A DNA stretch of 59,024 bases from Escherichia phage Utah: the sequence record KY014601.1. One strand, 5' to 3'. The translations under genes were made by a program, and so were the position numbers. Shown one piece after another: positions 1-59,024 of this stretch (positions are counted from its first letter, which is position 1; each line of letters starts with the position of its first letter). The notes beneath the pieces were generated by a model, which worked only from the letters and a program-made list of their open reading frames with translations, was not told the DNA's origin and did not search any database.

Positions 1-224
1 GGTGCGCAGAGCCGCTTTCTCGGAAAATGGGCCGGATCTGCCATAGCCCCGCTTTGCGAAATCAATAACTTAGCCGAAAAACCGAATTTCTCCCGTAGGG
101 AGTCTCCAAATCGCGGTGGTGACGGGGGTGCGGGCGGAACGGCGCTTTAGCCCCGCAATCGGTTGATTGTATTACTGTTTTACCCGGTGGGCGGGTGCTG
201 ACCAAGTCCACGGCAGCAGTATCA

Positions 225-504
225 GGTTACAAGTTACAGACGGGTTACAAGTTTTTCACTTTGTAACCTCTGACTATCTAACTGTTTTTACAACGTTTTT
301 CTTCTATAAAGTTACAAGTTACAAATAAAGTATAGTAATAGTCCAGAAATAGAGAAAACGAGGTAAAAATGTGAATTTTATATAGGGGGGAATTTTACCC
401 GGGCGCTAAACCACTTCGGTTTGTAACCTGAATACCCGGATCGCTGAGAGCCGCGCCGCCACTGGCCTGAACATGGTTACAAACGGCGAAAATGGTATGT
501 AACC
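225..504. repeat. Cluster of at least 8 GGTTACA/TGTAACC half-sites (direct and inverted) around an AT-rich stretch; candidate replication origin or operator array
   Basis: GGTTACAAGTTACA at 225-238 and 311-324; GGGTTACAAG 242-251 facing TTGTAACC 261-268; TTGTAACC 421-428; GGTTACAAA 475-483 facing TGTAACC 498-504; AT-rich 270-400; no convincing ORF in 1-613. Confidence 0.5.
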
Positions 505-545
505 TTTTGCCCGTTTTGGCCGTTTTCTTGCGTTTCAATAACAAA

Positions 546-593
546 TTTGTTATACGTCTTGACCTGAATCCTGCTATAATTTATTTGTTATAA
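546..593 (+). promoter_or_regulatory. Extended -10 promoter (TGCTATAAT, 572-580) for the HTH gene, bracketed by direct TTTGTTATA repeats (546-554, 584-592)
   Basis: TGnTATAAT match 34 nt upstream of ATG 614; RBS AAGAGG 602-607; nearby TTGACC (559-564) is only 10 nt from the -10, so not a canonical -35. Confidence 0.4.
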
Positions 594-613
594 ACAGCAA
601 AAAGAGGTCAAAA

Positions 614-901
614 ATGCAGCACGATGAATGCCGTGAAACGTTGATGGATTTCAAACGACAATTACAGACACATTTGAAGGCGATTTTACGTCGTCAGGGG
701 GTCACACAGAGCGCGCTTGCGACGATGATCGGCGTACACCAGTCAAGATTAAGTTTCATGCTTAACAGTGACGCAGACAGAGTTTCGATCGATAAACTCA
801 TTGAAGCGATAGTGAAACTGGATGGCGTGTTTATGGTGAAAATCGGAGATCAAACAGACATAAATCGAGTGCGGTACAAGGAGTGCGAAGACAACGTTTG
901 A
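614..901 (+). CDS. XRE-family helix-turn-helix transcriptional regulator (Cro/CI-like)
   Basis: 95 aa; HTH segment QSALATMIGVHQSRLSFMLN typical of XRE/HTH_3 regulators; own promoter and terminator. Confidence 0.6.
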   Translation: MQHDECRETLMDFKRQLQTHLKAILRRQGVTQSALATMIGVHQSRLSFMLNSDADRVSIDKLIEAIVKLDGVFMVKIGDQTDINRVRYKECEDNV

Positions 902-912
902 CAGACAAAAAC

Positions 913-937
913 AAGGCCGGATTTCCCGGCCTTTTTA
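913..937. terminator. Bidirectional rho-independent terminator between convergent genes
   Basis: GGCCGG(915-920)-ATTTC-CCGGCC(926-931) followed by TTTTT; reverse strand also has a T-run after the stem. Confidence 0.6.
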
Positions 938-941
938 TCGA

Positions 942-3527
942 CTAAACTTCGTCTTCATCGTCAAACGGGTCTGGCTTTTTGCCGACCAGTTTTTCGACTT
1001 CTGCGTCATGCCGTTTTAACGTAGTCTGCACCCATGACGAGTTAAGTTTCCCCGCGTCATCGAATGCCCCTTTGACCCGCTTACGGACATAAACGCGGCC
1101 AGATTCGCCGCCAAATTTGACCACGCCGCCCGGCTTGAAGCCCAATTCCATAAGCATGTTTTTCAGGCGGTTCGTCTTCGGCATTTCCACGTCTGTCATT
1201 TCGAGGAATGCGTTTTTCAGGGACGGCACGAAGATGACGTCGCGGTGTACGCCCGGCGTCGTTCCGTCACGAAGCATTTGTGCGATTGCGCCTTCCACGC
1301 CATCGTCAGACGCGTCGGCCATGACCGCGAATGCTTCGGTGTCCTGCGGTGCGTGTCCTTTGGCATCGAAATCCTTTCCGATCTCCCAATCGAGGAACCA
1401 CTTTTTGATAGCAGGTGCGTGGTTTTCGATTGCCCGGTACACGTTTTTGAAGAAGCGCGCGCGTTCAGTCTTCGACCCGTAAACCCGCTCCATGTCCAGA
1501 TGATTTTCTGCCTGCGTTGACACCACCAGATAACGACGCTGGTTTTCATCGAGTGGCAATGCGTTGAAGTGGTTGGTGAACATCATTTTGCTGCTGGTGT
1601 TCACTACTTCCTTCGGCTTGCGGCCCTTTGGCTCAATCTGGAAGCGGTCGTTTGTGATGAATTCCTTCTGGCGTTCCACCGCGCTGTACCTATCGCCTTT
1701 GTCGTAGATCTCTTCCACGATTTTCAGGATGTGGCCCTCGGCCCAATCGCTGAAACGGCCATTCATCACGGTGTTTGACACATAGCCCACGTTCGACGCG
1801 CCGAGCATCCGCGACATGATGATGCCGAGCGTCGTTTTACCAGAACCATGCGCACCACGGATCAGAAGCGAGTAGTTGATGCGTTTCGTTGGGTGCTGAA
1901 TAACCCACGCCATCCAGTCCAGAACATAGCGGCGTTCCTTCTCGTTCGGGAAAAGCACGATGAAGAAGTCTTTGATGATCTCCAGCGCCTTTTTGTCGTA
2001 CGGAGAAAGGTCAGTCGCGGCCTCCGGAATGGATTCAGGGTCAAAAGAGTTCAGCCACGTACGCCCACGGTCGTCAATAAAGAATTCCGGCCCGATCACC
2101 CCCTCTTTCGGCTTCCACACAGATTCCGGCATGTCACCGTGCATCGCCGGGTAGTACATCGCGTCCCAAACGATAGGAACCGGGCGGACTACCGACGCAT
2201 AGTGGACAGGCTTGAAGGCTTCTTCCTCAAACACGCATTTTTTCGCAAAAGCGACGTCGAAAGCGCCTTTTGTGATGTAATCGCCCGTGGTTTTTTCGAT
2301 AAAACTGTCATTTGCCTTCGAGAAAACGAAGTTTTTCAGCCACTGCGGAGTCTCTTTTGACCCGTAATCGAAGCCCAAAAGCTCCCTTTTGTCACCAGCA
2401 GTGAGGCGGAAGTTGTTGATCCTGCGGTATGCTTCGGCCGCAATCTGGACGATGGCCTTGCGGGTAAGCCCGAAAATCTGCGCTTTTTTGAATGATTCGG
2501 CCCACGCATTCCAGTCATTCGCCTCGGTACACTCGGCGAAAGCCTCGCGGTACTCGATGGCGCGTTCTTCCTGCTCGGCTTTCTCGATGTCCTGCACTTC
2601 TTTGATGATGGTGCCGAGCGTGATCAGTCGAGTCGAGTTGTGCGCGAAGCCCTTATCCCACTTGTATTCGAAATCACCTTCGTCGAAGTTGTGTGCCTGC
2701 ATGGCCCATTCGCGGGCAATGGCCTTCGCCTCGTCCTGATCGCGGCAGGAAATTTGCAGCGCGGCCAGTACGGTGATGTAGTTCTCGTAATCTTCCGGGT
2801 TCGGGTATTTCAGGACGATGTCGCGCAGTTCATCGTACGTGCCGTCCCACTTTTTGACGTCAGACAGCGCGGCCCAATCGTCATCGTCTGCCGAACCGAT
2901 AGACTCATAACCGTTCATTGGCCGTTTGACCATTGTCCAGCCCAAGTCCTTCGCGTATCGGTCGAATTCGGCGGCGATCTCGCGAGCGGTATCGAGGCTG
3001 ATCTCTTCGAGGTCAAGGTCGGCGGCGTTGTTCAGCGGATTCTCGCCATCAATCCAGTAATAGTCGCGCTTGGTGTCCGGGTGGATACCGTACGCAACGA
3101 ACTGCTGGCCGTCGGCGAGGATTTCAACTGCATGGCGCTGGCCGAAGTCGTCTTCCCACACGCCGGATTTCACTTTGGCGAACGGGTTTTCGGTTCGGTA
3201 CAGGTAGAGTTTCTTCGGCTCCCGGCCGATACGACATGGCGCTGCACCGACGTTCTCGGCGATCCAGTCTGCCATGTGCGCCACGGCGTCTTCATCGTAA
3301 ACGTCGATGTCAACCGCCGGGGTGTATTTGGTCAGAATCCCGATGCCGTTATTCGTATAGCGTTTCGCCCAACGCTGGATCTGCTCCTTATCATTGATTG
3401 TTCGTTCCCAATCTTCACCGATAGGGCGTTTGCCCGCACCCTTCTTATCGGCGTCCGGGGCGTAGATAGGTACGATGGTGTACCCATTCCCCCAAAGCGT
3501 TTCGCCGTACTCTTGCCAGTAGTTCAT
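942..3527 (-). CDS. Bifunctional primase-polymerase (PrimPol N-terminus) fused to D5/SF3-type helicase
   Basis: 861 aa; N-terminal PrimPol-like region (TIVPIYAPDADKKGAGKRPIG..., VDIDVYDED acidic motif); C-terminal Walker A GAHGSGKTT; acidic tail ...DDEDEV. Confidence 0.8.
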   Translation of the reverse strand: MNYWQEYGETLWGNGYTIVPIYAPDADKKGAGKRPIGEDWERTINDKEQIQRWAKRYTNNGIGILTKYTPAVDIDVYDEDAVAHMADWIAENVGAAPCRIGREPKKLYLYRTENPFAKVKSGVWEDDFGQRHAVEILADGQQFVAYGIHPDTKRDYYWIDGENPLNNAADLDLEEISLDTAREIAAEFDRYAKDLGWTMVKRPMNGYESIGSADDDDWAALSDVKKWDGTYDELRDIVLKYPNPEDYENYITVLAALQISCRDQDEAKAIAREWAMQAHNFDEGDFEYKWDKGFAHNSTRLITLGTIIKEVQDIEKAEQEERAIEYREAFAECTEANDWNAWAESFKKAQIFGLTRKAIVQIAAEAYRRINNFRLTAGDKRELLGFDYGSKETPQWLKNFVFSKANDSFIEKTTGDYITKGAFDVAFAKKCVFEEEAFKPVHYASVVRPVPIVWDAMYYPAMHGDMPESVWKPKEGVIGPEFFIDDRGRTWLNSFDPESIPEAATDLSPYDKKALEIIKDFFIVLFPNEKERRYVLDWMAWVIQHPTKRINYSLLIRGAHGSGKTTLGIIMSRMLGASNVGYVSNTVMNGRFSDWAEGHILKIVEEIYDKGDRYSAVERQKEFITNDRFQIEPKGRKPKEVVNTSSKMMFTNHFNALPLDENQRRYLVVSTQAENHLDMERVYGSKTERARFFKNVYRAIENHAPAIKKWFLDWEIGKDFDAKGHAPQDTEAFAVMADASDDGVEGAIAQMLRDGTTPGVHRDVIFVPSLKNAFLEMTDVEMPKTNRLKNMLMELGFKPGGVVKFGGESGRVYVRKRVKGAFDDAGKLNSSWVQTTLKRHDAEVEKLVGKKPDPFDDEDEV

Positions 3528-3805
3528 TCAAGGATTTCCCCTGTTTCGCTGTCCGTTTTGATCCATGAAGGGTTAGTCAGCCAATGCGGACGGATGCCGC
3601 AGTGAGGGACAGCTTTGCAAACTTTTTCGGCCACGCTGCTCGTTACGTTGTTCTGCACGGCCCATAACAATGTCGGGTAACTGATCTTCGCTGCCTTCGC
3701 CAGTTCGGCCATTCTGGCGTTCGGGTCTACCTCCAAAGCCGCTTGCATCATGAGAAATTTGACCCGCATCCGGTCGTCGTTTAAAGCCCAATCTGGAAAT
3801 CGCAT
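3524..3805 (-). CDS. Small putative DNA-binding protein (HTH-like), first gene of leftward primase operon
   Basis: 93 aa; segment MAELAKAAKISYPTLLWAVQNN resembles an HTH; 4-bp overlap with primase-helicase start; promoter immediately upstream. Confidence 0.4.
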   Translation of the reverse strand: MRFPDWALNDDRMRVKFLMMQAALEVDPNARMAELAKAAKISYPTLLWAVQNNVTSSVAEKVCKAVPHCGIRPHWLTNPSWIKTDSETGEILE

Positions 3806-3847
3806 AGTGATGCCCTCGCGTAATGTGCGCGTGTTATAGATTTGCGG

Positions 3848-3876
3848 ATATTATATCCGGGCTTGACATCTGTCAA
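3848..3876 (-). promoter_or_regulatory. Leftward sigma70-like promoter (TTGACA-17-TAATAT) embedded in two palindromes
   Basis: Minus strand: TTGACA (3871-3876), 17-nt spacer, TAATAT (3848-3853); plus-strand palindromes GGATAT-T-ATATCC (3846-3858) and TTGACA-TC-TGTCAA (3863-3876) overlap -10 and -35. Confidence 0.55.
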
Positions 3877-3890
3877 GTTGGCCAGTTATT

Positions 3891-3941
3891 CGGGTACCAA
3901 AGGCGCTTTATGTCCGGAAAACAAAGGGCTTGCGGTACCCG
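3891..3941. promoter_or_regulatory. 8-bp inverted repeat CGGGTACC ... GGTACCCG, candidate operator in divergent control region
   Basis: CGGGTACC at 3891-3898 and GGTACCCG at 3934-3941, 35 bp apart. Confidence 0.3.
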
Positions 3942-3965
3942 AATAAAAAATTTCTAAAAAAGTGT

Positions 3966-3995
3966 TTGACAGTGATTCGGCGTTTGGGCCATACT
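3966..3995 (+). promoter_or_regulatory. Candidate rightward promoter for the long plus-strand operon
   Basis: TTGACA 3966-3971, then weak -10 CATACT about 18 nt downstream; ATG 4048 with GGAG RBS. Confidence 0.3.
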
Positions 3996-4047
3996 TCATC
4001 CCGTCAACACGACACGACCTTTTAAACACTTAACGGAGTAGAAAATT

Positions 4048-4464
4048 ATGTCTGGTATCTTCGAACAACTGCTGGCTGAACAACAAAAAACCAACACCCT
4101 GCTGGAAGGCGTTCTGGCAGCACTGAAAGGCGGCGCGGTGAACACTTCCGCTGACGCTGGTAGCGAAACTACTGAAAAAACCACCACCACCAAAGGCGGT
4201 GCTAAGGGCGGCGCGAAAGGCGGTGCAGGTAAAACCGAAACTAAAGCGGTCAAGCCTAAACACACCAAAGACGAAGTAGTCGCGGCTGTCGTTGCGGTTA
4301 AAGACGCGTTCGGCGCGCCGGAAGCCAAGAAAATCACCGCACACTTCGGCCTCGCCAAAGTCGCGGAAGCGAAGGAAGAACACTTCGACGAAATCGTCGA
4401 AATGTGTGAAGCCAAACTGGCTGAAAAAGATGAAGGCGGTAACGGCGAAGAAGACGACGTTTAA
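4048..4464 (+). CDS. Hypothetical Ala/Lys/Gly-rich protein with acidic C-terminal tail
   Basis: 138 aa; KGGAKGGAKGGAGK low-complexity segment; ends ...GNGEEDDV; good RBS. Confidence 0.5.
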   Translation: MSGIFEQLLAEQQKTNTLLEGVLAALKGGAVNTSADAGSETTEKTTTTKGGAKGGAKGGAGKTETKAVKPKHTKDEVVAAVVAVKDAFGAPEAKKITAHFGLAKVAEAKEEHFDEIVEMCEAKLAEKDEGGNGEEDDV

Positions 4465-4525
4465 TCTTTCGCCCCGCATCGGCTCCCTTCGGGGGGCCGT
4501 TTTTCACACCAACGGAGAGGCAATT

Positions 4526-4855
4526 GTGACCAGCATTACTTTCACCAACGTAGCAACATCCGGCGGCGCAGTTCTCGCGCGCACTTGGGCGGAGTTTCGT
4601 TTTCAAATCGGTGATCGCGATGTGCTGTTCAGAGTTACTTCACCTGTTTCGAAACACGAAGCGCCGCTGCTCGTAACCCATGCTGCATCGGGCTATCGAG
4701 TGTGCGACGTCTGGTGGGACGACGTGGCGAAGACTCGCTTTAACGCAGGCCGCAATAATTACAGCGGGGCAGGCGCTAGGGCATTGGTAGCGACGATTGA
4801 GCGAGTCGGCGAACACCGATTCCTCAATGCGATAAAGGCGTATCCGAATGAGTAG
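4526..4855 (+). CDS. Hypothetical protein (GTG start)
   Basis: GTG at 4526 preceded by GGAGAGG RBS; longer ATG-initiated ORF (4292) would overlap previous gene by 170 nt and span a terminator-like hairpin. Confidence 0.4.
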   Translation: MTSITFTNVATSGGAVLARTWAEFRFQIGDRDVLFRVTSPVSKHEAPLLVTHAASGYRVCDVWWDDVAKTRFNAGRNNYSGAGARALVATIERVGEHRFLNAIKAYPNE

Positions 4856-6185
4856 TAAGTCACTGTTAGTCCGCATCATGCGGGAATTCGGCGGTGGCGG
4901 CCACTCAATCTTCGCGCCTTCTGCGTCAGCGCGTTGGATCGCATGTTCTGGAAGCCTGATAGCCGGGCTTTTCGAGCATGACGAAACCATCTACGAGGCG
5001 GCGGAAGGCACGGTGGCCCACGGAATCGCCGAACAATGGCTGCGAACGGATGTCCGGCCAACCCATTTAATCGGTACGGTCGAGACGATCACGGAAGGCG
5101 GTGTCAGCCATGACATCCCCATTACTCGGTCAATGCTCGACTCGGTTCAGGAGTACGTTGACTGGTGCCGATTTGAAGAGGGTGAAATGTTCACGGAAAT
5201 CCGGGTCTGGTTTACCGACCTGATGCCGCGAGCGAACCCGGATGAACCTGACGAAGACCCGATCGAGTTTGTCGCTCAGGGCGGAACGGCGGATAATATC
5301 ATCATCCGCGACCGAACCTTGATCGTGACCGACCTGAAATACGGGACTGGCGTTCAGGTTTTCGCGGAAGGGAACCCGCAGGCGCTACTTTACGCGTACG
5401 GTGCGTACCGCGCTTTCTCGGATGAATACGAGTTTGACCGTATTGTCATCCGGATCGCGCAGCCGAGGCTCGACCATTTCGATACGTGGGAAATCACGAT
5501 TGACGAATTGTTAGAGTTCGCGGAGTATGCCCGGGAGCGAATTGCAGCGGCATGGAGCCTTACCGCGCCGCGCCGCGCATCCCTGAAAGGGTGTCGTTTT
5601 TGCCGGGCAGCACATAACTGCGCAGCGATAGCGTACATGATGGAATGCGCAGTGGGCGGGGATGTGGAATTCCTTGAAGCTGAATTCGGGGAGGAAGAAA
5701 TGTCAGTATTGCGTGATGCGCTGGCGCAGGAGTATAAATTCCGGCGTGCGCAGTTCGGGAACCTGACAACCGAGCAGATGGCGAAGATCCTGCCATACCG
5801 CAAGGTGGTCGAAAACTGGTTCTCGCGCCTTGACTTCGAACTGGAACGCCGCGCAATGAACGGCGAGAAGGTACCGGGTCAAAAGCTGGTGGAGTCGCGG
5901 ACAAACCGCAAATTCGCCAACGAGAAAGATGCGATCGCGCTGTTCAAGTTCCTCGATATCGAAGAGGACAAGTACATCGAGCGCAAACTGCGTACCCCGG
6001 CGCAGATGGAAGAAGTGCTCAGGGATGAATTGGGCGTGTCCCGGGCTGGCGCGCCGAACATCATCGCGGGGATCGTCTACAAGCCGGAAGGCAAGCCTAC
6101 ACTGGCACCGCTTACCGATAAGCGGCCACCACTGGACGGCAAGTATTCCGGGGCGTGGGACGACGAAGATGATGACGAAGTGTAA
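4848..6185 (+). CDS. PD-(D/E)XK nuclease with Cas4/RecB-like Fe-S cysteine cluster (DUF2800-like)
   Basis: 445 aa; N-terminal Cys in WIACSGS plus C-terminal CRFCRAAHNC; DxK-type motif IVTDLKYG; acidic tail ...WDDEDDDEV; position next to SSB and PolA. Confidence 0.65.
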   Translation: MSSKSLLVRIMREFGGGGHSIFAPSASARWIACSGSLIAGLFEHDETIYEAAEGTVAHGIAEQWLRTDVRPTHLIGTVETITEGGVSHDIPITRSMLDSVQEYVDWCRFEEGEMFTEIRVWFTDLMPRANPDEPDEDPIEFVAQGGTADNIIIRDRTLIVTDLKYGTGVQVFAEGNPQALLYAYGAYRAFSDEYEFDRIVIRIAQPRLDHFDTWEITIDELLEFAEYARERIAAAWSLTAPRRASLKGCRFCRAAHNCAAIAYMMECAVGGDVEFLEAEFGEEEMSVLRDALAQEYKFRRAQFGNLTTEQMAKILPYRKVVENWFSRLDFELERRAMNGEKVPGQKLVESRTNRKFANEKDAIALFKFLDIEEDKYIERKLRTPAQMEEVLRDELGVSRAGAPNIIAGIVYKPEGKPTLAPLTDKRPPLDGKYSGAWDDEDDDEV

Positions 6186-6239
6186 ACCCGTAAAACCGTA
6201 GAAAGTAAACCCGTAAAACAGTAAACCGAGGATATTAAG

Positions 6240-6836
6240 ATGGCCGAGAAATTAGTCCCTGCGAAAAAAGTCAAGAATGGCGTGCTGTACAAATCTGGTC
6301 ACATCAAGATTTCTAACGTACGTGCTTCTTACCCGCACCTCGATAAGCCGTACGGCGGTGAAGACGGCGGCGAGCCGAAATACTCGCTGACGCTTTTGAT
6401 GCCGAAAGACAGCCACGGCGAGATCGAGAAAATCATCCGTGAGCAGATCGAAGTCACCAAGAAGAACCACAAGACAGGCGCGCTGAAAGTCGCCCCGTCC
6501 ATGTTGTTCATCAAAGACGGTGATACCGATTTTCCGGATAAGCCGGAATGCGAAGGGATGTGGGTTATCTCCGCACGCGAAAGCAAACGCCCGGATGTGT
6601 ATAACATCGAGCGCGAAGAGTTGACTACCTCTTCCGAAATTCTGGAAGAGATCTACGGTGGTTGTTGGGTGTCGGTTGTCATCCGTCCGTGGTCGCAGGA
6701 AAACAAATTCGGCAAACGCGTTAACGCCAACCTGATTTCCGTTCTGAAACGCAAAGACGACGAGCCGTTCGGTGAAGGTCGTGTGGACACGTCCGACGCG
6801 TGGGATGAAGACGAAGATTGGGAAGACGAAGTGTAA
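6240..6836 (+). CDS. Single-stranded DNA-binding protein-like (phage SSB, DUF2815-like)
   Basis: 198 aa; position between nuclease and DNA polymerase; long acidic C-terminal tail ...DTSDAWDEDEDWEDEV as in SSBs. Confidence 0.5.
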   Translation: MAEKLVPAKKVKNGVLYKSGHIKISNVRASYPHLDKPYGGEDGGEPKYSLTLLMPKDSHGEIEKIIREQIEVTKKNHKTGALKVAPSMLFIKDGDTDFPDKPECEGMWVISARESKRPDVYNIEREELTTSSEILEEIYGGCWVSVVIRPWSQENKFGKRVNANLISVLKRKDDEPFGEGRVDTSDAWDEDEDWEDEV

Positions 6837-6861
6837 TGTACGCCCTCGGGCGGTAATACAA

Positions 6862-6886
6862 GGCCCGCCGCGTGCGGGCTTTTTTC
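6862..6886 (+). terminator. Rho-independent terminator/attenuator after SSB-like gene
   Basis: GCCCGC-CGCGT-GCGGGC followed by TTTTTT (6880-6885). Confidence 0.55.
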
Positions 6887-6902
6887 ATACAGGAGCGTTA
6901 AC

Positions 6903-8942
6903 GTGACCGATTGCATTAATCTGGACTATGAATCCCGAAGCCGGGTGAACCTTAAAACGAACGGATTCGACCGATATTCGAACGACGAATCGACTAAAAT
7001 TCTGATGGGCGCATGGTCTATCAATGGCGGAGCGGTGCAGCACATCGACCTTCACCGAGGGAAGAAGTTGCCCGGCGAACTGCGTGAAGCGCTGGAAGAC
7101 CCGGCCGTCGAGAAGTGGGCCTTTAACGCGCAGTTCGAACGCGTAATGACCCGCCGGGTGCTCGGCATCAAGACGCCGTATAAATCGTGGCGCTGTACGA
7201 TGGCGCTGGCGTACATGCTCGGCTTTGCTGGCGACCTTCTGGCCGTCGGCACGCAGATCGGCTTGCCGGAAGAGAAACTGAAAGACCCGGAAGGCAAGCG
7301 CCTGATCGACCTGTTCAGCAAGCCGCAGCGTGTCACGAAGAAAAACCCGTTTGAGTGGCGCAATGAAGCGACCGACCCGGAAGACTGGTGGCACTTCTGC
7401 AAATATAACGTGCGGGACGTTGAAACCGAACTGGCGATTAAAGCCCGCCTGATGCGGTACCCGGTTCTGGATGCCGAATGGGACATGTACGCGCTGGATC
7501 AGTTCATCAACGATACAGGCGTGATGATTGACCGCGAATTCGCGTACTCGGCGCTGGCGCTCGCAGAGGCGCGCAAACCGCAGATTATCGAAGAAATGGC
7601 CGACATCACTGGCCTGAACAACCCCAATTCCCCGGCGCAGTTAACACCGTGGCTCAAAGAGCGCGGCTATCCGTTCAGCGACCTTCGCAGTGACACCGTC
7701 AACAAGGTCATTCGCGAAGCCGATGAAAACGGCGTTGACCCGGATGCGATCCGCGTGCTGCGGATGCGCCTGAATAGCGCGAAAAACTCCCTGTCAAAAT
7801 ATCAGACCATGATTGACGCGGCTGGCGAAGATGGCCGATTCCGCTTCTCGCTGCAATTCGCCGGGGCAAGCCGCACGAACCGTTGGGCTGGCCGCCGTAT
7901 TCAGACTCAAAACCTGCCGAGAACGCCGAAGCTGATCGAGGACGTGACCGACCTGTCCATCGTTAACAAGATGATCCACCAGCGCGACCTTGATGCGTTG
8001 ACGCTGTATGTGGGCGAGCCGATGGACGCGCTGGTGGGCTGCATTCGCTCCGCCTTCATCCCGACGCCGGGCCACAAGTTCATCGTTGCCGACCTGTCGT
8101 CCATCGAATCCGTGGTCATCGGGTGGCTGACAAACTGCAAATGGTTCATGGACACGCTGGCGGCCAAGCACGACCTTTACCGTTCATTCGCGGCTCACTG
8201 GCTGCACCTGCCGTACGAAGAAACGAAGCCACACCGCCCGAAAGCCAAACCTGCTACCCTCGGCGCGGGCTATCGCCTCGGCGGCGGCCACATGGACGAG
8301 AATGGCAAGAAGACCGGACTGTGGGGCTACGCCGAAAACATGGGCGTACACATGACGCAGAAAGAGGCAGAAGAGTCGGTACAGGCGTTCCGCGACCTTT
8401 GCCCGGAAATTGTGCGCGCATGGTATGACCTCGAAAACGCGGTATTCAAGGTTATCCGTACCCGTCAGGCCGTCGTATGGGGCTGTCTGATCATCGAATA
8501 CACAAAACCTTTCCTGACCATCCGTCTGCCGTCTGGCCGCAAAATGTATTACTTCCGTCCGCGTCTGGTCGAGCGCCAGATGACCGTTCAGAAAGGGCCG
8601 AAGAAGGGTGAGAAGTACACAAAGACCAACTTCCAGTACGAAGGCAAGGTGGAAGGAAGCGGCACCAAGTGGGGCAAGATTTACAGCCACGGCGGTAAGC
8701 TGGTGGAAAACATCGTTCAGGCGCTGGCGCGCGACGTGCTCGCCGAAGGTCTGAAAAAGGCGCACCGCATGGGCTTCCGGATCGTCATGCACATCCACGA
8801 TGAAATCGTAACCGAAGTGCCGGAAGACAGCCCGCTGACCGTGGACGACCTTATTTCCTGCATGGCGGCCGAACTACCGTGGGCCGAAGGGCTACCGCTT
8901 GGCGCTGCCGGGTGGGAAGGCTATTTCTACCGTAAGGATTAA
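6903..8942 (+). CDS. Family A DNA polymerase with 3'-5' exonuclease domain
   Basis: 679 aa; Exo I-like DYESRS near N-terminus; motif A-like DLSSIE; motif C HDE in MHIHDEIVTEV; GTG start. Confidence 0.85.
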   Translation: MTDCINLDYESRSRVNLKTNGFDRYSNDESTKILMGAWSINGGAVQHIDLHRGKKLPGELREALEDPAVEKWAFNAQFERVMTRRVLGIKTPYKSWRCTMALAYMLGFAGDLLAVGTQIGLPEEKLKDPEGKRLIDLFSKPQRVTKKNPFEWRNEATDPEDWWHFCKYNVRDVETELAIKARLMRYPVLDAEWDMYALDQFINDTGVMIDREFAYSALALAEARKPQIIEEMADITGLNNPNSPAQLTPWLKERGYPFSDLRSDTVNKVIREADENGVDPDAIRVLRMRLNSAKNSLSKYQTMIDAAGEDGRFRFSLQFAGASRTNRWAGRRIQTQNLPRTPKLIEDVTDLSIVNKMIHQRDLDALTLYVGEPMDALVGCIRSAFIPTPGHKFIVADLSSIESVVIGWLTNCKWFMDTLAAKHDLYRSFAAHWLHLPYEETKPHRPKAKPATLGAGYRLGGGHMDENGKKTGLWGYAENMGVHMTQKEAEESVQAFRDLCPEIVRAWYDLENAVFKVIRTRQAVVWGCLIIEYTKPFLTIRLPSGRKMYYFRPRLVERQMTVQKGPKKGEKYTKTNFQYEGKVEGSGTKWGKIYSHGGKLVENIVQALARDVLAEGLKKAHRMGFRIVMHIHDEIVTEVPEDSPLTVDDLISCMAAELPWAEGLPLGAAGWEGYFYRKD

Positions 8943-8943
8943 C

Positions 8944-9231
8944 ATGGCCGAGCCGATAATCAGAGAATCGAAGGTCGAAAAGCGCTGCTGCGAATACGCG
9001 CAGGGGCGCGGGTGGTGGGTGTCAAAATTCACCTCCCCCGGCAAAAAAGCCGTCCCGGATCGCGTGCTGATCCGTGGCGGCATTGTGCTTTTTATCGAAT
9101 TCAAACGCCCCGGCGAAGAACCAACGGCGCAGCAGTATCACCGCCACAAGGAAATGCGCAAGGCCGGGGCTAACGTGACATGGGTGGACAATTTTGCAGA
9201 CTTTAAAAACTACATTATCGCCTTTGAGTAG
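8944..9231 (+). CDS. VRR-NUC domain nuclease
   Basis: About 96 aa from ATG 8944 (MAEPIIRESKVEK...); conserved E/K pattern IVLFIEFKRPGEEPTAQQ typical of VRR-NUC. Confidence 0.6.
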   Translation: MAEPIIRESKVEKRCCEYAQGRGWWVSKFTSPGKKAVPDRVLIRGGIVLFIEFKRPGEEPTAQQYHRHKEMRKAGANVTWVDNFADFKNYIIAFE

Positions 9232-10753
9232 AGCGCTCGCGTACTGCCTGCGGACGGTTAAACTGAACCGCAGCGACATGCACGACTATCAGGACGAAGG
9301 CGTCCAGTTCATCAAAGACCATCCGTACTGCGGCATGTTCGTAGACCTCGGCTTGGGTAAGACTGTCATGACCGGGACGGCCATGCTCGACCTGATCGCG
9401 GACGGCGAAATCAACAAAGTCCTCGTCGTCGCGCCGAAGCGCGTGGCCCGTACCGGGTGGCCGACGGAATTCGACGAGTGGGGCCACCTGTGTTTCTACA
9501 AGATGTCGGTCATCGCCGGGAACGCCAAAGAGCGCGCAGCGGCCGCGAGTAAGGACTGCCATTTTTACACGATCAGCGTGGATAACATTGCGTGGCTGTG
9601 TGAGCACTTCAAGACGAAATGGCCGTTCGACGCCGTGGTGCTGGACGAGTCGAGCATGTTCAAATCCCACACCTCGCAGCGCTTCAAACTGCTGCGCCGG
9701 GTGCGGAAGTACATCAAACGGATCGTCGAGTTGACGGCCACGCCTGCGGCCGAAGGGTACATGGGTATCTTCTCGCAAATTTACCTGCTGGACGAAGGCG
9801 AGCGCTTTGGCTCCACCATCGGCGGTTATCAGGAAAACTACTTCACGCAGAACCGCTACAACTTCAAATGGAAACTTCGCCCCGGTGCGGAAGACGAGAT
9901 TATTCGGAAGATTTCTGATATATGTTTAGTCATGAAAGCGGAAGACTACCTTGACATGCACGAACCGAATTTCGTTCCTGTCCCGGTCGAGTTAGACGGG
10001 GAGACGGCGGAGCGGTACCGCATGATGGAGGAAGAGAGCCTCGTCGAGATTATGCCGGACGATTTCGATGAACATCTGGATGACCCAATCGTGATCGAAG
10101 CGGAGCAGGCCGCGTCTTTGCAGTCGAAGTTATTGCAGATGTGCTCAGGCTTCATCTACGACACGAAAATCGTTGGCATAACGCAAGACGACAAGGTCAT
10201 TAAGCAGAAGGACACGTACAGGCTGCACGACCTGAAATTCGATGCACTGGAAGAACTGCTGGAAACCACGCTGGCCGATAAAAACGTGCTGATCGCCTAT
10301 CACTTCAAGCCGACCCTCGAACGACTGAAAGAGCGGTTTAAAGATCTGGTGGTCATGGATGATGACGGTAAGTGCATCAAGAAGTGGAACGCCGGAAAGA
10401 TTCGACTGCTGGCCGCGCACCCTCAGTCAGCGGGACACGGTTTAAACCTCCAGCATGGGGGCCACGTCATCGTCTACATCGACAATCCGTGGTCGCTCGA
10501 ACGCTTCCTGCAATTCAACGGCAGACTTCACCGTCAGGGCCAGAAGTACCCGGTTACTATCTACCAGTTCAAAGCCATGCTGCGAACACCGAACGGGCTT
10601 CTGGCCGAGACAGCGGACGACGTCGTGATTCAGGCGCTGAACGACAAAGAGGACGTGCAGGACGCGTTCTTCGAACTGCTCGAACGCATCAAAGGGCGCA
10701 TCAAACGCCGCAAGAAATCGAAAAATAAAGGGGTATGGGATGACGAAGAGTAA
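9194..10753 (+). CDS. SNF2-family (SF2) ATP-dependent helicase
   Basis: Motif I DLGLGKT, motif II VVLDESSMFK, C-terminal helicase motifs HPQSAGHGLNLQ and NGRLHRQGQ; start ambiguous (ATG 9194 overlaps VRR-NUC; alternative ATG 9278). Confidence 0.8.
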   Translation: MQTLKTTLSPLSRALAYCLRTVKLNRSDMHDYQDEGVQFIKDHPYCGMFVDLGLGKTVMTGTAMLDLIADGEINKVLVVAPKRVARTGWPTEFDEWGHLCFYKMSVIAGNAKERAAAASKDCHFYTISVDNIAWLCEHFKTKWPFDAVVLDESSMFKSHTSQRFKLLRRVRKYIKRIVELTATPAAEGYMGIFSQIYLLDEGERFGSTIGGYQENYFTQNRYNFKWKLRPGAEDEIIRKISDICLVMKAEDYLDMHEPNFVPVPVELDGETAERYRMMEEESLVEIMPDDFDEHLDDPIVIEAEQAASLQSKLLQMCSGFIYDTKIVGITQDDKVIKQKDTYRLHDLKFDALEELLETTLADKNVLIAYHFKPTLERLKERFKDLVVMDDDGKCIKKWNAGKIRLLAAHPQSAGHGLNLQHGGHVIVYIDNPWSLERFLQFNGRLHRQGQKYPVTIYQFKAMLRTPNGLLAETADDVVIQALNDKEDVQDAFFELLERIKGRIKRRKKSKNKGVWDDEE

Positions 10754-11309
10754 TGCGCCACTGGCAACCCGGAATCGCCGCTCTAATGCGCCGGACGCCG
10801 ATACCGAAGCGATGATCTTTCAGGGCTGCAACATCACGCAACTGGCGAAGCTGTTTCGCATGGAGCGCCGGGACATCACGCCGAAAATCATGGATGTCCC
10901 GCCTGTCGGCGAGCGTGGCGGGTACCCGATCTACGCGGTTCACGAAGTGGCCCCGTACCTCGTTAAGCCGCTGTACGATGTCGAGACGTACCTGCGCCGC
11001 ATGAATTTCAAGGATCTGCCGAAGGAGTTGTCGAAAGAGTTTTGGGCCGGGCAGCGTGCAAAGCAGGACTTCGACATCAAAGCGGGAAACCTGTGGGAAA
11101 CCGAGAAGGTGATCGAGCACTTCGGCGAGGCGGTGAAGGTGCTGCGCATGTCGATGTTGCTCATTCCCGACACGCTGGCGCGTCAGGCCGGACTCAGCGA
11201 GCCGCAACGTCAGGTCATCACGTCATCCATTGACGCCATGCTGAACGACCTGTCGAGCGCGCTGATCGATAAGTTCAACGGCGACGAGGTGGATGACGAT
11301 GAAGTTTAA
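10740..11309 (+). CDS. Terminase small subunit (Nu1-like) with acidic C-terminus
   Basis: Immediately upstream of and overlapping TerL; HTH-like N-region ITQLAKLFRMERRDITPKI resembling lambda Nu1 N-terminus; ends ...DEVDDDEV; possible alternative start at 10812. Confidence 0.55.
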   Translation: MTKSNAPLATRNRRSNAPDADTEAMIFQGCNITQLAKLFRMERRDITPKIMDVPPVGERGGYPIYAVHEVAPYLVKPLYDVETYLRRMNFKDLPKELSKEFWAGQRAKQDFDIKAGNLWETEKVIEHFGEAVKVLRMSMLLIPDTLARQAGLSEPQRQVITSSIDAMLNDLSSALIDKFNGDEVDDDEV

Positions 11310-13374
11310 GAGCATCGGGCAGATTATCAGTTCGGTGGCCGAGCAGTTACGTCCGCCAATGCGCATGACGGTGGCCGACGCGGCCGCCAAGTATCGCTAC
11401 GTCAACCAACCCGGCGCATACGTCGGGGATTGGCTTAACTCGACGACGCCGTACATGGTCGAGCCGATGAACATGATGAACAGCCGGGCGTACGACAAGA
11501 TGGCCTTTGTCGGCCCGGCGCAGTCCGGTAAAACCGATGCGCTGATCCTGAATAGCATTGTCTATTCGGTGAAAGTTGACCCGATGGATCTGATGGTCTA
11601 CTGCCCGACGTCAACGGCCGCGCGCGACTTCTCGATGCGACGTGTAGACCGTCTTCACCGCCATAGCCCGAAGGTGGGCGAAATGCTGATGAAGAACCGC
11701 GACGCCGACAACAAATTCGACAAACACTACGTCACAGGCATCATCCTGACGTTGAGTTATCCGTCAGTAACCGAACTGGCCGGGCGTCCCGTTGGTCGCA
11801 TCATCATCACCGACTACGACCGTATTGACGACGACATCGGCGGCGACGGTAACGCCTTCGACCTCGCATCAAAACGTACGACGACCTTCGGGTCGTTTGC
11901 CATGTGTGCAGCCGAGTCATCGCCATCGCGCCCGATTAAAGACCCAAGCTGGATTAAGCGCACGCCCCACGAAGCCCCGCCGTGTGACGGGATTGTCGGC
12001 CTGTACAACCGTGGCGACCGCCGCCGCTGGAAATGGCCGTGTCCGCATTGCGACCAGTATTTCGAAGGTACCTTCCAGCTTTTGAAGTGGAACACGAAAG
12101 ACGCCGATGGCAACCCTCTAACCAACCTCGAAAAGTCGGAGACAGTGCGCATGGCCTGTCCACACTGCGGCTGCGAAATAGACCCGGTTGATAAGTATGA
12201 AATGAACCTGTGGGGGATGTGGGTGCCGGAAGGCTGTCATGTCAACGAGTTGGGCCAACTGGCCGGGGTACCGATGCGCTCGTCGTTCGCGTCCTTCTGG
12301 CTTCGCGGAACGGCGGCCGCATTCATCACATGGCAGAAACTGGTTCTGAACTACCTCGATGCGATGGATGACTACGAGCGTACGATGTCCGAAGAGTCCT
12401 TGAAGAAATTCTGGAACAACGACATGGGCGAACCGTACGTGCCGAAGGCGATCGAGACGGTACGCGTTCCGGAAGCGCTGAAAGCCCGCGCCGAGAAGTG
12501 GCCGGAACAGACGGTGCCGAAGAATGTGCGGTTCTTGGCGGCCACGGTGGACGTGCAGAAGCATAGCTTTGAAGTGTCGGTGCATGGTGTGGCCCCCGGC
12601 TACCCGTTCGACACCTATCTGATCGACCGCTTCAACATCACGAAATCGCGCCGACTCGATGACGATGGCGACCCGAAAATCCTGCACCCGGGCGCGTACC
12701 TCGAAGATTGGGATCTCATTGAAACCGAAGTGATGAACAAGACGTATCCGCTGTCCGATAATTCGGGCCGTTCGCTGCCGATCAAGATGACCGCGTGCGA
12801 CTCCGGTGGTGAAGCCGGGGTAACGGGCAACGCGTACGAATTCTTCCGGAAACTGCGGAAGGAAGGGAAAACCGGGCGCTTCTGTCTGGTGAAGGGCGAC
12901 CCGAAAGCGAACAACCCGCGCACCCGTGTAGCGCTACCGGACTCCAACCAGAAAGACAAGAAAGCCATCGCACGCGGCGACGTTCCGGTGCTGATGATTA
13001 ACTCGAACGTGATGAAAGACAGCCTGAACGGCCGACTGGACGTCGTGGAGCCGGGCAAAGGCATGTACCACATCCCGGACTGGATGGGCGACGCGGTATT
13101 CGCCGAACTGTGTACGGAGACGCGTGACGAGAAAGGCTGGCACAACCCATCCCACGCCCGAAACGAAACGTGGGACTTGGCATATTATTTATTGGGAATT
13201 TGCGTCAGTGGCCGCGTGCTCGGGATTGAGCAGATAGATTGGGATAACCCGCCATCATGGGCGGCCGAGTGGGACGATAACAGCATGGTTATTTTACCGC
13301 AGAGCGATGAACCTATTGATGCACCGAAAGATACCGAATACAGTTTCGAGAAACTCGCAATGGCGTTAGCATAG
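11293..13374 (+). CDS. Terminase large subunit (lambda gpA-like)
   Basis: 693 aa; Walker A-like GPAQSGKT; lambda gpA-like C-terminal segment NETWDLAYYLLG; gene order TerS-TerL-W-portal. Confidence 0.85.
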   Translation: MTMKFKSIGQIISSVAEQLRPPMRMTVADAAAKYRYVNQPGAYVGDWLNSTTPYMVEPMNMMNSRAYDKMAFVGPAQSGKTDALILNSIVYSVKVDPMDLMVYCPTSTAARDFSMRRVDRLHRHSPKVGEMLMKNRDADNKFDKHYVTGIILTLSYPSVTELAGRPVGRIIITDYDRIDDDIGGDGNAFDLASKRTTTFGSFAMCAAESSPSRPIKDPSWIKRTPHEAPPCDGIVGLYNRGDRRRWKWPCPHCDQYFEGTFQLLKWNTKDADGNPLTNLEKSETVRMACPHCGCEIDPVDKYEMNLWGMWVPEGCHVNELGQLAGVPMRSSFASFWLRGTAAAFITWQKLVLNYLDAMDDYERTMSEESLKKFWNNDMGEPYVPKAIETVRVPEALKARAEKWPEQTVPKNVRFLAATVDVQKHSFEVSVHGVAPGYPFDTYLIDRFNITKSRRLDDDGDPKILHPGAYLEDWDLIETEVMNKTYPLSDNSGRSLPIKMTACDSGGEAGVTGNAYEFFRKLRKEGKTGRFCLVKGDPKANNPRTRVALPDSNQKDKKAIARGDVPVLMINSNVMKDSLNGRLDVVEPGKGMYHIPDWMGDAVFAELCTETRDEKGWHNPSHARNETWDLAYYLLGICVSGRVLGIEQIDWDNPPSWAAEWDDNSMVILPQSDEPIDAPKDTEYSFEKLAMALA

Positions 13375-13384
13375 GAGAACCACC

Positions 13385-13639
13385 ATGACACCAGAAGAAT
13401 GCCGCGCGCAATATCGCCTCATGCTCAAAGAAGCGATGGATGCGTACCACCAATTAAACCTCGGCGGCTCGGTGCGCGTCGTGGTGGATCAGAACAGTGA
13501 ACGCGTGGAATATACCGCAGCGAACCGACAAAGCCTATGGGCCTACATCGTTCGACTGCAAAACGCGATTAATTCGGACAACCCTTGCGCGGCCTTCATG
13601 GGCCTACCAAGTTCACCAGCAGGATTCTTATTCCCATGA
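13385..13639 (+). CDS. Head-tail joining protein (lambda gpW-like)
   Basis: 84 aa; RVVVDQNSERVEYTAANRQSLWAYIVRLQ and C-terminal PAGF resemble lambda gpW; sits between TerL and portal. Confidence 0.6.
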   Translation: MTPEECRAQYRLMLKEAMDAYHQLNLGGSVRVVVDQNSERVEYTAANRQSLWAYIVRLQNAINSDNPCAAFMGLPSSPAGFLFP

Positions 13640-15315
13640 CCGAGAAAAAGAGAAGCACTACACAACGGGCGAAGAAAGCGGCAAAGACCGCCGACGTCGC
13701 TACGTTGGACGCCACGCCGCAGAATCCTTCGGCACTCGGTGGCGGCTTAGAGGGGGCTGAACGGAACACGCGTGAAATGTTCCGCTGGACGCCTGCCATC
13801 ATTTCACCAGACCAGCAGATCGCCCAAGACGGTACGCTGGCGCTTTCGCGTGCGCAGGACATCGTACAGAACGACGGCTACGCATTTGGCGCGGTGGCGA
13901 TTCACCGTGACAGCGTCGTCGGCTCGCAGTACAAACTCAACTCGAAACCGAATTCGCTGGTGCTCGGCGCGCCGGAAGGTTGGGCGGATGAATTTCAGGA
14001 GGTAGTCGAGGCGCGCTTCAACATGGTGGCCGAGTCTCCTGAAAACTGGTTCGATGCCCGCCGGATGAACACGCTGACCGGGCTTGTCCGTCTGGCCGTT
14101 GGCGGCTTCATCATGACCGGGGAAGTTCTGGCGTCATGCGAGTGGATGAAGCCGAAGGGAACCCGTATGCAGCGCCGTCCGTTCGGCACTGCGATCCAGA
14201 TGATTTCGCCGTACCGTCTGTCCAACCCGGACAACATCATGGACGACAAGTATCTGCGCTCCGGCGTCAAACTGGATGAAATGGGCGCTCCGATCGGCTA
14301 CTGGCTGCGTAAAGCGTTCCCGGGCGACCCGACTGACCTCGAACAATGGCGATGGGAATACCAGCCCGCTCGCTTCGATTGGGGCCGACGTCGGATGATC
14401 CACATCATCGAAGCGCTGCTGCCGGGCCAGACTCGCGGTATCAGTGAAATGGTCGCAGCGTTGAAGCAGATGAAGATGACCCGAAACTTTCAGGAAGTCA
14501 CGCTGCAAAACGCCATCGTCAACGCGACCTACGCGGCCGCCATCGAATCAGAATTGCCGTCTGACGTGGTCTTCAATCAGATGGGGATGGGACAGACGCC
14601 GTTCGGCGACATCCTGAAAACCTACATGGGGAGTCTGGCCGAGTACATCGCCGGATCGAAAAACATCGCAATCGACGGGGCGAAAATCCCGCACCTGTTC
14701 CCCGGTACGAAACTGAAAATGCAGCCCGCAGGAACGCCGGGCGGAGTCGGAACCGATTATGAAGAATCGTTGCTCAGGAACATCGCCGCATCACTCGGCC
14801 TTTCGTACGAGCAGTTCAGCCGCGACTATACGAAAACGAACTACTCTTCTGCCCGCGCTTCGATGGCTGAAACGTGGAAGTACATGGAAAGCCGTAAAAA
14901 GCTGGTAGCCGACCGTTTCGCGTCGATGATTTATACGTTGTGGTTGGAAGAAGAGGTTAACGCTGGTAATGTTCCACTGCCGCCGGGCTTCACTTGGCGC
15001 GACTTCTACGACCCGATGAAACGTGACGCGCTTTGCAACGCAGAATGGATCGGCGCGAGTCGCGGCCAGATCGACGAGAAGAAAGAAACCGAAGCCGCTA
15101 TCCTTCGCATCAAGAATGGCCTGTCAACGTACGAAGCAGAAATCGCCCGCCTCGGTGGGGACTTCCGCGAAGTATTCAAACAGCGCGCCCGCGAAGAAGG
15201 CATCATCAAAGATTTGGGCCTTGATTTCTCCGGCAAGATGGTCGAAGGGACGGAGGCAAGCGGTTCAACTGGCAGCACTGGCTCGGACAACAACGAAGAG
15301 GATACGAAGGAATGA
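13636..15315 (+). CDS. Portal protein (lambda gpB-like)
   Basis: ATG 13636 overlaps gpW stop (ATGA); about 560 aa; position between W and prohead protease. Confidence 0.8.
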   Translation: MTEKKRSTTQRAKKAAKTADVATLDATPQNPSALGGGLEGAERNTREMFRWTPAIISPDQQIAQDGTLALSRAQDIVQNDGYAFGAVAIHRDSVVGSQYKLNSKPNSLVLGAPEGWADEFQEVVEARFNMVAESPENWFDARRMNTLTGLVRLAVGGFIMTGEVLASCEWMKPKGTRMQRRPFGTAIQMISPYRLSNPDNIMDDKYLRSGVKLDEMGAPIGYWLRKAFPGDPTDLEQWRWEYQPARFDWGRRRMIHIIEALLPGQTRGISEMVAALKQMKMTRNFQEVTLQNAIVNATYAAAIESELPSDVVFNQMGMGQTPFGDILKTYMGSLAEYIAGSKNIAIDGAKIPHLFPGTKLKMQPAGTPGGVGTDYEESLLRNIAASLGLSYEQFSRDYTKTNYSSARASMAETWKYMESRKKLVADRFASMIYTLWLEEEVNAGNVPLPPGFTWRDFYDPMKRDALCNAEWIGASRGQIDEKKETEAAILRIKNGLSTYEAEIARLGGDFREVFKQRAREEGIIKDLGLDFSGKMVEGTEASGSTGSTGSDNNEEDTKE

Positions 15316-16628
15316 GCAACCACGTAAGAGCGAGCGTCTCAATGGCGCTCAGTCGAATGAACGGCCAGCCGATCGCCATTCGCGAGAATGACCCGACGCT
15401 GCTGACCAACATGCAGCAGATGATGTCCTGCGATGACGAAGATTTTCAGGAGCGCGCTGAACAGCAGATGCGCGAAAACCTGTGTGCAGCGTACGGCGTT
15501 GGCCGACCGTCTGCGGACAAGCCTTTCGCCTTCTCGAACGGCCTCGCCATCATCCCGATTCACGGCACCCTGATTAACCGCTATGGCGGGTATTACTACG
15601 GCTACGTGACGGGCTACAATTTTATCCGCAGTCAGCGTAATGCAGCGCTGGCCGACCCAGATGTCGAGGCTATCATCTACGACGTTAACTCGAACGGCGG
15701 GGAAGCAGCAGGCTGTTTCGAGCTGTCACAGGAAATGTTTGATACACGCGGCGAGAAACCTTCGCTGGCGGTTGTCGATTCAAACTGCTATTCTGCGGCA
15801 TATGCGTTGGCGAGCGCAGCGGATAAAATCGTTGTAACGCCGTCCGGCGGTGCCGGAAGCATCGGTGTTATCGCCCTCCACATCGACATGTCGAAGATGT
15901 TGGCGGACATCGGTATCACCGTGAATATCATCAAGTCCGGGGAGCACAAAGCCGACGGCAACCCGTACGAACCAATGAGCGATGAAGTACGAGCAGACTG
16001 GCAAGCGAGCGTAGATTCAATGCGTACCGACTTCGTCAATCTTGTCGCTCAAAACAGGGATTTAGATCCGAAAGTGGTGCGCGACACCGAAGCGATGTGC
16101 TATAACGCTGGTGAAGCGATGTCAATCGGTCTAATTGACGCGGTATCAACGCCTTCGAAGGCTGTTACCGAATTCCTCAACGGGCCGTCCGATAACAGCC
16201 CGGATCACTCAGGAGCGAACGCAATGAGCTTTACGCAAGAAGAAATGGACGCAGCCCGCGCAGAGGCGGCGACCAACGAACGAACCCGCATTGCCGGGAT
16301 CATGGGCTGTGATGCAGCGGCTAACCGTACCAAACTGGCAAACCACATCGCCTTCAACACGAATATGTCCGTTGAAGACGCGACTGCAATGCTGACCAAT
16401 TCCGCCGAAGAACCGAAAGCCGCTGTTACGACTACCGTCGTTGACGCTGCTGCGCCGGGTAAAACCGGAACCGAAGCGAAGGGTGACAGCCCGTTCGATT
16501 CAGTGATGGCAAGCGCGGAACATCCTAACGCTGGTGCCGATGCAGGCAACGAGCAGGAAGGCGCGAAAGAAACGGCTGGCCTGATGGCGGCAATGACCGC
16601 TGTCGCTGGCAACAACATGGCTAAGTAA
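15312..16628 (+). CDS. Prohead protease, S49/ClpP-class (lambda gpC-like), with Ala-rich C-terminal extension
   Basis: 438 aa; S49-like active-site region VVDSNCYSAAYALASAADKIVVTPSGGAGSIGVIA; C-terminal third is Ala/Thr-rich and scaffold-like. Confidence 0.75.
   Translation: MSNHVRASVSMALSRMNGQPIAIRENDPTLLTNMQQMMSCDDEDFQERAEQQMRENLCAAYGVGRPSADKPFAFSNGLAIIPIHGTLINRYGGYYYGYVTGYNFIRSQRNAALADPDVEAIIYDVNSNGGEAAGCFELSQEMFDTRGEKPSLAVVDSNCYSAAYALASAADKIVVTPSGGAGSIGVIALHIDMSKMLADIGITVNIIKSGEHKADGNPYEPMSDEVRADWQASVDSMRTDFVNLVAQNRDLDPKVVRDTEAMCYNAGEAMSIGLIDAVSTPSKAVTEFLNGPSDNSPDHSGANAMSFTQEEMDAARAEAATNERTRIAGIMGCDAAANRTKLANHIAFNTNMSVEDATAMLTNSAEEPKAAVTTTVVDAAAPGKTGTEAKGDSPFDSVMASAEHPNAGADAGNEQEGAKETAGLMAAMTAVAGNNMAK
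16224..16628 (+). CDS. Candidate nested scaffolding protein (Nu3-like), in-frame internal start within protease gene
   Basis: ATG 16224 is in frame with 15312 ORF and preceded by AGGAG (16211-16215); encodes the Ala-rich C-terminal 134 aa; mirrors lambda C/Nu3. Confidence 0.4.
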   Translation: MSFTQEEMDAARAEAATNERTRIAGIMGCDAAANRTKLANHIAFNTNMSVEDATAMLTNSAEEPKAAVTTTVVDAAAPGKTGTEAKGDSPFDSVMASAEHPNAGADAGNEQEGAKETAGLMAAMTAVAGNNMAK

Positions 16629-16642
16629 TAGGGGATCTTCGG

Positions 16643-17062
16643 ATGAATCTTTTGACTATGATGGCCGCCTCCAGCCTGCCTAACTATCTGGCTGGAAACG
16701 GCGACCTCGGCTCTTGGGAGCCAACCCAAATCTTCGCAGGTGAAGCGGATATTGTGACCGAAGGCGGTGCCGCTGGCGCTGACATCGAGATCTATCAGGT
16801 TATCGCGAAGAACGCCGCTGGCGCTATGGTGCCACATGACCCGACTGCGACCACTGGCACGTCTCCGGACGAAGTACCAGCACCGCAGTCTGTGGCTATC
16901 GGTATCGCAGCGCAGCCCGCGAAGTCCGGCCAGAACGTGCCGTACTACATCGGTGGTGTATTCAACCACGCTGCCCTCGGTTGGCACGCGTCGCTTGATA
17001 CGCTGGCAAAACGTCAGGCGGTCTTCGACCGTACTAACATCCACATCGGCAATCTGTACTAA
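16643..17062 (+). CDS. Head decoration protein (lambda gpD-like)
   Basis: 139 aa; between protease/scaffold and major capsid gene; Ala/Gly-rich like gpD. Confidence 0.55.
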   Translation: MNLLTMMAASSLPNYLAGNGDLGSWEPTQIFAGEADIVTEGGAAGADIEIYQVIAKNAAGAMVPHDPTATTGTSPDEVPAPQSVAIGIAAQPAKSGQNVPYYIGGVFNHAALGWHASLDTLAKRQAVFDRTNIHIGNLY

Positions 17063-17074
17063 GGAGCAGCGCAA

Positions 17075-18139
17075 ATGGCTGGACTTTACACTACTTACCA
17101 ACTGCTCGAAGTACAGCGCAAGCTGAAAACGCTGCCTGCGTTCTTCCTGCAATGGTTCCCGCGCCAGATTAACTTTCAGGAAGACATGATTGCCTTCGAT
17201 AAAGTTATTCAGGACGTAACCCGCGTCGCTCCGTTCGTTGCACCCAACGTACAGGGCCGCGTGATCAAAGAAAGCGGCTACAACACGAAGACTTTTAAAC
17301 CTGCCTACGTGAAGCCGAAACATGTCATCGACCCTAACATGATCATCCCGCGTCAGCCGGGTGAAGCGTTGGGTACTGGCACCCTGTCTATCGCGCAGCG
17401 CCGCGACCGTGTCATCGCATATCTGCTGATGAAACACCGCGCCATGCACGAAAATACGTGGGAATGGATGGCGGCGCAGGCTGCGCAATACGGTTACGTT
17501 GACGTTCAGGGTCAGGACTACCCGCTGGTGCGTGTAGACTTCGGCCGTGATGCAGCGCTGACCATGACAACCGACTGGACTGCCAGCGGCGTCACCCTGA
17601 TGGACATGATTGCTGACCTGCGTGACGGTCAACGTCTGGTGTCCGATAAGTCCATGTCCGGCACCGTGATCCGCGACTACGTCTTCGGCGGCGACGCTTG
17701 GGATCAGTTCGTCAAGGTCGGCGGTAAAGAACTGTGGGGCAAAGATGGCCTGATGGACTCAACCATCCGTGGGTCTGAAACCAACGTTACCCGCCTGTGG
17801 GACGACGTGGAAGGCGTTCAGTACATGGGCGAACTGGTAGGGGCTAACGGTGCTGGCCGTATGCGTATTTGGGTGAACACTCAGAAATACCGCGACCAGA
17901 ACGACCAAGAACAGTTCCTGATGAAGCAGAAGGCGGTAATGGGTATTTCCTCGGCGATCGAGGGCGTACGTTGCTTCGGCGCGATTCTGGACAAAGGTGC
18001 GGGCTATCAGGCGCTTGATTACTTCCCGAAAATGTGGGATCAGGAAGACCCGAGTGTGGAATACCTGATGTCTCAGGGCGCACCACTGATGGTTCCAGCA
18101 GACCCGAACGCGTCGTTCCTGCTGACCGTGATGTCCTAA
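17075..18139 (+). CDS. Major capsid protein (lambda gpE-like)
   Basis: 354 aa; N-terminal YTTYQLLEV and YVKPKH motif, C-terminal SQGAPLM resemble lambda gpE (YTTAQLLA, YVKPKH, SAPLM). Confidence 0.85.
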   Translation: MAGLYTTYQLLEVQRKLKTLPAFFLQWFPRQINFQEDMIAFDKVIQDVTRVAPFVAPNVQGRVIKESGYNTKTFKPAYVKPKHVIDPNMIIPRQPGEALGTGTLSIAQRRDRVIAYLLMKHRAMHENTWEWMAAQAAQYGYVDVQGQDYPLVRVDFGRDAALTMTTDWTASGVTLMDMIADLRDGQRLVSDKSMSGTVIRDYVFGGDAWDQFVKVGGKELWGKDGLMDSTIRGSETNVTRLWDDVEGVQYMGELVGANGAGRMRIWVNTQKYRDQNDQEQFLMKQKAVMGISSAIEGVRCFGAILDKGAGYQALDYFPKMWDQEDPSVEYLMSQGAPLMVPADPNASFLLTVMS

Positions 18140-18200
18140 TAACCCGTAATTCAAACCTACGATCCGCCTGTACCGGGCGGGTCGCTTTGAGGAAAGAGCC

Positions 18201-18494
18201 ATGCCAAAACGTAAAGTTCTCCAGACCGTCATCGTTTACCGCGACGGCGCGCGTATCAAACCGTCCATCGGCGAGATCTTCGATTTCAAACAAGCCGAAC
18301 TGGACAGCATCAACAAAATCAACCCGGATGCCATCGGCCGCCCGGTGATGGAAGTTGACATGGAAAATCAGGCAGCGCAGGAAGCCGCAGCGCAGCAGGC
18401 GAAAGCTGAAACGTCCAAAAAAGACGAGAAGGCTGACGGTGCTAAGAAAAACGCCAAAGACGATAAAAAGTCTGGCGCGGAAGACGAAGTCTAA
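18201..18494 (+). CDS. Hypothetical head-associated protein with Lys-rich region and acidic C-terminus (FI position)
   Basis: 97 aa; ends ...KKSGAEDEV; location equals lambda FI slot. Confidence 0.45.
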   Translation: MPKRKVLQTVIVYRDGARIKPSIGEIFDFKQAELDSINKINPDAIGRPVMEVDMENQAAQEAAAQQAKAETSKKDEKADGAKKNAKDDKKSGAEDEV

Positions 18495-18496
18495 TT

Positions 18497-18862
18497 ATGG
18501 CTTCTAACTTCGCAGCAATTAAAGCGAAGGCTCGCAGGGACGTACACGCGTCCCTGTCAGTACCTGCTCGCTACGAGAATTATTCGCAGGACGTCATCGT
18601 CGAAGGTCTTAGCGTCCGCTGGCACAACAAAATCGCTATCATGGGCGATCTTGAAAACGGCGGATACGCGAACATCGTTGAGGGCGTCGAGCGAATCATT
18701 TTCACGCGTGAAGAACTGGCCGTCAAAGGCGTGGTGCTGTCCGAAGGCGATAGCATCATAATGACGGCCGAGGGCTACGAGAACGCCCGTCTGGTTCTCA
18801 AAACGCAAGAACCCATCGTCGGGCCAGTGGAAGTCGTCTGGCAGGTGGCGAGGGCCGACTGA
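18497..18862 (+). CDS. Putative head-tail adaptor / head completion protein (FII position)
   Basis: 121 aa; position between capsid and tail completion genes; no motif recognised. Confidence 0.4.
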   Translation: MASNFAAIKAKARRDVHASLSVPARYENYSQDVIVEGLSVRWHNKIAIMGDLENGGYANIVEGVERIIFTREELAVKGVVLSEGDSIIMTAEGYENARLVLKTQEPIVGPVEVVWQVARAD

Positions 18863-19488
18863 TGCCTGTTAACGTGTTAGCGATTGGCTCCAACGAGTTG
18901 AAGGAGTATCTGGAACAGGTACCGGAAATCGCTAACAACTCGATCCGCATGGCGATTAATAGCGTGGCTGCTGGCAAGGGCATGACCCTTATCAAGAAGT
19001 CGATGACCGACGAGATCGCCTTTCCATCCGGCTATCTCAACGCAGACCGCCTAAAGCTAACTAAGCGCGCCACTCAGACCAACCTCGAAGCCGTCATTAC
19101 CGGGCGTAAACGCGCCACCAGCCTCGCCCGTTTCGTTACTGGCGGGGCGATGGTCGCTAATAGCAAACGGGGCGGCGGCGTACAAGTTCGCGTGAAGAAG
19201 GGTAAGACCACCTACCTGAAAAACGCGTTTCTGGTGCGCCTGAACAAAGGGGCCAGTCTTACCGAGGACAACTACAACATCGGTCTGGCCGTACGGCTTT
19301 CCGCCGGGGAATCCTTATCTAACAAACGCTCGCAGCACAAGTCATGGCTCGTACCGGGCCGCGTCGCATTGCTGTACGGGCCGTCGGTAGATCAGGTCTT
19401 CGCGGAAGTGTCCGAGACGGTCGCGCCGAAGATAGGTGACATGGTAGCGGCAGAATTCCATCGTAATTTCGCGAGGCTGTCTAAATGA
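18862..19488 (+). CDS. Tail completion protein (lambda gpZ-like)
   Basis: 208 aa; N-terminus IGSNELKEYLEQVPEIANNSIRMAINSVAAG resembles lambda gpZ (GLEQAVENL...AAMAINRVASS). Confidence 0.55.
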   Translation: MPVNVLAIGSNELKEYLEQVPEIANNSIRMAINSVAAGKGMTLIKKSMTDEIAFPSGYLNADRLKLTKRATQTNLEAVITGRKRATSLARFVTGGAMVANSKRGGGVQVRVKKGKTTYLKNAFLVRLNKGASLTEDNYNIGLAVRLSAGESLSNKRSQHKSWLVPGRVALLYGPSVDQVFAEVSETVAPKIGDMVAAEFHRNFARLSK

Positions 19489-19988
19489 GTCAAAGGCTTG
19501 ACATTCTTAAAGCATTGACAGCGCACCTTGAACAGATCACCATTGCAAACGGATACGCTTATGACCTGAAAGGTAAAGTGTATCGCGGGCGCGACCGATT
19601 TGGGGCGGACTTCACGGCCCGCCTGCCTATCGTGTCGATCCTCGAAGCGAAGGCCACCGACTACGGTAGCTTTGCCAACGAGGAACAGACCGTACGCATG
19701 GACGATTGGGTGCTGCTGGTACAGGGGTGGGTCAAAGATGACCCGCGAAACCCTACCGACCCGGCGTACGAACTGCTGGCCGAGGTGGAAAAAAGACTGG
19801 CTATGCTGGTGGCGAAGGACGAGCAGGGGCAACCGATGTATCCAGCCCTCTACCGCTTGGGTGGGAAGATTGCTAAACTCACACTCGCGCAGCCCGTTGT
19901 CAGACCACCAGAAGACGGCTTGTCCGATACGGCGTTTTTCTTCCTACCTGTTAGGGTAGGACTCAAAGTGGACATTAGGAATCCTTAA
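19485..19988 (+). CDS. Tail terminator protein (lambda gpU-like)
   Basis: 167 aa; position between Z-like and major tail genes. Confidence 0.45.
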   Translation: MSQRLDILKALTAHLEQITIANGYAYDLKGKVYRGRDRFGADFTARLPIVSILEAKATDYGSFANEEQTVRMDDWVLLVQGWVKDDPRNPTDPAYELLAEVEKRLAMLVAKDEQGQPMYPALYRLGGKIAKLTLAQPVVRPPEDGLSDTAFFFLPVRVGLKVDIRNP

Positions 19989-20001
19989 CAGGAGAAACAG
20001 A

Positions 20002-21141
20002 ATGAACGATAACTACCAGAATAACTACGTGGTAGGTCGCGGAACGGTCTACTTTGACCGATTCCAAGACGGCACTAACCGTAAGACAGGTGAAATGTAT
20101 TTCGGTAACACGCCGGAATTCACCATCAACACCGATTCCGAAACGCTGGATCACTACTCTTCTGATCACGGTATGCGCGTGATGGATGCGTCCGTCCTGC
20201 TGGAAGCGTCTCAGGGCGGTACCTTCACCTGTGACAACATCAACGCGGATAACCTCGCGCTGTGGTTCCTCGGTGAAGTATCGAACACCACTCAGACGCA
20301 GCAGACTGACGCGAAAGAAGTGTTCAACCCGATTATGCGCGGCCGTTACTATCAACTCGGCACCACTGACGATAACCCGACGGGTGTTCGCAGCGTGACT
20401 AACTTCCAGATGGTCAAGGCGGACGCGTCCATCGCGATTTCCGTTGGTTCAGGCGACATCACTTCTATCGTGGGTGCCACCGTCGTTAACCCGGCTGGTA
20501 ACTACGAAATTGATCTGGAAGCGGGCCGTATCTACATCGAGCCGGATTCAGCCGACCTCGCGGGCAACGTGCAGATCGCGGTTCAGTACGACGTTGATGC
20601 GCAGAAACGTACGCTGGTCATTGGCAAGTCCAACATGGTGTACGGCGCGCTGCGCATGATCTCCGATAACCCGGTGGGTCTGAACAAGAACTACTACTTC
20701 CCGAAAGTGTCCATCGCGCCGGACGGCGATTATGCACTGAAAGGCGACGACTGGCAGGTCATGTCCTTCACCTTCAAGGCCATGCAGCTTAACAACATCA
20801 CGCAGCGCGTCTACATCGACATCGTCGAAGCGGCCGCAGCGGTTGACCCGACCTCGCAACGCACCATCGAGATCTCGCCTGCATCGACCTCGGCCGCATC
20901 CGGTGGCGCAGGTGTCGTTTGTACGGTGACTGTCCGTGACGGCACTGGCACAGCCGTTCAGGGTGATGCAGTGACGTTTACCACCGTTTCCGGTGCGACC
21001 GTTACGCCTAACAGCGCGACGACCGGGGCTACCGGGACGGCGACCACCACCGTCAACCGTGCCGCCGCTGGTACCGCGACTGTCACCGCCACGCTGGCGA
21101 ATGGCAAAGCGGCCACGACGGGTACCATTACCTTCTCGTAA
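20002..21141 (+). CDS. Major tail tube protein (gpV-like) with C-terminal Ig-like domain
   Basis: 379 aa; C-terminal ~90 aa Thr/Ala/Gly-rich beta-rich segment (VVCTVTVRDGTGTAVQGDAVTFTTVSGATVTP...) typical of Big_2 Ig-like domains; strong terminator follows. Confidence 0.75.
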   Translation: MNDNYQNNYVVGRGTVYFDRFQDGTNRKTGEMYFGNTPEFTINTDSETLDHYSSDHGMRVMDASVLLEASQGGTFTCDNINADNLALWFLGEVSNTTQTQQTDAKEVFNPIMRGRYYQLGTTDDNPTGVRSVTNFQMVKADASIAISVGSGDITSIVGATVVNPAGNYEIDLEAGRIYIEPDSADLAGNVQIAVQYDVDAQKRTLVIGKSNMVYGALRMISDNPVGLNKNYYFPKVSIAPDGDYALKGDDWQVMSFTFKAMQLNNITQRVYIDIVEAAAAVDPTSQRTIEISPASTSAASGGAGVVCTVTVRDGTGTAVQGDAVTFTTVSGATVTPNSATTGATGTATTTVNRAAAGTATVTATLANGKAATTGTITFS

Positions 21142-21160
21142 TACATGCCAAACTGATAAA

Positions 21161-21184
21161 GCGCCTTCGGGCGCTTTTCTTTTA
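21161..21184 (+). terminator. Rho-independent terminator after major tail gene
   Basis: GCGCC-TTCG-GGCGC then TTTTCTTTT. Confidence 0.7.
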
Positions 21185-21237
21185 TCTGCAAGTATGTGCT
21201 ACATTAACGACGGATTAGCGCAAAGGAGATCCGTCAA

Positions 21238-21699
21238 ATGTCATTAGCAGATTACGCACCAGAAATCGAAGAAATCACCATCCCGGCCAGACACGGTAAA
21301 AAGGCTGGCTCGTTTAACGTCCGTGGGCTTTCCTTCCACGACATTTCCAAAATCATCCGCGTCCACTATCACGACCTTGATGGCCTGTTCGACCTGTACC
21401 AGAAGACTGCCGGGGAAGACCTGACGGCCATCGCTACGGGGCGTTTCGCCGTGTCGCTGGTATCGGACGCGCCGGGGCTGGTGGCACATGTCATCGCGCT
21501 GGCCGCCGACGAAGAAGCCGAACTGGAAAAGGTACAGACGCTGCCGCTTCTGGTGCAGTTCGACGCCTTGAAAAAGATTGCTGGTCTGACGTTCTCGGAC
21601 GTTGAAGAAGTAAAAAAGATGTTCGCTCAGGTAATGGAGCAGATCGGCAAGATGAAGGGCGAAGAGGCGGGGTCGAAACCCGGTCAAAGCGCGAAATAG
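21238..21699 (+). CDS. Tail assembly chaperone (gpG-like)
   Basis: 153 aa; directly upstream of tape measure; contains slippery site near 3' end. Confidence 0.6.
   Translation: MSLADYAPEIEEITIPARHGKKAGSFNVRGLSFHDISKIIRVHYHDLDGLFDLYQKTAGEDLTAIATGRFAVSLVSDAPGLVAHVIALAADEEAELEKVQTLPLLVQFDALKKIAGLTFSDVEEVKKMFAQVMEQIGKMKGEEAGSKPGQSAK
21612..21618 (+). other. Programmed -1 ribosomal frameshift slippery heptamer A_AAA_AAG
   Basis: In G frame codons are gta AAA AAG atg; the -1 frame is open from 21612 through 21941 with no stop. Confidence 0.6.
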
Positions 21700-21941
21700 T
21701 TCTCGACTTCCACAATAACCTTCGTGCCACGGTGTCCTTCCTCATGTCCGAGGGACACCCGGCCGCCCGGCATTACCCGTTAGGATATTTGTGGTCAGAA
21801 ACGAAAATCGCGAAGCGCCGGGTAAACGCGGGTTATGTCACCCAAAGTTTACTGATGCAGTCCTGTATCGGCGCTGTACTCAACGGCAAGAAAGGCGGGA
21901 AAGAGTATAAAAAACTAATCAAGGAATTATCTGATGGCTAA
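21612..21941 (+). CDS. -1 frame extension producing G-T fusion tail assembly chaperone (gpGT-like)
   Basis: Open -1 frame after slippery site ends 7 nt inside tape measure gene; ORF track shows only the 21732..21941 part from an internal GTG. Confidence 0.5.
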   Translation, partial: KKDVRSGNGADRQDEGRRGGVETRSKREIVLDFHNNLRATVSFLMSEGHPAARHYPLGYLWSETKIAKRRVNAGYVTQSLLMQSCIGAVLNGKKGGKEYKKLIKELSDG

Positions 21942-24900
21942 CAGTAAAGACGTCGAGCTACGAATCCGGGCGAGGGACTACAGCCAGAAGCCCCTAAAGG
22001 CTGTGACCAGCGCCATTGAGCATATGGCGAAGGCGCAGGACGAACAGCGTAAAGCAGCCGAGCGCGGTGAAATCTCGACGCGTGATCTGGAAGCCGCATA
22101 CAAAAAGCTGGAAAGTGCCGGGAACCAACTGCTTAAACTCAACTCGCTGATCGAGGTGTTCAAACGGCAGAATCAGGCCATGACGGAGGCGACGGCCAAG
22201 ACCGAAGCACTCCGCCAGAAACAGGCCGACCTCCAGAAGACCTACGATGCAACCGCGAATGTTACGCAGAAACAGGAACGGGCGCTGGCCCGGGTAACAC
22301 GTCAGGTCGAAGCCGCAACCCGCGCGGAAGCGAATCAGGCTGATCGCGTGAACCGGGCCGCCCGCGACCTCGAACGATACGGGATCGAGACGTCGAAAGT
22401 TGGGGCGGCCCAAGCGGGTATCATCACCAGCGTCGCGCAGGTTAACCGTGTCCTCGAACGTCAGGACGAAATCATTTCAACGTCTGCTGCTGCGGCCGCA
22501 CAAGCGAAGGTAATTCGTGGATTGCAGCAGCAGGCAGATCAGGCGATGGCGACGGCGCGAGGGTACCAAACCCTCGGCCGCGTGGTGCAGCAGGCAACCG
22601 GGCAACTCGGGCCGCTTGGCACGCAGATCCAGACCATCGTCAGTCCGGCAGAAGCGGCGCGCCGCACGCTGTCCGGCCTTGAGAAGCAGGTACACGGCGT
22701 TACTACCGAACTGGCCCGTAACAGTAAGGAAGTGGAAAACGTCGCTCAGAAAGTCCGAATGCTCAACGAGGCGAATAAAACAGTCTCGGCGCTGGCGCAG
22801 CAAATCGACCTGTACCGCCAGCAGGTGTCAACCCTTCGGAACGCCCGCACTGAATACCAACAAGCGCGACAAGACGTCATCAAGTTAGCACAGCAGATGC
22901 GCACCGCGACAACTGATACGGGCGCTTTAGGTATTCAGATGCAGGCCGCCCAACAACGGCTATCCGCAGCCGCGACGGCCATGCGAAACACGGCCACGGC
23001 CGCACGGTCTACACAAGCCGCATTACGTGCAGCACAGGTGGACACTCGCAACCTGTCCGATGCGGAAGCCCGGCTGATCTCCACCAGCCAACAATCGGCC
23101 GCAGCGCTTAACACGCTGTCCACCGCGACGAACCGGAACAGCCAAGCGGCGCGCGACGGCTCAAAGGCGTGGTCACTGTTCCGGGACGAGGGCCGTACCA
23201 CGTTGTCCTTCCTGCAACGTATTCGCGGTGAAGTGCTGGCGCTGACGACCACTTACATCGGTTTTCAGGGGGCTATCAATCTGGCGGGCGGCGCGATCGA
23301 CGCGTACAAGAACCGTCAGCAGGCGATGGTCAAGATTTCGAACGTGGTGGGTAACAGCCAAGCGGCCATCAACAAAGAGTGGGATTACATGCGCGATCTG
23401 GCGAACACGCTCGGGATCGACATCACCACCTTGTCGCAGTCGTACACGAAATTCGCCGTGTCCGCGAAGGCGGTTGGCCTGTCATTGCAGGACACAAAGT
23501 TCATCTTCGAAAGCGTAGCGAAAGCGGGCCGTGTCTTCCACTTGTCACAGGCCGACATGGAAGGCGTATTCCGTGCGCTGGAACAGATGCTGTCGAAGGG
23601 TCAGGTGTATGCGGAAGAATTGCGCGGCCAATTGGGTGAACGTCTCCCGGCGGCTTTCGCGCTGTTCGCAAAAGGCATGGACATGACCACCGCCGAATTG
23701 ATGAAGGCAATGCAAAACGGGGAAGTCACTGGCGAGGCGGTTATCAACTTCGCCCGCGAGCAGGCCAAAGCGATCGACGCGCAACTCGAAACAGCGCAGA
23801 AAGGCGTTGATGCAATGGAAGCGCGCGCCCGTAACGCCATGAACGCGTTCCAACTGGCATTGGCCGACGCAGGCTTTATCGAAGCGTACGTGCAGATGCT
23901 TAACAAGATCACCGACTTCCTGAACAGCGAGGATGGCCGGGCGGCCGCCGTTAAACTCGGCGAGGCGTTCGGCACGTTGGCCGACGCTGTGACGTGGTGC
24001 ATCGAGAACGTGGACACGCTGATCACCGCGTTAAGCATTCTGGCCGGGCTGAAAGTGGTGCAGTTCATCGGCGGCATGATTTCGGGCCTTAAAAACCTGC
24101 TGCCGCTGTTCAGCACGCTCGGTAAAATCGGCGATGGCATTATCACGGTGCTGGAAGGTGTCGCGGCCAGAATGATTGCGGCACAAGGGGCCGTAGGGCT
24201 TCTCGGCATCGCGTTGAAAGGGCTGACCCGGTTAATCCCGATTGTCGGGTGGGCGCTGCTGGCCTACGACATCGGTGCCATCATGTACGACCAGTCGCAG
24301 ACCTTCCGCGAGGCGGTCAACGCGGTCATCCGGGACTTCAAGAACCTCGGCAATCAACTGGCGGCCGTCGTCGATTCTATCCCGGCGCTGCTGTACGATC
24401 TGGCCGTGTCGGTGCTGCGCCCTATTACCACGATGTTCGCCGACACCACGCAGGCGATTATTAAGTGGATCGCGGATGTCCTGAAACTGATCCCGGGCGT
24501 TGGTCAAGGGCTGTCCGAGTGGGCCACATCCATCGGCGACGACCTGACGAAAGAGCAGCGCGGCTTCCTCGAATCGACTGGCCGTATTTGGGATAACGTC
24601 AATAAGCAGTGGGTGAAACTGAACGACGAAATGGTCGCGAAGAACGCCGATGCGACTGACAAGATTCGCGGGCAGGTCAACCAACTGGCCGCCGACATGG
24701 CCGCTATCACGAAGGGTGATGGCTTCCAGTTCACGCAAGACCCGGGAACAGGCGTCACGAAGCGCAGCCGTGAAATCGCGGGCCTGACGAAAGAACTGAA
24801 CAAGATGGAAGAGGCGGCCAAGAAGGCGGACGTTGCATCGCGTAAAGCCGAACAGCGGAAGAACCTGTCCGGCCGCCTCGCCATCATTGACGAGGAATTT

Positions 24901-26229
24901 GCGCCGCAGTACGCCCGCGCTAAGTCGATTGGCGGCTCGGAGGGTGACGCCCTTACCAAACGTCTTGACGCCGTCGTGGCCGCGCGCAAGAAGGCAGAAA
25001 CGACCCTCTTCAACTCGCAGCAACGTACGACGGGTGGTATCAAGAAACAGGAAAACGCATTACAGGCGCTGATCAACAAGTACAACGAGTTGAATGCTGC
25101 CGTCGGCGTGAAGGAAGTTAAGATTGACCCGAATGCCACGTTTGACGACCGTCTGGCCGCTAAACTGGCCGCCGTCAATACGCAGTACGATCAGCTGATC
25201 GCCAAGTCGAAGAAACTCGGGACTGGCGGGCAGAATCTGGCCGGGCAGTTCGAAGACCTGCGCAAACGCAATCTGGAATACGCGACCACGCAGGCCAAAC
25301 TCGAAGAACTGAAACGCATTGAGGATCAGTTAAACTCGCAGCAGGAGACGAAGAAAAACCTGCTGGACGAAATCAACGCCAAACAGCAGGCCGGGATTAT
25401 CTCCGAAAACGAAGCTGTCGCGCAGACGGTAGCCTTGTATCAGAACATGAATGCGGGCATCGCGTCGTCAGCCGAGCAGCTTGACGTCTTTGCGCAGAAG
25501 ATTAAAGACACGATGTCGCCGGAAGAATTCAGCCGCATCATGGCGCAGATTGCATCCATCAAAGCCGGGCTGGTGGACGTCACAGGCACCTTCACGACGA
25601 TGGACACGACTGTCGTTCAGGGTGTACTGGACGGAATGAGCACGGCGCTGTCATCCATCGTTGATGAAATGGCGTTGGTGGTGGCCGGGTCACAAAGCAT
25701 TGGCGATGCGTTCTCAAACCTCGGCGTGGCCGTGGCACGGTTCTTCGCAGACTTCTTGCAGAAGATCGCAATGGCAATCTTGCAGCAGATGGCGCTCAAC
25801 GCGTTGGCCTCTATGGGGGGTGGCATCGGTTCGGCGGCCGTTGCATTAGGCGGCACCGTGGCGAAACATAACGGCGGCACCGTCGGCAGTAAGACAACTG
25901 GTGGCACGCAGATGAAGGGCGGGATCAGCCCGGCCATGTTCGCGAATGCTCCGCGTTTCCATGACGGCGGCCTGCCGGGCTTGCGTTCTGACGAAGTCCC
26001 GACCATTCTGCAAAAAGGCGAACAGGTACTGTCGAAGGATGACCCGAACAACGTGCTTAACCAGTCGCGCGGCGGCGGCCAGACGGCGCAGTCGCCACAA
26101 GGTCTTCGCTTCGTGCTGGTGGATGACAGGTCGAAAGTGCCGGAAGCCATGAACACGCCGGAAGGAGAAAAGGCGGTGATGCAGATTCTTCAACGCAACG
26201 TACCGACGTTGAAAAACTTAGTGGGATAA
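21934..26229 (+). CDS. Tail tape measure protein
   Basis: 1431 aa; Ala/Gln-rich coiled-coil N-half, hydrophobic Gly/Ala-rich segments; follows G/GT. Confidence 0.85.
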   Translation: MANSKDVELRIRARDYSQKPLKAVTSAIEHMAKAQDEQRKAAERGEISTRDLEAAYKKLESAGNQLLKLNSLIEVFKRQNQAMTEATAKTEALRQKQADLQKTYDATANVTQKQERALARVTRQVEAATRAEANQADRVNRAARDLERYGIETSKVGAAQAGIITSVAQVNRVLERQDEIISTSAAAAAQAKVIRGLQQQADQAMATARGYQTLGRVVQQATGQLGPLGTQIQTIVSPAEAARRTLSGLEKQVHGVTTELARNSKEVENVAQKVRMLNEANKTVSALAQQIDLYRQQVSTLRNARTEYQQARQDVIKLAQQMRTATTDTGALGIQMQAAQQRLSAAATAMRNTATAARSTQAALRAAQVDTRNLSDAEARLISTSQQSAAALNTLSTATNRNSQAARDGSKAWSLFRDEGRTTLSFLQRIRGEVLALTTTYIGFQGAINLAGGAIDAYKNRQQAMVKISNVVGNSQAAINKEWDYMRDLANTLGIDITTLSQSYTKFAVSAKAVGLSLQDTKFIFESVAKAGRVFHLSQADMEGVFRALEQMLSKGQVYAEELRGQLGERLPAAFALFAKGMDMTTAELMKAMQNGEVTGEAVINFAREQAKAIDAQLETAQKGVDAMEARARNAMNAFQLALADAGFIEAYVQMLNKITDFLNSEDGRAAAVKLGEAFGTLADAVTWCIENVDTLITALSILAGLKVVQFIGGMISGLKNLLPLFSTLGKIGDGIITVLEGVAARMIAAQGAVGLLGIALKGLTRLIPIVGWALLAYDIGAIMYDQSQTFREAVNAVIRDFKNLGNQLAAVVDSIPALLYDLAVSVLRPITTMFADTTQAIIKWIADVLKLIPGVGQGLSEWATSIGDDLTKEQRGFLESTGRIWDNVNKQWVKLNDEMVAKNADATDKIRGQVNQLAADMAAITKGDGFQFTQDPGTGVTKRSREIAGLTKELNKMEEAAKKADVASRKAEQRKNLSGRLAIIDEEFAPQYARAKSIGGSEGDALTKRLDAVVAARKKAETTLFNSQQRTTGGIKKQENALQALINKYNELNAAVGVKEVKIDPNATFDDRLAAKLAAVNTQYDQLIAKSKKLGTGGQNLAGQFEDLRKRNLEYATTQAKLEELKRIEDQLNSQQETKKNLLDEINAKQQAGIISENEAVAQTVALYQNMNAGIASSAEQLDVFAQKIKDTMSPEEFSRIMAQIASIKAGLVDVTGTFTTMDTTVVQGVLDGMSTALSSIVDEMALVVAGSQSIGDAFSNLGVAVARFFADFLQKIAMAILQQMALNALASMGGGIGSAAVALGGTVAKHNGGTVGSKTTGGTQMKGGISPAMFANAPRFHDGGLPGLRSDEVPTILQKGEQVLSKDDPNNVLNQSRGGGQTAQSPQGLRFVLVDDRSKVPEAMNTPEGEKAVMQILQRNVPTLKNLVG

Positions 26230-26234
26230 TAACA

Positions 26235-27923
26235 ATGGCTTTGAGCGGACTGCGCCCCGCGCGCGAACAGTTTAACCAAGCAATCTACGACGCCCTTAAC
26301 GGGGCGTACCAGCTTTACGTTCAGGACGTCTTCGGGCAGGCGGCGGCCAACCAGACGTACTACATGGCGAAGTGGATGAAGTTGAAGGCCGGGTCATATA
26401 CGGCGGTCATGTATGTCGATGACTCCGGCACCCTGTCTATCGATCATGCCGTCGTCGCGACTGCGGCCATCGGCACCAATCCGAACAGCGGGGAGTTTAC
26501 GATCTCCGCCGACGGCGTGTACCGCTTTGACTGCATCTACTCCAACGTCCCGGCCGACACTCCGGCGTACATGGCATTCCAGCTAATCCTTGACGGCCAG
26601 ACCGTCGAGGTTAGCCGGGCCAACGACTTTATCGCGGACATCGTGCCGATCCCGGATAAGGCATTGGGGCCGAAGCCACCATACTCTGACGACGTCCGCC
26701 TGACATACCCGGTATTCCTGCCGCTGCCGAACTGGAAAGACGGCGTCACCGAGCGCATCGAGTGGCAAACTGACGTCATGATTTCCGAGTCCGGCGCAGA
26801 ACAGCGACGCCCGATCCGCCTGCACCCTCGCCGCTCATTCGAAGCGACGTTCCTGCGTTGGGAGGAAAAGCGTACGCTGCTCGACACGACCATCGCGGGC
26901 GTCGGCCAGTCTCCGTTACTCCTGCCTTTGTGGCACGACATGACAGCCACGGAAAACGACGCGCCAGCCGGGTCGGTGGACATCTTCGGCCAGTTCCGGG
27001 TGAAAGACTTCAACGTGGGTGACGTGGTCATGTTCAACCGTGGCACGACGTGGGACTATGAGACGAACATCATCGCCGGGCTGGACATTGACGCCGGGCA
27101 TATGACGCTGACGTTTGGCCTCCAGTCGGACACGCCGCGAGGCACGCGCCTGTATCCGGTTCGCGTTGCGCAGATCCGGGAGGCGATGAACGGCCAGCAG
27201 ATGACCGATAGCGTGTCACAGACCCAAGTCCGGTTCTTCTGCACAGAGAACTATGACCTGACGCCATCGTGGTCAGACTTCCCGGTCTACACCCGTACCG
27301 GGCTGCACATCTTCGTCCTGCCGGAAGATTGGGGATCATCCAATGAAATCACGTCTGACCGCCTGACCTACAATTTCGATAACCAGTCCGGCCCGGTGGT
27401 CATCGTTGACCCGGGCGGCCAGAACTACGGCACCGTGAAGAAGTCATACACCATTAACGGCCGCACAGCGGATCGGCAGTTCCGGCAGATCCTGTTCGCA
27501 CTCCGTGGCCGCACCAAGACTTTCCACCTACCGCTCGATACGAATGACTTCATTCTGTCCCGCGACATCAACCCGGCCGACGGCGCGCTCGTAGTCCGGC
27601 GCTGCGGTTATACTCAGTACATCGGCGGGACGCAGGAAACGAAACGTGACATCATGGTCGAACTGTACGACGGCACCAGAATCCCGACCACCATCATTTC
27701 GAGTCGTATCGTTGGGGATGAAGAGTGGCTATTCCTGTCACAGTCCATCCCGGCGACGTCCAGAAACGACGTCCGGCGCATCGGATATATCCCCGTAGCG
27801 CGATTAGATGTTGACGGAATCGAAATAAAACGGTTGACTGACTCGGCGGGCGTAAGTCAAGTTTCTCTGACCTTCAAGTTTTTCGACGATCGGAGGATTG
27901 CAACGCCCTTACCATTATCATAA
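26235..27923 (+). CDS. Minor tail protein (distal tail, gpM position)
   Basis: 562 aa; between tape measure and L-like gene; much larger than lambda gpM. Confidence 0.45.
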   Translation: MALSGLRPAREQFNQAIYDALNGAYQLYVQDVFGQAAANQTYYMAKWMKLKAGSYTAVMYVDDSGTLSIDHAVVATAAIGTNPNSGEFTISADGVYRFDCIYSNVPADTPAYMAFQLILDGQTVEVSRANDFIADIVPIPDKALGPKPPYSDDVRLTYPVFLPLPNWKDGVTERIEWQTDVMISESGAEQRRPIRLHPRRSFEATFLRWEEKRTLLDTTIAGVGQSPLLLPLWHDMTATENDAPAGSVDIFGQFRVKDFNVGDVVMFNRGTTWDYETNIIAGLDIDAGHMTLTFGLQSDTPRGTRLYPVRVAQIREAMNGQQMTDSVSQTQVRFFCTENYDLTPSWSDFPVYTRTGLHIFVLPEDWGSSNEITSDRLTYNFDNQSGPVVIVDPGGQNYGTVKKSYTINGRTADRQFRQILFALRGRTKTFHLPLDTNDFILSRDINPADGALVVRRCGYTQYIGGTQETKRDIMVELYDGTRIPTTIISSRIVGDEEWLFLSQSIPATSRNDVRRIGYIPVARLDVDGIEIKRLTDSAGVSQVSLTFKFFDDRRIATPLPLS

Positions 27924-27932
27924 GAGGGCATT

Positions 27933-28751
27933 ATGTCTTACAACATTATCGAGACGTCCAACGACAACGGCAGGCCCGTATTTATGTACGAGTTTCGCCT
28001 GCTGGATAAATACTGGCGTTATACCTCCGCAGACGCTAAAGTAAGTGCGCTGGGGAGCATTTGGGAACCGATGGGAGTGTCCGACGACGGGATTAAACAA
28101 ACGGGCGAGGCTAAGACGGATGCGCTAAATCTGACGCTGCCAAACTCGAATCCCGTCGTCGGCCTCTTCATCGGGACTCCCCCCGGCTCCCCCGTAACCC
28201 TGACTATCCGACGGATGCACCTTGACGATAACGACCCGGTGGTCTGTTATGTCGGCACCGTCGATAGCATCAATCAGGGCGAAAACCCTACCGTAGCAAC
28301 TGTCACCTGTTCAACCCTGTCGGCCACGATGGACAGAAATGGTCTGCGCCTGTCGTGGAGCCGTGGTTGTCCGCACGCGCTGTATGACGGCCAATGCCGC
28401 GTCAACAAAGAAGCCTTCCGCGTAGATGCCACCATCCTCACCGTCGGCGCGGGCACCGTTACAGCCGCTGCATACGCTACCCGGCCAGACGGGTACTTCG
28501 CGGGCGGCTTCATTGAGTGGATCGACCCGGTGTACGGCGTGGAACGGCGCGGCATCGAAACCCATACAGGGAACACCATCACCATCTTTGGTACCGTAGA
28601 CGGCTTGGCCGGGGGCTACATCCTCAAGACTTACCCGGGATGCCCGCGCACCAGTACGGCCTGTGATACCATCTTCAACAATCTGGCGAACTTCGGCGGT
28701 ATCCCGTCGCTGCCAGACCGTTCCCCGTTCGACGGCAACCCAATCTTTTAA
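27933..28751 (+). CDS. Minor tail protein L-like (Fe-S cluster cysteines)
   Basis: 272 aa; C-terminal NLANFGG and Cys pairs (GCPHALYDGQC, GCPRTSTAC) resemble lambda gpL C-terminus (NVGNFGG, Cys cluster). Confidence 0.65.
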   Translation: MSYNIIETSNDNGRPVFMYEFRLLDKYWRYTSADAKVSALGSIWEPMGVSDDGIKQTGEAKTDALNLTLPNSNPVVGLFIGTPPGSPVTLTIRRMHLDDNDPVVCYVGTVDSINQGENPTVATVTCSTLSATMDRNGLRLSWSRGCPHALYDGQCRVNKEAFRVDATILTVGAGTVTAAAYATRPDGYFAGGFIEWIDPVYGVERRGIETHTGNTITIFGTVDGLAGGYILKTYPGCPRTSTACDTIFNNLANFGGIPSLPDRSPFDGNPIF

Positions 28752-28762
28752 GGAGAATCGCT

Positions 28763-28993
28763 ATGTGGTGGGCGTTAGCAATGCTGGTGGCCTCGGTGCT
28801 GATCAACGCGGCCCTCGCGCCGAAGCCTGCATCGGCAAAACCAGCAACAATTCAAGATTTCGACATCCCGCAGGTGAAGGAAGGCACGCCGCAGTCGGTG
28901 GTATTCGGCGAGGTGTGGACAGCCGACTGGCAGGTATTGGGCTTCGGCAACTTCCGAACCAAAGCAGTTAAAGCGAAACAGGCGAAAAAATAA
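28763..28993 (+). CDS. Small hypothetical tail-region protein with N-terminal hydrophobic segment
   Basis: 76 aa; WWALAMLVASVLINAALA hydrophobic N-terminus. Confidence 0.35.
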   Translation: MWWALAMLVASVLINAALAPKPASAKPATIQDFDIPQVKEGTPQSVVFGEVWTADWQVLGFGNFRTKAVKAKQAKK

Positions 28994-29232
28994 TGAGCAG
29001 ACACGACGAGCCGCAGGATCAGCCGCGCATCTTTATGCGCCATGCCCGGAAACTCGGGTATTGCAAAAACGGGTCGGAGCGCTTGGCCGAGCGCTTCGGG
29101 ATCACCTTCGAACAATTCCTACGGGAAGGCTACCCGGTAGCGGAAGCCATGAAGTCCGCAAACCCGCTGCTGCGTAAGGCCGCAGCCGTGGCCCAACAAG
29201 AATGGGACGAGGCGCACGCACATGGGAAGTAA
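28993..29232 (+). CDS. Small hypothetical tail-region protein
   Basis: 79 aa; overlaps neighbours by 1 and 11 nt. Confidence 0.35.
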   Translation: MSRHDEPQDQPRIFMRHARKLGYCKNGSERLAERFGITFEQFLREGYPVAEAMKSANPLLRKAAAVAQQEWDEAHAHGK

Positions 29233-32200
29233 AGCCAAGAAGGTTACGGTTGGGTACAAATACTACATGGGCCTGTTTATGGGCCTTTTCCGTGGCCCGG
29301 TGAATGAGATTGTCGAGATCCGCGTGGGCGACCGTACCGCGTGGACAGGCTCAATCACTGGCAACACAACCATCCGGATCAACCGCGAAGACTTGTTCGG
29401 CGGCACGAAGGCGGAAGGCGGCATTGATGGCCCGCTCGAAGTTTACATGGGCGCGCCGACGCAGACCGTCAGCCAGAAGTTAAAGAACATGCTCGGTGGC
29501 CGTCAGCCGGAATTCCGTGGCGTCGTTACCGCATACTTCGACGGTCTTATCTGCGCCATGAATCCGTACCCGAAGCAGTGGAAATTCAAGGCCCGCCGCT
29601 CTACAGCCGGGTGGACTGGCGGCGTCTGGTATCCGGAAAAATGTCTGGTCAAGATGCAGGGGTACGACGGTCAGGGCAATCAGCACGAAATCCATGCCAT
29701 GAACCCGGCGCACATCCTGTATGAGTGCCAGTCGAACTACGAATGGGGCCGTGGCCTGTCACGCTCGCTTATCGACGATACGACGTTCCGCCTCGCGGCC
29801 GACACCCTGTTTAACGAAAACTTCGGCCTTTGCATCCGATGGAACCGTCAGGACACGCTCGAATCGTTCATGCAGCTTATCCTCGACCATATCGGCGGTG
29901 CGATGTACGTCAGCAAAGTGACGGGTAAACTGTCCCTGCGGTTGATCCGGAAGGACTACGACTTCGACACGCTGCCGATCTTCGACACGGATTCCGGGCT
30001 GCTGTCCATTCAGGAAGCGACCAACGCGTCTCCGGCCAATCTGGTTAACGAAGTGGTCGTGACCTACCACAACCCGATCATGGACGAAGACCAGCAGGTG
30101 CGTAGCCACAACCTCGCGCAGATCCAGAATCAGGGCTGTCTGAACAGCAATACGATTGAATACCTCGGCATCCCTACCGGGAAACTGGCGATGCAGGTGG
30201 CACAGCGTGACTTGCGCGCCGCGTCAACCAACGTCCGCCGTTTCACCGTGATCTGTGACCGCCGGGCATGGAACGTGCAACCGGGCGACGTGCTGAAAGT
30301 GCGTGACCCGAAACAGCGCGGCCTGACCGAAGTGGTTATCCGCGTCGGTACCGTAGAAGACGGCACGCTGCCGGACGGCAAGATCAAGGTTGTCGCGCTG
30401 CAAGACCAGTTCGCCTTCCAGTTAAACACGTTCAACCAAGTCGAGCCGCCAGCCGGGTATGAGCCAGACCTGATTCCTGCGATTGCCCGCCGCATCGTGT
30501 ACGAAATGCCGTACGTGGATTTGGTGCAGCAGTTACCGGACGGTGAACTGAATGCCGTTGGCCCTAACGATGCGTTTATCAACTCGCAGGCTGAGAAGCC
30601 GACCGACATGTCCGCCGCGTATGACATGGGTATCATGGCCGAAGGTGAATCCGGCTTCGACATCCGTGGCAACGGTGACTTCGGCGCGTTCGGATCACTG
30701 GCCGCCGACATCGACTACCTGTCAACGCAAATCATCCTGTCCGAAATGACCGACATGTGGGACGACGTTCAGCCCGGATTTGTGGCGCGCATCGCCAAGC
30801 CTGTTCTTGACGGCCAACGCACGCAGATGGAAATCGCCGAAGAGTTTGTCCGCATCGACGCCATCAATGGCAACGTGATTACCGTAGCGCGCGGCGTACT
30901 CGACACTATCCCATTCCGCCACCAGAAAAGCGAAATGCTTTGGGTGACGACGTACGACGGCGGTACTGACTGGCAGAAATACGCGGGCAACGAGTCCATC
31001 GACATCAAAATCCTGCCGTGGACATTGGGCGGCGGCCGCTTCCCGATTGAAGATGCGCCGATTGATCATCTGGACATGGACTTCCGCCAAATCCGCCCAT
31101 ACCCGCCGGGCAACGTGCAGCACTATCTCGCTTCGACGTCAACTCTGCAACGCTGGTATGTACCGTCCGCGCTGACCTACACGGCCAACGCCGGGGAAAC
31201 GCCTGACACGTACACCCTGACTTGGGCGCACCGCGACCGGATCCTGCAAGGCGATAAGCCTGTCCCGCACATCGACGGCGACATCGGGCCTGAACCGGGA
31301 ACCTCGTACACTATCCGCGTCTACAATCAGGAAGGAACGTTGGTTCGCACCGAGTCAGGTATCAACGGCACGACGTGGAATTGGCCGTACGCAACCGCAG
31401 CGGCTGACATGAATGTCGAAGCCAGCCTGTTTGACCCGGTGCTCGCGACGCTCCGCCTGACGTCTGTCCGCAATGGCCGTGAAAGTTGGGAATACTACGA
31501 AATGAAGGTCAGCGTTTATAAGAAGCCGCCGCAGTTCGTATATGACGCCAGCCTGATGCAGTTTGCTGCGCAGCCGTACAACGCCGCCAGTGATCCTAAC
31601 CCGCCAACGCCACCGATGGACGGCCCGTATGTTTCGTCCCTGATGCAGTTTGCCGCGCAGCCAGATGGTAGCGAGGACTTCGGCCCGGCGGAAAGCATGA
31701 ATGGCCCGAACGTGGCGCTACTGCCGCACCAAGTCACGCAGACGTCGTCAATCATTACGCCGCTCGATACGCTGCTGTACGAAACCCCGTACATCCAGTT
31801 ATCCCGCGACGGCCGTGACCTGAACACGTCGAAAGTCAGCGCATACGTGGCGCGTTCGTCCGACCGCACCGTCGATTCGTATACCCTGTTCACCAAGCAC
31901 GAAGCGGACGCAAACTACACGTCGGCCGGGACTCAGCCGTGGACACCGTGGGGCATGACCACCGTCGGCCTCGGCTTCTTCACGGACGAAGTGACCCTCG
32001 ACCCGACGTCGGATAAAGACGGCGTTCCTATCGCTGGCGCGCAGGTGGGCGACCTTCTGCTTATCGATCAGGAATTGATGTCCATCACCGCCATCAACGG
32101 CCGCACGTACAAGATTGGGCGTGGTGTGGCTGACACCATTCCGGCGCAGCACTACAGCCGCCGTCCGGTCTGGCTGATCTCCGTGGGCTTCGGCTACTCC

Positions 32201-33112
32201 GACATGGCATTCGGCGATAACGAAAAGGCGATGGTCATCATTCGCCCGGATACCTACGGCACCGACATCCCGCTGAACAAGCTGTACCCGCTCCAGTTGC
32301 AGATGCAGTACCGTCCGAAACGTCCATACCCGCCGGGTCTGATGATGATTGGCGGCCAACCGTTCTTCAACACCGCGAGCGGACTGGCAGACGATTTCAA
32401 CCCGTACAACAATCTGAAAGCGAAAGACGTGGTATGCACGTACGCACACCGCAACCGTGTATCACAATCCACCACGGCGCGCGACCACTTCGCCGTCGGC
32501 ATCACTCCGGAACCGGGCGTGAAGTACCGCGTGCGCATTGGTTATGCGTACTGGTCGCAGTCCGGAAGCGGCTTCTCGCTGCTGTCTCAGTTCGAAACGG
32601 AAGACGCGGGCTTCATCATGCGCGCGGCCGACCTTGAACGTTGGGGCCGTCAGGCGGGCTATGCGCAAGACGCTGGCGGCTACTCCACGTTAAACGTGAC
32701 CGTCAACGCGATTCGTGATGGAATGCTGAACTGGCAGGGATATACGATGACCGTGCGCGTGCCGTCCTTCCCGCTTCCTCCGGGACAGAAACCGGGCGGT
32801 GGCGATGGGCCGTGGAACCCGCCGGGCGGTGGCAATACTGGCGGTACTACTCCGCCGACGGAGCCGCCGGATCGTCCAGACCCGAGCGAGCCGGGCACCA
32901 CTGACCCATCCGAGCCGACGAAGCCGGACGAGCCGGAAGAACCGCAGCCACCAGTCGATCCGGAAGACCCGGATACTGACCCGCCGGAACCGCCGGAACC
33001 GCCCGTTGACCCGACCAACGTACCGGGATGGTCATTGAGTTGGGATCACGGTTGGGCGATGACACTGCCAGATTTCCGATATGTTCCACCAGCAGAAGAG
33101 GAACCTGAATAA
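29222..33112 (+). CDS. Host specificity / central tail fibre protein (lambda gpJ-like) with Pro/Asp/Glu-rich C-terminal region
   Basis: 1296 aa; N-terminus MGSKAKK... like gpJ MGKGSSKG...; internal duplication SLMQFAAQP x2; C-terminal PPGQKPGGGDG...PPEPPEPPVDP low-complexity stretch. Confidence 0.7.
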   Translation: MGSKAKKVTVGYKYYMGLFMGLFRGPVNEIVEIRVGDRTAWTGSITGNTTIRINREDLFGGTKAEGGIDGPLEVYMGAPTQTVSQKLKNMLGGRQPEFRGVVTAYFDGLICAMNPYPKQWKFKARRSTAGWTGGVWYPEKCLVKMQGYDGQGNQHEIHAMNPAHILYECQSNYEWGRGLSRSLIDDTTFRLAADTLFNENFGLCIRWNRQDTLESFMQLILDHIGGAMYVSKVTGKLSLRLIRKDYDFDTLPIFDTDSGLLSIQEATNASPANLVNEVVVTYHNPIMDEDQQVRSHNLAQIQNQGCLNSNTIEYLGIPTGKLAMQVAQRDLRAASTNVRRFTVICDRRAWNVQPGDVLKVRDPKQRGLTEVVIRVGTVEDGTLPDGKIKVVALQDQFAFQLNTFNQVEPPAGYEPDLIPAIARRIVYEMPYVDLVQQLPDGELNAVGPNDAFINSQAEKPTDMSAAYDMGIMAEGESGFDIRGNGDFGAFGSLAADIDYLSTQIILSEMTDMWDDVQPGFVARIAKPVLDGQRTQMEIAEEFVRIDAINGNVITVARGVLDTIPFRHQKSEMLWVTTYDGGTDWQKYAGNESIDIKILPWTLGGGRFPIEDAPIDHLDMDFRQIRPYPPGNVQHYLASTSTLQRWYVPSALTYTANAGETPDTYTLTWAHRDRILQGDKPVPHIDGDIGPEPGTSYTIRVYNQEGTLVRTESGINGTTWNWPYATAAADMNVEASLFDPVLATLRLTSVRNGRESWEYYEMKVSVYKKPPQFVYDASLMQFAAQPYNAASDPNPPTPPMDGPYVSSLMQFAAQPDGSEDFGPAESMNGPNVALLPHQVTQTSSIITPLDTLLYETPYIQLSRDGRDLNTSKVSAYVARSSDRTVDSYTLFTKHEADANYTSAGTQPWTPWGMTTVGLGFFTDEVTLDPTSDKDGVPIAGAQVGDLLLIDQELMSITAINGRTYKIGRGVADTIPAQHYSRRPVWLISVGFGYSDMAFGDNEKAMVIIRPDTYGTDIPLNKLYPLQLQMQYRPKRPYPPGLMMIGGQPFFNTASGLADDFNPYNNLKAKDVVCTYAHRNRVSQSTTARDHFAVGITPEPGVKYRVRIGYAYWSQSGSGFSLLSQFETEDAGFIMRAADLERWGRQAGYAQDAGGYSTLNVTVNAIRDGMLNWQGYTMTVRVPSFPLPPGQKPGGGDGPWNPPGGGNTGGTTPPTEPPDRPDPSEPGTTDPSEPTKPDEPEEPQPPVDPEDPDTDPPEPPEPPVDPTNVPGWSLSWDHGWAMTLPDFRYVPPAEEEPE

Positions 33113-33852
33113 TGCCGAAAAAGACAGCCCCGAATCAGGGGCTACCCTACGGGTGGATTCGCGGGGAAGACTATTGGGGTGGCCCGATGTCAGACTCGCA
33201 AATCTTCCTCGACACCACGCTATTCCTGACACTGGAATCGCTGACCTTCTCCGCTCCGCCGCCGGACGTGGTGGACGGGGCCACCTACGTCGTCGCGGCT
33301 AACCCGACGGGGGCGTGGGCCGGACATGAAGGCGATGTGGCCGTGTACGTGGAAAAGGTCTGGACGTTTTACAAGCCTCGTTACGGATGGCGCGCTCGCG
33401 TCCGTTCGTACGAGAAATTCTTGTGGTTTAACGGCACGACGTGGCTTGACGAGGCGACCGGGGAAGACCCGGTCAACCCTGACCCCGACCCAAGCGTTAA
33501 GCCGAAATGGTACGACATCGGCGTGACAGTGTCGGACAGCATGTACGCGAATGAACCCGTCGTGCATCTGCCGATCCTTGACCCGATGTATCTGCCTGCC
33601 AATATGGTTGGCTCACAGTTCGACATGGCCGACGGCGCAAGCCCGGCCTATTACCAATTCCGCGTGCAGCGCAACGGCCAGAACGTCGCAACGATGACCG
33701 TGGAAATCGGAAACTTCAACGCATCGTTTACCACTGCCGGGGGCAACCCGATTTCCTTCGCCGCCGGGGATCGCATGACGGTTCGCGCGCAGCAGGAAGC
33801 CGTCGCCGGGATGAAAAACTTTGGCTTCGTAATTCGCATGGGACTGGTCTAA
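33112..33852 (+). CDS. Hypothetical tail-associated protein
   Basis: 246 aa; start overlaps J-like stop. Confidence 0.4.
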   Translation: MPKKTAPNQGLPYGWIRGEDYWGGPMSDSQIFLDTTLFLTLESLTFSAPPPDVVDGATYVVAANPTGAWAGHEGDVAVYVEKVWTFYKPRYGWRARVRSYEKFLWFNGTTWLDEATGEDPVNPDPDPSVKPKWYDIGVTVSDSMYANEPVVHLPILDPMYLPANMVGSQFDMADGASPAYYQFRVQRNGQNVATMTVEIGNFNASFTTAGGNPISFAAGDRMTVRAQQEAVAGMKNFGFVIRMGLV

Positions 33853-33861
33853 GGGGATCAC

Positions 33862-34869
33862 ATGGCAAGTTATTTTGATGGATATGAGCAGTTCCGTTCG
33901 ACGGACACGTCTAACCCGGGAACCTTTATGCGGCTCGCCGGGTACACGGTTCGAGGCGCGATTTCGGCGGGTCTTGGCCGCCTCCCGGCGAGCATCGGAC
34001 TGTACACGCTGAACAGCGCCTACGAGCGCGACTGGACATGGGGTGGCGACACCCTCACCATCGGCTTTGCGTGCAAGCAGCAGGCGCGTGGCGCGCTATT
34101 TGGGCTAAAGGTCGGTGACGCCACTGGCCGCGATGTTCCGCATGTCGTTGTCTACACTGACCCGGTGTCGGCGCTCGTCACCATCCAGACCGGGCCAGAC
34201 CAGTCGGAAGTCGGGTATGTCACGCCGATCCCGACACGCTGGTATTACTATGAAGTCGTGATGAACCGCGCCACGAAGGTTATCGAGGTGTTTGTCAACG
34301 GGAAATCGGACGTAGCCTATACACTGCCGGACGTCATTGCGGCGTCGGCCGTCGTGCGCATGGTCTTCAACCCGTTCGACATGCTGCCATCGTTCCCTGC
34401 CGATGCGAACTACAAGGAAGACACGAAGGTATTCGACGACATGTACGCGCAGGACGGCGGCCGCTTAGGGGCCATCCAGATCAGCGGACGTCTGCCGGAC
34501 GGCGACCGTGATACCGAATGGGGCGTGGCCGGGCCTAACCCGACGGCAGCGCATAACCAGATGGTCGGCCGACTGCCGCCAGACATGGCAAACATGTACA
34601 TCTACACTGGTACGAATGACCGTCACGACTCGTTTATCTCGACGGCGAAGTTACCGGATAACGGGGCCATTCTGGCGCAGGGACTGATCGCATTAGTCCG
34701 GAAGGCCACGGCCGACCCGGTGTCGATTATCGCGAACATTGACAGTCACACCGTTACCCTGTCGAATATCGGCCGTAATTGGGAATATCGTTACGCGCAA
34801 TTCACCACAAGCGGTTATGATCGAGCCGCCATTGAAGCCGCCGAATTCGGTGTGCGTTCAGTAATTTAA
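33862..34869 (+). CDS. Lectin-like (LamG/ConA-like signature) putative receptor-binding protein, paralog 1
   Basis: 335 aa; shares MxxFxDGYD N-terminus, WYYYEVV...IEVFVNG, IQISGRLP, YIYTGTND motifs with the two following genes. Confidence 0.5.
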   Translation: MASYFDGYEQFRSTDTSNPGTFMRLAGYTVRGAISAGLGRLPASIGLYTLNSAYERDWTWGGDTLTIGFACKQQARGALFGLKVGDATGRDVPHVVVYTDPVSALVTIQTGPDQSEVGYVTPIPTRWYYYEVVMNRATKVIEVFVNGKSDVAYTLPDVIAASAVVRMVFNPFDMLPSFPADANYKEDTKVFDDMYAQDGGRLGAIQISGRLPDGDRDTEWGVAGPNPTAAHNQMVGRLPPDMANMYIYTGTNDRHDSFISTAKLPDNGAILAQGLIALVRKATADPVSIIANIDSHTVTLSNIGRNWEYRYAQFTTSGYDRAAIEAAEFGVRSVI

Positions 34870-34879
34870 AGGGGTTACT

Positions 34880-35842
34880 ATGCTGAAATTTATGGACGGT
34901 TTTGACCAGCTACGCGGCTGGTCTGACGTTACGGATGGGCTGACCAAATGCGGGTACACCGTGTCTGGCACGCCTACGTTAGAAGAAGGACGCGTGGCTA
35001 CGCAGATGGCGGTATCACTGCCGGACACGGCCAGCCTGAAACGCGTGTTCACCTCCGGGGCCACGAAGGTCGTGTTTGGCTTTGCCTTCCGCGCTATCGG
35101 TCTGCGCCACACCCTGATCACCATCAAAGATGTCGCGACGATTACGTGGAACGAGACTGACGGGAAGATCACGGCCGCTGGCGGTACCGGAACGGCGGTG
35201 CTGCTGCTGGACTTGTGGTACTACATCGAAGTGGTTCTGGACAAGACTACCAGCACGATCGAGGTGTACGTGAACAACGGGCTGGACATCACCGCTCCTT
35301 CGCCGTCGAGCGCTAACCCGGTCACTAACTATGAAGTCACATGGGCGGGCGTTGCCACGGCGCAGTTCCTTCTCGACGACATCCAGTTCATCGACAACCA
35401 GCCGGGTAAGTATACCGGGCGCATCGGGCCTATCCAGATCACCAGCCGCTTGCCGATGGTGGACGTGGACAAAGAATGGTCGCCGTCATCCGGCAATGAT
35501 CACTACCCGCTCGTCTACAATCAGCCGCCCGTCGAGGGGTCGTACATCCAGTCGAACACGTCCGGCGCGACCGACACGTTTCTATCAAACACCGTCATCC
35601 CTGATACGCAAAACATTCTGGCCGTCGGCATGACCGTGCTGAACAAAAAGTCAGACGTGGACAACCGTCAGTTAGGCATGGTCATCGGCCAAAAAGGCGA
35701 CACGCAAAAAGAAGTTATCGACGCGGCGCTATCCACGACTGAAAAGTATAGTTATGCTGTGTTCGAGACGAACGCGGCCGGGCAAGACTGGAATGACGAA
35801 CGACTCAGCGAAGCGCCGTTCGGCGTCATCGTAAGACCATAA
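34880..35842 (+). CDS. Lectin-like putative receptor-binding protein, paralog 2
   Basis: 320 aa; WYYIEVV...IEVYVNNG, IQITSRLP, YIQSNTSGATD. Confidence 0.5.
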   Translation: MLKFMDGFDQLRGWSDVTDGLTKCGYTVSGTPTLEEGRVATQMAVSLPDTASLKRVFTSGATKVVFGFAFRAIGLRHTLITIKDVATITWNETDGKITAAGGTGTAVLLLDLWYYIEVVLDKTTSTIEVYVNNGLDITAPSPSSANPVTNYEVTWAGVATAQFLLDDIQFIDNQPGKYTGRIGPIQITSRLPMVDVDKEWSPSSGNDHYPLVYNQPPVEGSYIQSNTSGATDTFLSNTVIPDTQNILAVGMTVLNKKSDVDNRQLGMVIGQKGDTQKEVIDAALSTTEKYSYAVFETNAAGQDWNDERLSEAPFGVIVRP

Positions 35843-35855
35843 GGAGCATACCGAA

Positions 35856-36875
35856 ATGTTTAAATTCTGTGACGGGTACGACCACTATGCCGAAATCGGC
35901 GCGAAGGGTACGGCCCTACAAAGTTATCTGGAAGCCGCCGGGTACGTGGTGCGTAATGCCAGCGATTCCACGTTTTCCGTTGTCGAGGGCCGCCGGACAG
36001 GTGCGCGTGCGCTGAAATTCACCGTGGCCGCCAGTTCATCTGTCAACGCCTCACTGTCATGGGGATTCACCACGACGGCCTCGTCAGTCGTCTTCGGATT
36101 TGCCATGAAAGCCGGGCTATCCCGTATGCGTATCGCGCGTATCGAGAACATCGTGGACATCGAGTGGGACACCACGACCGGGAAAATCCGCGTAGGCGAG
36201 CAGTTAGGCGTCAACCCGCTGATCCTGAACGCATGGTACTACTTCGAAATCGAGATCGATAAGACGGCCAACACCGTCAAGGTCTACGCGAATAACGAAT
36301 TGCAGTTAACCGTTACGCCATCGAGTGCGCCGACCACCACGTACACAATCGTTTGGGGGCAGACGGGTACCGCACCTAATGCTGGCGAACAGACACTGGA
36401 TGACTTCTACGTGATCGACGGTTCCGGTAGCCGCAACAACGCGCGCCTGACTCCGGTCGAAGTGACCAGTCGTATGCCAACGGCCGACGTTTCTACGCAG
36501 TGGGAAGTCGTGAACGCCTCGTCTGCCACGCCGCACTATCAGATCGTGTCACAGCTTTCCCCGGGCGGCGAGTCGAAGCCATACCTGCAATCGAACACCG
36601 CAGGGGCGACCGATATGTACCGTTCGAACGTGACGCTGCCGAACAATAACCAGATCTTCGCCGTGTCCGTCATCGCGTACGCCCGTAAAGGCGACCTTGA
36701 TGATCGTAAACTCGGGCTGGTGGTCAACACGGAAGGCGGTACGCCGACTGAAATTCAGGTGCCGCTCACCGAGTCGTACAAGTATTATCAGGCATCGTTC
36801 GAGCAAGCGCCGGGCGGAAGTGACTGGAACCAGAACAACGTCGAATCTTTGCAATTCGGCATCATCACTCGATAA
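35856..36875 (+). CDS. Lectin-like putative receptor-binding protein, paralog 3
   Basis: 339 aa; WYYFEIE...VKVYANN, VEVTSRMP, YLQSNTAGATD. Confidence 0.5.
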   Translation: MFKFCDGYDHYAEIGAKGTALQSYLEAAGYVVRNASDSTFSVVEGRRTGARALKFTVAASSSVNASLSWGFTTTASSVVFGFAMKAGLSRMRIARIENIVDIEWDTTTGKIRVGEQLGVNPLILNAWYYFEIEIDKTANTVKVYANNELQLTVTPSSAPTTTYTIVWGQTGTAPNAGEQTLDDFYVIDGSGSRNNARLTPVEVTSRMPTADVSTQWEVVNASSATPHYQIVSQLSPGGESKPYLQSNTAGATDMYRSNVTLPNNNQIFAVSVIAYARKGDLDDRKLGLVVNTEGGTPTEIQVPLTESYKYYQASFEQAPGGSDWNQNNVESLQFGIITR

Positions 36876-36889
36876 GGGAGGGACTCACT

Positions 36890-38116
36890 ATGCCTGTAGT
36901 ATGGCACTGCGGTTTTAATGGTTTTATCAACAATGCGTCGGGGCAGGGTCAGTCTAACCTGTTTATCAACACAAACGATAACGTGGCGGGAGGCCATGCC
37001 CTCTCCACCGACAATTTAATTAATAACGTTTTTGGTCGTGGAAACGGCAACCAAAACGGCGGCTTTCTCCCTCTGATCACTTACTACGGATGTAAATGGA
37101 CGGCATCCGGGTCGTACGGGTCGTCTTATGTTTTTGGTCGTGTTAAGCCGTCTTTCTTTGATAATTCCGTGCCATGCCTAAGCACCGAACAATACCAACC
37201 TGCTAACCAATCTGACTGGTGGGCCGGGTGGCAGTTCCGAATTGATTTGTGCTGGCCTTCGGCGGAACGCCTGACGACGTCGTGGCGCATGGGCTTCCGT
37301 ATTGGCCGCGCAACACACCCCACATACAATATTGGTTATCAAGTCTATATCTGCCCGGCAGGTATTAACGGCGCAGAAGGCCGAGACTTATATCGTATCC
37401 CGATCACTGCGGGTCAGGACGAGAAGTATATGGAGGTGGAATGGTTGGCGGGTACCAAGACCCTTAACATCTATCTGAACGACGAACTTGTCTCGACCCG
37501 CACCAACTACACCGCCTACGATATGTCGTACGGCCTTATTTTGGTGTGCGAACATTACGCTAGCAATAGCACTAGCTCCACACCGTTCTTCGGTTTTGAA
37601 CTGCGGGACATGTATGTCCAGAAAATCGTTTCAGATGCAGATCAACGCCTCGGGTCTTCGACGAAAGTATATGCGTTCAATCCCGTTAATGACGATGTTG
37701 TACAGTTCTCTCGGCCAGACGCATATTCGTCAAACGCCGCCGTCGCGGCAACGCCGATCGCTCCCGGTGGTATCACCCCGACGCCGTCGCAATCTACTGC
37801 AATTCTCGGGGCGGACGTGGTCGGACAGCAAGACCTGTATAACATTGACATTTCCAAAGTCAGCACACGTCTGGCGTCGATTGAAGCGGTTAACGTCCGG
37901 ACGATGGCCCGAAATCCGTTGCTTGGAAATAGACAATCTGCCGCGATCGCCAAGTCCGGGGCCACTCAAACCCAAAGCGAGAACACATCGACGCTCGAAC
38001 AAGGCGGCCTGTGGCGTTTCAACACGTTGCAGATGGTGTCTGACCCGGCGGATGGCTCGCGCTGGAACCTTACAAAACTGGCCGGGCTTAAAGTCGGTAC
38101 CAAATTCGTCGCGTAA
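36890..38116 (+). CDS. Hypothetical tail-region protein, possibly divergent fourth paralog
   Basis: 408 aa; MEVEWLAGTKTLNIYLNDEL loosely resembles the WYY..E...VYVNN core. Confidence 0.4.
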   Translation: MPVVWHCGFNGFINNASGQGQSNLFINTNDNVAGGHALSTDNLINNVFGRGNGNQNGGFLPLITYYGCKWTASGSYGSSYVFGRVKPSFFDNSVPCLSTEQYQPANQSDWWAGWQFRIDLCWPSAERLTTSWRMGFRIGRATHPTYNIGYQVYICPAGINGAEGRDLYRIPITAGQDEKYMEVEWLAGTKTLNIYLNDELVSTRTNYTAYDMSYGLILVCEHYASNSTSSTPFFGFELRDMYVQKIVSDADQRLGSSTKVYAFNPVNDDVVQFSRPDAYSSNAAVAATPIAPGGITPTPSQSTAILGADVVGQQDLYNIDISKVSTRLASIEAVNVRTMARNPLLGNRQSAAIAKSGATQTQSENTSTLEQGGLWRFNTLQMVSDPADGSRWNLTKLAGLKVGTKFVA

Positions 38117-38125
38117 GGGGGCCAT

Positions 38126-40321
38126 GTGGCGGATGAAGACGTAGGTATCAGCGCGGCCAAACTGGTCGGCGAAGCCTTGCAGTGGAATGGCGCGAAGCCC
38201 AAACTCACATACCTGTCCCGGTGTGTGGGCGAAGCGTTAGCCATTTCCGCATTGAACATCGACGCGGCGAAAAACTTCGGGGAGGTTTTGCAGTGGGACG
38301 GTAAATTGCCGTCCATCTTCCGCGCGGCCGAGTTGGTCGGCGAAGTGCTGGCGATTCAGAAGATGGAGATCCGCGCGTCAACGATGGTCTGTGAAGCACT
38401 GGTCAAAGAGCCGCAATTTATGGCGGCCGAAATGATCTGCGAGGCTATCGGTCAGGCGGCCACGGAACGGCCACCGCTTTACGCAGATGCGGTTTATCAG
38501 TACGTCACGCAGCACGATGTCGTACCGCCGTTGTCGGATGTCATTTCGCCGGAAAGTCTGTACACGTTGTGGAATTACGCCATTGTCCAGCGGCCGATCG
38601 ATGCCCCGATTTCCTACAACATCGTGAAGCAGGCGGTGACGCTGTCCGTTCTGGCGTCGCCTATCGTGACTATTTCGTACGACAAGGTGAAGACCGCGTG
38701 GTCGTATGCCGTGGTGTCCGCGACGCTCGGTGACTTCCCGCTGCCGGATGAAATGTGGTCGAAGATCAGCACGAAACAGGCGTGGAATCTGGTATTGCAG
38801 TCGATCGACATCCCGTACGTCCCGACGTCTGGTGTGTTCGTTCGCCATGAATCGACGCTGGTGGTTCAGGCCCATCCGCTGCCGATGTACACGACGCCTG
38901 CGTCCGTGAAGTCGAACGTGGTTCTGGCCGCGCAGAAGCGCCCGGTTGAACGACTCCCGCGCTCAAGGACTCGCGTGGCGCAGGCATTATCGCAGGCCGT
39001 TACCGCGTTGCCGATCCCGATGCCCCGGTCAAACGTGTTCGCCGCGCAGACGCTGTCACAGGCGGTCATCCCGGCGGACTTCGTTGACCCGACTGTCGGT
39101 GTCGAGCACGCGGCCGCAGTGACGTCGTATGCTGTTTGCGAGTATCAGGTGTCGCTTCCTATCAGTTACACGCGCGCGAAGACCCTGACGCCGCTGGTGC
39201 TGCAATTTAGCGATAACCAACGAACCATCCCGCTGTCCACGATGCGCACCAAACACGTTTCGTCTCAGTTCTTGGTCAAGTCTGACTTGCGCCCGGTGCT
39301 GTCTCGGATGCGCACCAAACACGTTTCGTCTCAGTTCTTGGTCAAGTCTGACTTGCGCCCGGTGCTGTCTCGGACGCGCGTTAAACAGGTACGCGGCTAT
39401 GCGGTGCGGGCGGAAGAGTACACGCCTCCGATTAACCTGCTGGTATGGTCGCGCGCTGACGCTGTTCGCATGTCGGTGGTGCAGCAGGCAACGGACTACC
39501 CTGACCCGGGAATACCTACAACGTCGGCCATCGTTAGTGCGGCCACGGCGTACCACGTCATGAAAGCGCTGGACTACGAAGACCCGAACGATATGTGGGA
39601 GGCGAGCAAGGTTCAGACCGTGCCGCAGTTATTAGAGAAGGTGGTGAAAGCCCAACCGCTCCGGCTCCCGATCTCGTACGCTCCGCTGGCGCAATTTGTT
39701 GAACTGGTGACGCGGTACCAATACATGCCGCCTCCGGGTGAAGTTGCCGAGTCCGGTATCCATGTTCGTCAGGTAATGCAGCCAGTGGCGTTCCGCGCGA
39801 CGTACCCTGACCCGACTGTCCCGGTATCCTACCTGACGGTCAATCAGGTACTGGAGCACATCGCGACCCCGGCCGACTACCCGGACGCCCACCTGCCGAC
39901 GTCGGACGCGATTGTAAATCAGGTATTGGAACACGTTGCGCAGATTGACGATTTCCCTGATCCCGGTACCATGTTCCGGCCGCTTATTGTCAGCCAGATC
40001 ATTCAGCAGGCGGCACAGGATGCGTCTTACCCGGATTGGAGCACACTGCATAAACCGCTTGCGGTTCAGCAGGTAATTCAGCATGTATCAATGACGGCGG
40101 AATACCCTGACAAGGACGTCCCGCAATCATTTGCAAAGGTGTCTCAAGTTTTGCAGCACTATGCCGATAAAGCTAATTACCCAGACAAAGATGCTCCCCA
40201 ATCCACGCTACGAGTCCGTCAGGTACTTGAGCAGGTAATGATGCGCGACAAGTCGATGTACGAAATGCCGCAGCCACCACGGAAACATCGGGTGCAAATC
40301 ACTTGCCGCTTTGTGTACTGA
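38126..40321 (+). CDS. Highly repetitive protein (N-terminal VGEALQW repeats, tandem 22-aa duplication, C-terminal YPD repeats); possible fibre
   Basis: 731 aa; GTG start after AAGGGGG RBS; repeats LVGEALQWNG / FGEVLQWDG / LVGEVLAI; six or more YPDx units with VNQVLEH / VSQVLQH. Confidence 0.5.
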   Translation: MADEDVGISAAKLVGEALQWNGAKPKLTYLSRCVGEALAISALNIDAAKNFGEVLQWDGKLPSIFRAAELVGEVLAIQKMEIRASTMVCEALVKEPQFMAAEMICEAIGQAATERPPLYADAVYQYVTQHDVVPPLSDVISPESLYTLWNYAIVQRPIDAPISYNIVKQAVTLSVLASPIVTISYDKVKTAWSYAVVSATLGDFPLPDEMWSKISTKQAWNLVLQSIDIPYVPTSGVFVRHESTLVVQAHPLPMYTTPASVKSNVVLAAQKRPVERLPRSRTRVAQALSQAVTALPIPMPRSNVFAAQTLSQAVIPADFVDPTVGVEHAAAVTSYAVCEYQVSLPISYTRAKTLTPLVLQFSDNQRTIPLSTMRTKHVSSQFLVKSDLRPVLSRMRTKHVSSQFLVKSDLRPVLSRTRVKQVRGYAVRAEEYTPPINLLVWSRADAVRMSVVQQATDYPDPGIPTTSAIVSAATAYHVMKALDYEDPNDMWEASKVQTVPQLLEKVVKAQPLRLPISYAPLAQFVELVTRYQYMPPPGEVAESGIHVRQVMQPVAFRATYPDPTVPVSYLTVNQVLEHIATPADYPDAHLPTSDAIVNQVLEHVAQIDDFPDPGTMFRPLIVSQIIQQAAQDASYPDWSTLHKPLAVQQVIQHVSMTAEYPDKDVPQSFAKVSQVLQHYADKANYPDKDAPQSTLRVRQVLEQVMMRDKSMYEMPQPPRKHRVQITCRFVY
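39241..39372 (+). repeat. Perfect 66-bp tandem duplication inside the repeat-protein gene
   Basis: 39241-39306 is identical to 39307-39372 (GATGCGCACCAAACACGTTTCG...GTGCTGTCTCG), encoding MRTKHVSSQFLVKSDLRPVLSR twice. Confidence 0.9.
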
Positions 40322-40339
40322 CAATTGACGGGTTAATAT
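40311..40339 (+). promoter_or_regulatory. Candidate promoter for lysis cassette (TTGTGT-17-TAATAT) directly abutting a terminator hairpin
   Basis: TTGTGT 40311-40316, TAATAT 40334-40339; predicted start would fall inside the 5' arm of the 40344-40370 hairpin. Confidence 0.35.
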
Positions 40340-40343
40340 TCTT

Positions 40344-40370
40344 AGCGGGCTTGTCCCGCTAATTTTTTTT
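40344..40370 (+). terminator. Rho-independent terminator after repeat-protein gene
   Basis: AGCGGG-CTTGT-CCCGCT followed by TTTTTTTT (40363-40370). Confidence 0.7.
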
Positions 40371-40385
40371 GTGAGGAAGCACCCA

Positions 40386-40724
40386 ATGAGCGAAATGGAA
40401 CGGGAACGGCCGGGGGATACCTCCGGCGGCATCAAGTTAGACTTGTCTGTCAATCTCCCCACGATTCTGACGATGGCTTCGATGCTGGTGGCGGCGGTAC
40501 TGTACGTCAATAACCGCTTCGCCGACCTATCAAATCAGAACACGCAGACGGACACCCGGCTTACCAACGTAGAGAAACGTCAGGACTCCACTGAAGCGGC
40601 GTTCACGGTTCTCCGGGCCGAAACCGTCTCGCAAAACTCCGCCCTTCGATCAGACCTTCGCGCCGACATGCGCGACCTGAAACAAAGCGTGGATACCCTA
40701 TCTTCCCAAATGATGAGGAAATAA
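40386..40724 (+). CDS. Putative holin-like membrane protein with C-terminal coiled-coil
   Basis: 112 aa from ATG 40386 (RBS GAGGAAG); single TM-like segment LPTILTMASMLVAAVLYV; directly upstream of lysin-like gene. Confidence 0.4.
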   Translation: MSEMERERPGDTSGGIKLDLSVNLPTILTMASMLVAAVLYVNNRFADLSNQNTQTDTRLTNVEKRQDSTEAAFTVLRAETVSQNSALRSDLRADMRDLKQSVDTLSSQMMRK

Positions 40725-40727
40725 CCG

Positions 40728-41441
40728 ATGGCTAAACAGAAGCCGCGCGGGATTCGCAATAACAACCCGGGCAACATCGAGTGGGGGTCGCCGTGGCAAG
40801 GGCTGATCCCGCGTAACGAGGCGACGGACAGCCGCTTCGCGCAGTTCAAAGACCCGGCATCCGGCATCCGCGCCATTGCTGTCACCCTGACCACCTACTA
40901 CGACAAGCGCAAGGCCAACGACGGCAGCAAAATCGACTCGGTTCGCGAAGTGATCGAGCGGTGGGCACCCGCCGTTGAGAACAACGTATCTGCATACGCT
41001 AAACAGGTGGCCGCCGTTCTGGCCGTTGACCCGAATAGCGAAACGCTGAATCTCCACGACTACGACACCATGCGCGGTCTGGTGGAAGGCATCATCCGCC
41101 ACGAAAACGGGAACCCGGAAGCGTTCGGCCTGACGCCGTACAGCAACGCGAATATGTGGTACTCGGACGAAGTGATCGAGGAGGGTCTGCGCCGGGCGGG
41201 CATCGTTAAGGCGGCCAAGCCTGTTAACCGTACCACCGTGGCCGCGACAAGCGTGGCAGGACTCGGCGCGGCGCAACTGGTTGACATGGTACAGCCCGTC
41301 AAGGCTGCGATGGACAGCGCCCACGGTGATATTTCTTCCGGTGATTGGGTACGCATCGCATTCGGCGCGGCCACAATCGCGATTGGCCTGTACATGGGAT
41401 GGGTCGCGTACCGGAAGCATCGGGCCGGGGCCGCTGCATGA
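40728..41441 (+). CDS. Putative peptidoglycan hydrolase (endolysin-like) with C-terminal transmembrane segment
   Basis: 237 aa; N-terminal GIRNNNPGNIEW motif that I recall from phage muramidase-type proteins (family uncertain); C-terminal hydrophobic WVRIAFGAATIAIGLYMGWVAY; followed by spanins. Confidence 0.45.
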   Translation: MAKQKPRGIRNNNPGNIEWGSPWQGLIPRNEATDSRFAQFKDPASGIRAIAVTLTTYYDKRKANDGSKIDSVREVIERWAPAVENNVSAYAKQVAAVLAVDPNSETLNLHDYDTMRGLVEGIIRHENGNPEAFGLTPYSNANMWYSDEVIEEGLRRAGIVKAAKPVNRTTVAATSVAGLGAAQLVDMVQPVKAAMDSAHGDISSGDWVRIAFGAATIAIGLYMGWVAYRKHRAGAAA

Positions 41442-41692
41442 CGGGGCTACTCGCCCGGATTAAGACGGGCGTCCTTGCGGCGCTCGTTTTCGTTGTGGCC
41501 CTCTTCGGCGTCTGGCGGGCAGGACGCGCGAAGGGCAAACAGGATCAGATTAATAACCAGAACTACGACACGTTGCGGGAACAGGCAAACGCGGATAAAA
41601 ATGTGGCCGAGGTGCATAATGAAATCAATAAACTCCCTGATGGTGGCGCTAACGATCTGCTTCGCCGTAAGTGGATGCGTCGAAAGGATTAA
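41438..41692 (+). CDS. Inner-membrane spanin (Rz-like)
   Basis: 84 aa from ATG 41438 (ATGA overlap with previous stop); N-terminal TM GVLAALVFVVALFGVW, then charged coiled-coil region. Confidence 0.5.
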   Translation: MTGLLARIKTGVLAALVFVVALFGVWRAGRAKGKQDQINNQNYDTLREQANADKNVAEVHNEINKLPDGGANDLLRRKWMRRKD

Positions 41693-41822
41693 CCCTGCGC
41701 CGTCTTTCTGTTCTGTCGCGCGCGCCATCTACATCGGCGAGGAAGACGTGCTGACAGATGAAACCGCACGGCAGATCGCCACCCACGATGAAATCGGCGA
41801 ACGGCTATGCGGCTGGAAATAG
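41619..41822 (+). CDS. Outer-membrane lipoprotein spanin (Rz1-like), overlapping i-spanin in another frame
   Basis: 67 aa from ATG 41619; signal peptide with lipobox LTICFAVSGC. Confidence 0.5.
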   Translation: MKSINSLMVALTICFAVSGCVERINPAPSFCSVARAIYIGEEDVLTDETARQIATHDEIGERLCGWK

Positions 41823-42284
41823 TTAAATGGTCGGGTGGGTAATAATCACAGTACGTTCACCCTCGATTGTCTGGTGGTACCGCAGTGAGGACACCAGATG
41901 ATCGAGGTTATTGAAGACCGGGATATTCAGCCGCTTCGCCTCTTCCACCTCAGCGCGGGTACCGGAACTGCGCATCGCATCTTCGCCAATCAGCAGAACC
42001 GCGTCACAACGGCGCATCAATTCCATCGTGCATTCCAGCCAATATTCGTCCGGTATCTCGCCCTCTGTCTTGTGCTCGAAGTGGGCCGTGTTCAGGTGCG
42101 GAGTAACCGGGAACATCTTGTGGACGTAAAGTTGATCGACAACCGACACGGCCGTCTCTTCGGCTTTCAGGATGTTGACCGTCGTCGGAACGGTGCAGCC
42201 CGAACCGATGATGTACGGGCGGTACGGCCCGGCCAGATAGATCATGACGGGCTTGGCCGCCGGGTTACACATATTCACGTTCAT
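41823..42284 (-). CDS. Nucleoside 2'-deoxyribosyltransferase / DNPH1-like protein
   Basis: 153 aa; VMIYLAGPY N-terminal motif and LLIGEDAMRSSGTRAEVEEA resembling the catalytic-Glu region of deoxyribosyltransferase-fold enzymes. Confidence 0.5.
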   Translation of the reverse strand: MNVNMCNPAAKPVMIYLAGPYRPYIIGSGCTVPTTVNILKAEETAVSVVDQLYVHKMFPVTPHLNTAHFEHKTEGEIPDEYWLECTMELMRRCDAVLLIGEDAMRSSGTRAEVEEAKRLNIPVFNNLDHLVSSLRYHQTIEGERTVIITHPTI

Positions 42285-42565
42285 ATTAAGCCTCGGTTAT
42301 ATTCGTCCACGTATTTTTCATTTTCAGGAGATCGGTCTACCTGATTAATCTCGCTGAACTCGCAGGAAATAATATCCCCACTAGGCAGGCGCACCCGCCA
42401 AAAAACATCCTCTTCACGCGGCCCGGTGCGTTCCCATTCGAGCACGGTTCCGTAGTATTTATGCCCGTTGAATCGGTCAGTGAAATGCACGGAGTCGCCT
42501 TTAATCGGCCAGCCCGGTTTTATCTTGGCACGGTATTTCCGTTTTATAGCCTCAACGTCGATCAT
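42281..42565 (-). CDS. Hypothetical protein
   Basis: 94 aa; operon context, 4-nt overlap with downstream gene. Confidence 0.45.
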   Translation of the reverse strand: MIDVEAIKRKYRAKIKPGWPIKGDSVHFTDRFNGHKYYGTVLEWERTGPREEDVFWRVRLPSGDIISCEFSEINQVDRSPENEKYVDEYNRGLI

Positions 42566-42640
42566 ACTTCATCCTCCTCAAAGTCTTCGTCAAAAAGGTC
42601 GGACTGGCCGCCGGAAAAGCTGACGACAAGCGGCGCTTTG

Positions 42641-43354
42641 TTAGTTGGCATCGGTTGAGTCCTCGCATAATGGTATGAAGTCCTTCGGGCCGTCGCCTGA
42701 ACCGGGGAAGCGCCGGAAGACCATTTCGTCTTCAATGGTCAGTTTATCCTTGCTGTTCCCGCGACGATAGAAGTCGGCCATGCCGCTCCCGTACGAACGG
42801 TCAATCCCGGCACCGTACGGATCTTGCGGGCAAAGTTCCAGCGCCAGCACTTCTCGCCAGTCAGGACGATCGATGCGGCTGACGATGCGATGGTTATTCG
42901 ACACCCGGCAGTACCCCGAGGCTATCAGCGTTTCCGCCAGCCGGGCCTGTTCCTTGCCGCGCATCGTTTTCGCGCGCTTGACATCCTCTTTCCTTGCCCG
43001 GGCGAAATACTCCCGCGAGAAGCGGCTACCGACGTTCTCCGCGAAGATGCGCTGGTCTTTGATGACCATGCCCCATTTCCGTCGGCTACCTTCTTCCACG
43101 TAGCGAATGGCCCCGGCGTAGCGCAGCAGCATGGCATCGGTCAGGCGGGCATTCTTCGGGTCTTTGGCTTTCCACCAGCCGTACACCTCCACCATGCGGG
43201 CCATCGCCTTGTCGCAGTACCACAACTCGGCGTGGCTGGTGGGCGAGTATGTTGGGTAAGACTTTGCGCCGCCGTCAAACGCCCGGTAGCAGTACCAGAC
43301 CCCGCCGCTGTACTGGAAGTGCGGTATCTTGTGATGCTCTTTCATCGTAGCCAT
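42641..43354 (-). CDS. Hypothetical protein
   Basis: 237 aa; Trp/Tyr-rich N-region; no motif recognised. Confidence 0.5.
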   Translation of the reverse strand: MATMKEHHKIPHFQYSGGVWYCYRAFDGGAKSYPTYSPTSHAELWYCDKAMARMVEVYGWWKAKDPKNARLTDAMLLRYAGAIRYVEEGSRRKWGMVIKDQRIFAENVGSRFSREYFARARKEDVKRAKTMRGKEQARLAETLIASGYCRVSNNHRIVSRIDRPDWREVLALELCPQDPYGAGIDRSYGSGMADFYRRGNSKDKLTIEDEMVFRRFPGSGDGPKDFIPLCEDSTDAN

Positions 43355-43355
43355 G

Positions 43356-43808
43356 TCAGTCCTCGGCCAGTTCAGGATTAATGGTAAACCGCAGCCCGTA
43401 CTTAAAATCGTTTACGGACAGCAGATGGATGATGTCGTCCGAGTTTTCTATCTTGATTCCCTTCGCGGCCAGCGCATCCCTCGGCGAAAGCCACGGATCG
43501 ATAGTTAACTGGCGGTATACCGGATCCATGTGTATCGGCGAGCCTTCGCGCACGATGAACGGCAGCGGGTACGGACGGCCAGACCGGGCGTGGATACGGC
43601 GTGGCCCGGGCGAACGGGTAATACCGTAGAACGATGCCATAACGTCGGGCAGCCCTTTCCCGTACATCGAGCGTACGACTTCTTCGTCGCCGCGCAGGAG
43701 CCGCTTAACGATATGCCGGACAAACGGGTACAGATCCCACTTCGCGCGTTGGCGGATGACCGAAGCCTGTCGGCGGGCCTCCTGCTGGAATAATGATCCG
43801 CGTTTCAT
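43356..43808 (-). CDS. Hypothetical protein
   Basis: 150 aa; tightly packed in leftward operon. Confidence 0.5.
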   Translation of the reverse strand: MKRGSLFQQEARRQASVIRQRAKWDLYPFVRHIVKRLLRGDEEVVRSMYGKGLPDVMASFYGITRSPGPRRIHARSGRPYPLPFIVREGSPIHMDPVYRQLTIDPWLSPRDALAAKGIKIENSDDIIHLLSVNDFKYGLRFTINPELAED

Positions 43809-44152
43809 TTTTTATATTTATCCTCTTCGTTGAAATTACGGACAGGCACGCCGTCCCAAATGCGTACGATGCCCGGGTGCGCCTCGCGCCACGATCCGAG
43901 CAGGTGGTCAGCCCACTCCTTCAAGTCTTCGCTGTATGCGGCCAGAAGTCGGTCTTCAATGGACTGGCGTTCCGCTGCGGACATCGGCCCGACCTGATGG
44001 ATGATGTCAAACCAGATCTCGTCGTGGACACCGTTGACGGCCACCAGATAGCCTTTTGCTTCCAGATCTGCGATGACGGCGTGGGTGCGGTCGGCTTTCA
44101 TGCGCATGTAGTTCATGCGGCGGCCCTCCCCCATAAGATTTGCAATGTGCAT
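43805..44152 (-). CDS. Hypothetical protein
   Basis: 115 aa; start uncertain (internal Met at 44116 would give a 2-nt overlap instead of 40 nt). Confidence 0.45.
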   Translation of the reverse strand: MHIANLMGEGRRMNYMRMKADRTHAVIADLEAKGYLVAVNGVHDEIWFDIIHQVGPMSAAERQSIEDRLLAAYSEDLKEWADHLLGSWREAHPGIVRIWDGVPVRNFNEEDKYKK

Positions 44153-44394
44153 GGCGGCTCGTCAGGATCGGAATAGATTTCGAACCCGGCGTCCTTTATC
44201 CAGCCGATCAGCATGGCGCGGGATTTATCGGACAGCGGGTGGTCGTTGTGTAACAGCGCGACCGTAGTGGTTGTCAGCCCGGCCGATGCGGCCCGGCGGA
44301 TAAGATGCTCCACCTCGCCACGCACTTCAATCGCTTCGGCAGTGTGGTGGTCAGTTGCGGCTTGATACATTTCTTCGGCGGTGATAGTCAGCAT
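44113..44394 (-). CDS. Hypothetical protein, first gene of leftward unit 4
   Basis: 93 aa; ATG 44394 preceded by GGGGG RBS and promoter at 44438-44467. Confidence 0.5.
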   Translation of the reverse strand: MLTITAEEMYQAATDHHTAEAIEVRGEVEHLIRRAASAGLTTTTVALLHNDHPLSDKSRAMLIGWIKDAGFEIYSDPDEPPCTLQILWGRAAA

Positions 44395-44415
44395 GTTGCC
44401 CCCTAAAGTAAAAAT

Positions 44416-44435
44416 CCCCGTTGTTGCCTTCGGGG
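44416..44435 (-). terminator. Terminator-like hairpin overlapping the start region of promoter 44438-44467
   Basis: Minus strand: CCCCG-AAGGCAACAA-CGGGG followed by AUUUU; lies between -10 and RBS. Confidence 0.45.
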
Positions 44436-44437
44436 AT

Positions 44438-44467
44438 AATATAGGTTATACACGCGACGTATGTCAA
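44438..44467 (-). promoter_or_regulatory. Leftward promoter with conserved spacer element (TTGACA-TACGTCGCGTGTATAAC-CTATAT)
   Basis: Minus strand -35 TTGACA (44462-44467); spacer contains ACGTCGCGTGTA core shared with promoters at 46494, 49756, 53083. Confidence 0.6.
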
Positions 44468-44474
44468 ACGGTTT

Positions 44475-44987
44475 CTAAGACTTTCTTTTCCGGGCGTGCT
44501 CCAGTCGATCACCGTGGCCCTTCTCGACCATGAAATCGCGGGTCTGTTTGTGCAGGTTGGCGATCGTTTCCTTCGTTTTCCACCAGCGCGCCACTATCCC
44601 TTCGCGCACTTCCCGTTCGCGGAACAGGACGGCCAAGTCATTCGCGGTGATGTCATACCCTTCGCACGCGGCCAAAACTCCGGCCTTGAATTCGTAGAAC
44701 AGGCTTTGGATCTCCCGGAATTCGGCCTCGGTTACGATCTCGATATTGACCGTTTTCCCTTCACCGATGTCGTCCTCGGTAAACAGGCACCCGGCTTCGC
44801 CAATGGCGCGGCCATCGTCCTTCCGGTAGCGCGTATTCCCTACGATGATCTGCGTCGGCGTGGTGCGCTCTACGCGTCGTTTCACGGCGAAGGTTACTTC
44901 CGGGCTGTACCCGATACGGATGCTGTTACGCTCCAGTGTCATGTCGCCAGTTTCGAGGTGTCCGAATCTCAATTTTTTATCGGCCAT
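44475..44987 (-). CDS. Hypothetical protein
   Basis: 170 aa; last gene of leftward unit 3. Confidence 0.5.
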   Translation of the reverse strand: MADKKLRFGHLETGDMTLERNSIRIGYSPEVTFAVKRRVERTTPTQIIVGNTRYRKDDGRAIGEAGCLFTEDDIGEGKTVNIEIVTEAEFREIQSLFYEFKAGVLAACEGYDITANDLAVLFREREVREGIVARWWKTKETIANLHKQTRDFMVEKGHGDRLEHARKRKS

Positions 44988-45223
44988 TCTGCGTATTCTC
45001 CCTTCGGTAATTCGTCAGTCACGTCGCGCTCGGCCCATTTCAGGAACGCTTCGCGGGTACAACTCGGGTAGTGTCGGCCGAAGCCTACGACCGGGCCGTC
45101 GTACTGGATGTGCGTGGCCCCGATGTACAGGATAGTGCGGTCGTTCACCAGTCCGTTTCGGTTCTGCGGCCGTTTACCGCGATAGGTGCGGCCGACTTTA
45201 AGTTTTAACTCTTCATCGGCCAT
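44969..45223 (-). CDS. Hypothetical protein
   Basis: 84 aa; overlapping neighbours. Confidence 0.45.
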   Translation of the reverse strand: MADEELKLKVGRTYRGKRPQNRNGLVNDRTILYIGATHIQYDGPVVGFGRHYPSCTREAFLKWAERDVTDELPKGEYAEWPIKN

Positions 45224-45458
45224 CGGTGTCCACCTCGACTTCGAACGTGCGCGGAACGGTCATGGTCAGCACGTCATTCTCGGTGAACGGTGACAGCGGT
45301 TCGTCGCCCGGCTGGAAGCGCAGCGTGACGCTGCCAACGTTGTGATACGTGATATAGCGAAGGCGGAACTGCTCGCCAAATATGGTAGCGAGTACGCCCG
45401 GCTTAACGTCTCCTGCGGGAATTTTCATGGTCATAGTCTCCAGTCTAACGGCTCCCAT
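45213..45458 (-). CDS. Hypothetical protein
   Basis: 81 aa. Confidence 0.45.
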   Translation of the reverse strand: MGAVRLETMTMKIPAGDVKPGVLATIFGEQFRLRYITYHNVGSVTLRFQPGDEPLSPFTENDVLTMTVPRTFEVEVDTDGR

Positions 45459-45625
45459 TGGCCGTCTCGTTTGATGTAGCAGCCGCTTAACGGGCTGTAT
45501 TTGGTTGGTAGTTCGGTCTGGACGCTGACGTCGTTACACCCGATCGCCGCGCCCACACGGCCAATGACAAACAGCACACCGCAGATAATCAATACAAACA
45601 GCGTTAGCGCAGCGATCTTCTTCAT
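45431..45625 (-). CDS. Small secreted or membrane protein (possible lipoprotein)
   Basis: 64 aa; N-terminal signal-like KKIAALTLFVLIICGVLFVIG with Cys. Confidence 0.45.
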   Translation of the reverse strand: MKKIAALTLFVLIICGVLFVIGRVGAAIGCNDVSVQTELPTKYSPLSGCYIKRDGQWEPLDWRL

Positions 45626-45635
45626 GGTGGCCCCT

Positions 45636-46454
45636 TTATTCCTTCGGTGGATTTGATTGGTGGCGATTTAGCCAGATGACAATCCCGGCAGTATAATTGA
45701 TCACGCCGAGCAACTCCCTAACCCTTTGGTCATGCGTTGGCAGGTTGACGCCTTCTACGACCTTCTTGCACACCTGATAGACCAATCCAAGCGGGCTATC
45801 GATCAGATCAGAAATGGCGTTCATCGGCTGCTGGCTGAACGGCAGGTCATTGGCGTGTCGCTCCCGCCCTTTACCATACGCGGCTTGCGTCAGCGCATCA
45901 TGCAGCACTTTGACTAATTCGGAATAATCGTTACTGTCTTTGATGTTCCGGAATTCGTACCGCCATGACCGGGAGGCCGACGGTGCAACGGCTTCCGGCG
46001 CGACGAGGGATTCGTTAAGCGGCCAGCCCTGCGCGAAGGCGAACATGATGTAATTCATCGCGTCGATGTACTGATTCTCTTCGAGACAACGACGAATGGC
46101 GTCGGAACATTGCTTCGGCCAGTCCGGCTGCATCCATCCCAATTCCAGCCCCGGGTTTTTGCGCTCGAACTGCACCAGACGGTCAAGCATGTAGCCGAAC
46201 GTCTTCTCGGCCTGTTCAACCGTTGGCGCGCTCAGTTTAGGGCGGCGCAGCACGATGACCGTCTCGGCGTCGGCGGCTTTCGGGATGGCGATCTCATTGT
46301 CCTTCATGGAATTGAGAAGGCCGAGCACGTAGTCGGTCGCGTCGTCGTCCGTTTCAAAGTCGTCCATGTCGAGGTTTAACGCGTTCATCACTGCGTTGCG
46401 GAAACGCTGCGCGGATGGCTTGCCAGCGTGCTTTTGTTTCTGTACGTCTACCAT
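45636..46454 (-). CDS. Hypothetical protein
   Basis: 272 aa; ATG 46454 lies right after hairpin T-run without clear SD, so true start may be internal (Met 46388). Confidence 0.5.
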   Translation of the reverse strand: MVDVQKQKHAGKPSAQRFRNAVMNALNLDMDDFETDDDATDYVLGLLNSMKDNEIAIPKAADAETVIVLRRPKLSAPTVEQAEKTFGYMLDRLVQFERKNPGLELGWMQPDWPKQCSDAIRRCLEENQYIDAMNYIMFAFAQGWPLNESLVAPEAVAPSASRSWRYEFRNIKDSNDYSELVKVLHDALTQAAYGKGRERHANDLPFSQQPMNAISDLIDSPLGLVYQVCKKVVEGVNLPTHDQRVRELLGVINYTAGIVIWLNRHQSNPPKE

Positions 46455-46463
46455 AATAAAAAA

Positions 46464-46491
46464 CTCCCGTTGGTGGATTAACCTTCGGGAG
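46464..46491 (-). terminator. Intrinsic terminator hairpin overlapping promoter 46494-46522
   Basis: Minus strand: CUCCCG-(16 nt loop)-CGGGAG followed by UUUUUU (plus A-run 46458-46463). Confidence 0.6.
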
Positions 46492-46493
46492 TA

Positions 46494-46522
46494 ATATTAA
46501 TTACACATGTCGCGTATGTCAA
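46494..46522 (-). promoter_or_regulatory. Leftward promoter (TTGACA-17-TAATAT) with conserved spacer element
   Basis: -35 TTGACA 46517-46522, spacer TACGCGACATGTGTAAT, -10 TAATAT 46494-46499. Confidence 0.6.
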
Positions 46523-46531
46523 ACGCTTTCT

Positions 46532-47218
46532 TTAAATCTCGTCCCACATCTTGATCCAGCGGTTCCGGATCTTGGCCGATACGTTAGCCAGTGGTGCGCC
46601 GATTTCCAGTAGCGTTTCACGGTCGATATACTCGTTGGGGAAGATGCGGTCAGTCGCCGGGTCGAAGATGTGGATGGCTGCGCCGAACCCGGCCGACGTG
46701 ATTTCGCTGCTGCCTTCCTTCGGCCGGAACCAGACTGGCGGTTCGAACCCGATGCGCCCTTTGATGAAGATGGTGCGCGTGGCGATAGCGTCCGGCCACC
46801 AGCTTTCCGACGTCGCCGCTTTGGTCAGCCAGATGGTGCCAGCGCCTTTTGCCCGTTCCTCGTCGGCCTTGCGCATGATGTGGGTCATCCCGGTAAGCGG
46901 TTCTTTCCCGGCGCGCTTCTGACTGTACGGCGGGTTAGCGTAGGCCCAAACTCGGGTCTTGGCGTCGAATTCGTCGCTGGCGTGGATCTCGGCCAGACGC
47001 TTCGCCCAATCCTGCCGCAGCGCGTTATCTTCGGCCGTAAAGAATCGCTCGCATTTGGCGTTCTGGCCGTCGGTGAACAGGTCGAGCACGATTGGCCCGT
47101 ACAGCTTGTTAATCGCTTGGAACAGCCACTCCGGCGTACGCCATTGGTCGCCTATCCACTTCGGTTCATGCTCGTCTAAACCTTTCAGCGCGTTCAGCGC
47201 ATCAACGTACTGACTCAT
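46532..47218 (-). CDS. DNA N6-adenine methyltransferase (phage Dam-type)
   Basis: 228 aa; N-terminal WRTPEWLF motif and catalytic ANPPY motif IV characteristic of phage N6-adenine MTases. Confidence 0.7.
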   Translation of the reverse strand: MSQYVDALNALKGLDEHEPKWIGDQWRTPEWLFQAINKLYGPIVLDLFTDGQNAKCERFFTAEDNALRQDWAKRLAEIHASDEFDAKTRVWAYANPPYSQKRAGKEPLTGMTHIMRKADEERAKGAGTIWLTKAATSESWWPDAIATRTIFIKGRIGFEPPVWFRPKEGSSEITSAGFGAAIHIFDPATDRIFPNEYIDRETLLEIGAPLANVSAKIRNRWIKMWDEI

Positions 47219-48318
47219 TAAAAAGTTTCTCCGTTCAGCAGGTCTTCGGCCTCAATGTAGAAGGCTTCGTATTTGTCAGCCGCCATCATGGACAGCGGGT
47301 GGGCGCCGGAATATTTACGGATCAGATCGCTGAACGTGGATGCGCTCATTGACGCGTGGATGCGGTTTATCATGTCCTTGACCATCTGCTGCGTGACTGG
47401 TTTTGGCGGAGGTGACAGCAGCAGGTTATCGCACATCGCATGGATGTACGTGACGATCGGTGCTGGCAGGTTCGCCACCAGATTCGCGTCAAGGCGGTAA
47501 TGCGGCGTGTCGAGGTACTCGGCGGCATGGTCAGGGTACGCCCGAAAGCCGGACAGGATCACCATGCGGGCCGTGGTCAGGTCGATGGCCGCCAGTTCTT
47601 CCCACGCGGCGCGGACTGACGCGGACTGTCGGGTGTACCGTACGTTATTCTGCATCGACTTAACCGTGGCGCGCAGCTTTGTGATCTCCCTGTCGTGCTC
47701 GGTGTTATCGTCAGCGTGTCGGCGATGGGCTTCGGCCAACTGGATTTGCAGACTGGTGACAGCGCTTTCCGCCGTATCGAGGCTGCGGGTCTTGGTATCC
47801 AGCGCTTCGCGTAGTGCGGCCAGTTCGCCCGGCGTGATGTTGGCGAGGCGCAGCGGTTCGAAGTCTTTCAGCGTCAGCGGGCCATCGCTGGTCATCTGTC
47901 CGGTCAGGCGCTGTATGTCCTGCATAGCGAGGCTTCCAGCCAGACCGATGCTGGTGGTGCCTGCAATCTTCGCGTATTTAGCGCTGGCACGTACCGTTTC
48001 GAGGATGGTGCTCAGGATCTGCTGGCACTGCTCGCGCTCCCACTCGGTCACTTCTGCGGCCGTTGGCGTAACCGCCGATGGGCGTTTAACTCGCGTCCAG
48101 TGAATGCGGATTTCCCGGGGCATTGCGTCGCCGTCCACCTCGACTTCATCGACTGACTGGATGTTCCCTTCCGGAACGCCGCAGTTATCGAGAAGGTATT
48201 TATGCGCCACGCACAGGATATGATTTGGGGATATGCCGCCTTCCTGCTCGATAGCCATGACGAGGATGTCTTTCAGGCTTTTGTCGTCGGTGATGTAAGT
48301 GACTTTTGGTTCGCTCAT
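47218..48318 (-). CDS. Hypothetical protein
   Basis: 366 aa; central coiled-coil-like region; no motif recognised. Confidence 0.5.
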   Translation of the reverse strand: MSEPKVTYITDDKSLKDILVMAIEQEGGISPNHILCVAHKYLLDNCGVPEGNIQSVDEVEVDGDAMPREIRIHWTRVKRPSAVTPTAAEVTEWEREQCQQILSTILETVRASAKYAKIAGTTSIGLAGSLAMQDIQRLTGQMTSDGPLTLKDFEPLRLANITPGELAALREALDTKTRSLDTAESAVTSLQIQLAEAHRRHADDNTEHDREITKLRATVKSMQNNVRYTRQSASVRAAWEELAAIDLTTARMVILSGFRAYPDHAAEYLDTPHYRLDANLVANLPAPIVTYIHAMCDNLLLSPPPKPVTQQMVKDMINRIHASMSASTFSDLIRKYSGAHPLSMMAADKYEAFYIEAEDLLNGETF

Positions 48319-48989
48319 TTGGATGCCTTTAAGATGTTAGAGAATTCAACGATGTTAACGATTTTGTGCTGGCGGCCGCTGTTCGATCTGGCGAGGCTGG
48401 CCGACTCCATCACGCGAGGATTCATTTCAACGCGCGGCGTGCGCCCGGTACCGTATTGATCCATGCTGCTCATGCGGTCAACGCTGATGCTGTACATCTG
48501 GCTGGCCGTCATCCAGTTACCCATCGTATTGATGAAAAATTCCATCGCCTGCAATGCGTCGAGTGCATAGACCAACGTGGACGCGTTGTCCGTGTACAGC
48601 ACGTACGCGCCGACGGACGGAACAACCTTATCGACGCCGCTCATGTATTCGGCGATCCACTCCGGCGGCACTGGCGGTACCGCTCGACATTCTCCGGACG
48701 CCGGGGTGCCGTACGGATAGGCGAAAGCCGGGCTGGCCGAAACGCGACGTCCGGTGGGCGTGGTCGTAACAGTTGCTTTCGGCTCGTCTTTCGGAAGGTT
48801 CTGGAGACAGGCCGGGCCGCCTTGCCAGCGTTTCCAGATCGTTTTCTTCGGCTCGTCTGACTCCGGAGCGGTACATGGCGGCGGGTCGATGTCATTCGCG
48901 TCCCATGTCTTCTGGCAGTCGCGACAATAAAACTGGTCGCTATGCTGCACGACGGATAAATGACTTCCGCCATTGGCTTCGATTCTCAT
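48315..48989 (-). CDS. Hypothetical protein with N-terminal Cys-rich (zinc-ribbon-like) segment
   Basis: 224 aa; FYCRDCQKTW...PPPC near N-terminus. Confidence 0.5.
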   Translation of the reverse strand: MRIEANGGSHLSVVQHSDQFYCRDCQKTWDANDIDPPPCTAPESDEPKKTIWKRWQGGPACLQNLPKDEPKATVTTTPTGRRVSASPAFAYPYGTPASGECRAVPPVPPEWIAEYMSGVDKVVPSVGAYVLYTDNASTLVYALDALQAMEFFINTMGNWMTASQMYSISVDRMSSMDQYGTGRTPRVEMNPRVMESASLARSNSGRQHKIVNIVEFSNILKASK

Positions 48990-49732
48990 ATCTCAACGTC
49001 CTCTTCTTTCAAAATGCGGAATGCGCCACCGCCGACTTTCCAGCCCTGCCATACGTCGGCCAGAAGCGCCGCCCGGTACTTCCGGCGAAACACGTTGTAG
49101 ATCATGTCCCAATTCTCGGATGGCAGGTCTGACGCGATACCGCCGCTCTCCCAAGCCCAATCGCGAGGCGACTGCGTCAGCCATTTCAGCGGGGGCCGGG
49201 GGTAGACGTACGGATTCGCCAGACCGCAGGCCACCAGCCCGCGTTTAATCCATGCACGTTGCCACCATAAATCGTGAACCGTCTTCCCGGCGATGAATTC
49301 TTCGTCCAGCATCGCGCACAGGATCGTCATGGCGGCCTTTTCTGCGTTCATGGGTACGCCAATGTCGTCCCAATCTTCCAGCGCGGCCCTGACGCCGTCA
49401 GCGCTGCCGTCGTCGTTGCTGGAGGCTGAACGGTCATGCAGGATGACGTCGAAAACCATGAACGGGAACACGACCTGTTCGCCGTTCCGCGTGTATTTCG
49501 GGTTAGGCTCGCTGAACATAGCCGAGTACAGGCGGCGGACGTGGTCTTCGAGATCCGGGACGAAGCCCGTCAGGTTGTCGGTTGTATCGGCGTTAACGAC
49601 TTCAATGTCGGTTCCGTTGGTGCGGATCAGGCAGCGCGGCCCGTATGGCAGGGGGAAAACGTACAGCACTTCTTTCCCGATCAACGCTTGGTTGAAAGGT
49701 ACGAATTTCATTACGTGGGTCTTCATCGGCAT
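48986..49732 (-). CDS. Hypothetical protein, first gene of leftward unit 2
   Basis: 248 aa; ATG 49732 with AAGGAG RBS downstream of promoter 49756-49784. Confidence 0.5.
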   Translation of the reverse strand: MPMKTHVMKFVPFNQALIGKEVLYVFPLPYGPRCLIRTNGTDIEVVNADTTDNLTGFVPDLEDHVRRLYSAMFSEPNPKYTRNGEQVVFPFMVFDVILHDRSASSNDDGSADGVRAALEDWDDIGVPMNAEKAAMTILCAMLDEEFIAGKTVHDLWWQRAWIKRGLVACGLANPYVYPRPPLKWLTQSPRDWAWESGGIASDLPSENWDMIYNVFRRKYRAALLADVWQGWKVGGGAFRILKEEDVEI

Positions 49733-49755
49733 GACTCCTTTGTTATGGTACGGGA

Positions 49756-49784
49756 ATATTAGTCGTACACGCGACGTACGTCAA
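49756..49784 (-). promoter_or_regulatory. Leftward promoter (TTGACG-17-TAATAT) with conserved spacer element
   Basis: -35 TTGACG 49779-49784, spacer TACGTCGCGTGTACGAC, -10 TAATAT 49756-49761. Confidence 0.6.
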
Positions 49785-49808
49785 TAACTTTATTCGGGGC
49801 AAAAGAAA

Positions 49809-49835
49809 GCCCGCGTAAAGGGATTGCGGGCTTTT
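49809..49835 (-). terminator. Bidirectional rho-independent terminator ending leftward unit 1
   Basis: GCCCGC (49809-49814)-loop-GCGGGC (49826-49831) with TTTT on plus side and AAAAGAAA (U-run on minus transcript) on the other. Confidence 0.65.
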
Positions 49836-49921
49836 GGAAGGTGGCATCCGAAGATTACCACTGGCTTAAAGCGGACAACGCAGGAGCCGATAAGGAAGCA
49901 CTATGCCGAGTCCGCAGTTAA

Positions 49922-50197
49922 TCATATGTCGGGGTTACTGTAAATAAGATTCCAGTATTTGTACTCCTTCAAGTCCAGTTCGATGACGCATGGGTCATCC
50001 AGCGCGCTCAGGCAGGTGCCGTAGTCCTCGACAAAGACGCAGGAGGATTCCGGGTGATGCAGCAGTCGCACCCGTCGGTAGTTCAGGTGCCATTCCGGAC
50101 TGAACACATGGTTCTCCGGCTGGCGTATCAGCATGATCTGGCCTGTCGTTCTGACCTGCCAGTATTGGTCTACTTGGGGCGTGGCATAGGCTCCCAT
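49922..50197 (-). CDS. Hypothetical protein
   Basis: Start placed at internal ATG 50197 (RBS AAGGAG) rather than 50329 to avoid 128-nt overlap with upstream gene. Confidence 0.4.
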   Translation of the reverse strand: MGAYATPQVDQYWQVRTTGQIMLIRQPENHVFSPEWHLNYRRVRLLHHPESSCVFVEDYGTCLSALDDPCVIELDLKEYKYWNLIYSNPDI

Positions 50198-50201
50198 TTC
50201 G

Positions 50202-50435
50202 TTACTCCTTTTTGTCCGCTCTGTCCCGGTAAACGCGGGTACCCATCTTCCCGTAGATCTGGTCTTGCAACGTGAACCGGATGGACAGGCGGATGTTAAG
50301 CCGATAGCCCATTCGACGCAGATAGCCAAGATCCTGCGGCTTCACGCCTTCGATAAAGAACGAATCGCCGTCCTTCATCCCGAGCAGAAGTTTTTCGTGA
50401 GTTTCACGCACGCTTTTGTCGGTAGTCGCGGCCAT
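50202..50435 (-). CDS. Hypothetical protein
   Basis: 77 aa; immediately downstream of RdgC-like gene. Confidence 0.45.
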   Translation of the reverse strand: MAATTDKSVRETHEKLLLGMKDGDSFFIEGVKPQDLGYLRRMGYRLNIRLSIRFTLQDQIYGKMGTRVYRDRADKKE

Positions 50436-50437
50436 TG

Positions 50438-51526
50438 TTAAACCTCGTCGTCGTCTTCTTCGTCGTCTTCTTCGTCGTTCAGCGTTCCGGTGTACTCGAC
50501 TACCTGCCCGGCCTCGTCCAGCACGCTGATCACCGCACGCAGGGACTTATCGAGTTGGAACAGGTTAGCCATCATGGTCAGGAACTGGCCGCCGTCGGTG
50601 CCGTAGCGTTCGAGCGTGGCGTCGTAGTTCGCATCAACGTCGGCCTCGCCGATGTGGATACCGGACAGGATGGCTTTGTCGGACAGGCGGAAGTACACGG
50701 TGTCGATGCCCGGGCATTGCGTATCGACTTCGAGATCCAGCGCGCGGACAGTCCAGTGACGTGACAGCAGGTCAACCACCGACTCGTCTTTGAAGATGTC
50801 CGTGTCCTTCATCTTGACGTCGTCGCCATCGTCGTGTTTCAGGTGGATAAACGCATCGCCCTTGATGCCGTCCTGCTGGCCGAGAACCGCGCGCTGCATT
50901 AACTGGCGCAGCTCATACTCGCTCGGCAGGAGGTGTTCGACGGGCCATGTGCCGAGCGCGGTACGGATCAGCGCGCTGCACTCTTCTGCCGTCTTCGCGC
51001 TCGACGTGAACACGTACACGAACGGGGCGGACAGGATGACGTTGACGCGGGAAGGGCGGATAGGCGCGTGTTTCAGCATTTCCGCTTCCACGTCGTCCTT
51101 CATCTGCGCCCAATCCTTGCGGTTCGGCTCCCAACCCTCGATCTCTTTCTCCCGCAACGCGGCCATGCGCTTCACGACTTCATTTCGTACGCTGACGCCG
51201 GGCAACACACGTTCGCGTTTCTCGATCTGGAAGACGATGGCGTTTGTCCCGGGGATGGCGAGGGCGAATTTGCTGTCAACCTCTTCGCCGTACGCTGCAA
51301 AGCCCATTGTCTTGTAAGACGCCTCCGGCGGATCTGACACTTCATGCTTTTCGAGTGCATCGCTTAACGCTCCTTTAGCGAAAGACGTCACCGCCTCTTC
51401 GTCAACGTTCGGCAGATTCAGGATCAGGCGGTGCAGCGGCTTGACCTTCTCGTTACCGTCGTTGGCCGCGTCATACAGCGCGCCGAGGTGCAGGATAATG
51501 GCTTTCTCATAACCCTTGATTTTCAT
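50438..51526 (-). CDS. RdgC-like recombination-associated protein with long acidic C-terminal tail
   Basis: 362 aa; region SALIRTALGTWPVEHLLPSE resembles E. coli RdgC (LALLRKSLGSLPVVPLS); ends ...NDEEDDEEDDDEV. Confidence 0.55.
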   Translation of the reverse strand: MKIKGYEKAIILHLGALYDAANDGNEKVKPLHRLILNLPNVDEEAVTSFAKGALSDALEKHEVSDPPEASYKTMGFAAYGEEVDSKFALAIPGTNAIVFQIEKRERVLPGVSVRNEVVKRMAALREKEIEGWEPNRKDWAQMKDDVEAEMLKHAPIRPSRVNVILSAPFVYVFTSSAKTAEECSALIRTALGTWPVEHLLPSEYELRQLMQRAVLGQQDGIKGDAFIHLKHDDGDDVKMKDTDIFKDESVVDLLSRHWTVRALDLEVDTQCPGIDTVYFRLSDKAILSGIHIGEADVDANYDATLERYGTDGGQFLTMMANLFQLDKSLRAVISVLDEAGQVVEYTGTLNDEEDDEEDDDEV

Positions 51527-51869
51527 TCTCTATGGCTCCCAAGTTGATTAGATTGGCTGGTGCTCCGTGGTACATGGATTGCGCTGCATGGAACATCGCG
51601 GCGCGTAGTGCTTCTTTGGCCGCCCGAAGGCCCGCCATTGATTCAGCGTACTGGTCGCTGACCGTGTTATACGCCGCCTCGTCGTTGTCCAGCGTGGCGA
51701 GGTCGAGCATTTTGGTACTATGGGCCTGCACGTCGTCTTCCATGTCCTTGAAAAACGTCTCAAGGGCAGACAGTTTGCAGGTGATTTGGTCTAACCGGAC
51801 TTTGCGCAGTTCTTGGTACTGCACGCGAACGAATTCAATGCCTTCCACCAGCCACCTCCACGACGACAT
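51507..51869 (-). CDS. Hypothetical protein
   Basis: 120 aa. Confidence 0.45.
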   Translation of the reverse strand: MSSWRWLVEGIEFVRVQYQELRKVRLDQITCKLSALETFFKDMEDDVQAHSTKMLDLATLDNDEAAYNTVSDQYAESMAGLRAAKEALRAAMFHAAQSMYHGAPANLINLGAIENENQGL

Positions 51870-52170
51870 TCTGCACTTCCGGGCATGGCATATTCGTCAT
51901 GGCCCAATCCAGAAACTTCACGATGTACATGCGCATGGCCGCACATTCGTCCGCGCCACGGGCCTTGCCGTGCTTCGCGATGGCCGGGTCGCCGGACTGA
52001 TAGAAGGTCACGCGGTGATTCGTGGCCGACGACACCTTGATCCCGGTGTGCGTGGCATGGATGGTCACGCTGTAGATCCGCTCGATAGCGCGGAACGCCG
52101 GGACGACGTCGATGCGGCCTTTCGGGTGAATAGCGTTGTTCACCATCAACGCGGTATTAGTCGGCTGCAT
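51835..52170 (-). CDS. Hypothetical protein
   Basis: 111 aa. Confidence 0.45.
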   Translation of the reverse strand: MQPTNTALMVNNAIHPKGRIDVVPAFRAIERIYSVTIHATHTGIKVSSATNHRVTFYQSGDPAIAKHGKARGADECAAMRMYIVKFLDWAMTNMPCPEVQNVVVEVAGGRH

Positions 52171-52597
52171 TGAGCGGATCCTCTTTCAGACGGTAGGTGA
52201 TGGTGTCCGGGCGAGTCGCGTCGATTTCCAGTTCAGGCATCTGCCCGGTGATCAGGCGGGACGGCGTAAGAACTGCGGTGCGCAGGCCGTTCTCGAACAT
52301 GATGTTGGCCGCCGTGACCAGCGAAATACTTTCGATGTGGTCTTGGGTCTGGTCGAGGCGGCGCTGTAACAGTTCGACCTTCTCGGCGTTCTCGTCCGGA
52401 ATGTCGAAGGCAGACCGCAATCCGGCGATCAATGCGATGGCGTCCGCGCGGGTCAGGGGGGTGGCGATCTCGGTGTCACCGTTGTCCTTCTCGATGTAGA
52501 TCTCGCCCTCTTTTTGGCCGGGCTTCTTATAGATAAAGGCCGTACGGGCAATGTCTCGTACCGGACTCAGTTCAATAGGGTGGTGCGTTGTTTTCAT
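52157..52597 (-). CDS. Hypothetical protein
   Basis: 146 aa. Confidence 0.45.
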   Translation of the reverse strand: MKTTHHPIELSPVRDIARTAFIYKKPGQKEGEIYIEKDNGDTEIATPLTRADAIALIAGLRSAFDIPDENAEKVELLQRRLDQTQDHIESISLVTAANIMFENGLRTAVLTPSRLITGQMPELEIDATRPDTITYRLKEDPLNAAD

Positions 52598-52668
52598 CGG
52601 TGTGCGTCCTATAGGGTGTCAGGTCAAAAGGGTGGTACGCCATTTTTCAGGCGTGCCGTCCTACGTTT

Positions 52669-53040
52669 TTAAACTTCGTCGTCGTCCGCGACGTCGGTGG
52701 CCGTACAGGTTACGACGGCCTGAATGAACATGCGGCCAGACGGGTAAGTCACCAGTGCGGATTCCATACTGAACCGTTGGCCGTGGTGTTTCATGGCGTT
52801 CCGGATGGAAGAATTAAGGCTGGCCCGCATCTTCGCTTTGAGGGCATTGGCCTCGTCCTGTACCTGCGAAAGCGTACGGTCAAGCGGGAGTTCTTGGGAC
52901 AGGGTGTACACGCCACCGACTTCCAGCGCAATGAGGTTCCCCACGACGCTGTACACGCGCACGCGTGACGGCAGTTCAACATCCGGCTCGGTCGTCATCA
53001 TTGCGCCAGTCAGTTCGGCCGGGCTTAGTTCTTTGCTCAT
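52669..53040 (-). CDS. Hypothetical early protein with acidic C-terminus, first gene of leftward unit 1
   Basis: 123 aa; ends ...TDVADDDEV; promoter 53083-53111 upstream. Confidence 0.5.
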   Translation of the reverse strand: MSKELSPAELTGAMMTTEPDVELPSRVRVYSVVGNLIALEVGGVYTLSQELPLDRTLSQVQDEANALKAKMRASLNSSIRNAMKHHGQRFSMESALVTYPSGRMFIQAVVTCTATDVADDDEV

Positions 53041-53082
53041 TGGGATGGCTCCAGTTGGTTCGTTAAATGTTACGTTCGGAGA

Positions 53083-53111
53083 ACAATAGTTCTACACGCG
53101 ACGTATGTCAA
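53083..53111 (-). promoter_or_regulatory. Leftward early promoter (TTGACA-17-TATTGT) with conserved spacer element
   Basis: -35 TTGACA 53106-53111, spacer TACGTCGCGTGTAGAAC, -10 TATTGT 53083-53088. Confidence 0.55.
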
Positions 53112-53164
53112 TTCATTTCATCCAGTAATTATGATGACCGGGTGACGCTCCAGTTTAGTTTCAG

Positions 53165-53409
53165 CCGGATGACGTTTTGAAGTAAGGCGGGTGGCCGGGC
53201 CGCCGGGCTTCAACCGGGTAACTTTTTCAAGTAAGCGCGGAACGTCGCAACGACAACCGGACAGGTTTTTCAAGTAAGCCCGTCGGCCGGGTGAAATTGC
53301 CCCGACGCTGGTGGACAAAACCGTCAGCCGGGTAGGTTTTTGAAGTAAGGACTGGCCGCGTTGTTCAAAATTTTTCAACCGGGTAACTTTTTCAAGTAAG
53401 CCCGTCGGG
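53165..53409. repeat. Five direct iteron-like repeats, consensus CCGG(G/A)NA(A/G)NNTTTT(C/G)AAGTAAG
   Basis: Copies start at 53165, 53214, 53257, 53328, 53379 (spacing 43-71 bp); followed by AT-rich patch and a GC-rich block 53440-53700; no ORF. Confidence 0.6.
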
Positions 53410-53706
53410 AATTTTTATAGAGAAAGTCAGGCCCGGCGCGGTCTGCCGTTGTGGGCGGTTGTCGTTTTTGGCGGAATTTCGTACAAATCGTTATAAATCA
53501 ATGGTTTAACCTATGCGCCGATCGGCCTGTTTTGGCCCGGTTGGCGTCGGTTTTTCATATAGAATTCAAGGGTTTAGGACGTGGCGCCGCGTGCCGTTTG
53601 GCGGTGTGCCGGGGCGGGGGCCGTGGGGCGCGGCGGTGCAATGCGGCCCGGCGTGGCGATCGGTGGCGCTTTTATGTGCGGTTACTCAAATAATATGAAA
53701 AAAGAT

Positions 53707-53753
53707 TTGACGCACGCCGCGTATATCATCTACATTTGAATTCCCTTCGGGGG
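53707..53753 (+). promoter_or_regulatory. Rightward promoter unit with conserved core and 5' UUCG stem-loop
   Basis: TTGACGCACGCCGCGTATATCAT-CTACAT then CCCTTCGGGGG; about 47-nt unit nearly identical to 56484-56530. Confidence 0.55.
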
Positions 53754-53800
53754 ACGGGGCAAAAAGTCCAGGCGATAAACTAACTTTATGAGGTATCACG

Positions 53801-54058
53801 ATGGAAAAGGTATATAACGCGATCAAGGGTCAGACGTTGCAACATTGGTTAACTATTGCCATCAAGCGCGACGAAAACGGAGACGCGACGGTCGAACTAC
53901 GCAGCACGATCCACGTTAACCGGGTGAGCACGCTTTCTTTTTCATGGGGGAAGGAATTCACCGACGCCGATATTTTGAATGACGCCGATTTATTACGCGT
54001 CATTTATCAGAAGTATGGGCGCGAAATTTTCACCGCTGATTTTACACGTAACATCTAA
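53801..54058 (+). CDS. Hypothetical protein (AT-richer right-arm operon)
   Basis: 85 aa; RBS GAGGT; A/T-rich codon third positions by eye. Confidence 0.5.
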   Translation: MEKVYNAIKGQTLQHWLTIAIKRDENGDATVELRSTIHVNRVSTLSFSWGKEFTDADILNDADLLRVIYQKYGREIFTADFTRNI

Positions 54059-54076
54059 TTTAATAAGGGGATCACT

Positions 54077-54616
54077 ATGCAAACCATTAACACCAAATAC
54101 CATAACGGGAAAATCGTTGCGACGTCGTGGAATGGCTGGACGCGTTCAGAATATGACGCGGCGTTATCCAGTGAGCAAAATCACCGCGCCGCCGCTGAAA
54201 AGCTAATCATTAAACTGAATAAAGGCCGCTCGATGGAATGGGGGATCGTGAATAGTGCGCCATCCGTGCCGGGCGTGCGTGGTAAAGATAACGGCTGGAC
54301 GTTTATTATTGGTTATGTGCCGGAGGTTGCGCCGCTGGATATGTCAATCACTGTTAAATTCTGCCCGGCAACAAATAAAGGCCCGGCGTTTATGCGCGCT
54401 TATTCGTGGTTAGTGCCGCGCGGGATCAAGGTTAACTATTCGCCACGCGTCGCCGACGGGTCAGATATTCAGGCAAACGCACGTTATGCGGCGGGAATCA
54501 TGTTAGACCGCATTAATGAAATATGCCGCGAGGGGGGCGATCTCTTAGGCTGGAAAATCGCGGACTATGTGCAACTTTACGACGGCGATCGCCTGTTCAC
54601 ACTGAAATCTAATTAA
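54077..54616 (+). CDS. Hypothetical protein
   Basis: 179 aa. Confidence 0.5.
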   Translation: MQTINTKYHNGKIVATSWNGWTRSEYDAALSSEQNHRAAAEKLIIKLNKGRSMEWGIVNSAPSVPGVRGKDNGWTFIIGYVPEVAPLDMSITVKFCPATNKGPAFMRAYSWLVPRGIKVNYSPRVADGSDIQANARYAAGIMLDRINEICREGGDLLGWKIADYVQLYDGDRLFTLKSN

Positions 54617-54630
54617 TCCGGGGGCGCGTC

Positions 54631-54831
54631 ATGTTAATGGCTATTATCTTGATCGGTTATTCAATAATTGCGGCTGTTATATATCACGACGCGCGGGCGG
54701 TGTGGCGTCGCTGTAAGGTTGAGCGCCGTTATTCTTTCGGGCGCAAAACGTTTTATTTACGCGAGCGTAAAACGGGCCGTTTGATCGGCTGTTCAAATAA
54801 TTTTTTCACTCTTCTGTTACAAGGGGCGTAA
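54631..54831 (+). CDS. Small hypothetical membrane protein
   Basis: 66 aa; N-terminal hydrophobic MLMAIILIGYSIIAAVIY. Confidence 0.4.
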   Translation: MLMAIILIGYSIIAAVIYHDARAVWRRCKVERRYSFGRKTFYLRERKTGRLIGCSNNFFTLLLQGA

Positions 54832-54833
54832 CC

Positions 54834-55457
54834 ATGCGTACTATTTCACTTTATACTTTTAATGAACTGTCAGACGTCGCGAAAGCAAAAGCGATCGAAA
54901 ATTACCGCGAATATAAGAGCGGCGATCAATTCGACTTTTCAGAATACAAAGAAAGCCTACGTGAATTTTGTGATGATCTATGCGTCGAGGTGCGCGACTG
55001 GTCATACGGTCTGGGCGGTTGCGATGTTCGCTACGAAATTAATCATAGTTCAGATGTGGAAGATTTATCCGGCGTACGTGCGTACAAATGGATCATTAAT
55101 AATGTTAATGCGTTTAATATGCGTCGCCGCGTTTATCGTGAATACCGTGAAGTCAATAACCACGGTTTTAAACAAAAGGCGTCTTTCGTTAAATGGGTTA
55201 GCGGGGTGTTCAACGCGTCCGACGATTGCCCATATACAGGCGTATGCTATGACGAATCATTATTGAAGCCTTTTCGTGACTTCCTGAAAAAGCCGGATAA
55301 CCGCACGATCGCGGAACTGATACGCGAATCTATAGACGGGTATTGTTCGGATATGCTCGACGAACTGGAAGGCCGCGAAAGTGACGAATATTTACGGGAT
55401 GAACTGGAAAACGGCGACACGCCTGAATTTTTTGAAAACGGCGCTATTTATAACTAA
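54834..55457 (+). CDS. Hypothetical acidic protein
   Basis: 207 aa; D/E-rich throughout (e.g. DELEGRESDEYLRDELENGDTPEFFENG). Confidence 0.5.
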   Translation: MRTISLYTFNELSDVAKAKAIENYREYKSGDQFDFSEYKESLREFCDDLCVEVRDWSYGLGGCDVRYEINHSSDVEDLSGVRAYKWIINNVNAFNMRRRVYREYREVNNHGFKQKASFVKWVSGVFNASDDCPYTGVCYDESLLKPFRDFLKKPDNRTIAELIRESIDGYCSDMLDELEGRESDEYLRDELENGDTPEFFENGAIYN

Positions 55458-55468
55458 TCGGGGGATCT

Positions 55469-55672
55469 ATGGGTCATATGTATGGCGTTATCTTGTCAAA
55501 TGGTACGCATTGCGACACGTCAACCACGGAAAAGGGCGCGAAAAATTACGCCACGCGCCACGGGTACAAGGAAGTAAGCCGCCGCCTGAATTGCGGCTAT
55601 AGCGTCGAAATCGTAGCACATCGCGCCGGGTCGAAATGGATCGCCGGGCCTGCTGACCACTCAACCAAATAA
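55469..55672 (+). CDS. Hypothetical protein
   Basis: 67 aa. Confidence 0.4.
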   Translation: MGHMYGVILSNGTHCDTSTTEKGAKNYATRHGYKEVSRRLNCGYSVEIVAHRAGSKWIAGPADHSTK

Positions 55673-55682
55673 GGGGATCACC

Positions 55683-56231
55683 ATGAAACTGAATATTACC
55701 GCGCCGGGCCTTTTCTTTAATCGTAGCGGCGACCGCGTCACCGTGGATCAAATCGTTTTAGAGAATAGCGCCGGGGCCGTCGTGTCATTCCCGGTTAAGG
55801 GGCGGATCTGGAAAATGTACCGGGGCGCATATCGTCCGCGTGAGTTTAAGATCTGGACGGCGTCGGGCAAGTTTTACGCGGGCGAACAATCCCGATCACC
55901 GTGGGATATTGTCGGCGAGGTTGTCGCGGACGATGTGCGCCCGGTCTACTGGCAAGATCTGACCGATGACCAGAAAGCGCAAGCCGCCGCCAAATATCAC
56001 AACGGTGAAGGCACGCCGGGCGATTATTTCACCTATACGCCGGATCAATTCATTGTAATTAATGGTGACGTGTACGATCTGGACGCCGACGCGTCAGTCT
56101 ATGAGGTCGAAGGGTTAAAAGGTCATGTGCGCATACTGGAAAGCTCAAAGGCGGACGGGGCCGCGCTGGCGGTGCAATGTGTGGACGGCTGGCGGGTAAT
56201 AAGCGTTTACCGCGTACAGGTGACATCATGA
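55683..56231 (+). CDS. Hypothetical protein
   Basis: 182 aa. Confidence 0.5.
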   Translation: MKLNITAPGLFFNRSGDRVTVDQIVLENSAGAVVSFPVKGRIWKMYRGAYRPREFKIWTASGKFYAGEQSRSPWDIVGEVVADDVRPVYWQDLTDDQKAQAAAKYHNGEGTPGDYFTYTPDQFIVINGDVYDLDADASVYEVEGLKGHVRILESSKADGAALAVQCVDGWRVISVYRVQVTS

Positions 56232-56449
56232 ATAAAACCGGATTTTCGGGGAACGCCGCTAGGGCCGCGATCAAGTTTACCGCGTGCGGCGCGATCGTGG
56301 TGTTTATCGGGGCGGCGGTTATTTTCGGCGACAACGTCGGGCCGTATAAAGTGTTTTTGTATACCGTCGCCGGGGGCGTATGTGTGCGCCTGATTTGGCC
56401 TACACAAGACGAAGGCGACGCACTTATAAAACGGGATGACGGGCCGTAA
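56228..56449 (+). CDS. Small hypothetical membrane protein
   Basis: ATG 56228 overlapping previous stop (ATGA); hydrophobic AAIKFTACGAIVVFIGAAVIF; 5' end contains 27-bp repeat also found at 58480. Confidence 0.4.
   Translation: MNKTGFSGNAARAAIKFTACGAIVVFIGAAVIFGDNVGPYKVFLYTVAGGVCVRLIWPTQDEGDALIKRDDGP
56233..56259 (+). repeat. 27-bp perfect direct repeat, copy 1 (TAAAACCGGATTTTCGGGGAACGCCGC)
   Basis: Identical to 58480-58506; together they flank a ~2.2 kb block containing a promoter copy and four genes. Confidence 0.85.
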
Positions 56450-56483
56450 AGGTGACGCGGCCGACGATTAAAGAGAAAAGTTA

Positions 56484-56530
56484 TTGACGCACGCCGCGTA
56501 TATCATTTATATTTAAATTCCCTTCGGGGG
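56484..56530 (+). promoter_or_regulatory. Second rightward promoter unit (TTGACG-17-TTATAT) with conserved core and UUCG stem-loop
   Basis: TTGACGCACGCCGCGTATATCAT-TTATAT then CCCTTCGGGGG; gene ATG 56575. Confidence 0.6.
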
Positions 56531-56574
56531 CCGGGGGCAATGGGGCCGACGGTTAGCAAAACAGGTGCTACAAA

Positions 56575-57735
56575 ATGACACATGATCAAATCGTTGCAAT
56601 GGTTGGAAAATATAACATCAAGGCCGATCGCGCCGTGTCTTACAACTTTGATAAATACGGTTCAACGCAAGTCGAGATCCGCGAGGTGGACGGCGGATCA
56701 TTAATCTGGCGTGCGTGGTCTTATGAAAGCAATTTCGAAAACGTGTTAGAAAGCGCGCTTGATCATTCCGGTGTGCTGAAAACCGCCGACGAAATCGCCG
56801 AACAGGAAGCCGCCGCACGCGCTCAACGCTTGCGCACTGACGCAATTTTCTTCGATGTTCACGGGTTCGAAGATGATTTCATCCTCAACCTTTCCGACTT
56901 TACCCGCGCTGAAATCGAAGCGGAGATCATCGCGATGAATGCAGAATTAAACGCGGCAAGCGCCAACGCCGACGCCGACGCGGTTGATCACGTTTTACGC
57001 TCAACAAATCCGGCGGGGGAATACGTTTATTTAAAGCGCGGTTACTGGATGTTAGATCTTGATGACGCGGAGATCCTCAACGCCCGCCCGGATATTCACT
57101 GGACAAGCCTTTACGACACGCCGATCGAATATGTGACCGTTGAGCAGGCCCGCAAGGATGACCCGGAAAGCGATTTCATCAAACAACTTAAAGCGGGCTA
57201 CGTGACCGCCCCGACCGACTACGTCGATCGCGCGTGCGCCGCCGTTGAGCGGGGAAACGTTAACGCATCGGGGATCGTGCTGCATACCTTGCGCGACAAA
57301 ATCGACGGCGAATTTTACGAAATCGCGACACGTATTAGCCCGGCGGAATATCAGCTTTATCGTGTGCGCGTTGTCGTGTCCTGCTGCATTGATGGCGCAT
57401 TTCATAATGTCATTGAACTGGATCGCGATGTGAACACGGTTGAGCACGTCCGCGACGTGGTGCGCGTCGGCTGCATGAAACAATATATCAAGCAAGCCCG
57501 CGCGACGTATACCGCGACCGGGGCCGCCACGCTCAACAATGACAAGACGGCGACCCGCATCAAGATTAAAACCGTTGCGGGAATGACGTTGATCGCTAAA
57601 ACCGAAGACGTGATTTTTTCAGATAGCGGCCTGTTTTGCTCCGCGTGGTTGATGCGTCTTGATTTGCTGGAAAACAAGACTTACGCGCAAGCCGTCACGA
57701 CGTCGCAGATCAAAACCATCGAATTCATCAAATAA
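56575..57735 (+). CDS. Hypothetical protein
   Basis: 386 aa; no motif recognised. Confidence 0.5.
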   Translation: MTHDQIVAMVGKYNIKADRAVSYNFDKYGSTQVEIREVDGGSLIWRAWSYESNFENVLESALDHSGVLKTADEIAEQEAAARAQRLRTDAIFFDVHGFEDDFILNLSDFTRAEIEAEIIAMNAELNAASANADADAVDHVLRSTNPAGEYVYLKRGYWMLDLDDAEILNARPDIHWTSLYDTPIEYVTVEQARKDDPESDFIKQLKAGYVTAPTDYVDRACAAVERGNVNASGIVLHTLRDKIDGEFYEIATRISPAEYQLYRVRVVVSCCIDGAFHNVIELDRDVNTVEHVRDVVRVGCMKQYIKQARATYTATGAATLNNDKTATRIKIKTVAGMTLIAKTEDVIFSDSGLFCSAWLMRLDLLENKTYAQAVTTSQIKTIEFIK

Positions 57736-57778
57736 GGATCATCACAATGGGTATTAACATCATTAAACTGGATCGAGG

Positions 57779-57994
57779 TTGGTAATTATGGCGGGATTAT
57801 GGTTTTTCGTTGTGACGATGTGCGGCGCGGTTGGTGCTGATAATAAGGCGGCGGATTGTCATGATTATGTGATTGACGCGGGGATCTCGTTTGACGATTG
57901 CCGCGCGTCCGTGGCGGCTTATCCGGGCCGCATTGGCTTATATTCCGCACGTTGTGACCGGGGCGAGGCGGTAGAAGGGGGCAACGATGAATAA
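57779..57994 (+). CDS. Small hypothetical Cys-containing protein
   Basis: 71 aa; hydrophobic N-terminus, four Cys. Confidence 0.4.
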   Translation: MVIMAGLWFFVVTMCGAVGADNKAADCHDYVIDAGISFDDCRASVAAYPGRIGLYSARCDRGEAVEGGNDE

Positions 57995-58238
57995 AGGCCA
58001 ATACCGCGCCGCGCGTCGCCTGATACGTGATAACGGGATCTATGCGTTGCGATGGCTGGACGATGACACCGCGCCGATCATGGACGTGTTAGCAAGCCAG
58101 CATGATGACCAGTTAAAGACAAGGGCGGCGATCGTGGCGTACAGCGCCCGCGCCGGGCTTCCCTGTAATGTGCGTAAAACGGCGTCACTTGATCTTTTAG
58201 CGCGGTACAATGACCGCAAGGCGGCCCACAATGGATAA
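57987..58238 (+). CDS. Hypothetical protein
   Basis: 83 aa. Confidence 0.45.
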   Translation: MNKGQYRAARRLIRDNGIYALRWLDDDTAPIMDVLASQHDDQLKTRAAIVAYSARAGLPCNVRKTASLDLLARYNDRKAAHNG

Positions 58239-58482
58239 GGCGCAACGCTTAACGGCTGCACGTATGGCGGCGGATCGGTATGCCGGGATCGCACGGGCAA
58301 AAGGTTTTAAGCGTCATATTGATGGCGTGACGTTTACCCGGGCTGATGCGGATCTAACGTGGGATGACCGGGCGCGCGCTTTCCGTGTGACGCTGTACAA
58401 AATGGACGGGGCCGCACGTCTTTCCGTTGCCACTGTACGCGCGAATGCGATGCTTAACGTGCTGTTAAAAGCGTTTATCTAA
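58231..58482 (+). CDS. Hypothetical protein
   Basis: Start placed at ATG 58231 (overlap with previous stop) instead of 58210. Confidence 0.4.
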   Translation: MDKAQRLTAARMAADRYAGIARAKGFKRHIDGVTFTRADADLTWDDRARAFRVTLYKMDGAARLSVATVRANAMLNVLLKAFI

Positions 58483-58506
58483 AACCGGATTTTCGGGGAA
58501 CGCCGC
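58480..58506 (+). repeat. 27-bp perfect direct repeat, copy 2
   Basis: TAAAACCGGATTTTCGGGGAACGCCGC immediately after the stop of the last right-arm gene. Confidence 0.85.
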
Positions 58507-58551
58507 ACGATCCCTTTTAACCTGTTTTGACATATTCCCCATGTATCAAAG

Positions 58552-58575
58552 GCCGCCTATCCGGGCGGCTTTTTT
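58552..58575 (+). terminator. Rho-independent terminator ending the right-arm operon
   Basis: GCCGCC-TATCCG-GGCGGC followed by TTTTTT (58570-58575). Confidence 0.7.
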
Positions 58576-58585
58576 ATTGCCTTTC

Positions 58586-58783
58586 TGATATACGCGGCGT
58601 GCGTTGCGGTGCCGTGTAGCGGGCCTATGGTGTGCCGTGTGCGATGATATACGCGGCGTGCGCATGGCGGCCCGTCCTGATTTCTTCCTTCCTGATATAC
58701 ACGACGTGCATCAAAGCGGCCTTATGTGCGCGCTATGCCGTATGGCGGCCCGCTATGGTGCTGCATGATATACGCGGCGTGCG
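58586..58783. repeat. Four direct repeats of TGATATACGCGGCGTGCG (reverse complement of the rightward promoter core), lacking a good -35
   Basis: Copies at 58586, 58645, 58693 (variant TGATATACACGACGTGCA), 58766; spacing 48-73 bp; copy 4 reverse complement matches 53710-53729 over 20 nt. Confidence 0.75.
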
Positions 58784-59024
58784 TTGGCGTTATGCGGCTG
58801 CATATGGCTATCTATTCCCCTTTCTATGGTATCCCCTGCTATATGGTGTGACGGGGCGTTATTGTATGCCCTTATTTCGACCGCTACGGGGGGTAGACGG
58901 GGCGATCGTGGTGTAAGGTATGACTACCTATTACGATCTATCTTGCGTGGCGTGGCGGGCGGCTGAGGAAGAATTACGGTCATGCTTTCAAAAAGGTACT
59001 TACCCGGCGATCGGTCGGCCCGGG

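Follow-up and report, generated by a model that had tools for sequence, protein, structure and literature searches.

Lambdoid phages and theta plasmids carry multiple initiator sites beside an AT-rich unwinding region. In lambdoid phages, the specificity domain of the initiator moves jointly with its iterons, and both vary from one related phage to another. In P4, the alpha protein comprises a primase, an SF3 helicase and a C-terminal winged-helix origin-binding domain, and it binds repeats (PMC2777425, PMC4234260). The P4 sequence record annotates a crr region directly after the alpha terminator; its ten 8-bp 'ori type 1 repeats' occur in both orientations. Within the non-coding DNA of pRN1, a single region is essential: the 166 bp that follow orf904, a gene that encodes a Prim-Pol/SF3/winged-helix protein and is co-transcribed with a small repressor (PMC4234260, PMC2777425). 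The Bordetella phages BIP-1 and BPP-1 share the order Prim-Pol, PriCT_2, SF3 and winged helix (PMC4234260). For pRN1 and BIP-1, the proposed origin is a stem-loop of ~100 nt that lacks iterons, and no cognate site was found for the winged helix of ORF904 (PMC2777425, PMC4234260).

Here we analyse the whole 59,024-bp stretch of record KY014601.1 (phage Utah; 56.4% GC), referred to as the window, which contains a dense array of short repeats near its left end. We consider it probable, at roughly 0.7, that positions 225-504 are an iteron-type replication origin that is bound by the C-terminal winged-helix domain of the phage primase-helicase, gp2, and works in the manner of P4 ori/crr. Iteron origins that a primase-helicase recognises through its winged helix are a known kind, with P4 as the precedent; a pairing of iterons with an initiator of the pRN1/BPP-1 type, carried on an exchangeable cassette and apparently governed by a two-residue code, would be new. 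A search of the literature, in which subscription journals were sparsely covered, returned no paper on these repeats or on the origin of any Chi-like phage or member of the Casjensviridae.

A cluster of nine sites near the left cohesive end

Chi is a classic flagellotropic Salmonella phage, and the Casjensviridae include many candidate therapy phages. Bases 1-4000 of the window are 95-99.9% identical to Chi and its relatives. Given that base 1 aligns with base 1 of Chivirus chi KM458633, and that the initial GGTGCGCAGAGC is annotated as 'cos end 5' overhang' in Siskin, Season12, Seifer and Enc34, the window is, as judged from these alignments, a complete genome of a Chi-like siphovirus (Chivirus, Casjensviridae) in packaged orientation. 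The array starts 225 bp inside the left cos end, and the terminase genes lie 10 kb from it. The GC-rich block between the cohesive end and the array is probably a terminase/IHF recognition region; it holds two IHF-consensus matches at 60-72 (+) and 156-168 (-) and two copies of the repeat TAGCCCCGC (44-52 and 148-156).

To the right of the array lies gp1, preceded by an extended -10 element (TGcTATAAT, 572-580) with a TTGTTATA-type palindrome on either side (538-554 and 575-591). A simple sigma-70 scan called no promoter in 1-600, including this gp1 promoter region, and an Rfam scan of 1-1500 returned nothing relevant. The gp2 gene, convergent with gp1, ends 438 bp to the right of the array, which agrees with the ~450 bp given in an earlier reading of the sequence alone; the array is downstream of the 3' end of the gene, with gp1 in between. 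Coordinates of all features are collected in the table below.

The window has seven exact copies of GGTTACA, of which six fall within 225-504 (225+, 243+, 262-, 422-, 475+, 498-). Three additional array sites, at 232, 310 and 317, read AGTTACA. When aligned, the nine sites (six on the plus strand, three on the minus) yield the 8-bp consensus RGTTACAA. The sequence-only reading had described a cluster of at least eight GGTTACA copies; the cluster stands, but its composition is nine RGTTACA, six of them GGTTACA and three AGTTACA. Both inverted pairs that it described are present as given (iterons 3 and 4, iterons 8 and 9), as is the AT-rich core, where GC content drops to 24-34% across 251-400 compared with 56.4% for the genome.

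Because the window-wide count of GGTTACA is not above chance (7 observed, 4.8 expected), the signal resides in the clustering. Nine of the 17 GTTACA cores in the window are located within 226-503, that is, inside 279 of 59,024 bp (binomial P = 2.8e-17), and the other eight are isolated and form no second cluster. In a genome-wide scan, heptamers cluster most densely in 201-500, and the 200-bp stretch with the lowest GC lies there too. We regard the AT-rich core as a putative DNA-unwinding element. Single-strand folding of 215-510 gave several small hairpins (MFE -39.8 kcal/mol, z -3.2), as expected from inverted iterons. Cumulative GC skew rises almost monotonically and tracks gene orientation, and so does not locate an origin.

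Features of the left end of the window (positions in the window; iterons numbered from the left)
Feature	Position	Strand	Remark
Left cohesive end, 12-nt 5' overhang GGTGCGCAGAGC	1..12	+	alignment start with KM458633
GC-rich cos-proximal block, outside the array	13..220	.	conserved where arrays differ
Iteron 1, GGTTACAA	225..232	+	degenerate (GATACAA) in YSD1-type phages
Iteron 2, AGTTACAG	232..239	+	1-base overlap with iteron 1 (7-bp tandem)
Iteron 3, GGTTACAA, left arm of inverted pair 1	243..250	+	position kept in 14/14 phages
Iteron 4, GGTTACAA, right arm of inverted pair 1	261..268	-	starts 18 bp from iteron 3
AT-rich core, 71% A+T over 270-400	269..400	.	holds iterons 5 and 6
Iteron 5, AGTTACAA	310..317	+	
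Iteron 6, AGTTACAA	317..324	+	7-bp tandem with iteron 5
Iteron 7, GGTTACAA, single site	421..428	-	
GC-rich spacer (~64% GC), iteron 7 to inverted pair 2	429..474	.	
Iteron 8, GGTTACAA, left arm of inverted pair 2	475..482	+	
Iteron 9, GGTTACAT, right arm of inverted pair 2	497..504	-	starts 22 bp from iteron 8
gp1 promoter region, outside the array	538..591	+	read from sequence
gp1, 95-aa XRE/HTH_37 protein	614..901	+	Pfam HTH_37, 1.5e-10
Hairpin terminator common to convergent gp1 and gp2	913..933	.	also annotated as terminator in Siskin, Season12, Seifer
gp2, 861-aa primase-helicase	942..3527	-	Pfam domains
Predicted winged-helix domain, gp2 residues 713-861	942..1391	-	3' end of gp2
K804 codon of gp2	1116-1118	-	class-discriminating position
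V802 codon of gp2	1122-1124	-	class-discriminating position
gp3, 93-aa putative regulator, co-transcribed with gp2	3524..3805	-	gene layout

The domains of gp2 were examined with Pfam. Matches to Prim-Pol PF09250 (residues 13-168, E 2.4e-11) and PriCT_2 PF08707 (243-309, E 6.6e-6) exceed the Pfam cut-offs, and residues 542-681 match DUF5906 (E 2.4e-18) together with a sub-threshold VapE-like P-loop match. We take this last region to be of SF3 type, following the general understanding of the DUF5906 and VapE-like families. No match to D5_N or PF03288 was obtained with gp2, and its residues 713-861 matched no Pfam family; a sequence search of gp2 against the PDB gave one chance-level match. When an HMM of the C-terminal domain was run against 1.84 billion representative proteins, just 39 related clusters were recovered, mostly the C-termini of primase-helicases of ~680-900 aa, and this C-terminal family is therefore narrow. 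A scan of IMG/VR with the gp2 alignment found eight loci, mostly in known genomes.

Comparison with P4 reveals a shared plan. Both alpha and gp2 place a primase, an SF3-type helicase and a C-terminal DNA-binding domain (the last two predicted in gp2) in one polypeptide. In both systems the sites are 8 bp long and include direct as well as inverted copies, and a cluster lies directly downstream of the initiator gene in P4 (crr) and in Enc34, BSPM4 and PibeRecoleta. However, P4 has two iteron regions, ori and crr, which are 4.5 kb apart and both required in cis, whereas the Chi-like phages have one cluster; the word RGTTACAA is unlike the 'ori type 1 repeat' of the P4 record; and the gp2 primase is an archaeo-eukaryotic Prim-Pol, unlike the DnaG/Toprim-type primase of alpha. 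Alignment of the gp2 family to P4 alpha with hhalign recovered just a 27-residue P-loop stretch (probability 7.8%) and left the C-terminal domains unmatched. Fold searches with the predicted gp2 winged helix likewise did not retrieve the P4 domain. Membership of gp2 in the P4 alpha family was rejected, as no homology was detected past the P-loop.

In its domain order, Prim-Pol, PriCT_2, presumed SF3-type P-loop and predicted winged helix, gp2 is instead of the pRN1/BPP-1 type. A small co-transcribed regulator lies upstream of the initiator gene in both cases (orf56/orf904 in pRN1, gp3/gp2 here), and both systems have a cis element 3' of the replicase gene. The elements themselves differ, with an iteron array and AT-rich core in the Chi-like phages compared with a long stem-loop proposed for pRN1 and BIP-1; no pRN1-like stem-loop of ~100 nt was found when 215-510 was folded. 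With lambda O and ori-lambda, the Chi-like locus shares site clusters beside an AT-rich region and a putative specificity domain that moves with its iterons. Unlike the lambda origin, which is inside the O gene and whose O protein recruits host DnaB via P, the Chi-like candidate is intergenic and beside cos, and its proposed initiator is itself a primase-helicase.

Array words and the gp2 C-terminal domain in related phages

The array region was compared in 14 phages of the genera Chivirus, Redjacvirus, Yonseivirus, Enchivirus and Zhonglingvirus. All 14 keep the same layout: two or three direct sites with an inverted partner, a tandem pair, ~100 bp of AT-rich sequence, a single inverted site and an inverted pair, although some have degenerate or hybrid sites at the left edge. 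The word, however, changes. Chi, Siskin, phage 37, YSD1, FSL SP-088, Seifer (Klebsiella, Yonseivirus) and Stilesk (Providencia, Redjacvirus) carry GGTTACA; Season12, XAP3, a SAP012-like contig from IMG/VR and PibeRecoleta carry GGTAACA in the same architecture; and BSPM4, Enc34 and KPN_N98 carry ATTACAA, also in the same architecture. Within the GGTTACA type, positions and orientations of GTTACA are the same despite diverged spacers, and in five such phages, which represent three genera, invariant columns make up 89% of the iterons but 21% of the remaining sequence. In Enc34, BSPM4 and PibeRecoleta the array comes straight after the gp2 terminator. The fixed layout combined with a changing word is the mark of an array that co-evolves with a reader encoded by the phage, and argues against a host factor.

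Phage pairs that differ in word differ across one contiguous cassette, from ~200 to ~1300, that takes in the array, the final ~400 nt of gp2 and, in phages that have it, gp1. Its flanks are conserved, with 98-100% identity over bases 1-100, 89-93% over 101-200 and mostly 90-100% in the rest of gp2. As judged from these alignments, the array and the gp2 C-terminal coding region appear to form a cassette of ~1.1 kb that has been swapped as a unit between near-identical phages. The contrast is seen within gp2 itself: YSD1 and Season12 are 98% identical over residues 1-720 and 67% over 721-861, and the gp2 proteins of Stilesk (GGTTACA) and PibeRecoleta (GGTAACA) differ at 28 positions, every one of them within 720-861. 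Word type thus tracks the C-terminal ~140 residues of gp2 (about 720-861), the predicted winged helix. The N-terminal region of the PrimPol-helicase, named as the possible binder in the sequence-only reading, is not where the covariation places the determinant.

The array and the gp2 C-terminus lie side by side, so covariation of the whole block could partly reflect linkage in one cassette; it is the residue-level pattern and the blind predictions described below that, beyond linkage, point to gp2 as the reader. Some 250 phage records encode gp2; here, all aligned columns of 13 gp2 sequences were compared. V802L is the only column both uniform in and unique to the GGTAACA class, which comprises three independent lineages, and K804C is the only such column for the ATTACAA class, again with three lineages. 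These two columns are two residues apart, on the first strand of the predicted wing, and face the same way. The word classes are not single clades: the C-terminal domain of XAP3 is 76% identical to that of YSD1 and 64% to that of Season12, and the domain of BSPM4, 90% identical to that of YSD1, nevertheless has Cys804, as do Enc34 (70%) and KPN_N98 (62%). The putative recognition helix, PKTNRLKNMLMELG, is near-invariant across the three classes, as is the right half-site (T-ACAA), and the left half-site is the variable part (GGTT, GGTA or TATT). Replacement of Lys804 where the two G's are lost is what would be expected of a base-contacting residue.

For the blind predictions, the word was predicted from residues 802 and 804 of gp2-like proteins known only from metagenomes. 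A word-indexed protein search supplied contig L038, and an HMM search of representative proteins supplied L039. For the L038 protein (P0042, AGVLCF) the prediction was ATTACAA; the downstream region has nine ATTACA, in the familiar arrangement, with no GTTACA and no GTAACA. For the L039 protein (P0001, GGLLKI) the prediction was GGTAACA; GTAACA is present at 47+, 142-, 194+ and 216-, with no GTTACA, and the incomplete downstream region corresponds to the canonical right-hand part, a single site followed by a 22-bp inverted pair. Both predictions were therefore correct (2/2). The word-indexed search returned five partial proteins in all, and two of their contigs were usable: L038 and the truncated L040, which was consistent.

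The rest of the genome served as a control. Overall identity is 93% between YSD1 and BSPM4 and 89% between Stilesk and PibeRecoleta, and both pairs have several other divergent patches besides the cassette. Since the cassette is not the sole divergent segment, a test based on its being the only difference is weaker than hoped. In BSPM4, the segments unlike both YSD1 and the window are the cassette and the small genes gp45, gp66 and gp74. The products of these three genes were rejected as trackers of the word, because versions 97-100% identical to those of BSPM4 are found in GGTTACA-type phages such as SeZq-1, KFS-SE1, PMBT21 and phage 37.

Candidate readers and competing explanations

Among the other proteins encoded nearby, gp3 was rejected as the iteron reader, because phages with different words share exactly the same gp3: the window (GGTTACA) and Season12 (GGTAACA) have 100% identical copies, and so do YSD1 (GGTTACA) and BSPM4 (ATTACAA). 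The position of the array invites a different explanation, in which the sites are a packaging signal read by TerS beside the cohesive end. In lambda, cosB is found at a comparable distance inside the left end. However, the window, YSD1, Season12 and BSPM4 carry three words between them and yet have 100% identical TerS proteins, and bases 1-200, with both IHF-consensus matches, are kept where the array is replaced. A different repeat, TGATATACGCGGCGTGCG, with four copies at 58,575-58,790 near the right end, tracks the TerS group of Chivirus and is absent from Redjacvirus. Comparison with the genome ends thus speaks against the packaging alternative raised in the sequence-only reading, and we consider a cosB-like role very unlikely and reject it. 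Less probable again, and likewise rejected, is the other alternative raised there, that the sites serve the neighbouring XRE-type regulator gp1 as operators. It would suit an HTH protein whose start codon lies 110-190 bp downstream of the right-hand sites, yet Enc34, BSPM4 and PibeRecoleta have the full array and lack gp1, and at least four unrelated HTH types of gp1 are found beside the same GGTTACA array (unrelated variants in Siskin, in YSD1 and Seifer, and in Stilesk), such that the gp1 slot is variable or dispensable. The separate TTGTTATA palindromes around the gp1 -10 element are likelier gp1 operators than the array sites. Binding by a host factor, rejected as well, is the explanation that we find hardest to credit: nothing specific favours it, the ACAA half being common to all three words, and it is opposed by the presence of three words in phages of a single host genus, Salmonella (the window, Season12 and BSPM4), by the sharing of one word among phages of Salmonella, Klebsiella and Providencia, and by the lack of any DnaA box in 1-620 at up to one mismatch.

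Two explanations are less remote. The sites may be read by another phage DNA-binding protein, for example one that differs by a few substitutions elsewhere in the genome, with the changes in the gp2 C-terminus carried along as hitch-hikers of the cassette. The array and the 3' end of gp2 are contiguous and swap together, and the divergent patches elsewhere in the two phage pairs would leave room for such a protein. Nonetheless, the cassettes of Enc34, BSPM4 and PibeRecoleta include no conserved coding partner except the gp2 C-terminus (that of BSPM4 has just one other annotated ORF, of 38 aa), the other BSPM4-specific loci are unchanged in GGTTACA-type phages, and columns 802 and 804 tell the classes apart across mixed sequence backgrounds and gave the right word for two contigs outside the alignment. 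We therefore judge this explanation improbable. Alternatively, gp2 may bind the array while replication starts at another place, perhaps the cos nick or a site of recombination, with the array acting as a crr-like enhancer, in autoregulation or termination control, or as a tethering or partition handle. The crr of P4, downstream of alpha, is a set of cis-required iterons distinct from ori; the arrays of Enc34 and BSPM4, placed after the gp2 terminator, match the position of crr and not that of ori; and the covariation bears on binding alone. On the other hand, the genome has no second RGTTACA cluster, and the array encloses its most AT-rich stretch, in the classic design of iterons with an unwinding element. 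A role of gp2 at the array other than initiation is accordingly unlikely in our view, though it deserves serious consideration.

A candidate origin and a possible specificity cassette

We favour an origin over another kind of gp2 site because the array is the only cluster of its word and encloses the most AT-rich stretch of the genome, and we favour this placement because the cis elements of both P4 (crr) and pRN1 sit just downstream of the gene for their own initiator. The features generic to iteron theta origins are found here, namely repeats that flank an AT-rich element by an initiator gene and a word that co-varies with a predicted DNA-binding domain. The earlier suggestion of an origin-type array for an SF3 primase-helicase thereby draws strong comparative support, from the fixed layout in relatives and the covariation of word and gp2.

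From the clustering, conservation, covariation, predicted fold and out-of-sample prediction, we infer the following course of binding, melting and initiation. The nine RGTTACAA sites would be bound singly by the C-terminal winged helix of gp2, gathering many gp2 molecules on the circularised genome. The SF3 ATPase of gp2 would then assemble into rings and the AT-rich core would be melted, after which the gp2 Prim-Pol domain would lay the first primers and the family-A polymerase, SSB and second helicase of the phage would take over. Recognition would be split, with the helix PKTNRLKNMLMELG reading the invariant half (T-ACAA), and with V802 and K804, in the beta-strand that follows it, reading the variable half (GGTT, GGTA, TATT).

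More tentatively, and at less than even odds, the array and gp2 winged helix of Chi-like phages may constitute a natural, exchangeable cassette of origin specificity, ~1.1 kb in length, with a two-residue code in the strand of the wing: V802 to L would accompany the change from T to A at site position 4, and K804 to C the loss of the 5' GG. If this were so, co-infecting relatives would replicate as orthogonal replicons, and such orthogonal pairs of origin and initiator suggest a use in phage engineering. The array would also provide the first cognate DNA sites for initiators of the Prim-Pol/PriCT_2/SF3/winged-helix type, for which work on pRN1 found none. Iteron recognition of the P4 type would be joined to initiators of the pRN1/BPP-1 type, which have previously been separate models. 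A concrete cis element and a candidate reader domain, with two residues named, make the start of replication in a phage family testable.

On this cassette model, at least three specificities would circulate among phages of one host, with more in distant genera. The distant Serratia phage Smarc1 has a CTTAGGG array of nine sites, and Burkholderia phage AH2 has a GGTCCGAA array of ten sites. Neither word was found elsewhere in the ~4 kb examined, and both arrays occupy the corresponding place, with the cos end on one side and the 3' end of the gene for the primase-helicase on the other.

The slot between the array and the primase-helicase gene

The slot between the array of putative origin iterons and the gene for the primase-helicase gp2 is a hot spot of mosaicism. 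Its occupant is a 95-aa HTH protein in the window (gp1) and in Season12, and an HTH protein of 107 aa in Siskin. YSD1 and Seifer have a protein of 108-110 aa there, Stilesk an HTH ORF that is not annotated, and Enc34, BSPM4 and PibeRecoleta nothing. Upstream of gp1, two related palindromes flank an extended -10 element; Season12 has a similar GATAACTTATATGTTATAAT. This palindrome pair is likely to be an autoregulatory operator of the XRE protein gp1.

Features discussed here, with their positions in the window
Feature	Position	Strand
Cos-proximal block	13-220	
TAGCCCCGC repeat, two copies	44-52, 148-156	
IHF-consensus matches, two	60-72, 156-168	+, -
Two leftmost iterons	225-239	
Palindrome ATAACAAATTTGTTATA	538-554	
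Extended -10 element TGcTATAAT	572-580	
Palindrome TATAATTTATTTGTTAT	575-591	
Slot between array and gp2	614-901	
TTTTT[CG]AAGTAAG, five copies	53170-53405	all same
TGATATACGCGGCGTGCG, four copies (one degenerate)	58575-58790	
Stops of proteins with acidic tails	942, 50438, 52669	-
Stops of proteins with acidic tails	4464, 6185, 6836, 11309, 18494	+

Variation among the iterons

Within the array, fidelity is lowest at the two leftmost iterons and at the aligned positions in relatives. GATACAA or GACACAA occupies the leftmost positions in YSD1, Seifer and SP088; among the leftmost sites, Stilesk, whose iterons are of the GGTTACA type, carries one GGTAACA, and Season12 and PibeRecoleta, both of the GGTAACA type, each retain one GTTACA. 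These deviant iterons may be relics of exchange of the cassette that joins the array to the coding region for the gp2 C-terminal domain, or they may be sites of low specificity.

Arrays of their own are also found in two distant family members, between cos and the 3' end of the primase-helicase gene. Serratia phage Smarc1 has nine CTTAGGG sites (1-534 from cos), and Burkholderia phage AH2 has ten copies of GGTCCGAA (in the last 531 bp of the sequence examined). Simple k-mer counting gave no clear repeat word in PSTCR9, DoubleBarrel or LAh_7.

The cohesive ends and the right arm

The cos-proximal block is kept across Chivirus, even beside a replaced array. This block, which contains both the IHF-consensus matches and the TAGCCCCGC repeats, is probably a cosB-like region. 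At the other end of the genome, the TGATATACGCGGCGTGCG repeats are candidates for recognition by terminase; they stand 235-450 bp inside the right cohesive end. Clusters with the same GATATAC core are present in YSD1 (three copies) and BSPM4 (four), which have identical terminase small subunits (TerS); the Redjacvirus genomes lack such a cluster at their right end.

Further into the right arm, a divergent intergenic region contains the AAGTAAG repeats, spaced 43-71 bp apart. YSD1 and BSPM4 (five copies each) and Stilesk and PibeRecoleta (four each) conserve both the word and its arrangement of copies, independently of the type of origin iteron. The repeats may act as promoters of the phage or be bound by a conserved regulator, and the region could also be the other origin candidate proposed in the sequence-only reading.

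Acidic C-terminal tails

Eight proteins of the window share an acidic C-terminal tail, [DE][DEN][DE]V, mostly ending in DDEV or DEDEV, where by a rough estimate about 0.01 per genome would be expected by chance. It is found on gp2, gp4, the exonuclease gp6, gp7 (SSB-like), TerS, the product of a small ORF that follows the major capsid gene, and the products of two ORFs in the right arm. The tail may serve as a shared docking peptide, in the manner of the acidic tails of T7 gp2.5 and gp4 or that of E. coli SSB. Similar endings (CEDNV, ENDEV, GENEV and AEDEVV) occur in variants of gp1.

What the first reader, a model, noticed from the sequence alone, without database searches (positions are those of the whole stretch)
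942..53040. Genome-wide acidic C-terminal tails ending in D-[DE]-V on at least eight unrelated proteins
Proteins of quite different function end in a poly-acidic stretch terminating in EV or DV: PrimPol-helicase (...DDEDEV), 4048-4464 (...EEDDV), Cas4-like nuclease (...DDEDDDEV), SSB-like (...DEDEDWEDEV), TerS (...DEVDDDEV), the 18201-18494 head-region protein (...AEDEV), RdgC-like (...EEDDDEV) and 52669-53040 (...ADDDEV); SNF2 helicase ends in an acidic variant (...WDDEE). T7 gp2.5 and gp4 and bacterial SSB use acidic C-terminal tails to dock onto partner proteins, but here the motif extends to packaging and recombination proteins, suggesting a shared docking code for one hub protein (DNA polymerase, SSB OB-fold, or a host factor) or a common degradation/targeting signal.
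Basis: partly seen in the sequence, partly recalled or inferred. Interest (0 to 1): 0.8.

Follow-up and report, generated by a model that had tools for sequence, protein, structure and literature searches.

The report
Shared acidic tail code on phage proteins
In this chi-like Salmonella phage, eight unrelated DNA-handling proteins end in the same short acidic tail capped by valine, and in related phages those tails switch together to isoleucine or leucine, which suggests one shared docking site linking DNA replication, recombination, modification and packaging.

Summary
The window is a Chivirus genome (family Casjensviridae). Eight of 68 proteins end in [DE][DE][DE]V, against 0.08-0.11 expected by chance. 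The selection acts on the protein: all four Val codons and all three stop codons are used, and most tails are followed by non-coding DNA.

The main new result is that the last residue changes in concert across unrelated proteins within a genome.
- Chivirus and its close genera end in V.
- Sharonstreetvirus and two other lineages end in I.
- The Pseudomonas, Burkholderia and many metagenomic lineages end in L.

Across 61 lineages, 503 of 616 within-genome tail pairs are identical, against about 190 in permutations. The motif is about 100 times rarer in distant phage contigs (1 of 1013 proteins). T7 has only its two known tails, and lambda's head module has none.

This supports a shared docking code for one phage-encoded receptor. 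The receptor is not identified. DNA polymerase, the T7 answer, is unlikely to be universal, because lineages with a different polymerase carry the tail on that polymerase. The gp2.5-like SSB groove is the leading candidate: the 88%-identical Enc34 ORF6 binds neighbours' tails in crystals. I rate it a new variant of a known kind.

The parts
942..3527 (-). PrimPol / DUF5906 (D5-like) primase-helicase. Tail PFDDEDEV is encoded at 945-968; stop codon at 942-944, followed by a terminator-like hairpin.
4048..4464 (+). hyp4, a 138-aa protein of unknown function (phrog_7721). Tail GEEDDV at 4444-4461. Its positional equivalent carries the tail in almost every lineage examined.
4848..6185 (+). DUF2800 PD-(D/E)XK (Cas4-like) exonuclease. 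Tail WDDEDDDEV at 6156-6182.
6240..6836 (+). gp2.5-like SSB (Pfam Enc34_ssDNA-bd / DUF2815), 88% identical to Enc34 ORF6 (PDB 5ODJ). Tail WDEDEDWEDEV at 6801-6833. Both a tail carrier and the leading receptor candidate.
6903..8942 (+). Family A DNA polymerase. It has no tail (ends ...GWEGYFYRKD) and a pI of 8.2. It is the T7-style receptor candidate; tested, with no support.
9278..10753 (+). SNF2 helicase. Variant tail VWDDEE at 10736-10750, lacking the aliphatic cap. Orthologs in the I and L lineages end ...EEDDEI and ...DDDDL.
10740..11309 (+). Small terminase (DUF1441). Tail DEVDDDEV at 11283-11306. This stretch also holds the ribosome-binding site GAGGTG (11286-11291) and the ATG start codons (11293 and 11299) of the overlapping TerL gene.
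18201..18494 (+). DUF7443 protein in the position of lambda FI, directly after the gpE-like major capsid gene. Tail AEDEV at 18477-18491.
46532..47218 (-). Dam-type N6-adenine DNA methyltransferase, annotated as PAPS reductase in YSD1. Short tail variant WDEI at 46535-46546. Orthologs end ...WEDL and ...FDDL.
50438..51526 (-). RdgC-like recombination-associated protein. Tail NDEEDDEEDDDEV at 50441-50479. The last codons, GAG GTT, may double as the ribosome-binding site of the next gene.
52669..53040 (-). DUF7609 protein of unknown function. Tail ADDDEV at 52672-52689.

Best explanation
The tails are short linear docking motifs. Each is a disordered acidic run ending in one aliphatic residue with a free carboxylate, appended beyond the folded domain of proteins that act on phage DNA: primase-helicase, Cas4-like exonuclease, SSB, SNF2 helicase, RdgC, Dam methylase, small terminase, an FI-position packaging-region protein, and two proteins of unknown function.

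I infer that all of them fit one basic pocket on a single phage-encoded receptor. A change in that pocket's preference would pull every tail along, which would explain why the code is V in Chivirus, I in Sharonstreetvirus and L elsewhere.

The most likely receptor is the DNA-binding groove of the gp2.5-like SSB. There the tail would act as an ssDNA mimic and its last side chain would stand in for a stacked base. Enzymes carrying the tail could then be concentrated on SSB or handed ssDNA by it, or could evict SSB locally. Replication, recombination, methylation and packaging would thereby be tied to SSB-marked DNA through a code distinct from the host SSB tip (DDDIPF).

Shown: the motif, its enrichment, protein-level selection, family-wide conservation and concerted change. 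Inferred: a single receptor, its identity and the functional consequence.
For: - Enrichment: 8 observed against about 0.1 expected. Controls gave 1 of 1013 proteins, 2 of 51 in T7, and 0 of 11 in the lambda head module.
- Protein-level selection: the terminal Val uses GTT, GTG, GTA and GTC, including within single ortholog families, and the stops are TAA, TGA and TAG. Among the eight V-tailed proteins, 5-6 tails are followed by intergenic DNA or terminators.
- Within the V clade, 38 of 41 distinct tail 8-mers end in V while the acidic part varies.
- Concerted change: pAEv1812 has 9 proteins ending [DE][DE]I although its GC content is 61% and Ile is rarer than Val in its proteome. UF_RH7 has 6 proteins ending D[DG]L. 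L021 and L022 end in L.
- Permutation tests: p < 1e-5, and 503 of 616 identical within-genome pairs against a mean of 190 and a maximum of 238.
- Prospective test: lineages were picked only by the TerS tail. L095 gave I in 6 of 6 proteins, L097 gave I in 4 of 4, and L096 was mixed.
- The tails lie beyond Pfam domain ends and are disordered in the Enc34 ORF6 crystal.
- SSB as receptor: in crystals of Enc34 ORF6 (88% identical) the C-termini lie in the concave beta-sheet of neighbouring molecules, burying 842 A2. The same is seen in two other DUF2815 structures and in T7 gp2.5. Deleting the tail lets ORF6 bind dsDNA (PMC5686142). AlphaFold2 gives the SSB's own tail a pLDDT of 59-65 with a helix at 185-194, against 21-26 for the same tail tethered to PolA.
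- The SSB is present in nearly all lineages that have the code.
- Phage-encoded receptor: Providencia phages Stilesk (V) and Kokobel1 (M/F) differ, while the V code spans Salmonella, Klebsiella, Hafnia and Providencia phages.
Against: - No binding experiment or confident complex model exists.
- The last 11 residues of Enc34 ORF6, including the terminal DEV, were disordered in the crystal, so recognition of the terminal residue by the SSB has not been seen.
- The AlphaFold2 comparison is confounded: the tail had alignment depth in the SSB job but not in the fusion job, and no coordinates were available.
- Searches for receptor positions that track the V/I/L class found nothing convincing. The only hits were SSB N122D, TerL V642I and pol I631V.
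- 26 of 61 lineages are mixed, mostly L with I or M on hyp4 or the polymerase, so the code tolerates similar aliphatic residues.
- The lineages are related, so the permutation p-values overstate independence.
- Docking of TerS and the head-region protein onto an SSB has no direct precedent that I could cite.
- In TerS and RdgC the tail codons also carry translation signals of the next gene.
Confidence: 0.55

Rival explanations
1. T7-type wiring. The tails dock on basic patches of the phage DNA polymerase, as the tails of T7 gp2.5 and gp4 dock on gp5, so the polymerase is the hub.
For: - T7 precedent: the acidic tails of gp2.5 and gp4, each with a terminal Phe, bind a basic patch of gp5, and PDB 6P7E holds a DTDF peptide (PMC12339929; own knowledge of the Richardson-lab literature).
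- T7 has exactly these two tails.
- In the window, PolA is the one large replication protein without a tail, and it is basic (pI 8.2) while all carriers are acidic.
Against: - Many related lineages, including Burkholderia phage AH2, have a different polymerase (phrog_1252, with weak PolB hits) in the same position. That polymerase itself ends in an acidic tail, such as ...DDDGEDI...VDEDDL or ...KEDSL, while the code persists on the other proteins.
- The AlphaFold2 fusion of PolA, a linker and the SSB tail left the tail at pLDDT 21-26.
- No column in the polymerase alignment tracks the code.
- This model does not explain tails on TerS or the head-region protein.
Confidence: 0.12
2. There is no common receptor. 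Each DNA-binding protein independently carries an acidic DNA-mimic tail that shields its own DNA-binding surface, giving autoinhibition, solubility or discrimination between ssDNA and dsDNA.
For: - Enc34 ORF6 lacking the tail gains dsDNA binding.
- The T7 gp2.5 tail competes with ssDNA for the same surface (reference 14 of PMC5686142).
- Nearly all carriers of known function bind DNA.
- Some tails lack the aliphatic cap, for example SNF2 ...WDDEE.
Against: - Independent shields on unrelated folds would not fix the same last residue, or switch it together in 6-9 proteins per genome.
- The last residue is far more conserved than the acidic run.
- This effect may coexist with docking rather than replace it.
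Confidence: 0.15
3. The tails dock on a host protein, for example pockets that normally read the bacterial SSB tip, or another host hub, in order to hijack or block it.
For: - The architecture resembles the bacterial SSB tip: aromatic residue, acidic run, hydrophobic C-terminus (own knowledge that E. coli SSB ends DFDDDIPF).
- The code classes correlate roughly with host groups.
Against: - Two Providencia phages use different codes, while one code (V) serves phages of Salmonella, Klebsiella, Hafnia and Providencia.
- A V-code phage (L014) carries a separate protein ending in the exact host tip ...WDDDIPF, which suggests the two codes are kept apart.
Confidence: 0.1
4. The tail is a shared stability or degradation signal, either a C-terminal degron or a protective cap against C-terminal proteolysis.
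For: - A shared C-terminal signal on many proteins is what a protease-recognition tag would look like.
- Acidic C-terminal residues are known to protect against Tsp- and ClpX-type recognition (own knowledge of the ssrA-DD controls and of Parsell, Silber and Sauer 1990).
Against: - Known bacterial C-degrons are non-polar (LAA-like) or basic, not poly-acidic (own knowledge).
- Protection would not need a specific, clade-specific aliphatic last residue.
- The SSB tail has an established binding role in homologs.
Confidence: 0.05
5. The motif is a by-product at the nucleotide level: purine-rich gene ends serving as ribosome-binding sites, overlapping starts or terminator flanks.
For: - In TerS the tail overlaps the TerL ribosome-binding site (GAGGTG) and start codons.
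- In RdgC the last codons GAG GTT lie 6 nt before the next ATG.
Against: - The other tails are followed by 50-70 nt of spacer or by terminators.
- Synonymous codons and stop codons vary freely while the peptide is kept.
- The I and L clades keep the peptide logic with different DNA.
Confidence: 0.02

Closest known systems
Acidic C-terminal tails of phage T7 gp2.5 (SSB) and gp4 (helicase-primase)
   Same: - A disordered acidic run capped by one hydrophobic residue at the very C-terminus.
- Present on both the SSB and the primase-helicase.
- The SSB belongs to the same structural family (gp2.5-like OB fold).
- The tail competes with ssDNA on the SSB and mediates protein contacts.
   Different: - T7 has two carriers with a Phe cap and a known receptor, the polymerase-thioredoxin basic patches.
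- Here 8-10 carriers per genome include nuclease, SNF2, RdgC, methylase, small terminase and head-region proteins.
- The cap is aliphatic and clade-specific (V, I or L).
- The polymerase is probably not the common receptor.
Bacterial SSB C-terminal tip (DDDIPF) and its interactome
   Same: A short acidic and hydrophobic C-terminal peptide used as a general docking code in DNA metabolism.
   Different: - The topology is reversed. In bacteria one tail is read by many partner pockets; here many proteins carry the tail, which implies few receptors.
- The sequence differs: there is no I/L-P-F.
- A separate phage protein with an exact DDDIPF end exists in L014.
Enterobacter/Hafnia phage Enc34 ORF6 (DUF2815 SSB; PDB 5ODJ, 5ODK, 5ODL)
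   Same: - It is an ortholog of the window SSB, about 88% identical.
- It ends WDEDEV, as read from the cloning primer.
- Its tail is disordered and acidic, lies in the groove of neighbouring molecules, and sets ssDNA specificity.
   Different: The paper treats the tail as an ordinary SSB feature. It does not report that the same tail ends many other proteins of the phage.
C-terminal EEVD motif of Hsp70/Hsp90 read by TPR-clamp co-chaperones, and class III PDZ ligands ([DE]-x-hydrophobic-COOH)
   Same: An acidic C-terminal peptide with a free carboxylate, shared by several proteins and read by one type of receptor domain. This is an analogy from own knowledge.
   Different: - These are eukaryotic systems.
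- The motif here ends in V, I or L, not D.
- No TPR or PDZ domain was found in the 20 early-region and tail-bearing proteins scanned; the other 48 or so proteins were not scanned.

Membership tests
T7-type acidic C-terminal docking tails (gp2.5 / gp4) | A disordered acidic extension beyond the folded domain | tested here: met
   Pfam domains end 2-45 residues before the C-termini. The Enc34 ORF6 tail is disordered in the crystal. AlphaFold2 pLDDT drops in the SSB tail.
T7-type acidic C-terminal docking tails (gp2.5 / gp4) | A hydrophobic residue at the very C-terminus that is functionally critical | tested here: inconclusive
   Strong conservation: 38 of 41 distinct V-clade tails end in V, and the residue changes in concert.
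T7-type acidic C-terminal docking tails (gp2.5 / gp4) | Carried by the SSB and the replicative primase-helicase | tested here: met
   SSB at 6240-6836 and PrimPol-DUF5906 at 942-3527 both end ...EDEV.
T7-type acidic C-terminal docking tails (gp2.5 / gp4) | The receptor is a basic patch on the phage DNA polymerase | tested here: inconclusive
   The AlphaFold2 fusion of PolA with the tail showed no docking (tail pLDDT 21-26). PolB-like polymerases of related lineages carry the tail themselves. Binding cannot be measured here.
Bacterial SSB-Ct interactome code | C-terminal consensus D-D-D-[IL]-P-F | tested here: not met
   The tails end [DE]3 plus V, I or L, without Pro-Phe. The exact DDDIPF occurs only on a different protein of L014.
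Bacterial SSB-Ct interactome code | One tail-bearing hub (SSB) read by many partner proteins | tested here: not met
   Here 8-10 different proteins per genome carry the tail.
gp2.5-like / DUF2815 SSB family (for the SSB gene itself) | Sequence membership in Pfam Enc34_ssDNA-bd and similarity to solved structures | tested here: met
   PF10991, E = 7.7e-31. PDB 5ODJ, E = 1.4e-117.
C-terminal degrons (ssrA / ClpX C-motifs, Tsp substrates) | A non-polar or basic C-terminal pentapeptide without adjacent acidic residues | tested here: not met
   Positions -2 to -4 are Asp or Glu in all eight tails. The degron rules come from own knowledge.

The most novel reading that the evidence does not exclude
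Casjensviridae use a private C-terminal address code: an acidic run plus one clade-specific aliphatic residue. It is carried by up to ten otherwise unrelated proteins of replication, recombination, DNA methylation and packaging. A single phage receptor reads it, probably the ssDNA groove of the gp2.5-like SSB. This reverses the bacterial arrangement of one SSB tail and many readers, and the ligands and receptor co-evolve as a set (V, I or L).
Probability: 0.45. Interest if true: 0.8.

Novelty: new variant of a known kind. Interest (0 to 1): 0.68.

Why it matters
Acidic SSB tails are textbook, but a whole phage family in which up to ten unrelated proteins share one tail, and in which the last residue of all of them changes together, has not been described in the papers I could search.

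If one receptor reads the code, it gives a simple, testable wiring diagram for how a small phage coordinates fork progression, recombination, DNA modification and terminase loading.

It would also be a natural example of many ligands co-evolving with one pocket. The peptide and pocket could serve as an orthogonal tagging system, or as a target to block phage replication. The same C-terminal signature could also help predict DNA-associated function for unknown proteins such as hyp4, DUF7443 and DUF7609.

Tried and rejected
1. Ribosome-binding site, gene overlap or terminator as the cause. Only TerS and RdgC have such overlaps, and codons and stops vary freely. Rejected as a general cause.
2. 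Base-composition drift as the cause of the V-to-I switch. The I-code phage pAEv1812 has 61% GC and uses Ile less than Val overall. Rejected.
3. An AlphaFold2 test of the polymerase as hub, using PolA, a 25-residue Gly/Ser linker and the SSB tail with a 53-sequence alignment. The polymerase folded well (pLDDT 90.7) but the tail stayed at pLDDT 21-26. This gives no support, but it is a weak test because no coordinates are returned and the tail had no alignment depth.
4. AlphaFold2 on the full SSB. The tail had pLDDT 59-65 with a short helix. Suggestive only.
5. Specificity-determining positions. I aligned 11-18 protein families and looked for columns fixed and different between the V, I and L lineages. 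Only a handful of scattered columns appeared, and no protein stood out.
6. Pfam scans of 20 proteins for TPR, PDZ or other peptide-reading domains found none. The remaining proteins were not scanned.
7. Literature searches for a prior description (Casjensviridae plus acidic; small terminase, SSB, helicase and acidic C-terminal) found none in the held library. The library lacks most subscription journals.
8. Similarity between lambda FI and the DUF7443 protein. There is no sequence similarity, only the same gene position.

Full report
**What the window is.**
The 59-kb window is a complete or nearly complete genome of a chi-like Salmonella phage (Chivirus, family Casjensviridae). It is 99.6% identical over 10 kb to phages NSP, SeWh-1 and KFS-SE1. 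I transferred the annotated gene set of phage YSD1 onto the window, which gave 68 proteins.

**Checking the observation.**
- PrimPol/DUF5906 primase-helicase: ...PFDDEDEV
- hyp4: ...GEEDDV
- DUF2800 PD-(D/E)XK nuclease: ...WDDEDDDEV
- gp2.5-like SSB: ...WDEDEDWEDEV
- DUF1441 small terminase: ...DEVDDDEV
- DUF7443 protein after the capsid gene: ...AEDEV
- RdgC-like protein: ...EEDDDEV
- DUF7609 protein: ...ADDDEV
- SNF2 helicase, the capless variant: ...VWDDEE

All nine have strong PHROG hits, and all but hyp4 also have Pfam hits. Eight of 68 proteins end in [DE]3V. About 0.1 is expected from the internal frequency of the peptide (Poisson p about 5e-13). Composition-preserving resampling gives 0.08, and never more than 2 in 20,000 trials. 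A shorter version...KMWDEI, ends the protein at 46532-47218. YSD1 annotates this as a PAPS reductase, but Pfam identifies it as a Dam-type DNA methyltransferase.

**Is it a protein feature or a DNA feature?**
- The terminal Val is written GTT, GTG, GTA or GTC, with synonymous differences inside single ortholog families.
- The stop codon is TAA, TGA or TAG, and Asp and Glu codons also vary.
- Most tails are followed by 50-70 nt of spacer or a terminator-like hairpin.
- Only in TerS and RdgC could translation signals of the next gene contribute. The TerS tail codons contain the ribosome-binding site GAGGTG and the start codons of the overlapping TerL gene. The last RdgC codons, GAG GTT, sit 6 nt before the next ATG.

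Selection therefore acts on the peptide.

**Controls.**
- In 1013 unique proteins from distantly related phage contigs, which share only a related polymerase module, one ends in [DE]3 plus V/I/L/M/F and 21 end in the looser [DE]2 form.
- T7 has exactly its two known tails, gp2.5 ...ADEDGDF and gp4 ...SNDTDF.
- Lambda's head and packaging genes are laid out like those of this phage, yet lambda has no such tail on Nu1, FI or any of the 11 proteins checked.

**Relatives: the tails are conserved and change in concert.**
I collected replication and packaging modules and whole genomes from relatives. The same orthologous families carry an acidic run plus a C-terminal aliphatic residue across the family, but the last residue depends on the clade.
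- V lineages: Chivirus, Redjacvirus, the Klebsiella group and Enc34. Here 38 of 41 distinct tail 8-mers end in V, although the acidic part differs in length and in D/E order.
- Aeromonas phage pAEv1812 (Sharonstreetvirus). Nine proteins end in [DE][DE]I: primase, hyp4, nuclease, SSB, SNF2, TerS, the head-region protein, RdgC and an exoribonuclease-like protein. Its genome is 61% GC and uses Ile less than Val overall, so composition does not explain the switch.
- Pseudomonas phage UF_RH7. Six module proteins end in D[DG]L. Burkholderia AH2 and the metagenomic lineages L021, L022 and L024 also use L.
- Jacunavirus uses F and I. Lavrentievavirus and Kokobelvirus use a looser M/L/I/F mix on fewer proteins.
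- The 107 TerS clusters show the same gradient. All full-length sequences at 72% identity or more end in V, except one at 72% (P0025/L095) that ends in I. Those at 55-64% mostly end in I, and those below 55% mostly end in L.

**Tests of concerted change.**
- Shuffling terminal residues within each family across nine representative lineages never reached the observed within-genome uniformity (p < 1e-5). The result held with the five L lineages collapsed to one.
- With 61 distinct lineages, 503 of 616 within-genome pairs are identical, against a permutation mean of 190 and a maximum of 238. Thirty-five lineages are pure (14 V, 13 L, 8 I). Twenty-six are mixed, mostly L with I or M on hyp4 or the polymerase. 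The lineages are related, so these numbers overstate independence.
- As a prospective check, I chose three new lineages only by their TerS tail and then read the other genes. L095 (TerS ...DEEI) had I on primase, hyp4, nuclease, SSB and the head-region protein, making 6 of 6. L097 had I on 4 of 4. L096 was mixed, with one L and one I.

**What this implies.**
Unrelated folds that keep one particular last residue, and change it together, are most simply explained by one shared reader of the C-terminus. Independent self-shielding tails would not behave this way, although shielding may coexist with docking. A host reader is less likely. Providencia phages Stilesk (V) and Kokobel1 (M/F) differ, while the V code serves phages of Salmonella, Klebsiella, Hafnia and Providencia. 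A V-code phage, L014, also has a separate small protein ending in the exact bacterial SSB tip...WDDDIPF. This suggests the phage code and the host code are kept apart.

*DNA polymerase.* The T7 precedent points to the polymerase. In the window, PolA has no tail and is basic (pI 8.2), while all carriers are acidic. Two results argue against it.
- An AlphaFold2 model of PolA, a linker and the SSB tail folded the polymerase well (pLDDT 90.7) but left the tail at pLDDT 21-26. This is a weak test.
- Many related lineages, including AH2, carry a different polymerase in the same position (phrog_1252, with sub-threshold family B hits). That polymerase itself ends in an acidic tail, such as ...DDDGEDI...VDEDDL...KEDSL or ...EEDDDDD. 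Of 24 distinct sequences, 13 are strongly acidic. The code persists on hyp4, SSB, SNF2, TerS and the head-region protein.

The polymerase therefore cannot be the universal reader.

*The gp2.5-like SSB.* It is present wherever the code is, and it has indirect experimental support.
- The Enc34 ortholog, 88% identical, is solved as PDB 5ODJ.
- In that crystal the acidic C-termini lie in the concave beta-sheet of neighbouring molecules, burying 842 A2.
- The authors note the same contact in two other DUF2815 structures and in T7 gp2.5.
- Deleting the tail lets the protein bind dsDNA (PMC5686142).
- AlphaFold2 gives the window SSB's own tail intermediate confidence, pLDDT 59-65 with a helix at 185-194.

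Against this, the last 11 residues, including DEV, were invisible in the crystal. My search for alignment columns that track the V/I/L class found only scattered hits: SSB N122D, TerL V642I (with F, L or Y in the L lineages) and pol I631V. I rate the SSB groove as the leading candidate, not a demonstrated one.

**Who carries the tail.**
- Carriers of known function all act on DNA: primase-helicase, nuclease, SSB, SNF2 translocase, RdgC, Dam methylase and small terminase.
- The DUF7443 protein sits where lambda has the packaging chaperone FI, but shows no sequence similarity to it.
- None of the tail, lysis or capsid-shell proteins carries the tail.
- hyp4 and its positional equivalents almost always do, which marks it as a likely DNA-associated factor.

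**Comparison with known systems.**
Functionally this resembles the T7 gp2.5/gp4 tails and the bacterial SSB tip. It differs from T7 in the number and kind of carriers, in having an aliphatic and clade-specific cap, and probably in the receptor. It differs from bacterial SSB in sequence and in topology: many tails and few readers, instead of one tail and many readers. I found no description of this multi-protein code in the searchable literature, which excludes most subscription journals. I class it as a new variant of a known kind.

**Limits.**
- Everything about binding is inferred.
- The structure tool returns no coordinates.
- My gene calls in metagenomic loci come from a simple codon-usage caller, which recovered 64 of 68 reference genes in the window.
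- Family assignment in distant lineages relies on BLAST and gene position.

Noticed in passing
L014 4533-4907 (+); window counterpart hyp5 at 4526-4855: In a V-code relative, the homolog of window hyp5 ends ...NEWDDDIPF, identical to the tip of bacterial SSB. It may be a mimic of the host SSB tail. The window's own hyp5 ends ...KAYPNE. Two further proteins, at L028 17990-18382 and L030 1-1017(-), end ...DSDIPF and ...DFDIPF.
   Followed up: partly
L093 6270-8321; L150 4289-6481; L156 5194-7494; L168 5637-7742: Burkholderia phage AH2 and many metagenomic relatives have a different polymerase (phrog_1252, with weak family B hits) in place of PolA, between the SSB and SNF2 genes. This looks like a polymerase replacement within one phage family. 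The replacement polymerase has a Cys-x2-Cys element followed by an acidic tail at its C-terminus.
   Followed up: partly
window 46532-47218 (-): The gene annotated in YSD1 as phosphoadenosine phosphosulfate reductase matches Pfam Dam (PF05869, N6-adenine DNA methyltransferase) at E = 2.9e-30. The public annotation is probably wrong.
   Followed up: partly
window 44469 and 46524 (minus strand): The 12-mer GTTTGACATACG occurs twice on the minus strand, each time just downstream of a stop codon (the ThyX-like gene and the methyltransferase gene). Each copy is followed by a TATAAT-like box. These look like repeated sigma-70-type promoters for the next leftward genes.
   Followed up: no
window 56238-56259 and 58485-58506 (+): An identical 22-nt repeat, CCGGATTTTCGGGGAACGCCGC, lies directly after the stop codons of two small genes (ending at 56231 and 58482). 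Its function is unknown.
   Followed up: no
window 6185-6220 (+): A direct repeat, AACCCGTAAAAC, occurs twice, 23 nt apart, in the spacer between the nuclease and SSB genes.
   Followed up: no
L021 7737-9368 and 10106-10924: The PolA gene of this relative is split into two ORFs by an insert of about 740 nt, possibly a mobile element or intein-like insertion.
   Followed up: no
L023 3247-3618 and 5311-5967: Extreme tails: the hyp4-position protein ends in at least 14 consecutive Asp, and the SSB ends in 12 Asp followed by Glu-Val.
   Followed up: no
window 11293-13374 and orthologs: The large terminase keeps its own conserved, non-acidic C-terminus, [FLM][AG]xxLA, for example ...LAMALA, ...FAEALA and ...LGKALA. 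This holds across all lineages down to about 50% identity. It may be a second C-terminal recognition element.
   Followed up: no
window 8362-8454 (pol residues 487-517): A 30-residue helix pair of PolA gave weak phmmer matches to designed consensus TPR proteins (E = 1.6e-4 to 2.9e-4, with no stretch passing on its own). This is probably chance. I note it only because TPR clamps read acidic C-termini in eukaryotic chaperones.
   Followed up: no

Follow-up and report, generated by a model that had tools for sequence, protein, structure and literature searches.

A complete chi-like phage genome with an early replication and recombination module and without recognisable lysogeny genes

The stretch of DNA analysed here (the window, 59,024 bp, GC 56.42%) represents a whole chi-like phage genome (Chivirus, Casjensviridae), probably of flagellum-dependent habit and almost certainly that of Escherichia phage Utah. 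Taken as a whole, the evidence makes it very likely that such a complete genome, with its early replication and recombination module at 942-10753, belongs to a phage of virulent behaviour that is devoid of lysogeny genes. The genome begins with a cohesive end (Table 1), and in assembled contigs the right end is joined to the left end exactly at this cos point. Chivirus-type records share 95.8-99.6% nucleotide identity with 942-10753 over 100% of its length (25 among the matches listed), the gene order agrees with that of KFS-SE1, and Escherichia phage Utah and the Salmonella phages chi, iEPS5 and KFS-SE1 (Chivirus) are alike in size, GC, cos and gene order, with no substantive difference. Utah itself is reported to be lytic, with clear plaques and flagellum-dependent adsorption (PMC5374247). 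Papers from 2012 to 2017 had already described both the replication module and the lytic growth of chi-like phages, and the practical value of the present check is its negative evidence. Right of 41.8 kb, about half of the genes are without a functional assignment.

Table 1. Coordinates of the features discussed in the text.
Feature	Position	Strand	Remarks
cos end, 12-nt 5' cohesive end GGTGCGCAGAGC	1..12	+	matches overhang published for chi and Utah
Cro/C1-type (XRE) HTH DNA-binding protein, 95 aa	614..901	+	outside 942-10753
GC-rich terminator-like hairpin	913..933		between convergent HTH and primase genes; consensus scan only
Primase-helicase, 861 aa	942..3527	-	AEP PrimPol + PriCT-2 + SF3/D5-type P-loop (DUF5906)
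Small protein, 93 aa; candidate regulator	3524..3805	-	upstream of primase; phrog_7401, function unassigned
Divergent promoter-like pair	3848..3995		consensus matches only; 242-bp gap, leftward vs rightward operon
138-aa protein, no assigned function	4048..4464	+	phrog_7721
109-aa protein, no assigned function	4526..4855	+	phrog_8318; annotated as 109 aa in relatives
Cas4-like PD-(D/E)XK nuclease (DUF2800)	4848..6185	+	DUF2800, PDDEXK_1, phrog_69, four-Cys pattern
T7 gp2.5-type ssDNA-binding/annealing protein (DUF2815/Enc34 family)	6240..6836	+	Pfam, PHROG, PDB
Family A DNA polymerase	6903..8942	+	3'-5' exonuclease motifs, without 5' nuclease domain
VRR-NUC-type nuclease, probable junction resolvase	8899..9231	+	phrog_93, PDB matches
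SNF2-family helicase/translocase	9194..10753	+	Pfam, PHROG; C-terminus ...VWDDEE
Small terminase TerS	10740..11309	+	DUF1441 1.4e-10; start overlaps SNF2 stop by 14 nt
111-aa orphan	51835..52170	-	source of literature 'integrase' label; non-integrase by all tests run

The six genes named in a preliminary description of this DNA were all found in 942-10753 by Pfam, PHROG and PDB matches together with motifs, and the recognisable phage replication and recombination set that it saw there corresponds to the module already published for these phages (PMC4342425, PMC5686142). The primase-helicase joins an N-terminal Prim-Pol domain (PF09250, 2.4e-11), PriCT_2 (PF08707, 6.6e-6) and a C-terminal P-loop helicase domain (DUF5906, PF19263, 2.4e-18), all over their curated cut-offs, which makes it a member of the AEP PrimPol/SF3 (D5-like) class; its Walker A motif is GAHGSGKT at residue 558, and it matches phrog_1156 (DNA primase, 9e-198). 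The nuclease is Cas4-like by its DUF2800 match (PF10926, 1.1e-70), by PDDEXK_1 (PF12705, 22.6 bits against a 22-bit cut-off), by phrog_69 (exonuclease, 6e-111), by a Cas4-type four-cysteine pattern (Cys33 and C249-x2-C252-x5-C258) and by the D..DLK and QxxxY motifs read in the sequence; an Fe-S cluster and nuclease activity are predicted. A sequence search found no solved relative of this protein, and the RefSeq relatives start 30 nt downstream. The single-strand binding protein (SSB) is of the T7 gp2.5 type, given its profile match (Enc34_ssDNA-bd, PF10991, 7.7e-31), an OB-fold relative of known structure (Enc34 SSB, 5odj, 1.4e-117) and an acidic C-terminal tail, and for the Enc34 orthologue the structure has been solved and ssDNA binding demonstrated (PMC5686142). 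The polymerase matches DNA_pol_A (PF00476, 5.9e-13, 48.9 bits against a curated 34.3-bit cut-off), and both its pol A, B and C motifs (DLSSIE, KAKPATLGAGY, HDE) and its Exo I-III motifs (LDYES, NAQFE, YNVRD) are invariant in 14 relatives; its AF2 model has a pLDDT of 86 and a pTM of 0.83. The following small nuclease gave no match to VRR_NUC (PF08774) even at E<=10, and the Pfam family appears just as a 'faint' precomputed match on a 40%-identical orthologue. It does match phrog_93 (endonuclease, 4e-27) and the nucleases 4qbo (6.5e-11) and 4qbn (6.9e-8), with PD...ExK aligned (vPDRv...EfK), and its Enc34 orthologue is annotated VRR-NUC; it is a probable junction resolvase. We take 4qbo and 4qbn to be the VRR-NUC structures of Pennell et al. 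2014. The last gene of the module encodes an SNF2 protein (SNF2-rel_dom, PF00176, 4.3e-10, 39.6 bits against a 24.9 cut-off; Helicase_C, PF00271, 2.8e-5, 24.7 bits against 23.5; phrog_62, 3e-158), the start of which lies in RefSeq relatives at the position equivalent to 9224. Of the two small proteins ahead of the nuclease, the 138-aa one has no Pfam match, and for the 109-aa one phrog_8318 aligns to residues 80-187 of ORF 4292-4855. The term self-sufficient, which had been applied to this module, goes too far, as a ligase, a primer-removal nuclease and a topoisomerase were not detected.

From the protein families we infer an order of events and a division of labour. After injection, the cos ends would anneal, with host ligase sealing them. 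A divergent pair of promoters near 3.85-4.0 kb, predicted from consensus matches at 3876-3848 (minus strand, TTGACA-17-TAATAT) and 3966-3995 (plus strand, TTGACA-18-CATACT), would drive the small regulator and primase-helicase leftward and the nuclease, SSB, polymerase, VRR-NUC and SNF2 genes rightward, straight into the terminase genes. At the far end of the leftward unit, the consensus scan places a hairpin whose stem spans 9 bp and behind which the minus strand has a run of T. The PrimPol/SF3 protein would open and prime the DNA, the proofreading family A polymerase would copy it and the gp2.5-type SSB would cover single strands. Further, concatemer formation that depends on recombination could be supported by the Cas4-like exonuclease together with the SSB in its annealing role, by the SNF2 translocase and by an RdgC-like protein, which is encoded outside the replication module, and VRR-NUC would remove branches ahead of cos cutting and packaging. 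A module of the same order (primase, small regulator, hypotheticals, DUF2815 SSB, PolA, VRR-NUC, helicase, TerS) is present in Hafnia/Enterobacter phage Enc34 of a different genus (Enchivirus), with the SSB 89% and the primase and polymerase about 72-75% identical. The T7 replisome (gp5, gp4, gp2.5, gp6, gp3) likewise has a proofreading family A polymerase, a gp2.5-fold SSB/annealase, a single-polypeptide primase-helicase, an exonuclease and a junction resolvase; however, its primase-helicase is DnaG/SF4 rather than AEP/SF3, its nuclease is FEN-like rather than Cas4-like, and no ligase is encoded here.

Genes for integration, excision or partition are missing from the window, as are those for maintenance of the CI type. 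Scans with Pfam and PHROG of 78 gene-like ORFs and 36 alternative-frame (shadow) ORFs revealed no integrase, tyrosine or serine recombinase, excisionase, partition protein or CI-sized repressor, and a spiked-in integrase was recovered at 4.9e-19 as a positive control; the earlier impression that integrase, excisionase and CI-type repressor were missing is thus upheld. Small excisionases may slip past profile searches. In tblastn against the six frames of the window, the regulator, Xis, Int and ParB of a relative gave chance matches only (best E 0.11 for the family integrase), and the 221-aa regulator and the Xis of SS2019XI had no counterpart. What is present in place of a CI-type repressor is a 95-aa protein with an HTH domain only (HTH_37 1.5e-10, HTH_3 4.5e-6; phrog_2339, HTH DNA binding protein, 2.3e-24; PDB 2a6c, 1.4e-4), which lacks the CI-type C-terminal domain because 95 aa is too short for one. 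A weaker candidate is the 93-aa protein upstream of the primase, with HTH_24/HTH_26 matches at E about 0.04 and orthologues annotated as transcriptional regulator (Enc34, ASh-2020a) or Cro (AH2).

Two temperate-type members of the same family serve as a syntenic control. Pseudomonas phage vB_Pae-SS2019XI (Maxdohrnvirus) and Burkholderia phage AH2 (Ahduovirus) are collinear with the window, have an identical module order and have 30 proteins in common with it at 24-60% identity; however, both encode an HTH_3 regulator (about 220 aa), an excisionase and an integrase, of which the window has none. This regulator-excisionase(-integrase) cassette lies exactly between the SNF2 and TerS genes, which overlap in the window and abut in every relative with a PolA at least 54% identical. 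SS2019XI is moreover integrated in P. aeruginosa, where a contig of 219.7 kb shows it beside bacterial genes. BLAST with all of the window but 25,001-34,024 (tail genes) found no match in 5,426 E. coli genomes, the one species covered, or in 72,556 plasmid records, and near-exact peptide words, a weak test, detected no integrated copy in species-representative genomes. In public contigs encoding the HTH protein (114 blocks) or the capsid protein (275 blocks), none exceeded 200 kb, and those listed, with their ends joined at cos, measured 57.6-59.8 kb. None of the E. coli genomes, plasmids, species representatives and public contigs with phage proteins showed a copy with host DNA at its flanks. 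As for the virulent lifestyle that had been proposed, the missing lysogeny genes, the lack of integrated copies in these searches and the lytic growth reported for Utah speak for it; the replication module itself says nothing on lifestyle: the same syntenic module sits in an integrated Pseudomonas prophage.

Chi-like phages have been called temperate or lysogenic in two papers (PMC6631126, PMC9783114), and the first of these reports turbid plaques on one strain together with an 'integrase' (STm101/STm118 gp59, homologous to SPN19 gp14), which one database source labels 'viral integrase family 4'. The second lists an integrase, serine recombinase, RecT, transposase, KilA and Cro/CI repressor for STP11/SEP13. 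The idea of a temperate phage that relies on such a cryptic integrase is largely refuted and, in our estimate, highly improbable. The 'integrase' is a 111-aa orphan found in Chivirus only, without a Pfam match at E<=10 or any similarity to a genuine integrase of the same family, and we reject it as an integrase. Members of its protein cluster occur on more than 400 contigs, the longest of 58.9-60.6 kb, and no contig exceeding phage size was found. The remaining STP11 labels belong to proteins of 39-389 aa with copies 89-100% identical in the window, none matching the named families. In the STP11 record the tape-measure gene appears as 'siderophore-interacting protein' and an ORF of 57 aa as 'major capsid protein', which makes its labels unreliable. 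Text searches of PMC6631126 and PMC9783114 found no isolation of a lysogen. Both papers advised against chi-like phages for therapy or biocontrol over "lysogeny genes", labels that fail profile searches, synteny with truly temperate relatives and a check across hundreds of public contigs.

Persistence without integration deserves separate consideration. Many NCBI bacterial isolate assemblies contain the complete phage as a contig of about 59 kb joined at cos, and Leavitt et al. encountered a chi-like phage within a Salmonella DT104 sequencing project. These occurrences, the turbid plaques on one strain (PMC6631126) and the two small HTH-type proteins could point to a carrier state or pseudolysogen in which the phage stays unintegrated in flagellated hosts and a small HTH protein may delay lytic growth; a deferment of lysis has been proposed for other flagellotropic phages (PMC9437464). 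However, culture or library contamination accounts for the contigs equally well, small HTH regulators are frequent in virulent phages, partition and plasmid-replication genes were not found in the window, and the plaques of Utah are clear (PMC5374247), so that we regard a carrier state as unlikely. Maintenance as a plasmid prophage in the style of N15, P1 or SSU5 has the least chance of all the alternatives. The genome does possess cohesive ends and its own replication genes, and a relative has a ParB-like gene, but that protein has no counterpart in the window, where ParA/ParB, protelomerase and plasmid Rep domains were likewise absent, and the plasmid records gave no match. A virulent phage therefore remains our preferred reading.

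A separate observation concerns the C-termini. An acidic tail with a valine tip (...[DE][DE]V-COOH) forms the end of nine proteins, namely the primase-helicase (...FDDEDEV), the Cas4-like nuclease (...DDEDDDEV), the SSB (...DEDWEDEV), the 138-aa protein (...GEEDDV, with the acidic tail kept in orthologues), TerS, the protein at the lambda FI position, the RdgC-like protein, a DUF7609 protein and an ORF of 29 aa that consists of hardly more than a tail. In related phages the tips of the orthologues differ but are phage-wide (I, L, GL, PI/DI, EL or F), such that the tip residue shifts in step across the family. Tentatively, this could be a family-wide docking code, in which one phage-encoded receptor would read the tip and gather replication, recombination and packaging proteins in one location. 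Our best guess for the receptor is the OB groove of the SSB, because the Enc34 crystal shows the tail in the groove of a neighbouring molecule. The SSB and primase-helicase of T7 also carry acidic tails with a hydrophobic tip (...DGDF, ...DTDF), two proteins there against nine here, and a docking code, if true, would extend the two-protein gp2.5/gp4 tail system. For this widespread phage module, co-varying tips could make its cohesion and its coupling to packaging testable.

It is already known for chi-like phages that they carry a replication gene set and lack lysogeny genes, and the preliminary description of both in Utah is confirmed. The window, of 59,024 bp and 56.42% G+C, opens with the cos end GGTGCGCAGAGC, and its cos end, length and composition are those published for Utah, a chi-like siphophage reported to be lytic, to form clear plaques and to take only flagellated cells as hosts (PMC5374247). 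The module region (942-10753) shows 99.6% identity along its whole length with Salmonella phages KFS-SE1, SeWh-1 and SeZq-1, and at least 95.8% with all 25 relatives among the matches listed; these relatives belong to Chivirus, Casjensviridae. No tRNA genes were found in the window. The head genes (13385-18494) follow lambda in order and families (gpA terminase, gpW, lambda-type portal, S49 protease, gpD, gpE), with a 97-aa DUF7443 protein in the position of FI. The early leftward operon is mosaic: in the place of the 94-aa and 237-aa genes at 42281-43354, KFS-SE1 (41276-42719) has one gene of 300 aa, named 'PAPS reductase', and one of 185 aa.

All six replication genes named earlier were recovered in place by profile, PDB and motif evidence. 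The primase-helicase found a weak relative among solved primase chains. A sequence search of solved structures gave no match to the DUF2800 nuclease at E<=1, and one N-terminal cysteine, a CX2CX5C pattern and RecB-type motifs can be read in its sequence; the label "Cas4-like" is therefore fair. The SSB matches, at 1.4e-117, the solved protein of the related phage Enc34, an ssDNA binder with the T7 gp2.5 fold (PMC5686142). Exo I-III and motifs A-C of the family A polymerase (PolA) are legible and invariant across 14 relatives. Pfam VRR_NUC is silent on the 110-aa protein even at E<=10, and its assignment is made because of the PDB and PHROG matches; the alignment with the two solved nucleases includes the catalytic D...ExK, and the Enc34 orthologue carries a VRR-NUC annotation. 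Three small proteins of 93, 138 and 109 aa, of unknown function by PHROG scan, make up the rest of the region.

Features of the window, with the evidence for each and the proteins that end in an acidic run followed by [DE][DE]V
Feature	Position	Strand	aa	Evidence	Tail
HTH protein, Cro/C1-type	614-901		95		
Primase-helicase	942-3527	-	861	Pfam Prim-Pol, PriCT_2, DUF5906/VapE-like P-loop; Walker A	yes
Candidate small regulator	3524-3805		93	weak HTH signals (Pfam, E<=10)	
Small protein	4048-4464		138		yes
Nuclease	4848-6185		445	Pfam DUF2800 1.1e-70; PDDEXK_1 borderline	yes
SSB	6240-6836		198	Pfam Enc34/DUF2815	yes
PolA	6903-8942		679	Pfam	
VRR-NUC-type nuclease	8899-9231		110	phrog_93; two solved small nucleases	
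SNF2 helicase	9194-10753		519	Pfam SNF2-related, Helicase_C	
Small terminase (TerS)	10740-11309	+			yes
DUF7443 protein, lambda-FI position	18201-18494		97		yes
Nucleoside 2-deoxyribosyltransferase-like, outside module	41823-42284	-		DUF7768 7e-7; phrog_355 3.6e-31	
Short ORF	42562-42735	-			yes
'Thymidylate synthase complementing protein'	44475-44987	-		PHROGs; no Pfam support	
Dam-type methyltransferase, outside module	46532-47218	-	228	Pfam Dam N6-adenine methyltransferase 3e-29; phrog_111 DNA methyltransferase	
RdgC-like protein, outside module	50438-51526	-		Pfam/PHROG	yes
Literature "integrase"	51835-52170	-	111		
DUF7609 protein	52669-53040	-			yes

Most likely, we infer, these parts are functional counterparts of a T7-style replisome assembled from other families. 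The proofreading PolA corresponds to T7 gp5 and the gp2.5-fold SSB/annealase to gp2.5, while the places of gp4, gp6 and gp3 are taken by the AEP/SF3 primase-helicase, the Cas4-like exonuclease and the VRR-NUC resolvase, respectively. Two promoter-like sites with perfect TTGACA boxes point apart in the 242-bp gap 3806-4047, to the left of which lie the candidate small regulator and the primase-helicase, and to the right the nuclease, SSB, polymerase, VRR-NUC and SNF2 genes, running unbroken into TerS; these sites would serve the leftward and rightward gene groups. The window yielded no sign of a ligase, a 5' flap nuclease/RNase H or a topoisomerase; the gene set stands, but the epithet "self-sufficient" is therefore too strong. 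The Dam-type protein is labelled 'phosphoadenosine phosphosulfate reductase' in RefSeq relatives, against its Pfam and PHROG matches, and this label seems to stem from a fused PHROG family. Together with the deoxyribosyltransferase-like and 'thymidylate synthase complementing' proteins, it hints at nucleotide or DNA modification functions.

Lysogeny genes were sought in 78 curated gene-like ORFs. Every one was compared with Pfam, and PHROGs were added for the ORFs lying beyond the structural/lysis block (10,740-41,822); the module proteins were run one by one and the others as concatenated pseudo-proteins. Neither Pfam (78 ORFs) nor PHROGs (outside 10,740-41,822) returned an integrase, resolvase/invertase, transposase, RecT, excisionase, KilA/antirepressor, ParA/B or protelomerase family, and the PHROG "integration and excision" class yielded only a weak, HTH-restricted similarity of the 95-aa protein. 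When, as a control, a pseudo-protein was given a genuine integrase and repressor, both were recovered (Phage_integrase 4.9e-19, HTH_3 2.6e-6), and 36 alternative-frame ORFs of at least 145 aa gave no Pfam matches. The reported lack of integrase, excisionase and CI-type repressor thus holds, and its reservation about a short repressor acquires a concrete subject in the 95-aa HTH protein. Orthologues of the 93-aa protein are labelled regulator or Cro, and Hendrix et al. noted two putative regulators in the module region (PMC4342425).

The replication module alone carries no lifestyle information, and many streptococcal, staphylococcal and Paenibacillus phages also have relatives of its polymerase. 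A PolA 52% identical to that of Utah lies on a 219.7-kb Pseudomonas aeruginosa contig with primase, DUF2800, SSB, PolA, VRR-NUC and SNF2 genes in the order of the window; next come a 221-aa HTH_3 protein, a pair of small ORFs and a tyrosine integrase, beyond which bacterial genes begin. The prophage shares 99% identity with vB_Pae-SS2019XI (Casjensviridae), which has 30 collinear proteins in common with the window (24-60% identity) and whose record, unlike the window, has a regulator, excisionase and integrase annotated between helicase and TerS. Burkholderia phage AH2 likewise differs from the window in having a regulator and excisionase at the SNF2/TerS junction, with its integrase elsewhere, an arrangement seen again in one IMG/VR contig. 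In the window, SNF2 and TerS share 14 nt at stop and start, and neither the SS2019XI cassette nor its ParB-like gene left a trace in any frame, so the absence is genuine at the locus where relatives hold lysogeny genes. All relatives with a PolA of 54% identity or more have SNF2 and TerS adjoining.

Some chi-like phages have been called temperate, STm101 and STm118 because gp59, a homologue of SPN19 gp14, was called an "integrase" and plaques were turbid on one strain (PMC6631126), and STP11 and SEP13 with seven reported "lysogenic genes" (PMC9783114). SPN19 gp14 is the 111-aa protein of the window, now hypothetical in RefSeq; the label "viral integrase family 4" comes, among database sources, from Salmonella phage 37 alone. 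Its identity as an integrase found no support, with no Pfam match at E<=10, no homologues found outside Chivirus and no similarity to the SS2019XI integrase; its AlphaFold2 model was unusable (mean pLDDT 46.9). The STP11 "RecT" (86 aa), "transposase" (39 aa), "serine recombinase" (83 aa), "KilA" and "Cro/CI" (389 aa) have copies in the window that are 89-100% identical, and no profile supports any of these labels. The deposited STP11 annotation (OP535471) appears shifted or scrambled: its 4.3-kb tape-measure gene bears the name 'siderophore-interacting protein', the names 'terminase large subunit' and 'portal protein' fall on tail genes, and the primase is entered as 'hypothetical'.

Neither 5,426 complete E. 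coli genomes nor 72,556 plasmids gave a megablast match to 1-25,000 or 34,025-59,024. A primase scan of 100,044 species-representative genomes, one per bacterial species, returned no relatives, this being a weak test that needs near-exact peptide words. More telling are exact-protein look-ups in public assemblies, which gave 114 blocks for the HTH protein and 275 for the capsid protein, with no contig above 200 kb; among the matches listed, the contigs measured 57.6-59.8 kb. In six of ten contigs listed for the HTH protein, right and left ends are joined directly at the cos site. Near-identical variants of the 111-aa protein number 94 and lie on more than 400 contigs, the longest of them 58.9-60.6 kb. 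With neither integration genes nor integrated copies found in these searches, an empty locus where relatives hold the cassette and the reported lytic growth of Utah (PMC5374247), the virulent lifestyle proposed earlier is supported. Full chi-like genomes of about 59 kb also stand as separate contigs in many NCBI bacterial isolate assemblies, among them GCA_004179675.1, GCA_005714495.1 and GCA_007584025.1, reflecting either carriage with the isolate or contamination; of two such bacterial-assembly loci checked, one (L006) has a contig that passes through the cos-joined junction.

The only item here for which we could not find a description in the literature is a shared acidic tail. An acidic run followed by [DE][DE]V ends 9 of the 78 proteins, against 0.16 expected from the proteome-wide frequency (P = 1.3e-13); SNF2 ends ...WDDEE. 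The ...DEV tails draw on all four valine codons, so selection acts on the protein; an embedded Shine-Dalgarno as the cause of these ends was rejected on this codon use and on the gaps or terminators after several tails. Enc34 orthologues also end ...DEV, whereas those of SS2019XI end ...DDL and those of AH2 and BcepNazgul-type phages ...GL. Taken together, related phages have their own phage-wide tips (I, L, GL, PI/DI, EL, F), and agreement within genomes spans primase, SSB, TerS, nuclease and FI-position protein. Across 50 non-redundant IMG/VR loci, compared with shuffling among genomes, which ignores shared ancestry, the last residue was equal in 37 of 47 SSB/TerS pairs (12.9 expected) and 33 of 43 primase/SSB pairs (11.1 expected). 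At least five different tips are each common to several proteins of one lineage.

T7 differs in having such tails on two proteins only, gp2.5 (...DGDF) and gp4 (...DTDF), and these bind the polymerase (PMC12339929). Here PolA is a poor candidate for the receptor, since an AlphaFold2 model of PolA, a 30-residue linker and the SSB tail (genome-paired alignment of 15 sequences) predicted no docking (pLDDT 86 for PolA, 24-34 for the tail), and Serratia phage JS26, with PolB in place of PolA, keeps the tails, PolB itself ending ...EYEL. In the Enc34 crystal, the SSB tail sits in the OB groove of the adjacent molecule (PMC5686142), so the best guess at a receptor is SSB; this was the only tail that our literature search on shared tails in the family returned. 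The short ORF among the nine, with a probable start at 42651, encodes 29 aa, barely more than the acidic tail (MPTNKAPLVVSFSGGQSDLFDEDFEEDEV). Its ATG overlaps the stop of the upstream 237-aa gene and its own stop overlaps the next gene's start; the annotation of relatives lacks it, and it may represent a free tail peptide or a frameshift product.

Follow-up and report, generated by a model that had tools for sequence, protein, structure and literature searches.

Palindromes over both hexamers of the predicted leftward primase-operon promoter of a Chi-like phage as candidate operators

In the genome of Escherichia phage Utah (KY014601.1), the predicted leftward promoter of the primase operon (P_left) has its −35 and its −10 hexamer each enclosed in a perfect palindrome. 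The window, that is, the whole stretch of 59,024 nucleotides that was analyzed, belongs to a Chi-like phage (Chivirus). The arrangement was read as two operator-type dyads overlaid on P_left for negative control, with gp3, the product of the first gene of the operon, as the leading candidate binder; the probability of this reading was put at about 0.5. The features of the operon and its promoter were as follows (window positions):

942..3527, minus strand, primase-helicase gene (Prim-Pol + PriCT_2 + DUF5906), downstream of gp3
3524..3805, minus strand, gp3, the operon's first gene (93 aa), a lambda-repressor-like HTH protein as predicted with AF2 and Foldseek
3841..3843, minus strand, predicted transcription start, an A run 5–7 nt past the −10, placed by sigma70 geometry
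3845..3859, no strand assigned, −10 palindrome CGGATAT-T-ATATCCG (7+1+7), conserved core CGGATA-N3-TATCCG
3848..3853, minus strand, −10 hexamer TAATAT, 17-bp spacer, family-conserved register
3850..3855, minus strand, alternative perfect TATAAT, spacer of only 15 bp, found in the allele of the window only
3862..3877, no strand assigned, −35 palindrome CTTGACA-TC-TGTCAAG (7+2+7), conserved core TTGAC-N4-GTCAA (3863–3876)
3871..3876, minus strand, −35 hexamer TTGACA of P_left, 6/6 to TTGACA

The block 3845–3877 very probably forms the core of an early promoter that depends on host sigma70 and is directed leftward into the gp3-primase operon. The −35 matched at 6/6 positions, the −10 had A2 and T6 and lay within 17 ± 1 bp of it, and an SD and a gene followed downstream. 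A consensus scan paired the −35 TTGACA with TAATAT over the 17-bp spacer (10/12 matches), and the end of the −10 was 42 nt from the gp3 ATG (3805). The gp3 stop and the primase start were joined by an ATGA overlap, so the two genes are translationally coupled. The assignment of the promoter to this operon, made in the first-pass annotation, was borne out in the relatives: the hexamers and their N17/18 spacing were kept in all that were examined, from 100% down to ~50% gp3 identity, and a TTGACT-N18-TACTAT site was present even at 36%. The homologous −35 was TTGAC[ACGT] in every relative examined except KPN_N137 (TTTACT), and the −10 in the N17/18 register was TACTAT, TAATAT, TATTAT or TACACT. 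The alternative TATAAT is probably not the hexamer in use, because its spacer is 15 bp and its register is not the one conserved in relatives; Chi and the SPN19-clade phages had TATACT at this site and TACTAT in the N17 register. Both candidate −10 hexamers fall within the palindrome. A literature search found no publication on promoters, operators or gp3 of Chi-like phages.

The palindromes first seen were extended at both ends. GGATATTATATCC at 3846–3858 widened to the perfect 7+1+7 palindrome CGGATATTATATCCG at 3845–3859, and TTGACATCTGTCAA at 3863–3876 to the perfect 7+2+7 palindrome CTTGACATCTGTCAAG at 3862–3877, with a gap of 2 bp between the two. The claim that each hexamer sits inside a perfect palindrome thus held, with dyads of 15 and 16 bp and one hexamer apiece; these sizes, with cores of 6+3+6 and 5+4+5, lie in the 14–17 bp range of operators. 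The half-sites of the −10 and −35 dyads were unrelated to each other; one protein for both is therefore unlikely, and two binders or binding modes are implied. A search of the window for further copies of either palindrome (≤3 mismatches) gave none beyond chance.

The strongest competing explanation, held to be distinctly less probable than the operator reading and still a serious one, is that the dyads have no regulatory function: they would be by-products of the sequence of the promoter, inherited within a young clade of close relatives. The −10, being A/T-rich, partly complements itself, and the unconstrained spacer could have given rise to another hexamer that resembles TTGACA. Palindromes with arms ≥7 are, moreover, expected some 18 times in a random 59-kb sequence. 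The genome nevertheless avoids palindromes overall. Counted over the 59-kb window with arms ≥7 and spacers of 0–3, there were seven distinct perfect palindromes, against 17.7 ± 4.1 expected from first-order Markov simulations. The promoter pair made up two of the seven, and the upstream regions of the two regulator genes held three. A non-overlapping pair ≤10 bp apart occurred in 5% of the simulated genomes, or in ~0.8% given only seven palindromes. When both hexamers of a 49-bp promoter block were fixed and the other 37 positions were shuffled 200,000 times, each of the two hexamers came to lie under a perfect dyad (arm ≥6) in 2.4e-4 of the shuffles, a joint probability that also counts against the by-product explanation. 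The dyads over both hexamers are not due to chance.

Distribution among relatives can be read in both directions. The −35 dyad (TTGAC-N4-GTCAA) was present in the Chi clade only and absent in the SPN19 clade and beyond, and the −10 dyad (CGGATA-N3-TATCCG) was present in both of these clades and absent outside Chivirus; no dyad lay over the homologous promoter in any group examined outside the genus. The −10 dyad, as judged from this distribution in the sequences, arose in the common ancestor of the genus, and the −35 dyad only in the Chi clade, so that both are recent additions to the promoter. The 6+3+6 form of the −10 dyad was kept in Chi, SP-030, YSD1, phage 37, SP-124 and STP-3, and Seifer had one mismatch; in Chi, the outer pair of the −35 dyad was lost. 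The restriction to close relatives, with the homologous promoter working without a dyad in all other groups, favors the by-product explanation. The same is true of the 33-bp block, which in the Chi clade was no less variable than its flanks (4 sites/33 bp vs 5 sites/48 bp), and of the right arm of the −10 dyad: its TAT and CCG were conserved also outside Chivirus, where the dyad is absent, which means that constraint on the promoter accounts for some of the conservation of the arms.

The placement of the substitutions points the other way. Among 12 Chi-clade genomes, sampled from roughly 100 of Chivirus, the variable sites of the block were 3868, 3862, 3861 and 3851, all four of them in central spacers, an outermost pair or the linker, and none in the 22 core-arm positions. 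This avoidance of the arms had p ~0.008, or 0.026 on non-hexamer positions only, with just four variable sites underlying both values. Base 3868, at the centre of the −35 dyad, was T, C or A by isolate and had mutated at least twice, the five neighboring arm bases never; GTCAA was invariant. When the Chi clade was compared with the SPN19 clade, 5–6 of the 11 positions in the −35-proximal half of the spacer differed, and CGGATA was unchanged.

On balance, the dyads are a real, operator-like and probably functional feature, and the chance that they are protein-binding operators appears slightly better than even, as judged from the sequences compared. The proposal of operator sites for dimeric repressors stood as far as size (14–16 bp), overlap with the hexamers and sparing of the arms are concerned; it did not stand in two respects, since neither co-conservation with a regulator nor extra copies were found. 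Across the family, the dyads did not co-vary with either proposed regulator (gp1 or gp3). As proposed here, the TTGACA-N17-TAATAT promoter would transcribe leftward gp3, a small Cro/C-protein-like HTH protein, and then the coupled primase-helicase gene. The TTGAC-N4-GTCAA dyad would cover the −35 and the proximal spacer, and the CGGATA-N3-TATCCG dyad would lie over the −10 together with the distal spacer and the discriminator. Occupation of either dyad by a dimeric DNA-binding protein would keep RNA polymerase off the promoter; negative control, as shut-off or autoregulation of the replication operon, would therefore be the most likely function.

A small HTH protein encoded by the first gene of the operon had been suggested as the binder, and the fold model of gp3 agreed with this description. 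The AF2 model (pLDDT 93.6, pTM 0.84) had helices at residues 11–26, 32–38, 43–51 and 56–65. The top PDB matches in Foldseek were all XRE/Cro-type HTH domains, with probabilities to 0.99 and target-normalised TM-scores to 0.68 at weak E-values of 0.03–0.4; they included SinR, HigA, ClgR, C.BclI, C.Esp1396I, C.AhdI, and 434 and lambda cI. Profile searches with gp3 gave Pfam HTH_26 (E=0.047) and HTH_24 (E=0.038), neither of which reached the gathering score, no match in NCBIfam, nothing significant in PHROGs (PHROG 7401, a group without assigned function), and a non-significant best PDB profile, the LacI headpiece (E=0.22). Of these comparisons, only that of folds was informative. The model predicts for gp3, at high confidence, the five-helix fold of lambda-repressor/Cro-type HTH proteins, the class to which dimeric autoregulating repressors belong.

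The gp3 family comprised 33 clusters (E≤1e-3) among 1.84 billion representatives, and its members always preceded the Prim-Pol primase-helicase. The N-terminus MRFPxWA was conserved. The core of the recognition helix was nearly invariant across the whole family, and the helix-3 core Y-x-T-L-L-W-x-x-x-N was conserved also outside Chivirus, where the dyads are absent. Within the genus, the changes P44S and V50T coincided with loss of the −35 dyad, and the −10 dyad accompanied gp3 of at least 84% identity. Distant homologues (31–44% identity) kept the primase synteny; their promoters were without the dyads, and GGTACC or GGTAA/TTACC dyads lay upstream instead. Taken together with the fold model, gp3 is the leading phage candidate for the binder, more so for the −10 dyad, and its binding to at least one of the two dyads is a tentative proposal, with the odds against it.

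Several elements flank the promoter:

3817..3831, minus strand, 5′-UTR stem-loop CGCG-CACATTA-CGCG, abutting the SD GAGGG (3817..3813)
3834..3824, minus strand, conserved element ACACGCGCACA, within which the 5′-UTR stem-loop was placed
3886..3946, no strand assigned, long inverted repeat TTATTCGGGTACC...GGTACCCGAATAA between the divergent promoters, with GGTACC cores at 3893–3898 and 3934–3939
3945..3995, plus strand, divergent rightward promoter: UP-like A/T tract 3945–3962, −35 TTGACA 3966–3971, N18, −10 CATACT 3990–3995

The dyad conserved family-wide beside gp3 was the GGTACC pair upstream of the promoter. Because it is co-conserved with gp3 down to 36% identity, the pair is a better candidate than the promoter dyads for the ancestral operator of gp3. 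GGTACC is not rare in the genome (26 copies vs ~18 expected), and the significance of the pair therefore rests on positional conservation only. The rightward promoter is predicted to drive the gp4, exonuclease, SSB and DNA polymerase genes. On the gp3 side, relatives had 5′-UTR dyads with other arms and loop lengths (CGCA-CACA-TGCG, CACGC-GCAT-GCGTG, TGCGC-GTGT-GCGCA and CGCGCATGCGCG). Four right-arm promoters have conserved spacers, and a search gave no support for a motif common to these and the gp3 5′-UTR (TATAACACGCGC); known RNA families gave only sub-threshold noise in 3300–4600.

An improbable alternative is that the −35 dyad is a host FNR/CRP-family site through which the replication operon would be repressed in a particular state of the host, for instance anaerobiosis. 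The E. coli FNR consensus is TTGAT-N4-ATCAA, and the dyad matches it at 8 of 10 positions by simple count. The layout of the conserved core, 5-N4-5 exactly and variable at the centre, is that of FNR/CRP-family boxes, and the half-sites resemble the TTAAC-N4-GTCAA and TTGAC-N4-GTTAA boxes used by Fnr/Dnr regulators of another bacterium (PMC5398030). None of the phage proteins searched could be matched to the −35 dyad, which also favors a host factor. Its centre (3869.5) is, however, ~27.5 bp upstream of the predicted start (3842), and not at −41.5 or −61.5, so that only a repressing position fits; the TTGAC half is accounted for by the −35 hexamer; SPN19-clade phages, which infect the same host genus, are without the dyad; and the −10 dyad is left unexplained.

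It is still less plausible that the palindromes act as DNA hairpins and form, with the 61-bp inverted repeat and the A/T tract, a replication origin or a single-strand initiation or primase-loading signal. Three dyad elements do stand in a row (3845–3946) before an A/T-rich tract, between the primase and polymerase operons, and single-stranded folding was far better than in shuffles (z ~ −5). Against this, the promoter palindromes yield stems of just 6 bp, coincide exactly with the promoter hexamers, and are missing from most relatives, whose mode of replication must be the same. The GGTACC sites of SAP012-type phages form distinct local palindromes and not one long hairpin, as is characteristic of sites that proteins bind in duplex DNA.

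Phage proteins other than gp3 were also considered as binders:

614..901, plus strand, gp1, XRE (HTH_37/HTH_3) regulator, by profile match
42281–42565, 53801–54058 and 54077–54616, Chi-clade ORFs absent from SP-030, function unassigned

The XRE regulator gp1, which had been named as the other possible repressor, did not survive the comparison of relatives. It is a bona fide HTH_37/HTH_3 protein, and its gene is 3 kb away. The gp1 proteins of BP12C and Siskin were, however, only 32% identical to that of the window, with different recognition helices and upstream sequences, yet their gp3-promoter palindromes were identical to those of the window; the aligned gp3-gp4 intergenic regions were nearly identical despite the swap, with one difference in BP12C (3885). 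Conversely, Chi gp1 was that of the window bar one substitution, yet the Chi palindromes were weakened to 6+2+6 and 6+3+6. An operator-like palindrome of its own, ATAACAAATTTGTTAT (538–553), with a third half-site, TTTGTTAT (584–591), lay around the extended −10 upstream of gp1, and both were unrelated to the gp3-promoter dyads. With this natural cassette swap, gp1 was ruled out as the binder, and any contact of it with either palindrome is most improbable. Pfam searches for other DNA-binding proteins among 30 proteins (29 right-arm proteins and gp5) found only Dam, RdgC and DUFs. The three ORFs present in the Chi clade and not in SP-030 gave no lead to a −35-dyad binder, as no function could be assigned.

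That TTGACA-TC-TGTCAA represents back-to-back −35 hexamers of divergent overlapping promoters, as the plus-strand TTGACA at 3863–3868 might suggest, was rejected for lack of an acceptable −10: the hexamers 16–18 bp downstream (GTTATT, TTATTC or TATTCG, 3885–3892) are without A2/T6, a consensus scan found no rightward promoter there and placed it at 3966–3995, and SPN19-clade phages have CGTAAA in place of the plus-strand hexamer.

Operators bound by a small first-gene HTH protein, as would be the case if gp3 were the binder, have counterparts in known systems. In the lambdoid Cro/PR-OR arrangement (lambda, 434 and P22), a small HTH gene stands first in an early operon that leads into replication genes, and 14–17 bp palindromes lie over the −35 and −10, which lets the encoded protein turn off the promoter it is expressed from. 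The gene order and the overlap of palindromes with the hexamers are alike here, and the gp3 model resembles the DNA-binding domains of the 434 and lambda repressors. Lambdoid operators are, however, several copies of one sequence, shared with a divergent repressor promoter, whereas at the Chi-type promoter the two dyads are unrelated, each is present once, and a CI-type partner is lacking. Restriction-modification C proteins are likewise small XRE-type HTH proteins encoded first in an operon, with a translationally linked enzyme gene, and autoregulate via −35 dyads. Their C-boxes are two copies of one GACT-N3-AGTC-type dyad, upstream of and over the −35, for activation and then repression. The gene order and coupling of gp3 are similar, and C.BclI, C.Esp1396I and C.AhdI are among its Foldseek neighbors; in contrast to C-boxes, the two Chi dyads are dissimilar and without GACT/AGTC boxes, and unlike C proteins, gp3 has no sequence-level family membership (Pfam, NCBIfam). 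Type II antitoxins of the XRE fold, such as HigA and HipB, bind palindromes in the promoter of their own operon and repress it. Operators of E. coli HipB are TATCC-N8-GGATA. The half-site TATCC/GGATA recurs in the −10 dyad, but in GGATA-N3-TATCC the half-site orientation is opposite and the spacing different. PaHigA binds two TTAAC-GTTAA palindromes in PhigBA and represses its own operon (PMC6987408). HigA is among the best Foldseek matches of gp3, and both have palindromes inside their own promoter. Unlike in type II antitoxin operons, there is no toxin partner at gp3, and the palindromes at the one promoter are non-identical.

A bolder version, doubtful and well short of even odds, would be that the Chi lineage recently evolved a two-operator 'double lock' on the replication-operon promoter, atop an ancestral GGTACC control, and that the reader is gp3 or, for the −35 dyad, a host FNR-type sensor. 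Here gp3 would be, according to its model, a member of a very small Cro/YdaS-like HTH family.

Chi is the classic flagellum-dependent Salmonella phage, and relatives are in development for biocontrol. It has been described as lytic (PMC4342425). If nothing binds the dyads, the finding comes down to the annotation of a strong early promoter only, and either way, a repressor that occludes a sigma70 promoter belongs to a textbook class of mechanism. If the dyads are operators, they would mark the switch that limits primase-helicase expression, and in this phage family gp3 would be the first regulator whose target can be assigned. The stepwise acquisition of dyads, clade by clade, at a promoter that is itself conserved would, if true, be a tidy case of regulatory evolution, and the 'double lock', if it holds, a natural and datable gain of new operators on an existing promoter in a virulent phage.

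The predicted leftward sigma70-type promoter of the gp3 and primase-helicase operon, P_left, lies within ...GCGGATATTATATCCGGGCTTGACATCTGTCAAGTT... on the plus strand. Read on the minus strand, TTGACA-GATGTCAAGCCCGGATA-TAATAT provides a -35 and a -10 hexamer with a 17-bp spacer and a consensus match of 10/12. The first-pass annotation had placed each hexamer inside a perfect palindrome, and its coordinates, arms, and hexamers were confirmed. The elements around the promoter were as follows.

3846-3858: -10 palindrome GGATAT-T-ATATCC, perfect 7+1+7 when extended to 3845-3859 (-10 dyad)
3863-3876: -35 palindrome TTGACA-TC-TGTCAA, perfect 7+2+7 when extended to 3862-3877 (-35 dyad)
3886-3946: 61-bp inverted repeat, TTATTCGGGTACC...GGTACCCGAATAA, between the divergent promoters
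3966-3971, plus strand: TTGACA of the divergent rightward promoter, followed by N18 and CATACT, with an A/T-rich UP-like tract

A perfect TATAAT sits 2 bases upstream of TAATAT, with a spacer of only 15 bp. The distance from the -10 to the gp3 ATG (3805), which is preceded by GAGGG, is 42 nt, and the primase-helicase start overlaps gp3 via ATGA.

The region upstream of gp3 was gathered from 26 relatives and eight metagenomic relatives (gp3 identity down to 31%). At gp3 identities of about 50% and above, every relative had TTGAC[ACGT] (TTTACT in one), 17-18 bp, and then TACTAT, TAATAT, TATTAT, or TACACT; TTGACT-N18-TACTAT was still present at 36% identity. From this conservation we infer that P_left is active, and it appears to be a real and old promoter. 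Since the hexamers and their spacing are conserved, the functional -10 register would be TAATAT (3853..3848). The rightward promoter was as conserved as P_left and is predicted to drive gp4 and the exonuclease, SSB, and DNA polymerase genes. In the intergenic region, a single 8-mer was common to the nine divergent groups, GTCAACAC/GTGTTGAC (3960-4031; 4003-4010), found in Chivirus at the rightward transcript start (4003-4010) and in distant groups as the -35 of the rightward promoter.

The window is a Chi-like phage (Casjensviridae, Chivirus) with the cos end as starting point, since the 1.1 kb around the palindromes matched phage Chi at 96.5% identity and two other Salmonella phages, SeWh-1 and SeZq-1, at 100%, and the coordinates match those of KM458633. 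A literature search for promoters, operators, or gp3 of Chi-like phages turned up no paper. This Chi-like segment also occurred inside several records named Staphylococcus, Listeria, or Enterococcus phages, e.g., GU169904 (Staphylococcus phage SA1, 147 kb), OR849940, and OR847083; contamination, chimeric assembly, or mislabelling is the probable cause. Beside the cos end, GTTACAA/TTGTAAC was present in 7 copies in about 260 bp (226-482), with only 2 in the other 58 kb; these repeats could be iterons for terminase or replication.

A single palindrome with arms of at least 7 is not rare in random sequence. The window held seven, compared with 17.7 ± 4.1 expected in 59 kb from a first-order Markov model, and is thus depleted of perfect palindromes. 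Of the seven, two form the P_left pair, and one is upstream of gp1, the other regulator gene. An adjacent pair turned up in 5% of the simulated genomes, and in about 0.8% once the number of palindromes was limited to seven. In a sharper test, both hexamers were fixed and the promoter block was shuffled at its remaining 37 positions (200,000 trials); dyads with arms of at least 6 covered both hexamers in 2.4e-4 of the shuffles. Since the window has no more than about seven strong sigma70-like sites, this frequency per promoter block puts dyads over both hexamers well beyond chance. Four of these seven sites formed one family with a conserved spacer (TTGACAtacgtcgcgtgta...).

44438-44467, minus strand: conserved-spacer sigma70-like site
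46493-46522, minus strand: conserved-spacer sigma70-like site
53083-53111, minus strand: conserved-spacer sigma70-like site
56484-56513, plus strand: conserved-spacer sigma70-like site

Each of the four had a GC-rich hairpin at most about 10 nt past the -10, followed in two cases by a T-run (CCCCG...CGGGGATTTTT; CTCCCG...CGGGAGTTTTTT), which suggests a leader or terminator-like structure directly after the start site.

The homologous -43..+3 block was scanned for any perfect dyad (arms of at least 5, spacer 0-8), and only Chivirus was positive. Both dyads had 7-bp arms in the window, and 6+2+6 and 6+3+6 in Chi, where the -35 dyad has lost its outermost pair and an A-to-C change in the -10 turns 7+1+7 into 6+3+6. 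The SPN19 clade had CGGATA-TAC-TATCCG as its sole dyad. No dyad was found in this block in Seifer, the metagenomic phage with 73% gp3 identity, Enc34, SAP012, Rostov43, the Providencia phages, or the Klebsiella Yonseivirus group, or over the hexamers of more distant relatives. The dyads thus look young, having appeared stepwise on an old promoter. Among 97 database records matching a 70-bp block, about half carried the window-type allele, a few the Chi type, and 41 the SPN19 type; rarer alleles were CTTGAC-AGAC-GTCAAG (118970_sal1) and CTTGAC-AGAA-GTCAAG (ZCSE8). Since the innermost base 3868 was T, C, or A and GTCAA was constant, the true core of the -35 dyad would be TTGAC-N4-GTCAA.

In 12 Chi-clade genomes, the 33-bp block had four variable sites (3868, 3862, 3861, 3851), each of them in a central spacer, the outer pair, or the 2-bp linker; the 22 core-arm positions were invariant (hypergeometric p about 0.008 for arm avoidance and 0.026 over the 21 non-hexamer positions, from a small number of sites). 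When the Chi and SPN19 clades were compared, 5-6/11 positions differed in the -35-proximal half of the spacer and none in the CGGATA half. Fixed arms with free centres, although at few sites, resemble what operators show. TAT and CCG in the -10 dyad's right arm were conserved also in phages without the dyad, and part of this arm's conservation is promoter constraint. The motif CG[GA]ATA occurred four times within 100 bp (3845-3850, 3854-3859, 3887-3892, 3940-3945) as two inverted pairs, one in the -10 dyad and one at the outer flanks of the 61-bp inverted repeat, and CCCGGATA was directly repeated in Siskin/Chi-type genomes. The four-copy pattern may be a coincidence, because the flank copies are absent from the SPN19 clade.

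A possible binder of the palindromes is gp3 (3524-3805, minus strand). Sequence searches of gp3 against Pfam, NCBIfam, and PDB gave nothing significant, and its PHROG is of unknown function. The AlphaFold2 model (pLDDT 93.6) was a helical bundle in which residues 32-51 form a helix-turn-helix, and the leading Foldseek matches in PDB were all XRE/Cro-type DNA-binding domains (NHTF, SinR, HigA, ClgR, C.BclI, C.Esp1396I, C.AhdI, and the 434 and lambda repressors), with weak E-values, probabilities up to 0.99, and TM-scores of about 0.5-0.68. Proteins of this type bind palindromes as dimers, and many are autoregulatory. The gp3 protein was 100% identical across 59 Chi-clade records; its recognition helix reads YPTLLWAVQNN, compared with YSTLLWATQNN in the SPN19 clade, so that loss of the -35 dyad coincides with helix changes, and the -10 dyad accompanies gp3 at least 84% identical. 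Shared ancestry accounts for this pattern just as well. What speaks against gp3 is that all relatives down to about 50% identity have an invariant helix core (Y43, T45, W48, N52), yet the promoter dyad is absent from these phages. Homologues of gp3 form a tiny family (33 clusters at E≤1e-3 among 1.84 billion representatives), and all retrieved contexts reaching past gp3 had a Prim-Pol/DUF5906 primase downstream, except for an unannotated ORF on one short contig. The annotated start varies (93 aa in Chi, 75 aa in Siskin, MH631453 3584-3811); all relatives share the N-terminus MRFPxWA, which favours a start at 3805 and thus the 93-aa form.

The -35 dyad might instead be a host FNR/CRP-family box, as TTGAC-N4-GTCAA has the geometry of such boxes and agrees at 8/10 positions with the E. 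coli FNR consensus; its centre would be near -27.5, a repressing position. Fnr/Dnr regulators elsewhere use similar half-sites (PMC5398030). However, SPN19-clade phages of the same host are without the -35 dyad, so this reading is of low probability.

The XRE regulator gp1 (614-901, plus strand), also proposed in the first-pass annotation, was excluded, because BP12C and Siskin carry another cassette in its slot (protein 32% identical, recognition helix and upstream region both different) yet have exactly the window's palindromes, and Chi shares the window's gp1 (HTH_37/HTH_3) yet has weakened alleles. The aligned parts of the BP12C gp3-gp4 intergenic region had one difference, at 3885. SP-030 had a third gp1 type (35%); gp1 is thus an exchangeable cassette with at least three types, 32-35% identical, in one slot of otherwise near-identical phages. 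Its own putative operators are probably the set flanking an extended -10, TGcTATAAT (572-580).

538-553: gp1 operator-like set of the window type, ATAACAAA and TTTGTTAT as ATAACAAATTTGTTAT
584-591: third TTTGTTAT

No further DNA-binding domain was found with Pfam among 30 proteins (29 of the right arm and gp5). Three ORFs of unknown function were present in the window and Siskin and missing from SP-030.

CGGTACC was one of only three 7-mers common to all nine divergent groups in the gp3-gp4 intergenic region, usually twice and between both promoters (GGTACC cores at 3893-3898 and 3934-3939 in the window). Its flanks co-vary complementarily (TTTACGTCGGTACCGTA/TACGGTACCGCCGTAAA in the relative with 73% gp3 identity; GGTGCC/GGCACC in Seifer). 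In SAP012, the sites were separate local palindromes, e.g., TCGGTACCGA and GTTGGTACCAAC; two ACGGTACCGA copies were found at 36% gp3 identity, and GGTAA/TTACC dyads instead in the 31% relative. The dyad conserved alongside gp3 is thus the GGTACC pair, not the promoter dyads, and the 61-bp inverted repeat with these cores is the best candidate for a family-wide operator, possibly that of gp3. In the 5'-UTR, a stem-loop CGCG-CACATTA-CGCG (3817-3831, minus strand) within the conserved element 3824-3834 adjoins the gp3 Shine-Dalgarno; since relatives retain this dyad with different arms and loops of 0 to 8 nt, it looks more like a hairpin in the RNA than a protein site on duplex DNA.

Host RNA polymerase with sigma70 would start at about 3841-3843, and gp3 and the primase-helicase would be made; binding of a dimeric protein would then block the -10 at CGGATA-N3-TATCCG, or the -35 at TTGAC-N4-GTCAA, and so shut the operon off. 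With gp3 as the operon's first product, its autoregulation, like that of Cro, C-proteins, or HigA, would be the simplest reading, and HigA offers a precedent (PMC6987408). The unrelated half-sites of the two dyads would imply two binders or two modes. The arrangement would work like lambdoid Cro/OR, restriction-modification C-protein/C-box, and antitoxin autoregulation, but is no sequence member of these systems, because C-box motifs are lacking at the dyads, gp3 falls below HTH profile thresholds, and HipB operators have their half-sites in another orientation. What is somewhat unusual is that each hexamer has a perfect dyad of its own centred on it, that the two dyads differ, and that they were apparently added stepwise to an old promoter.
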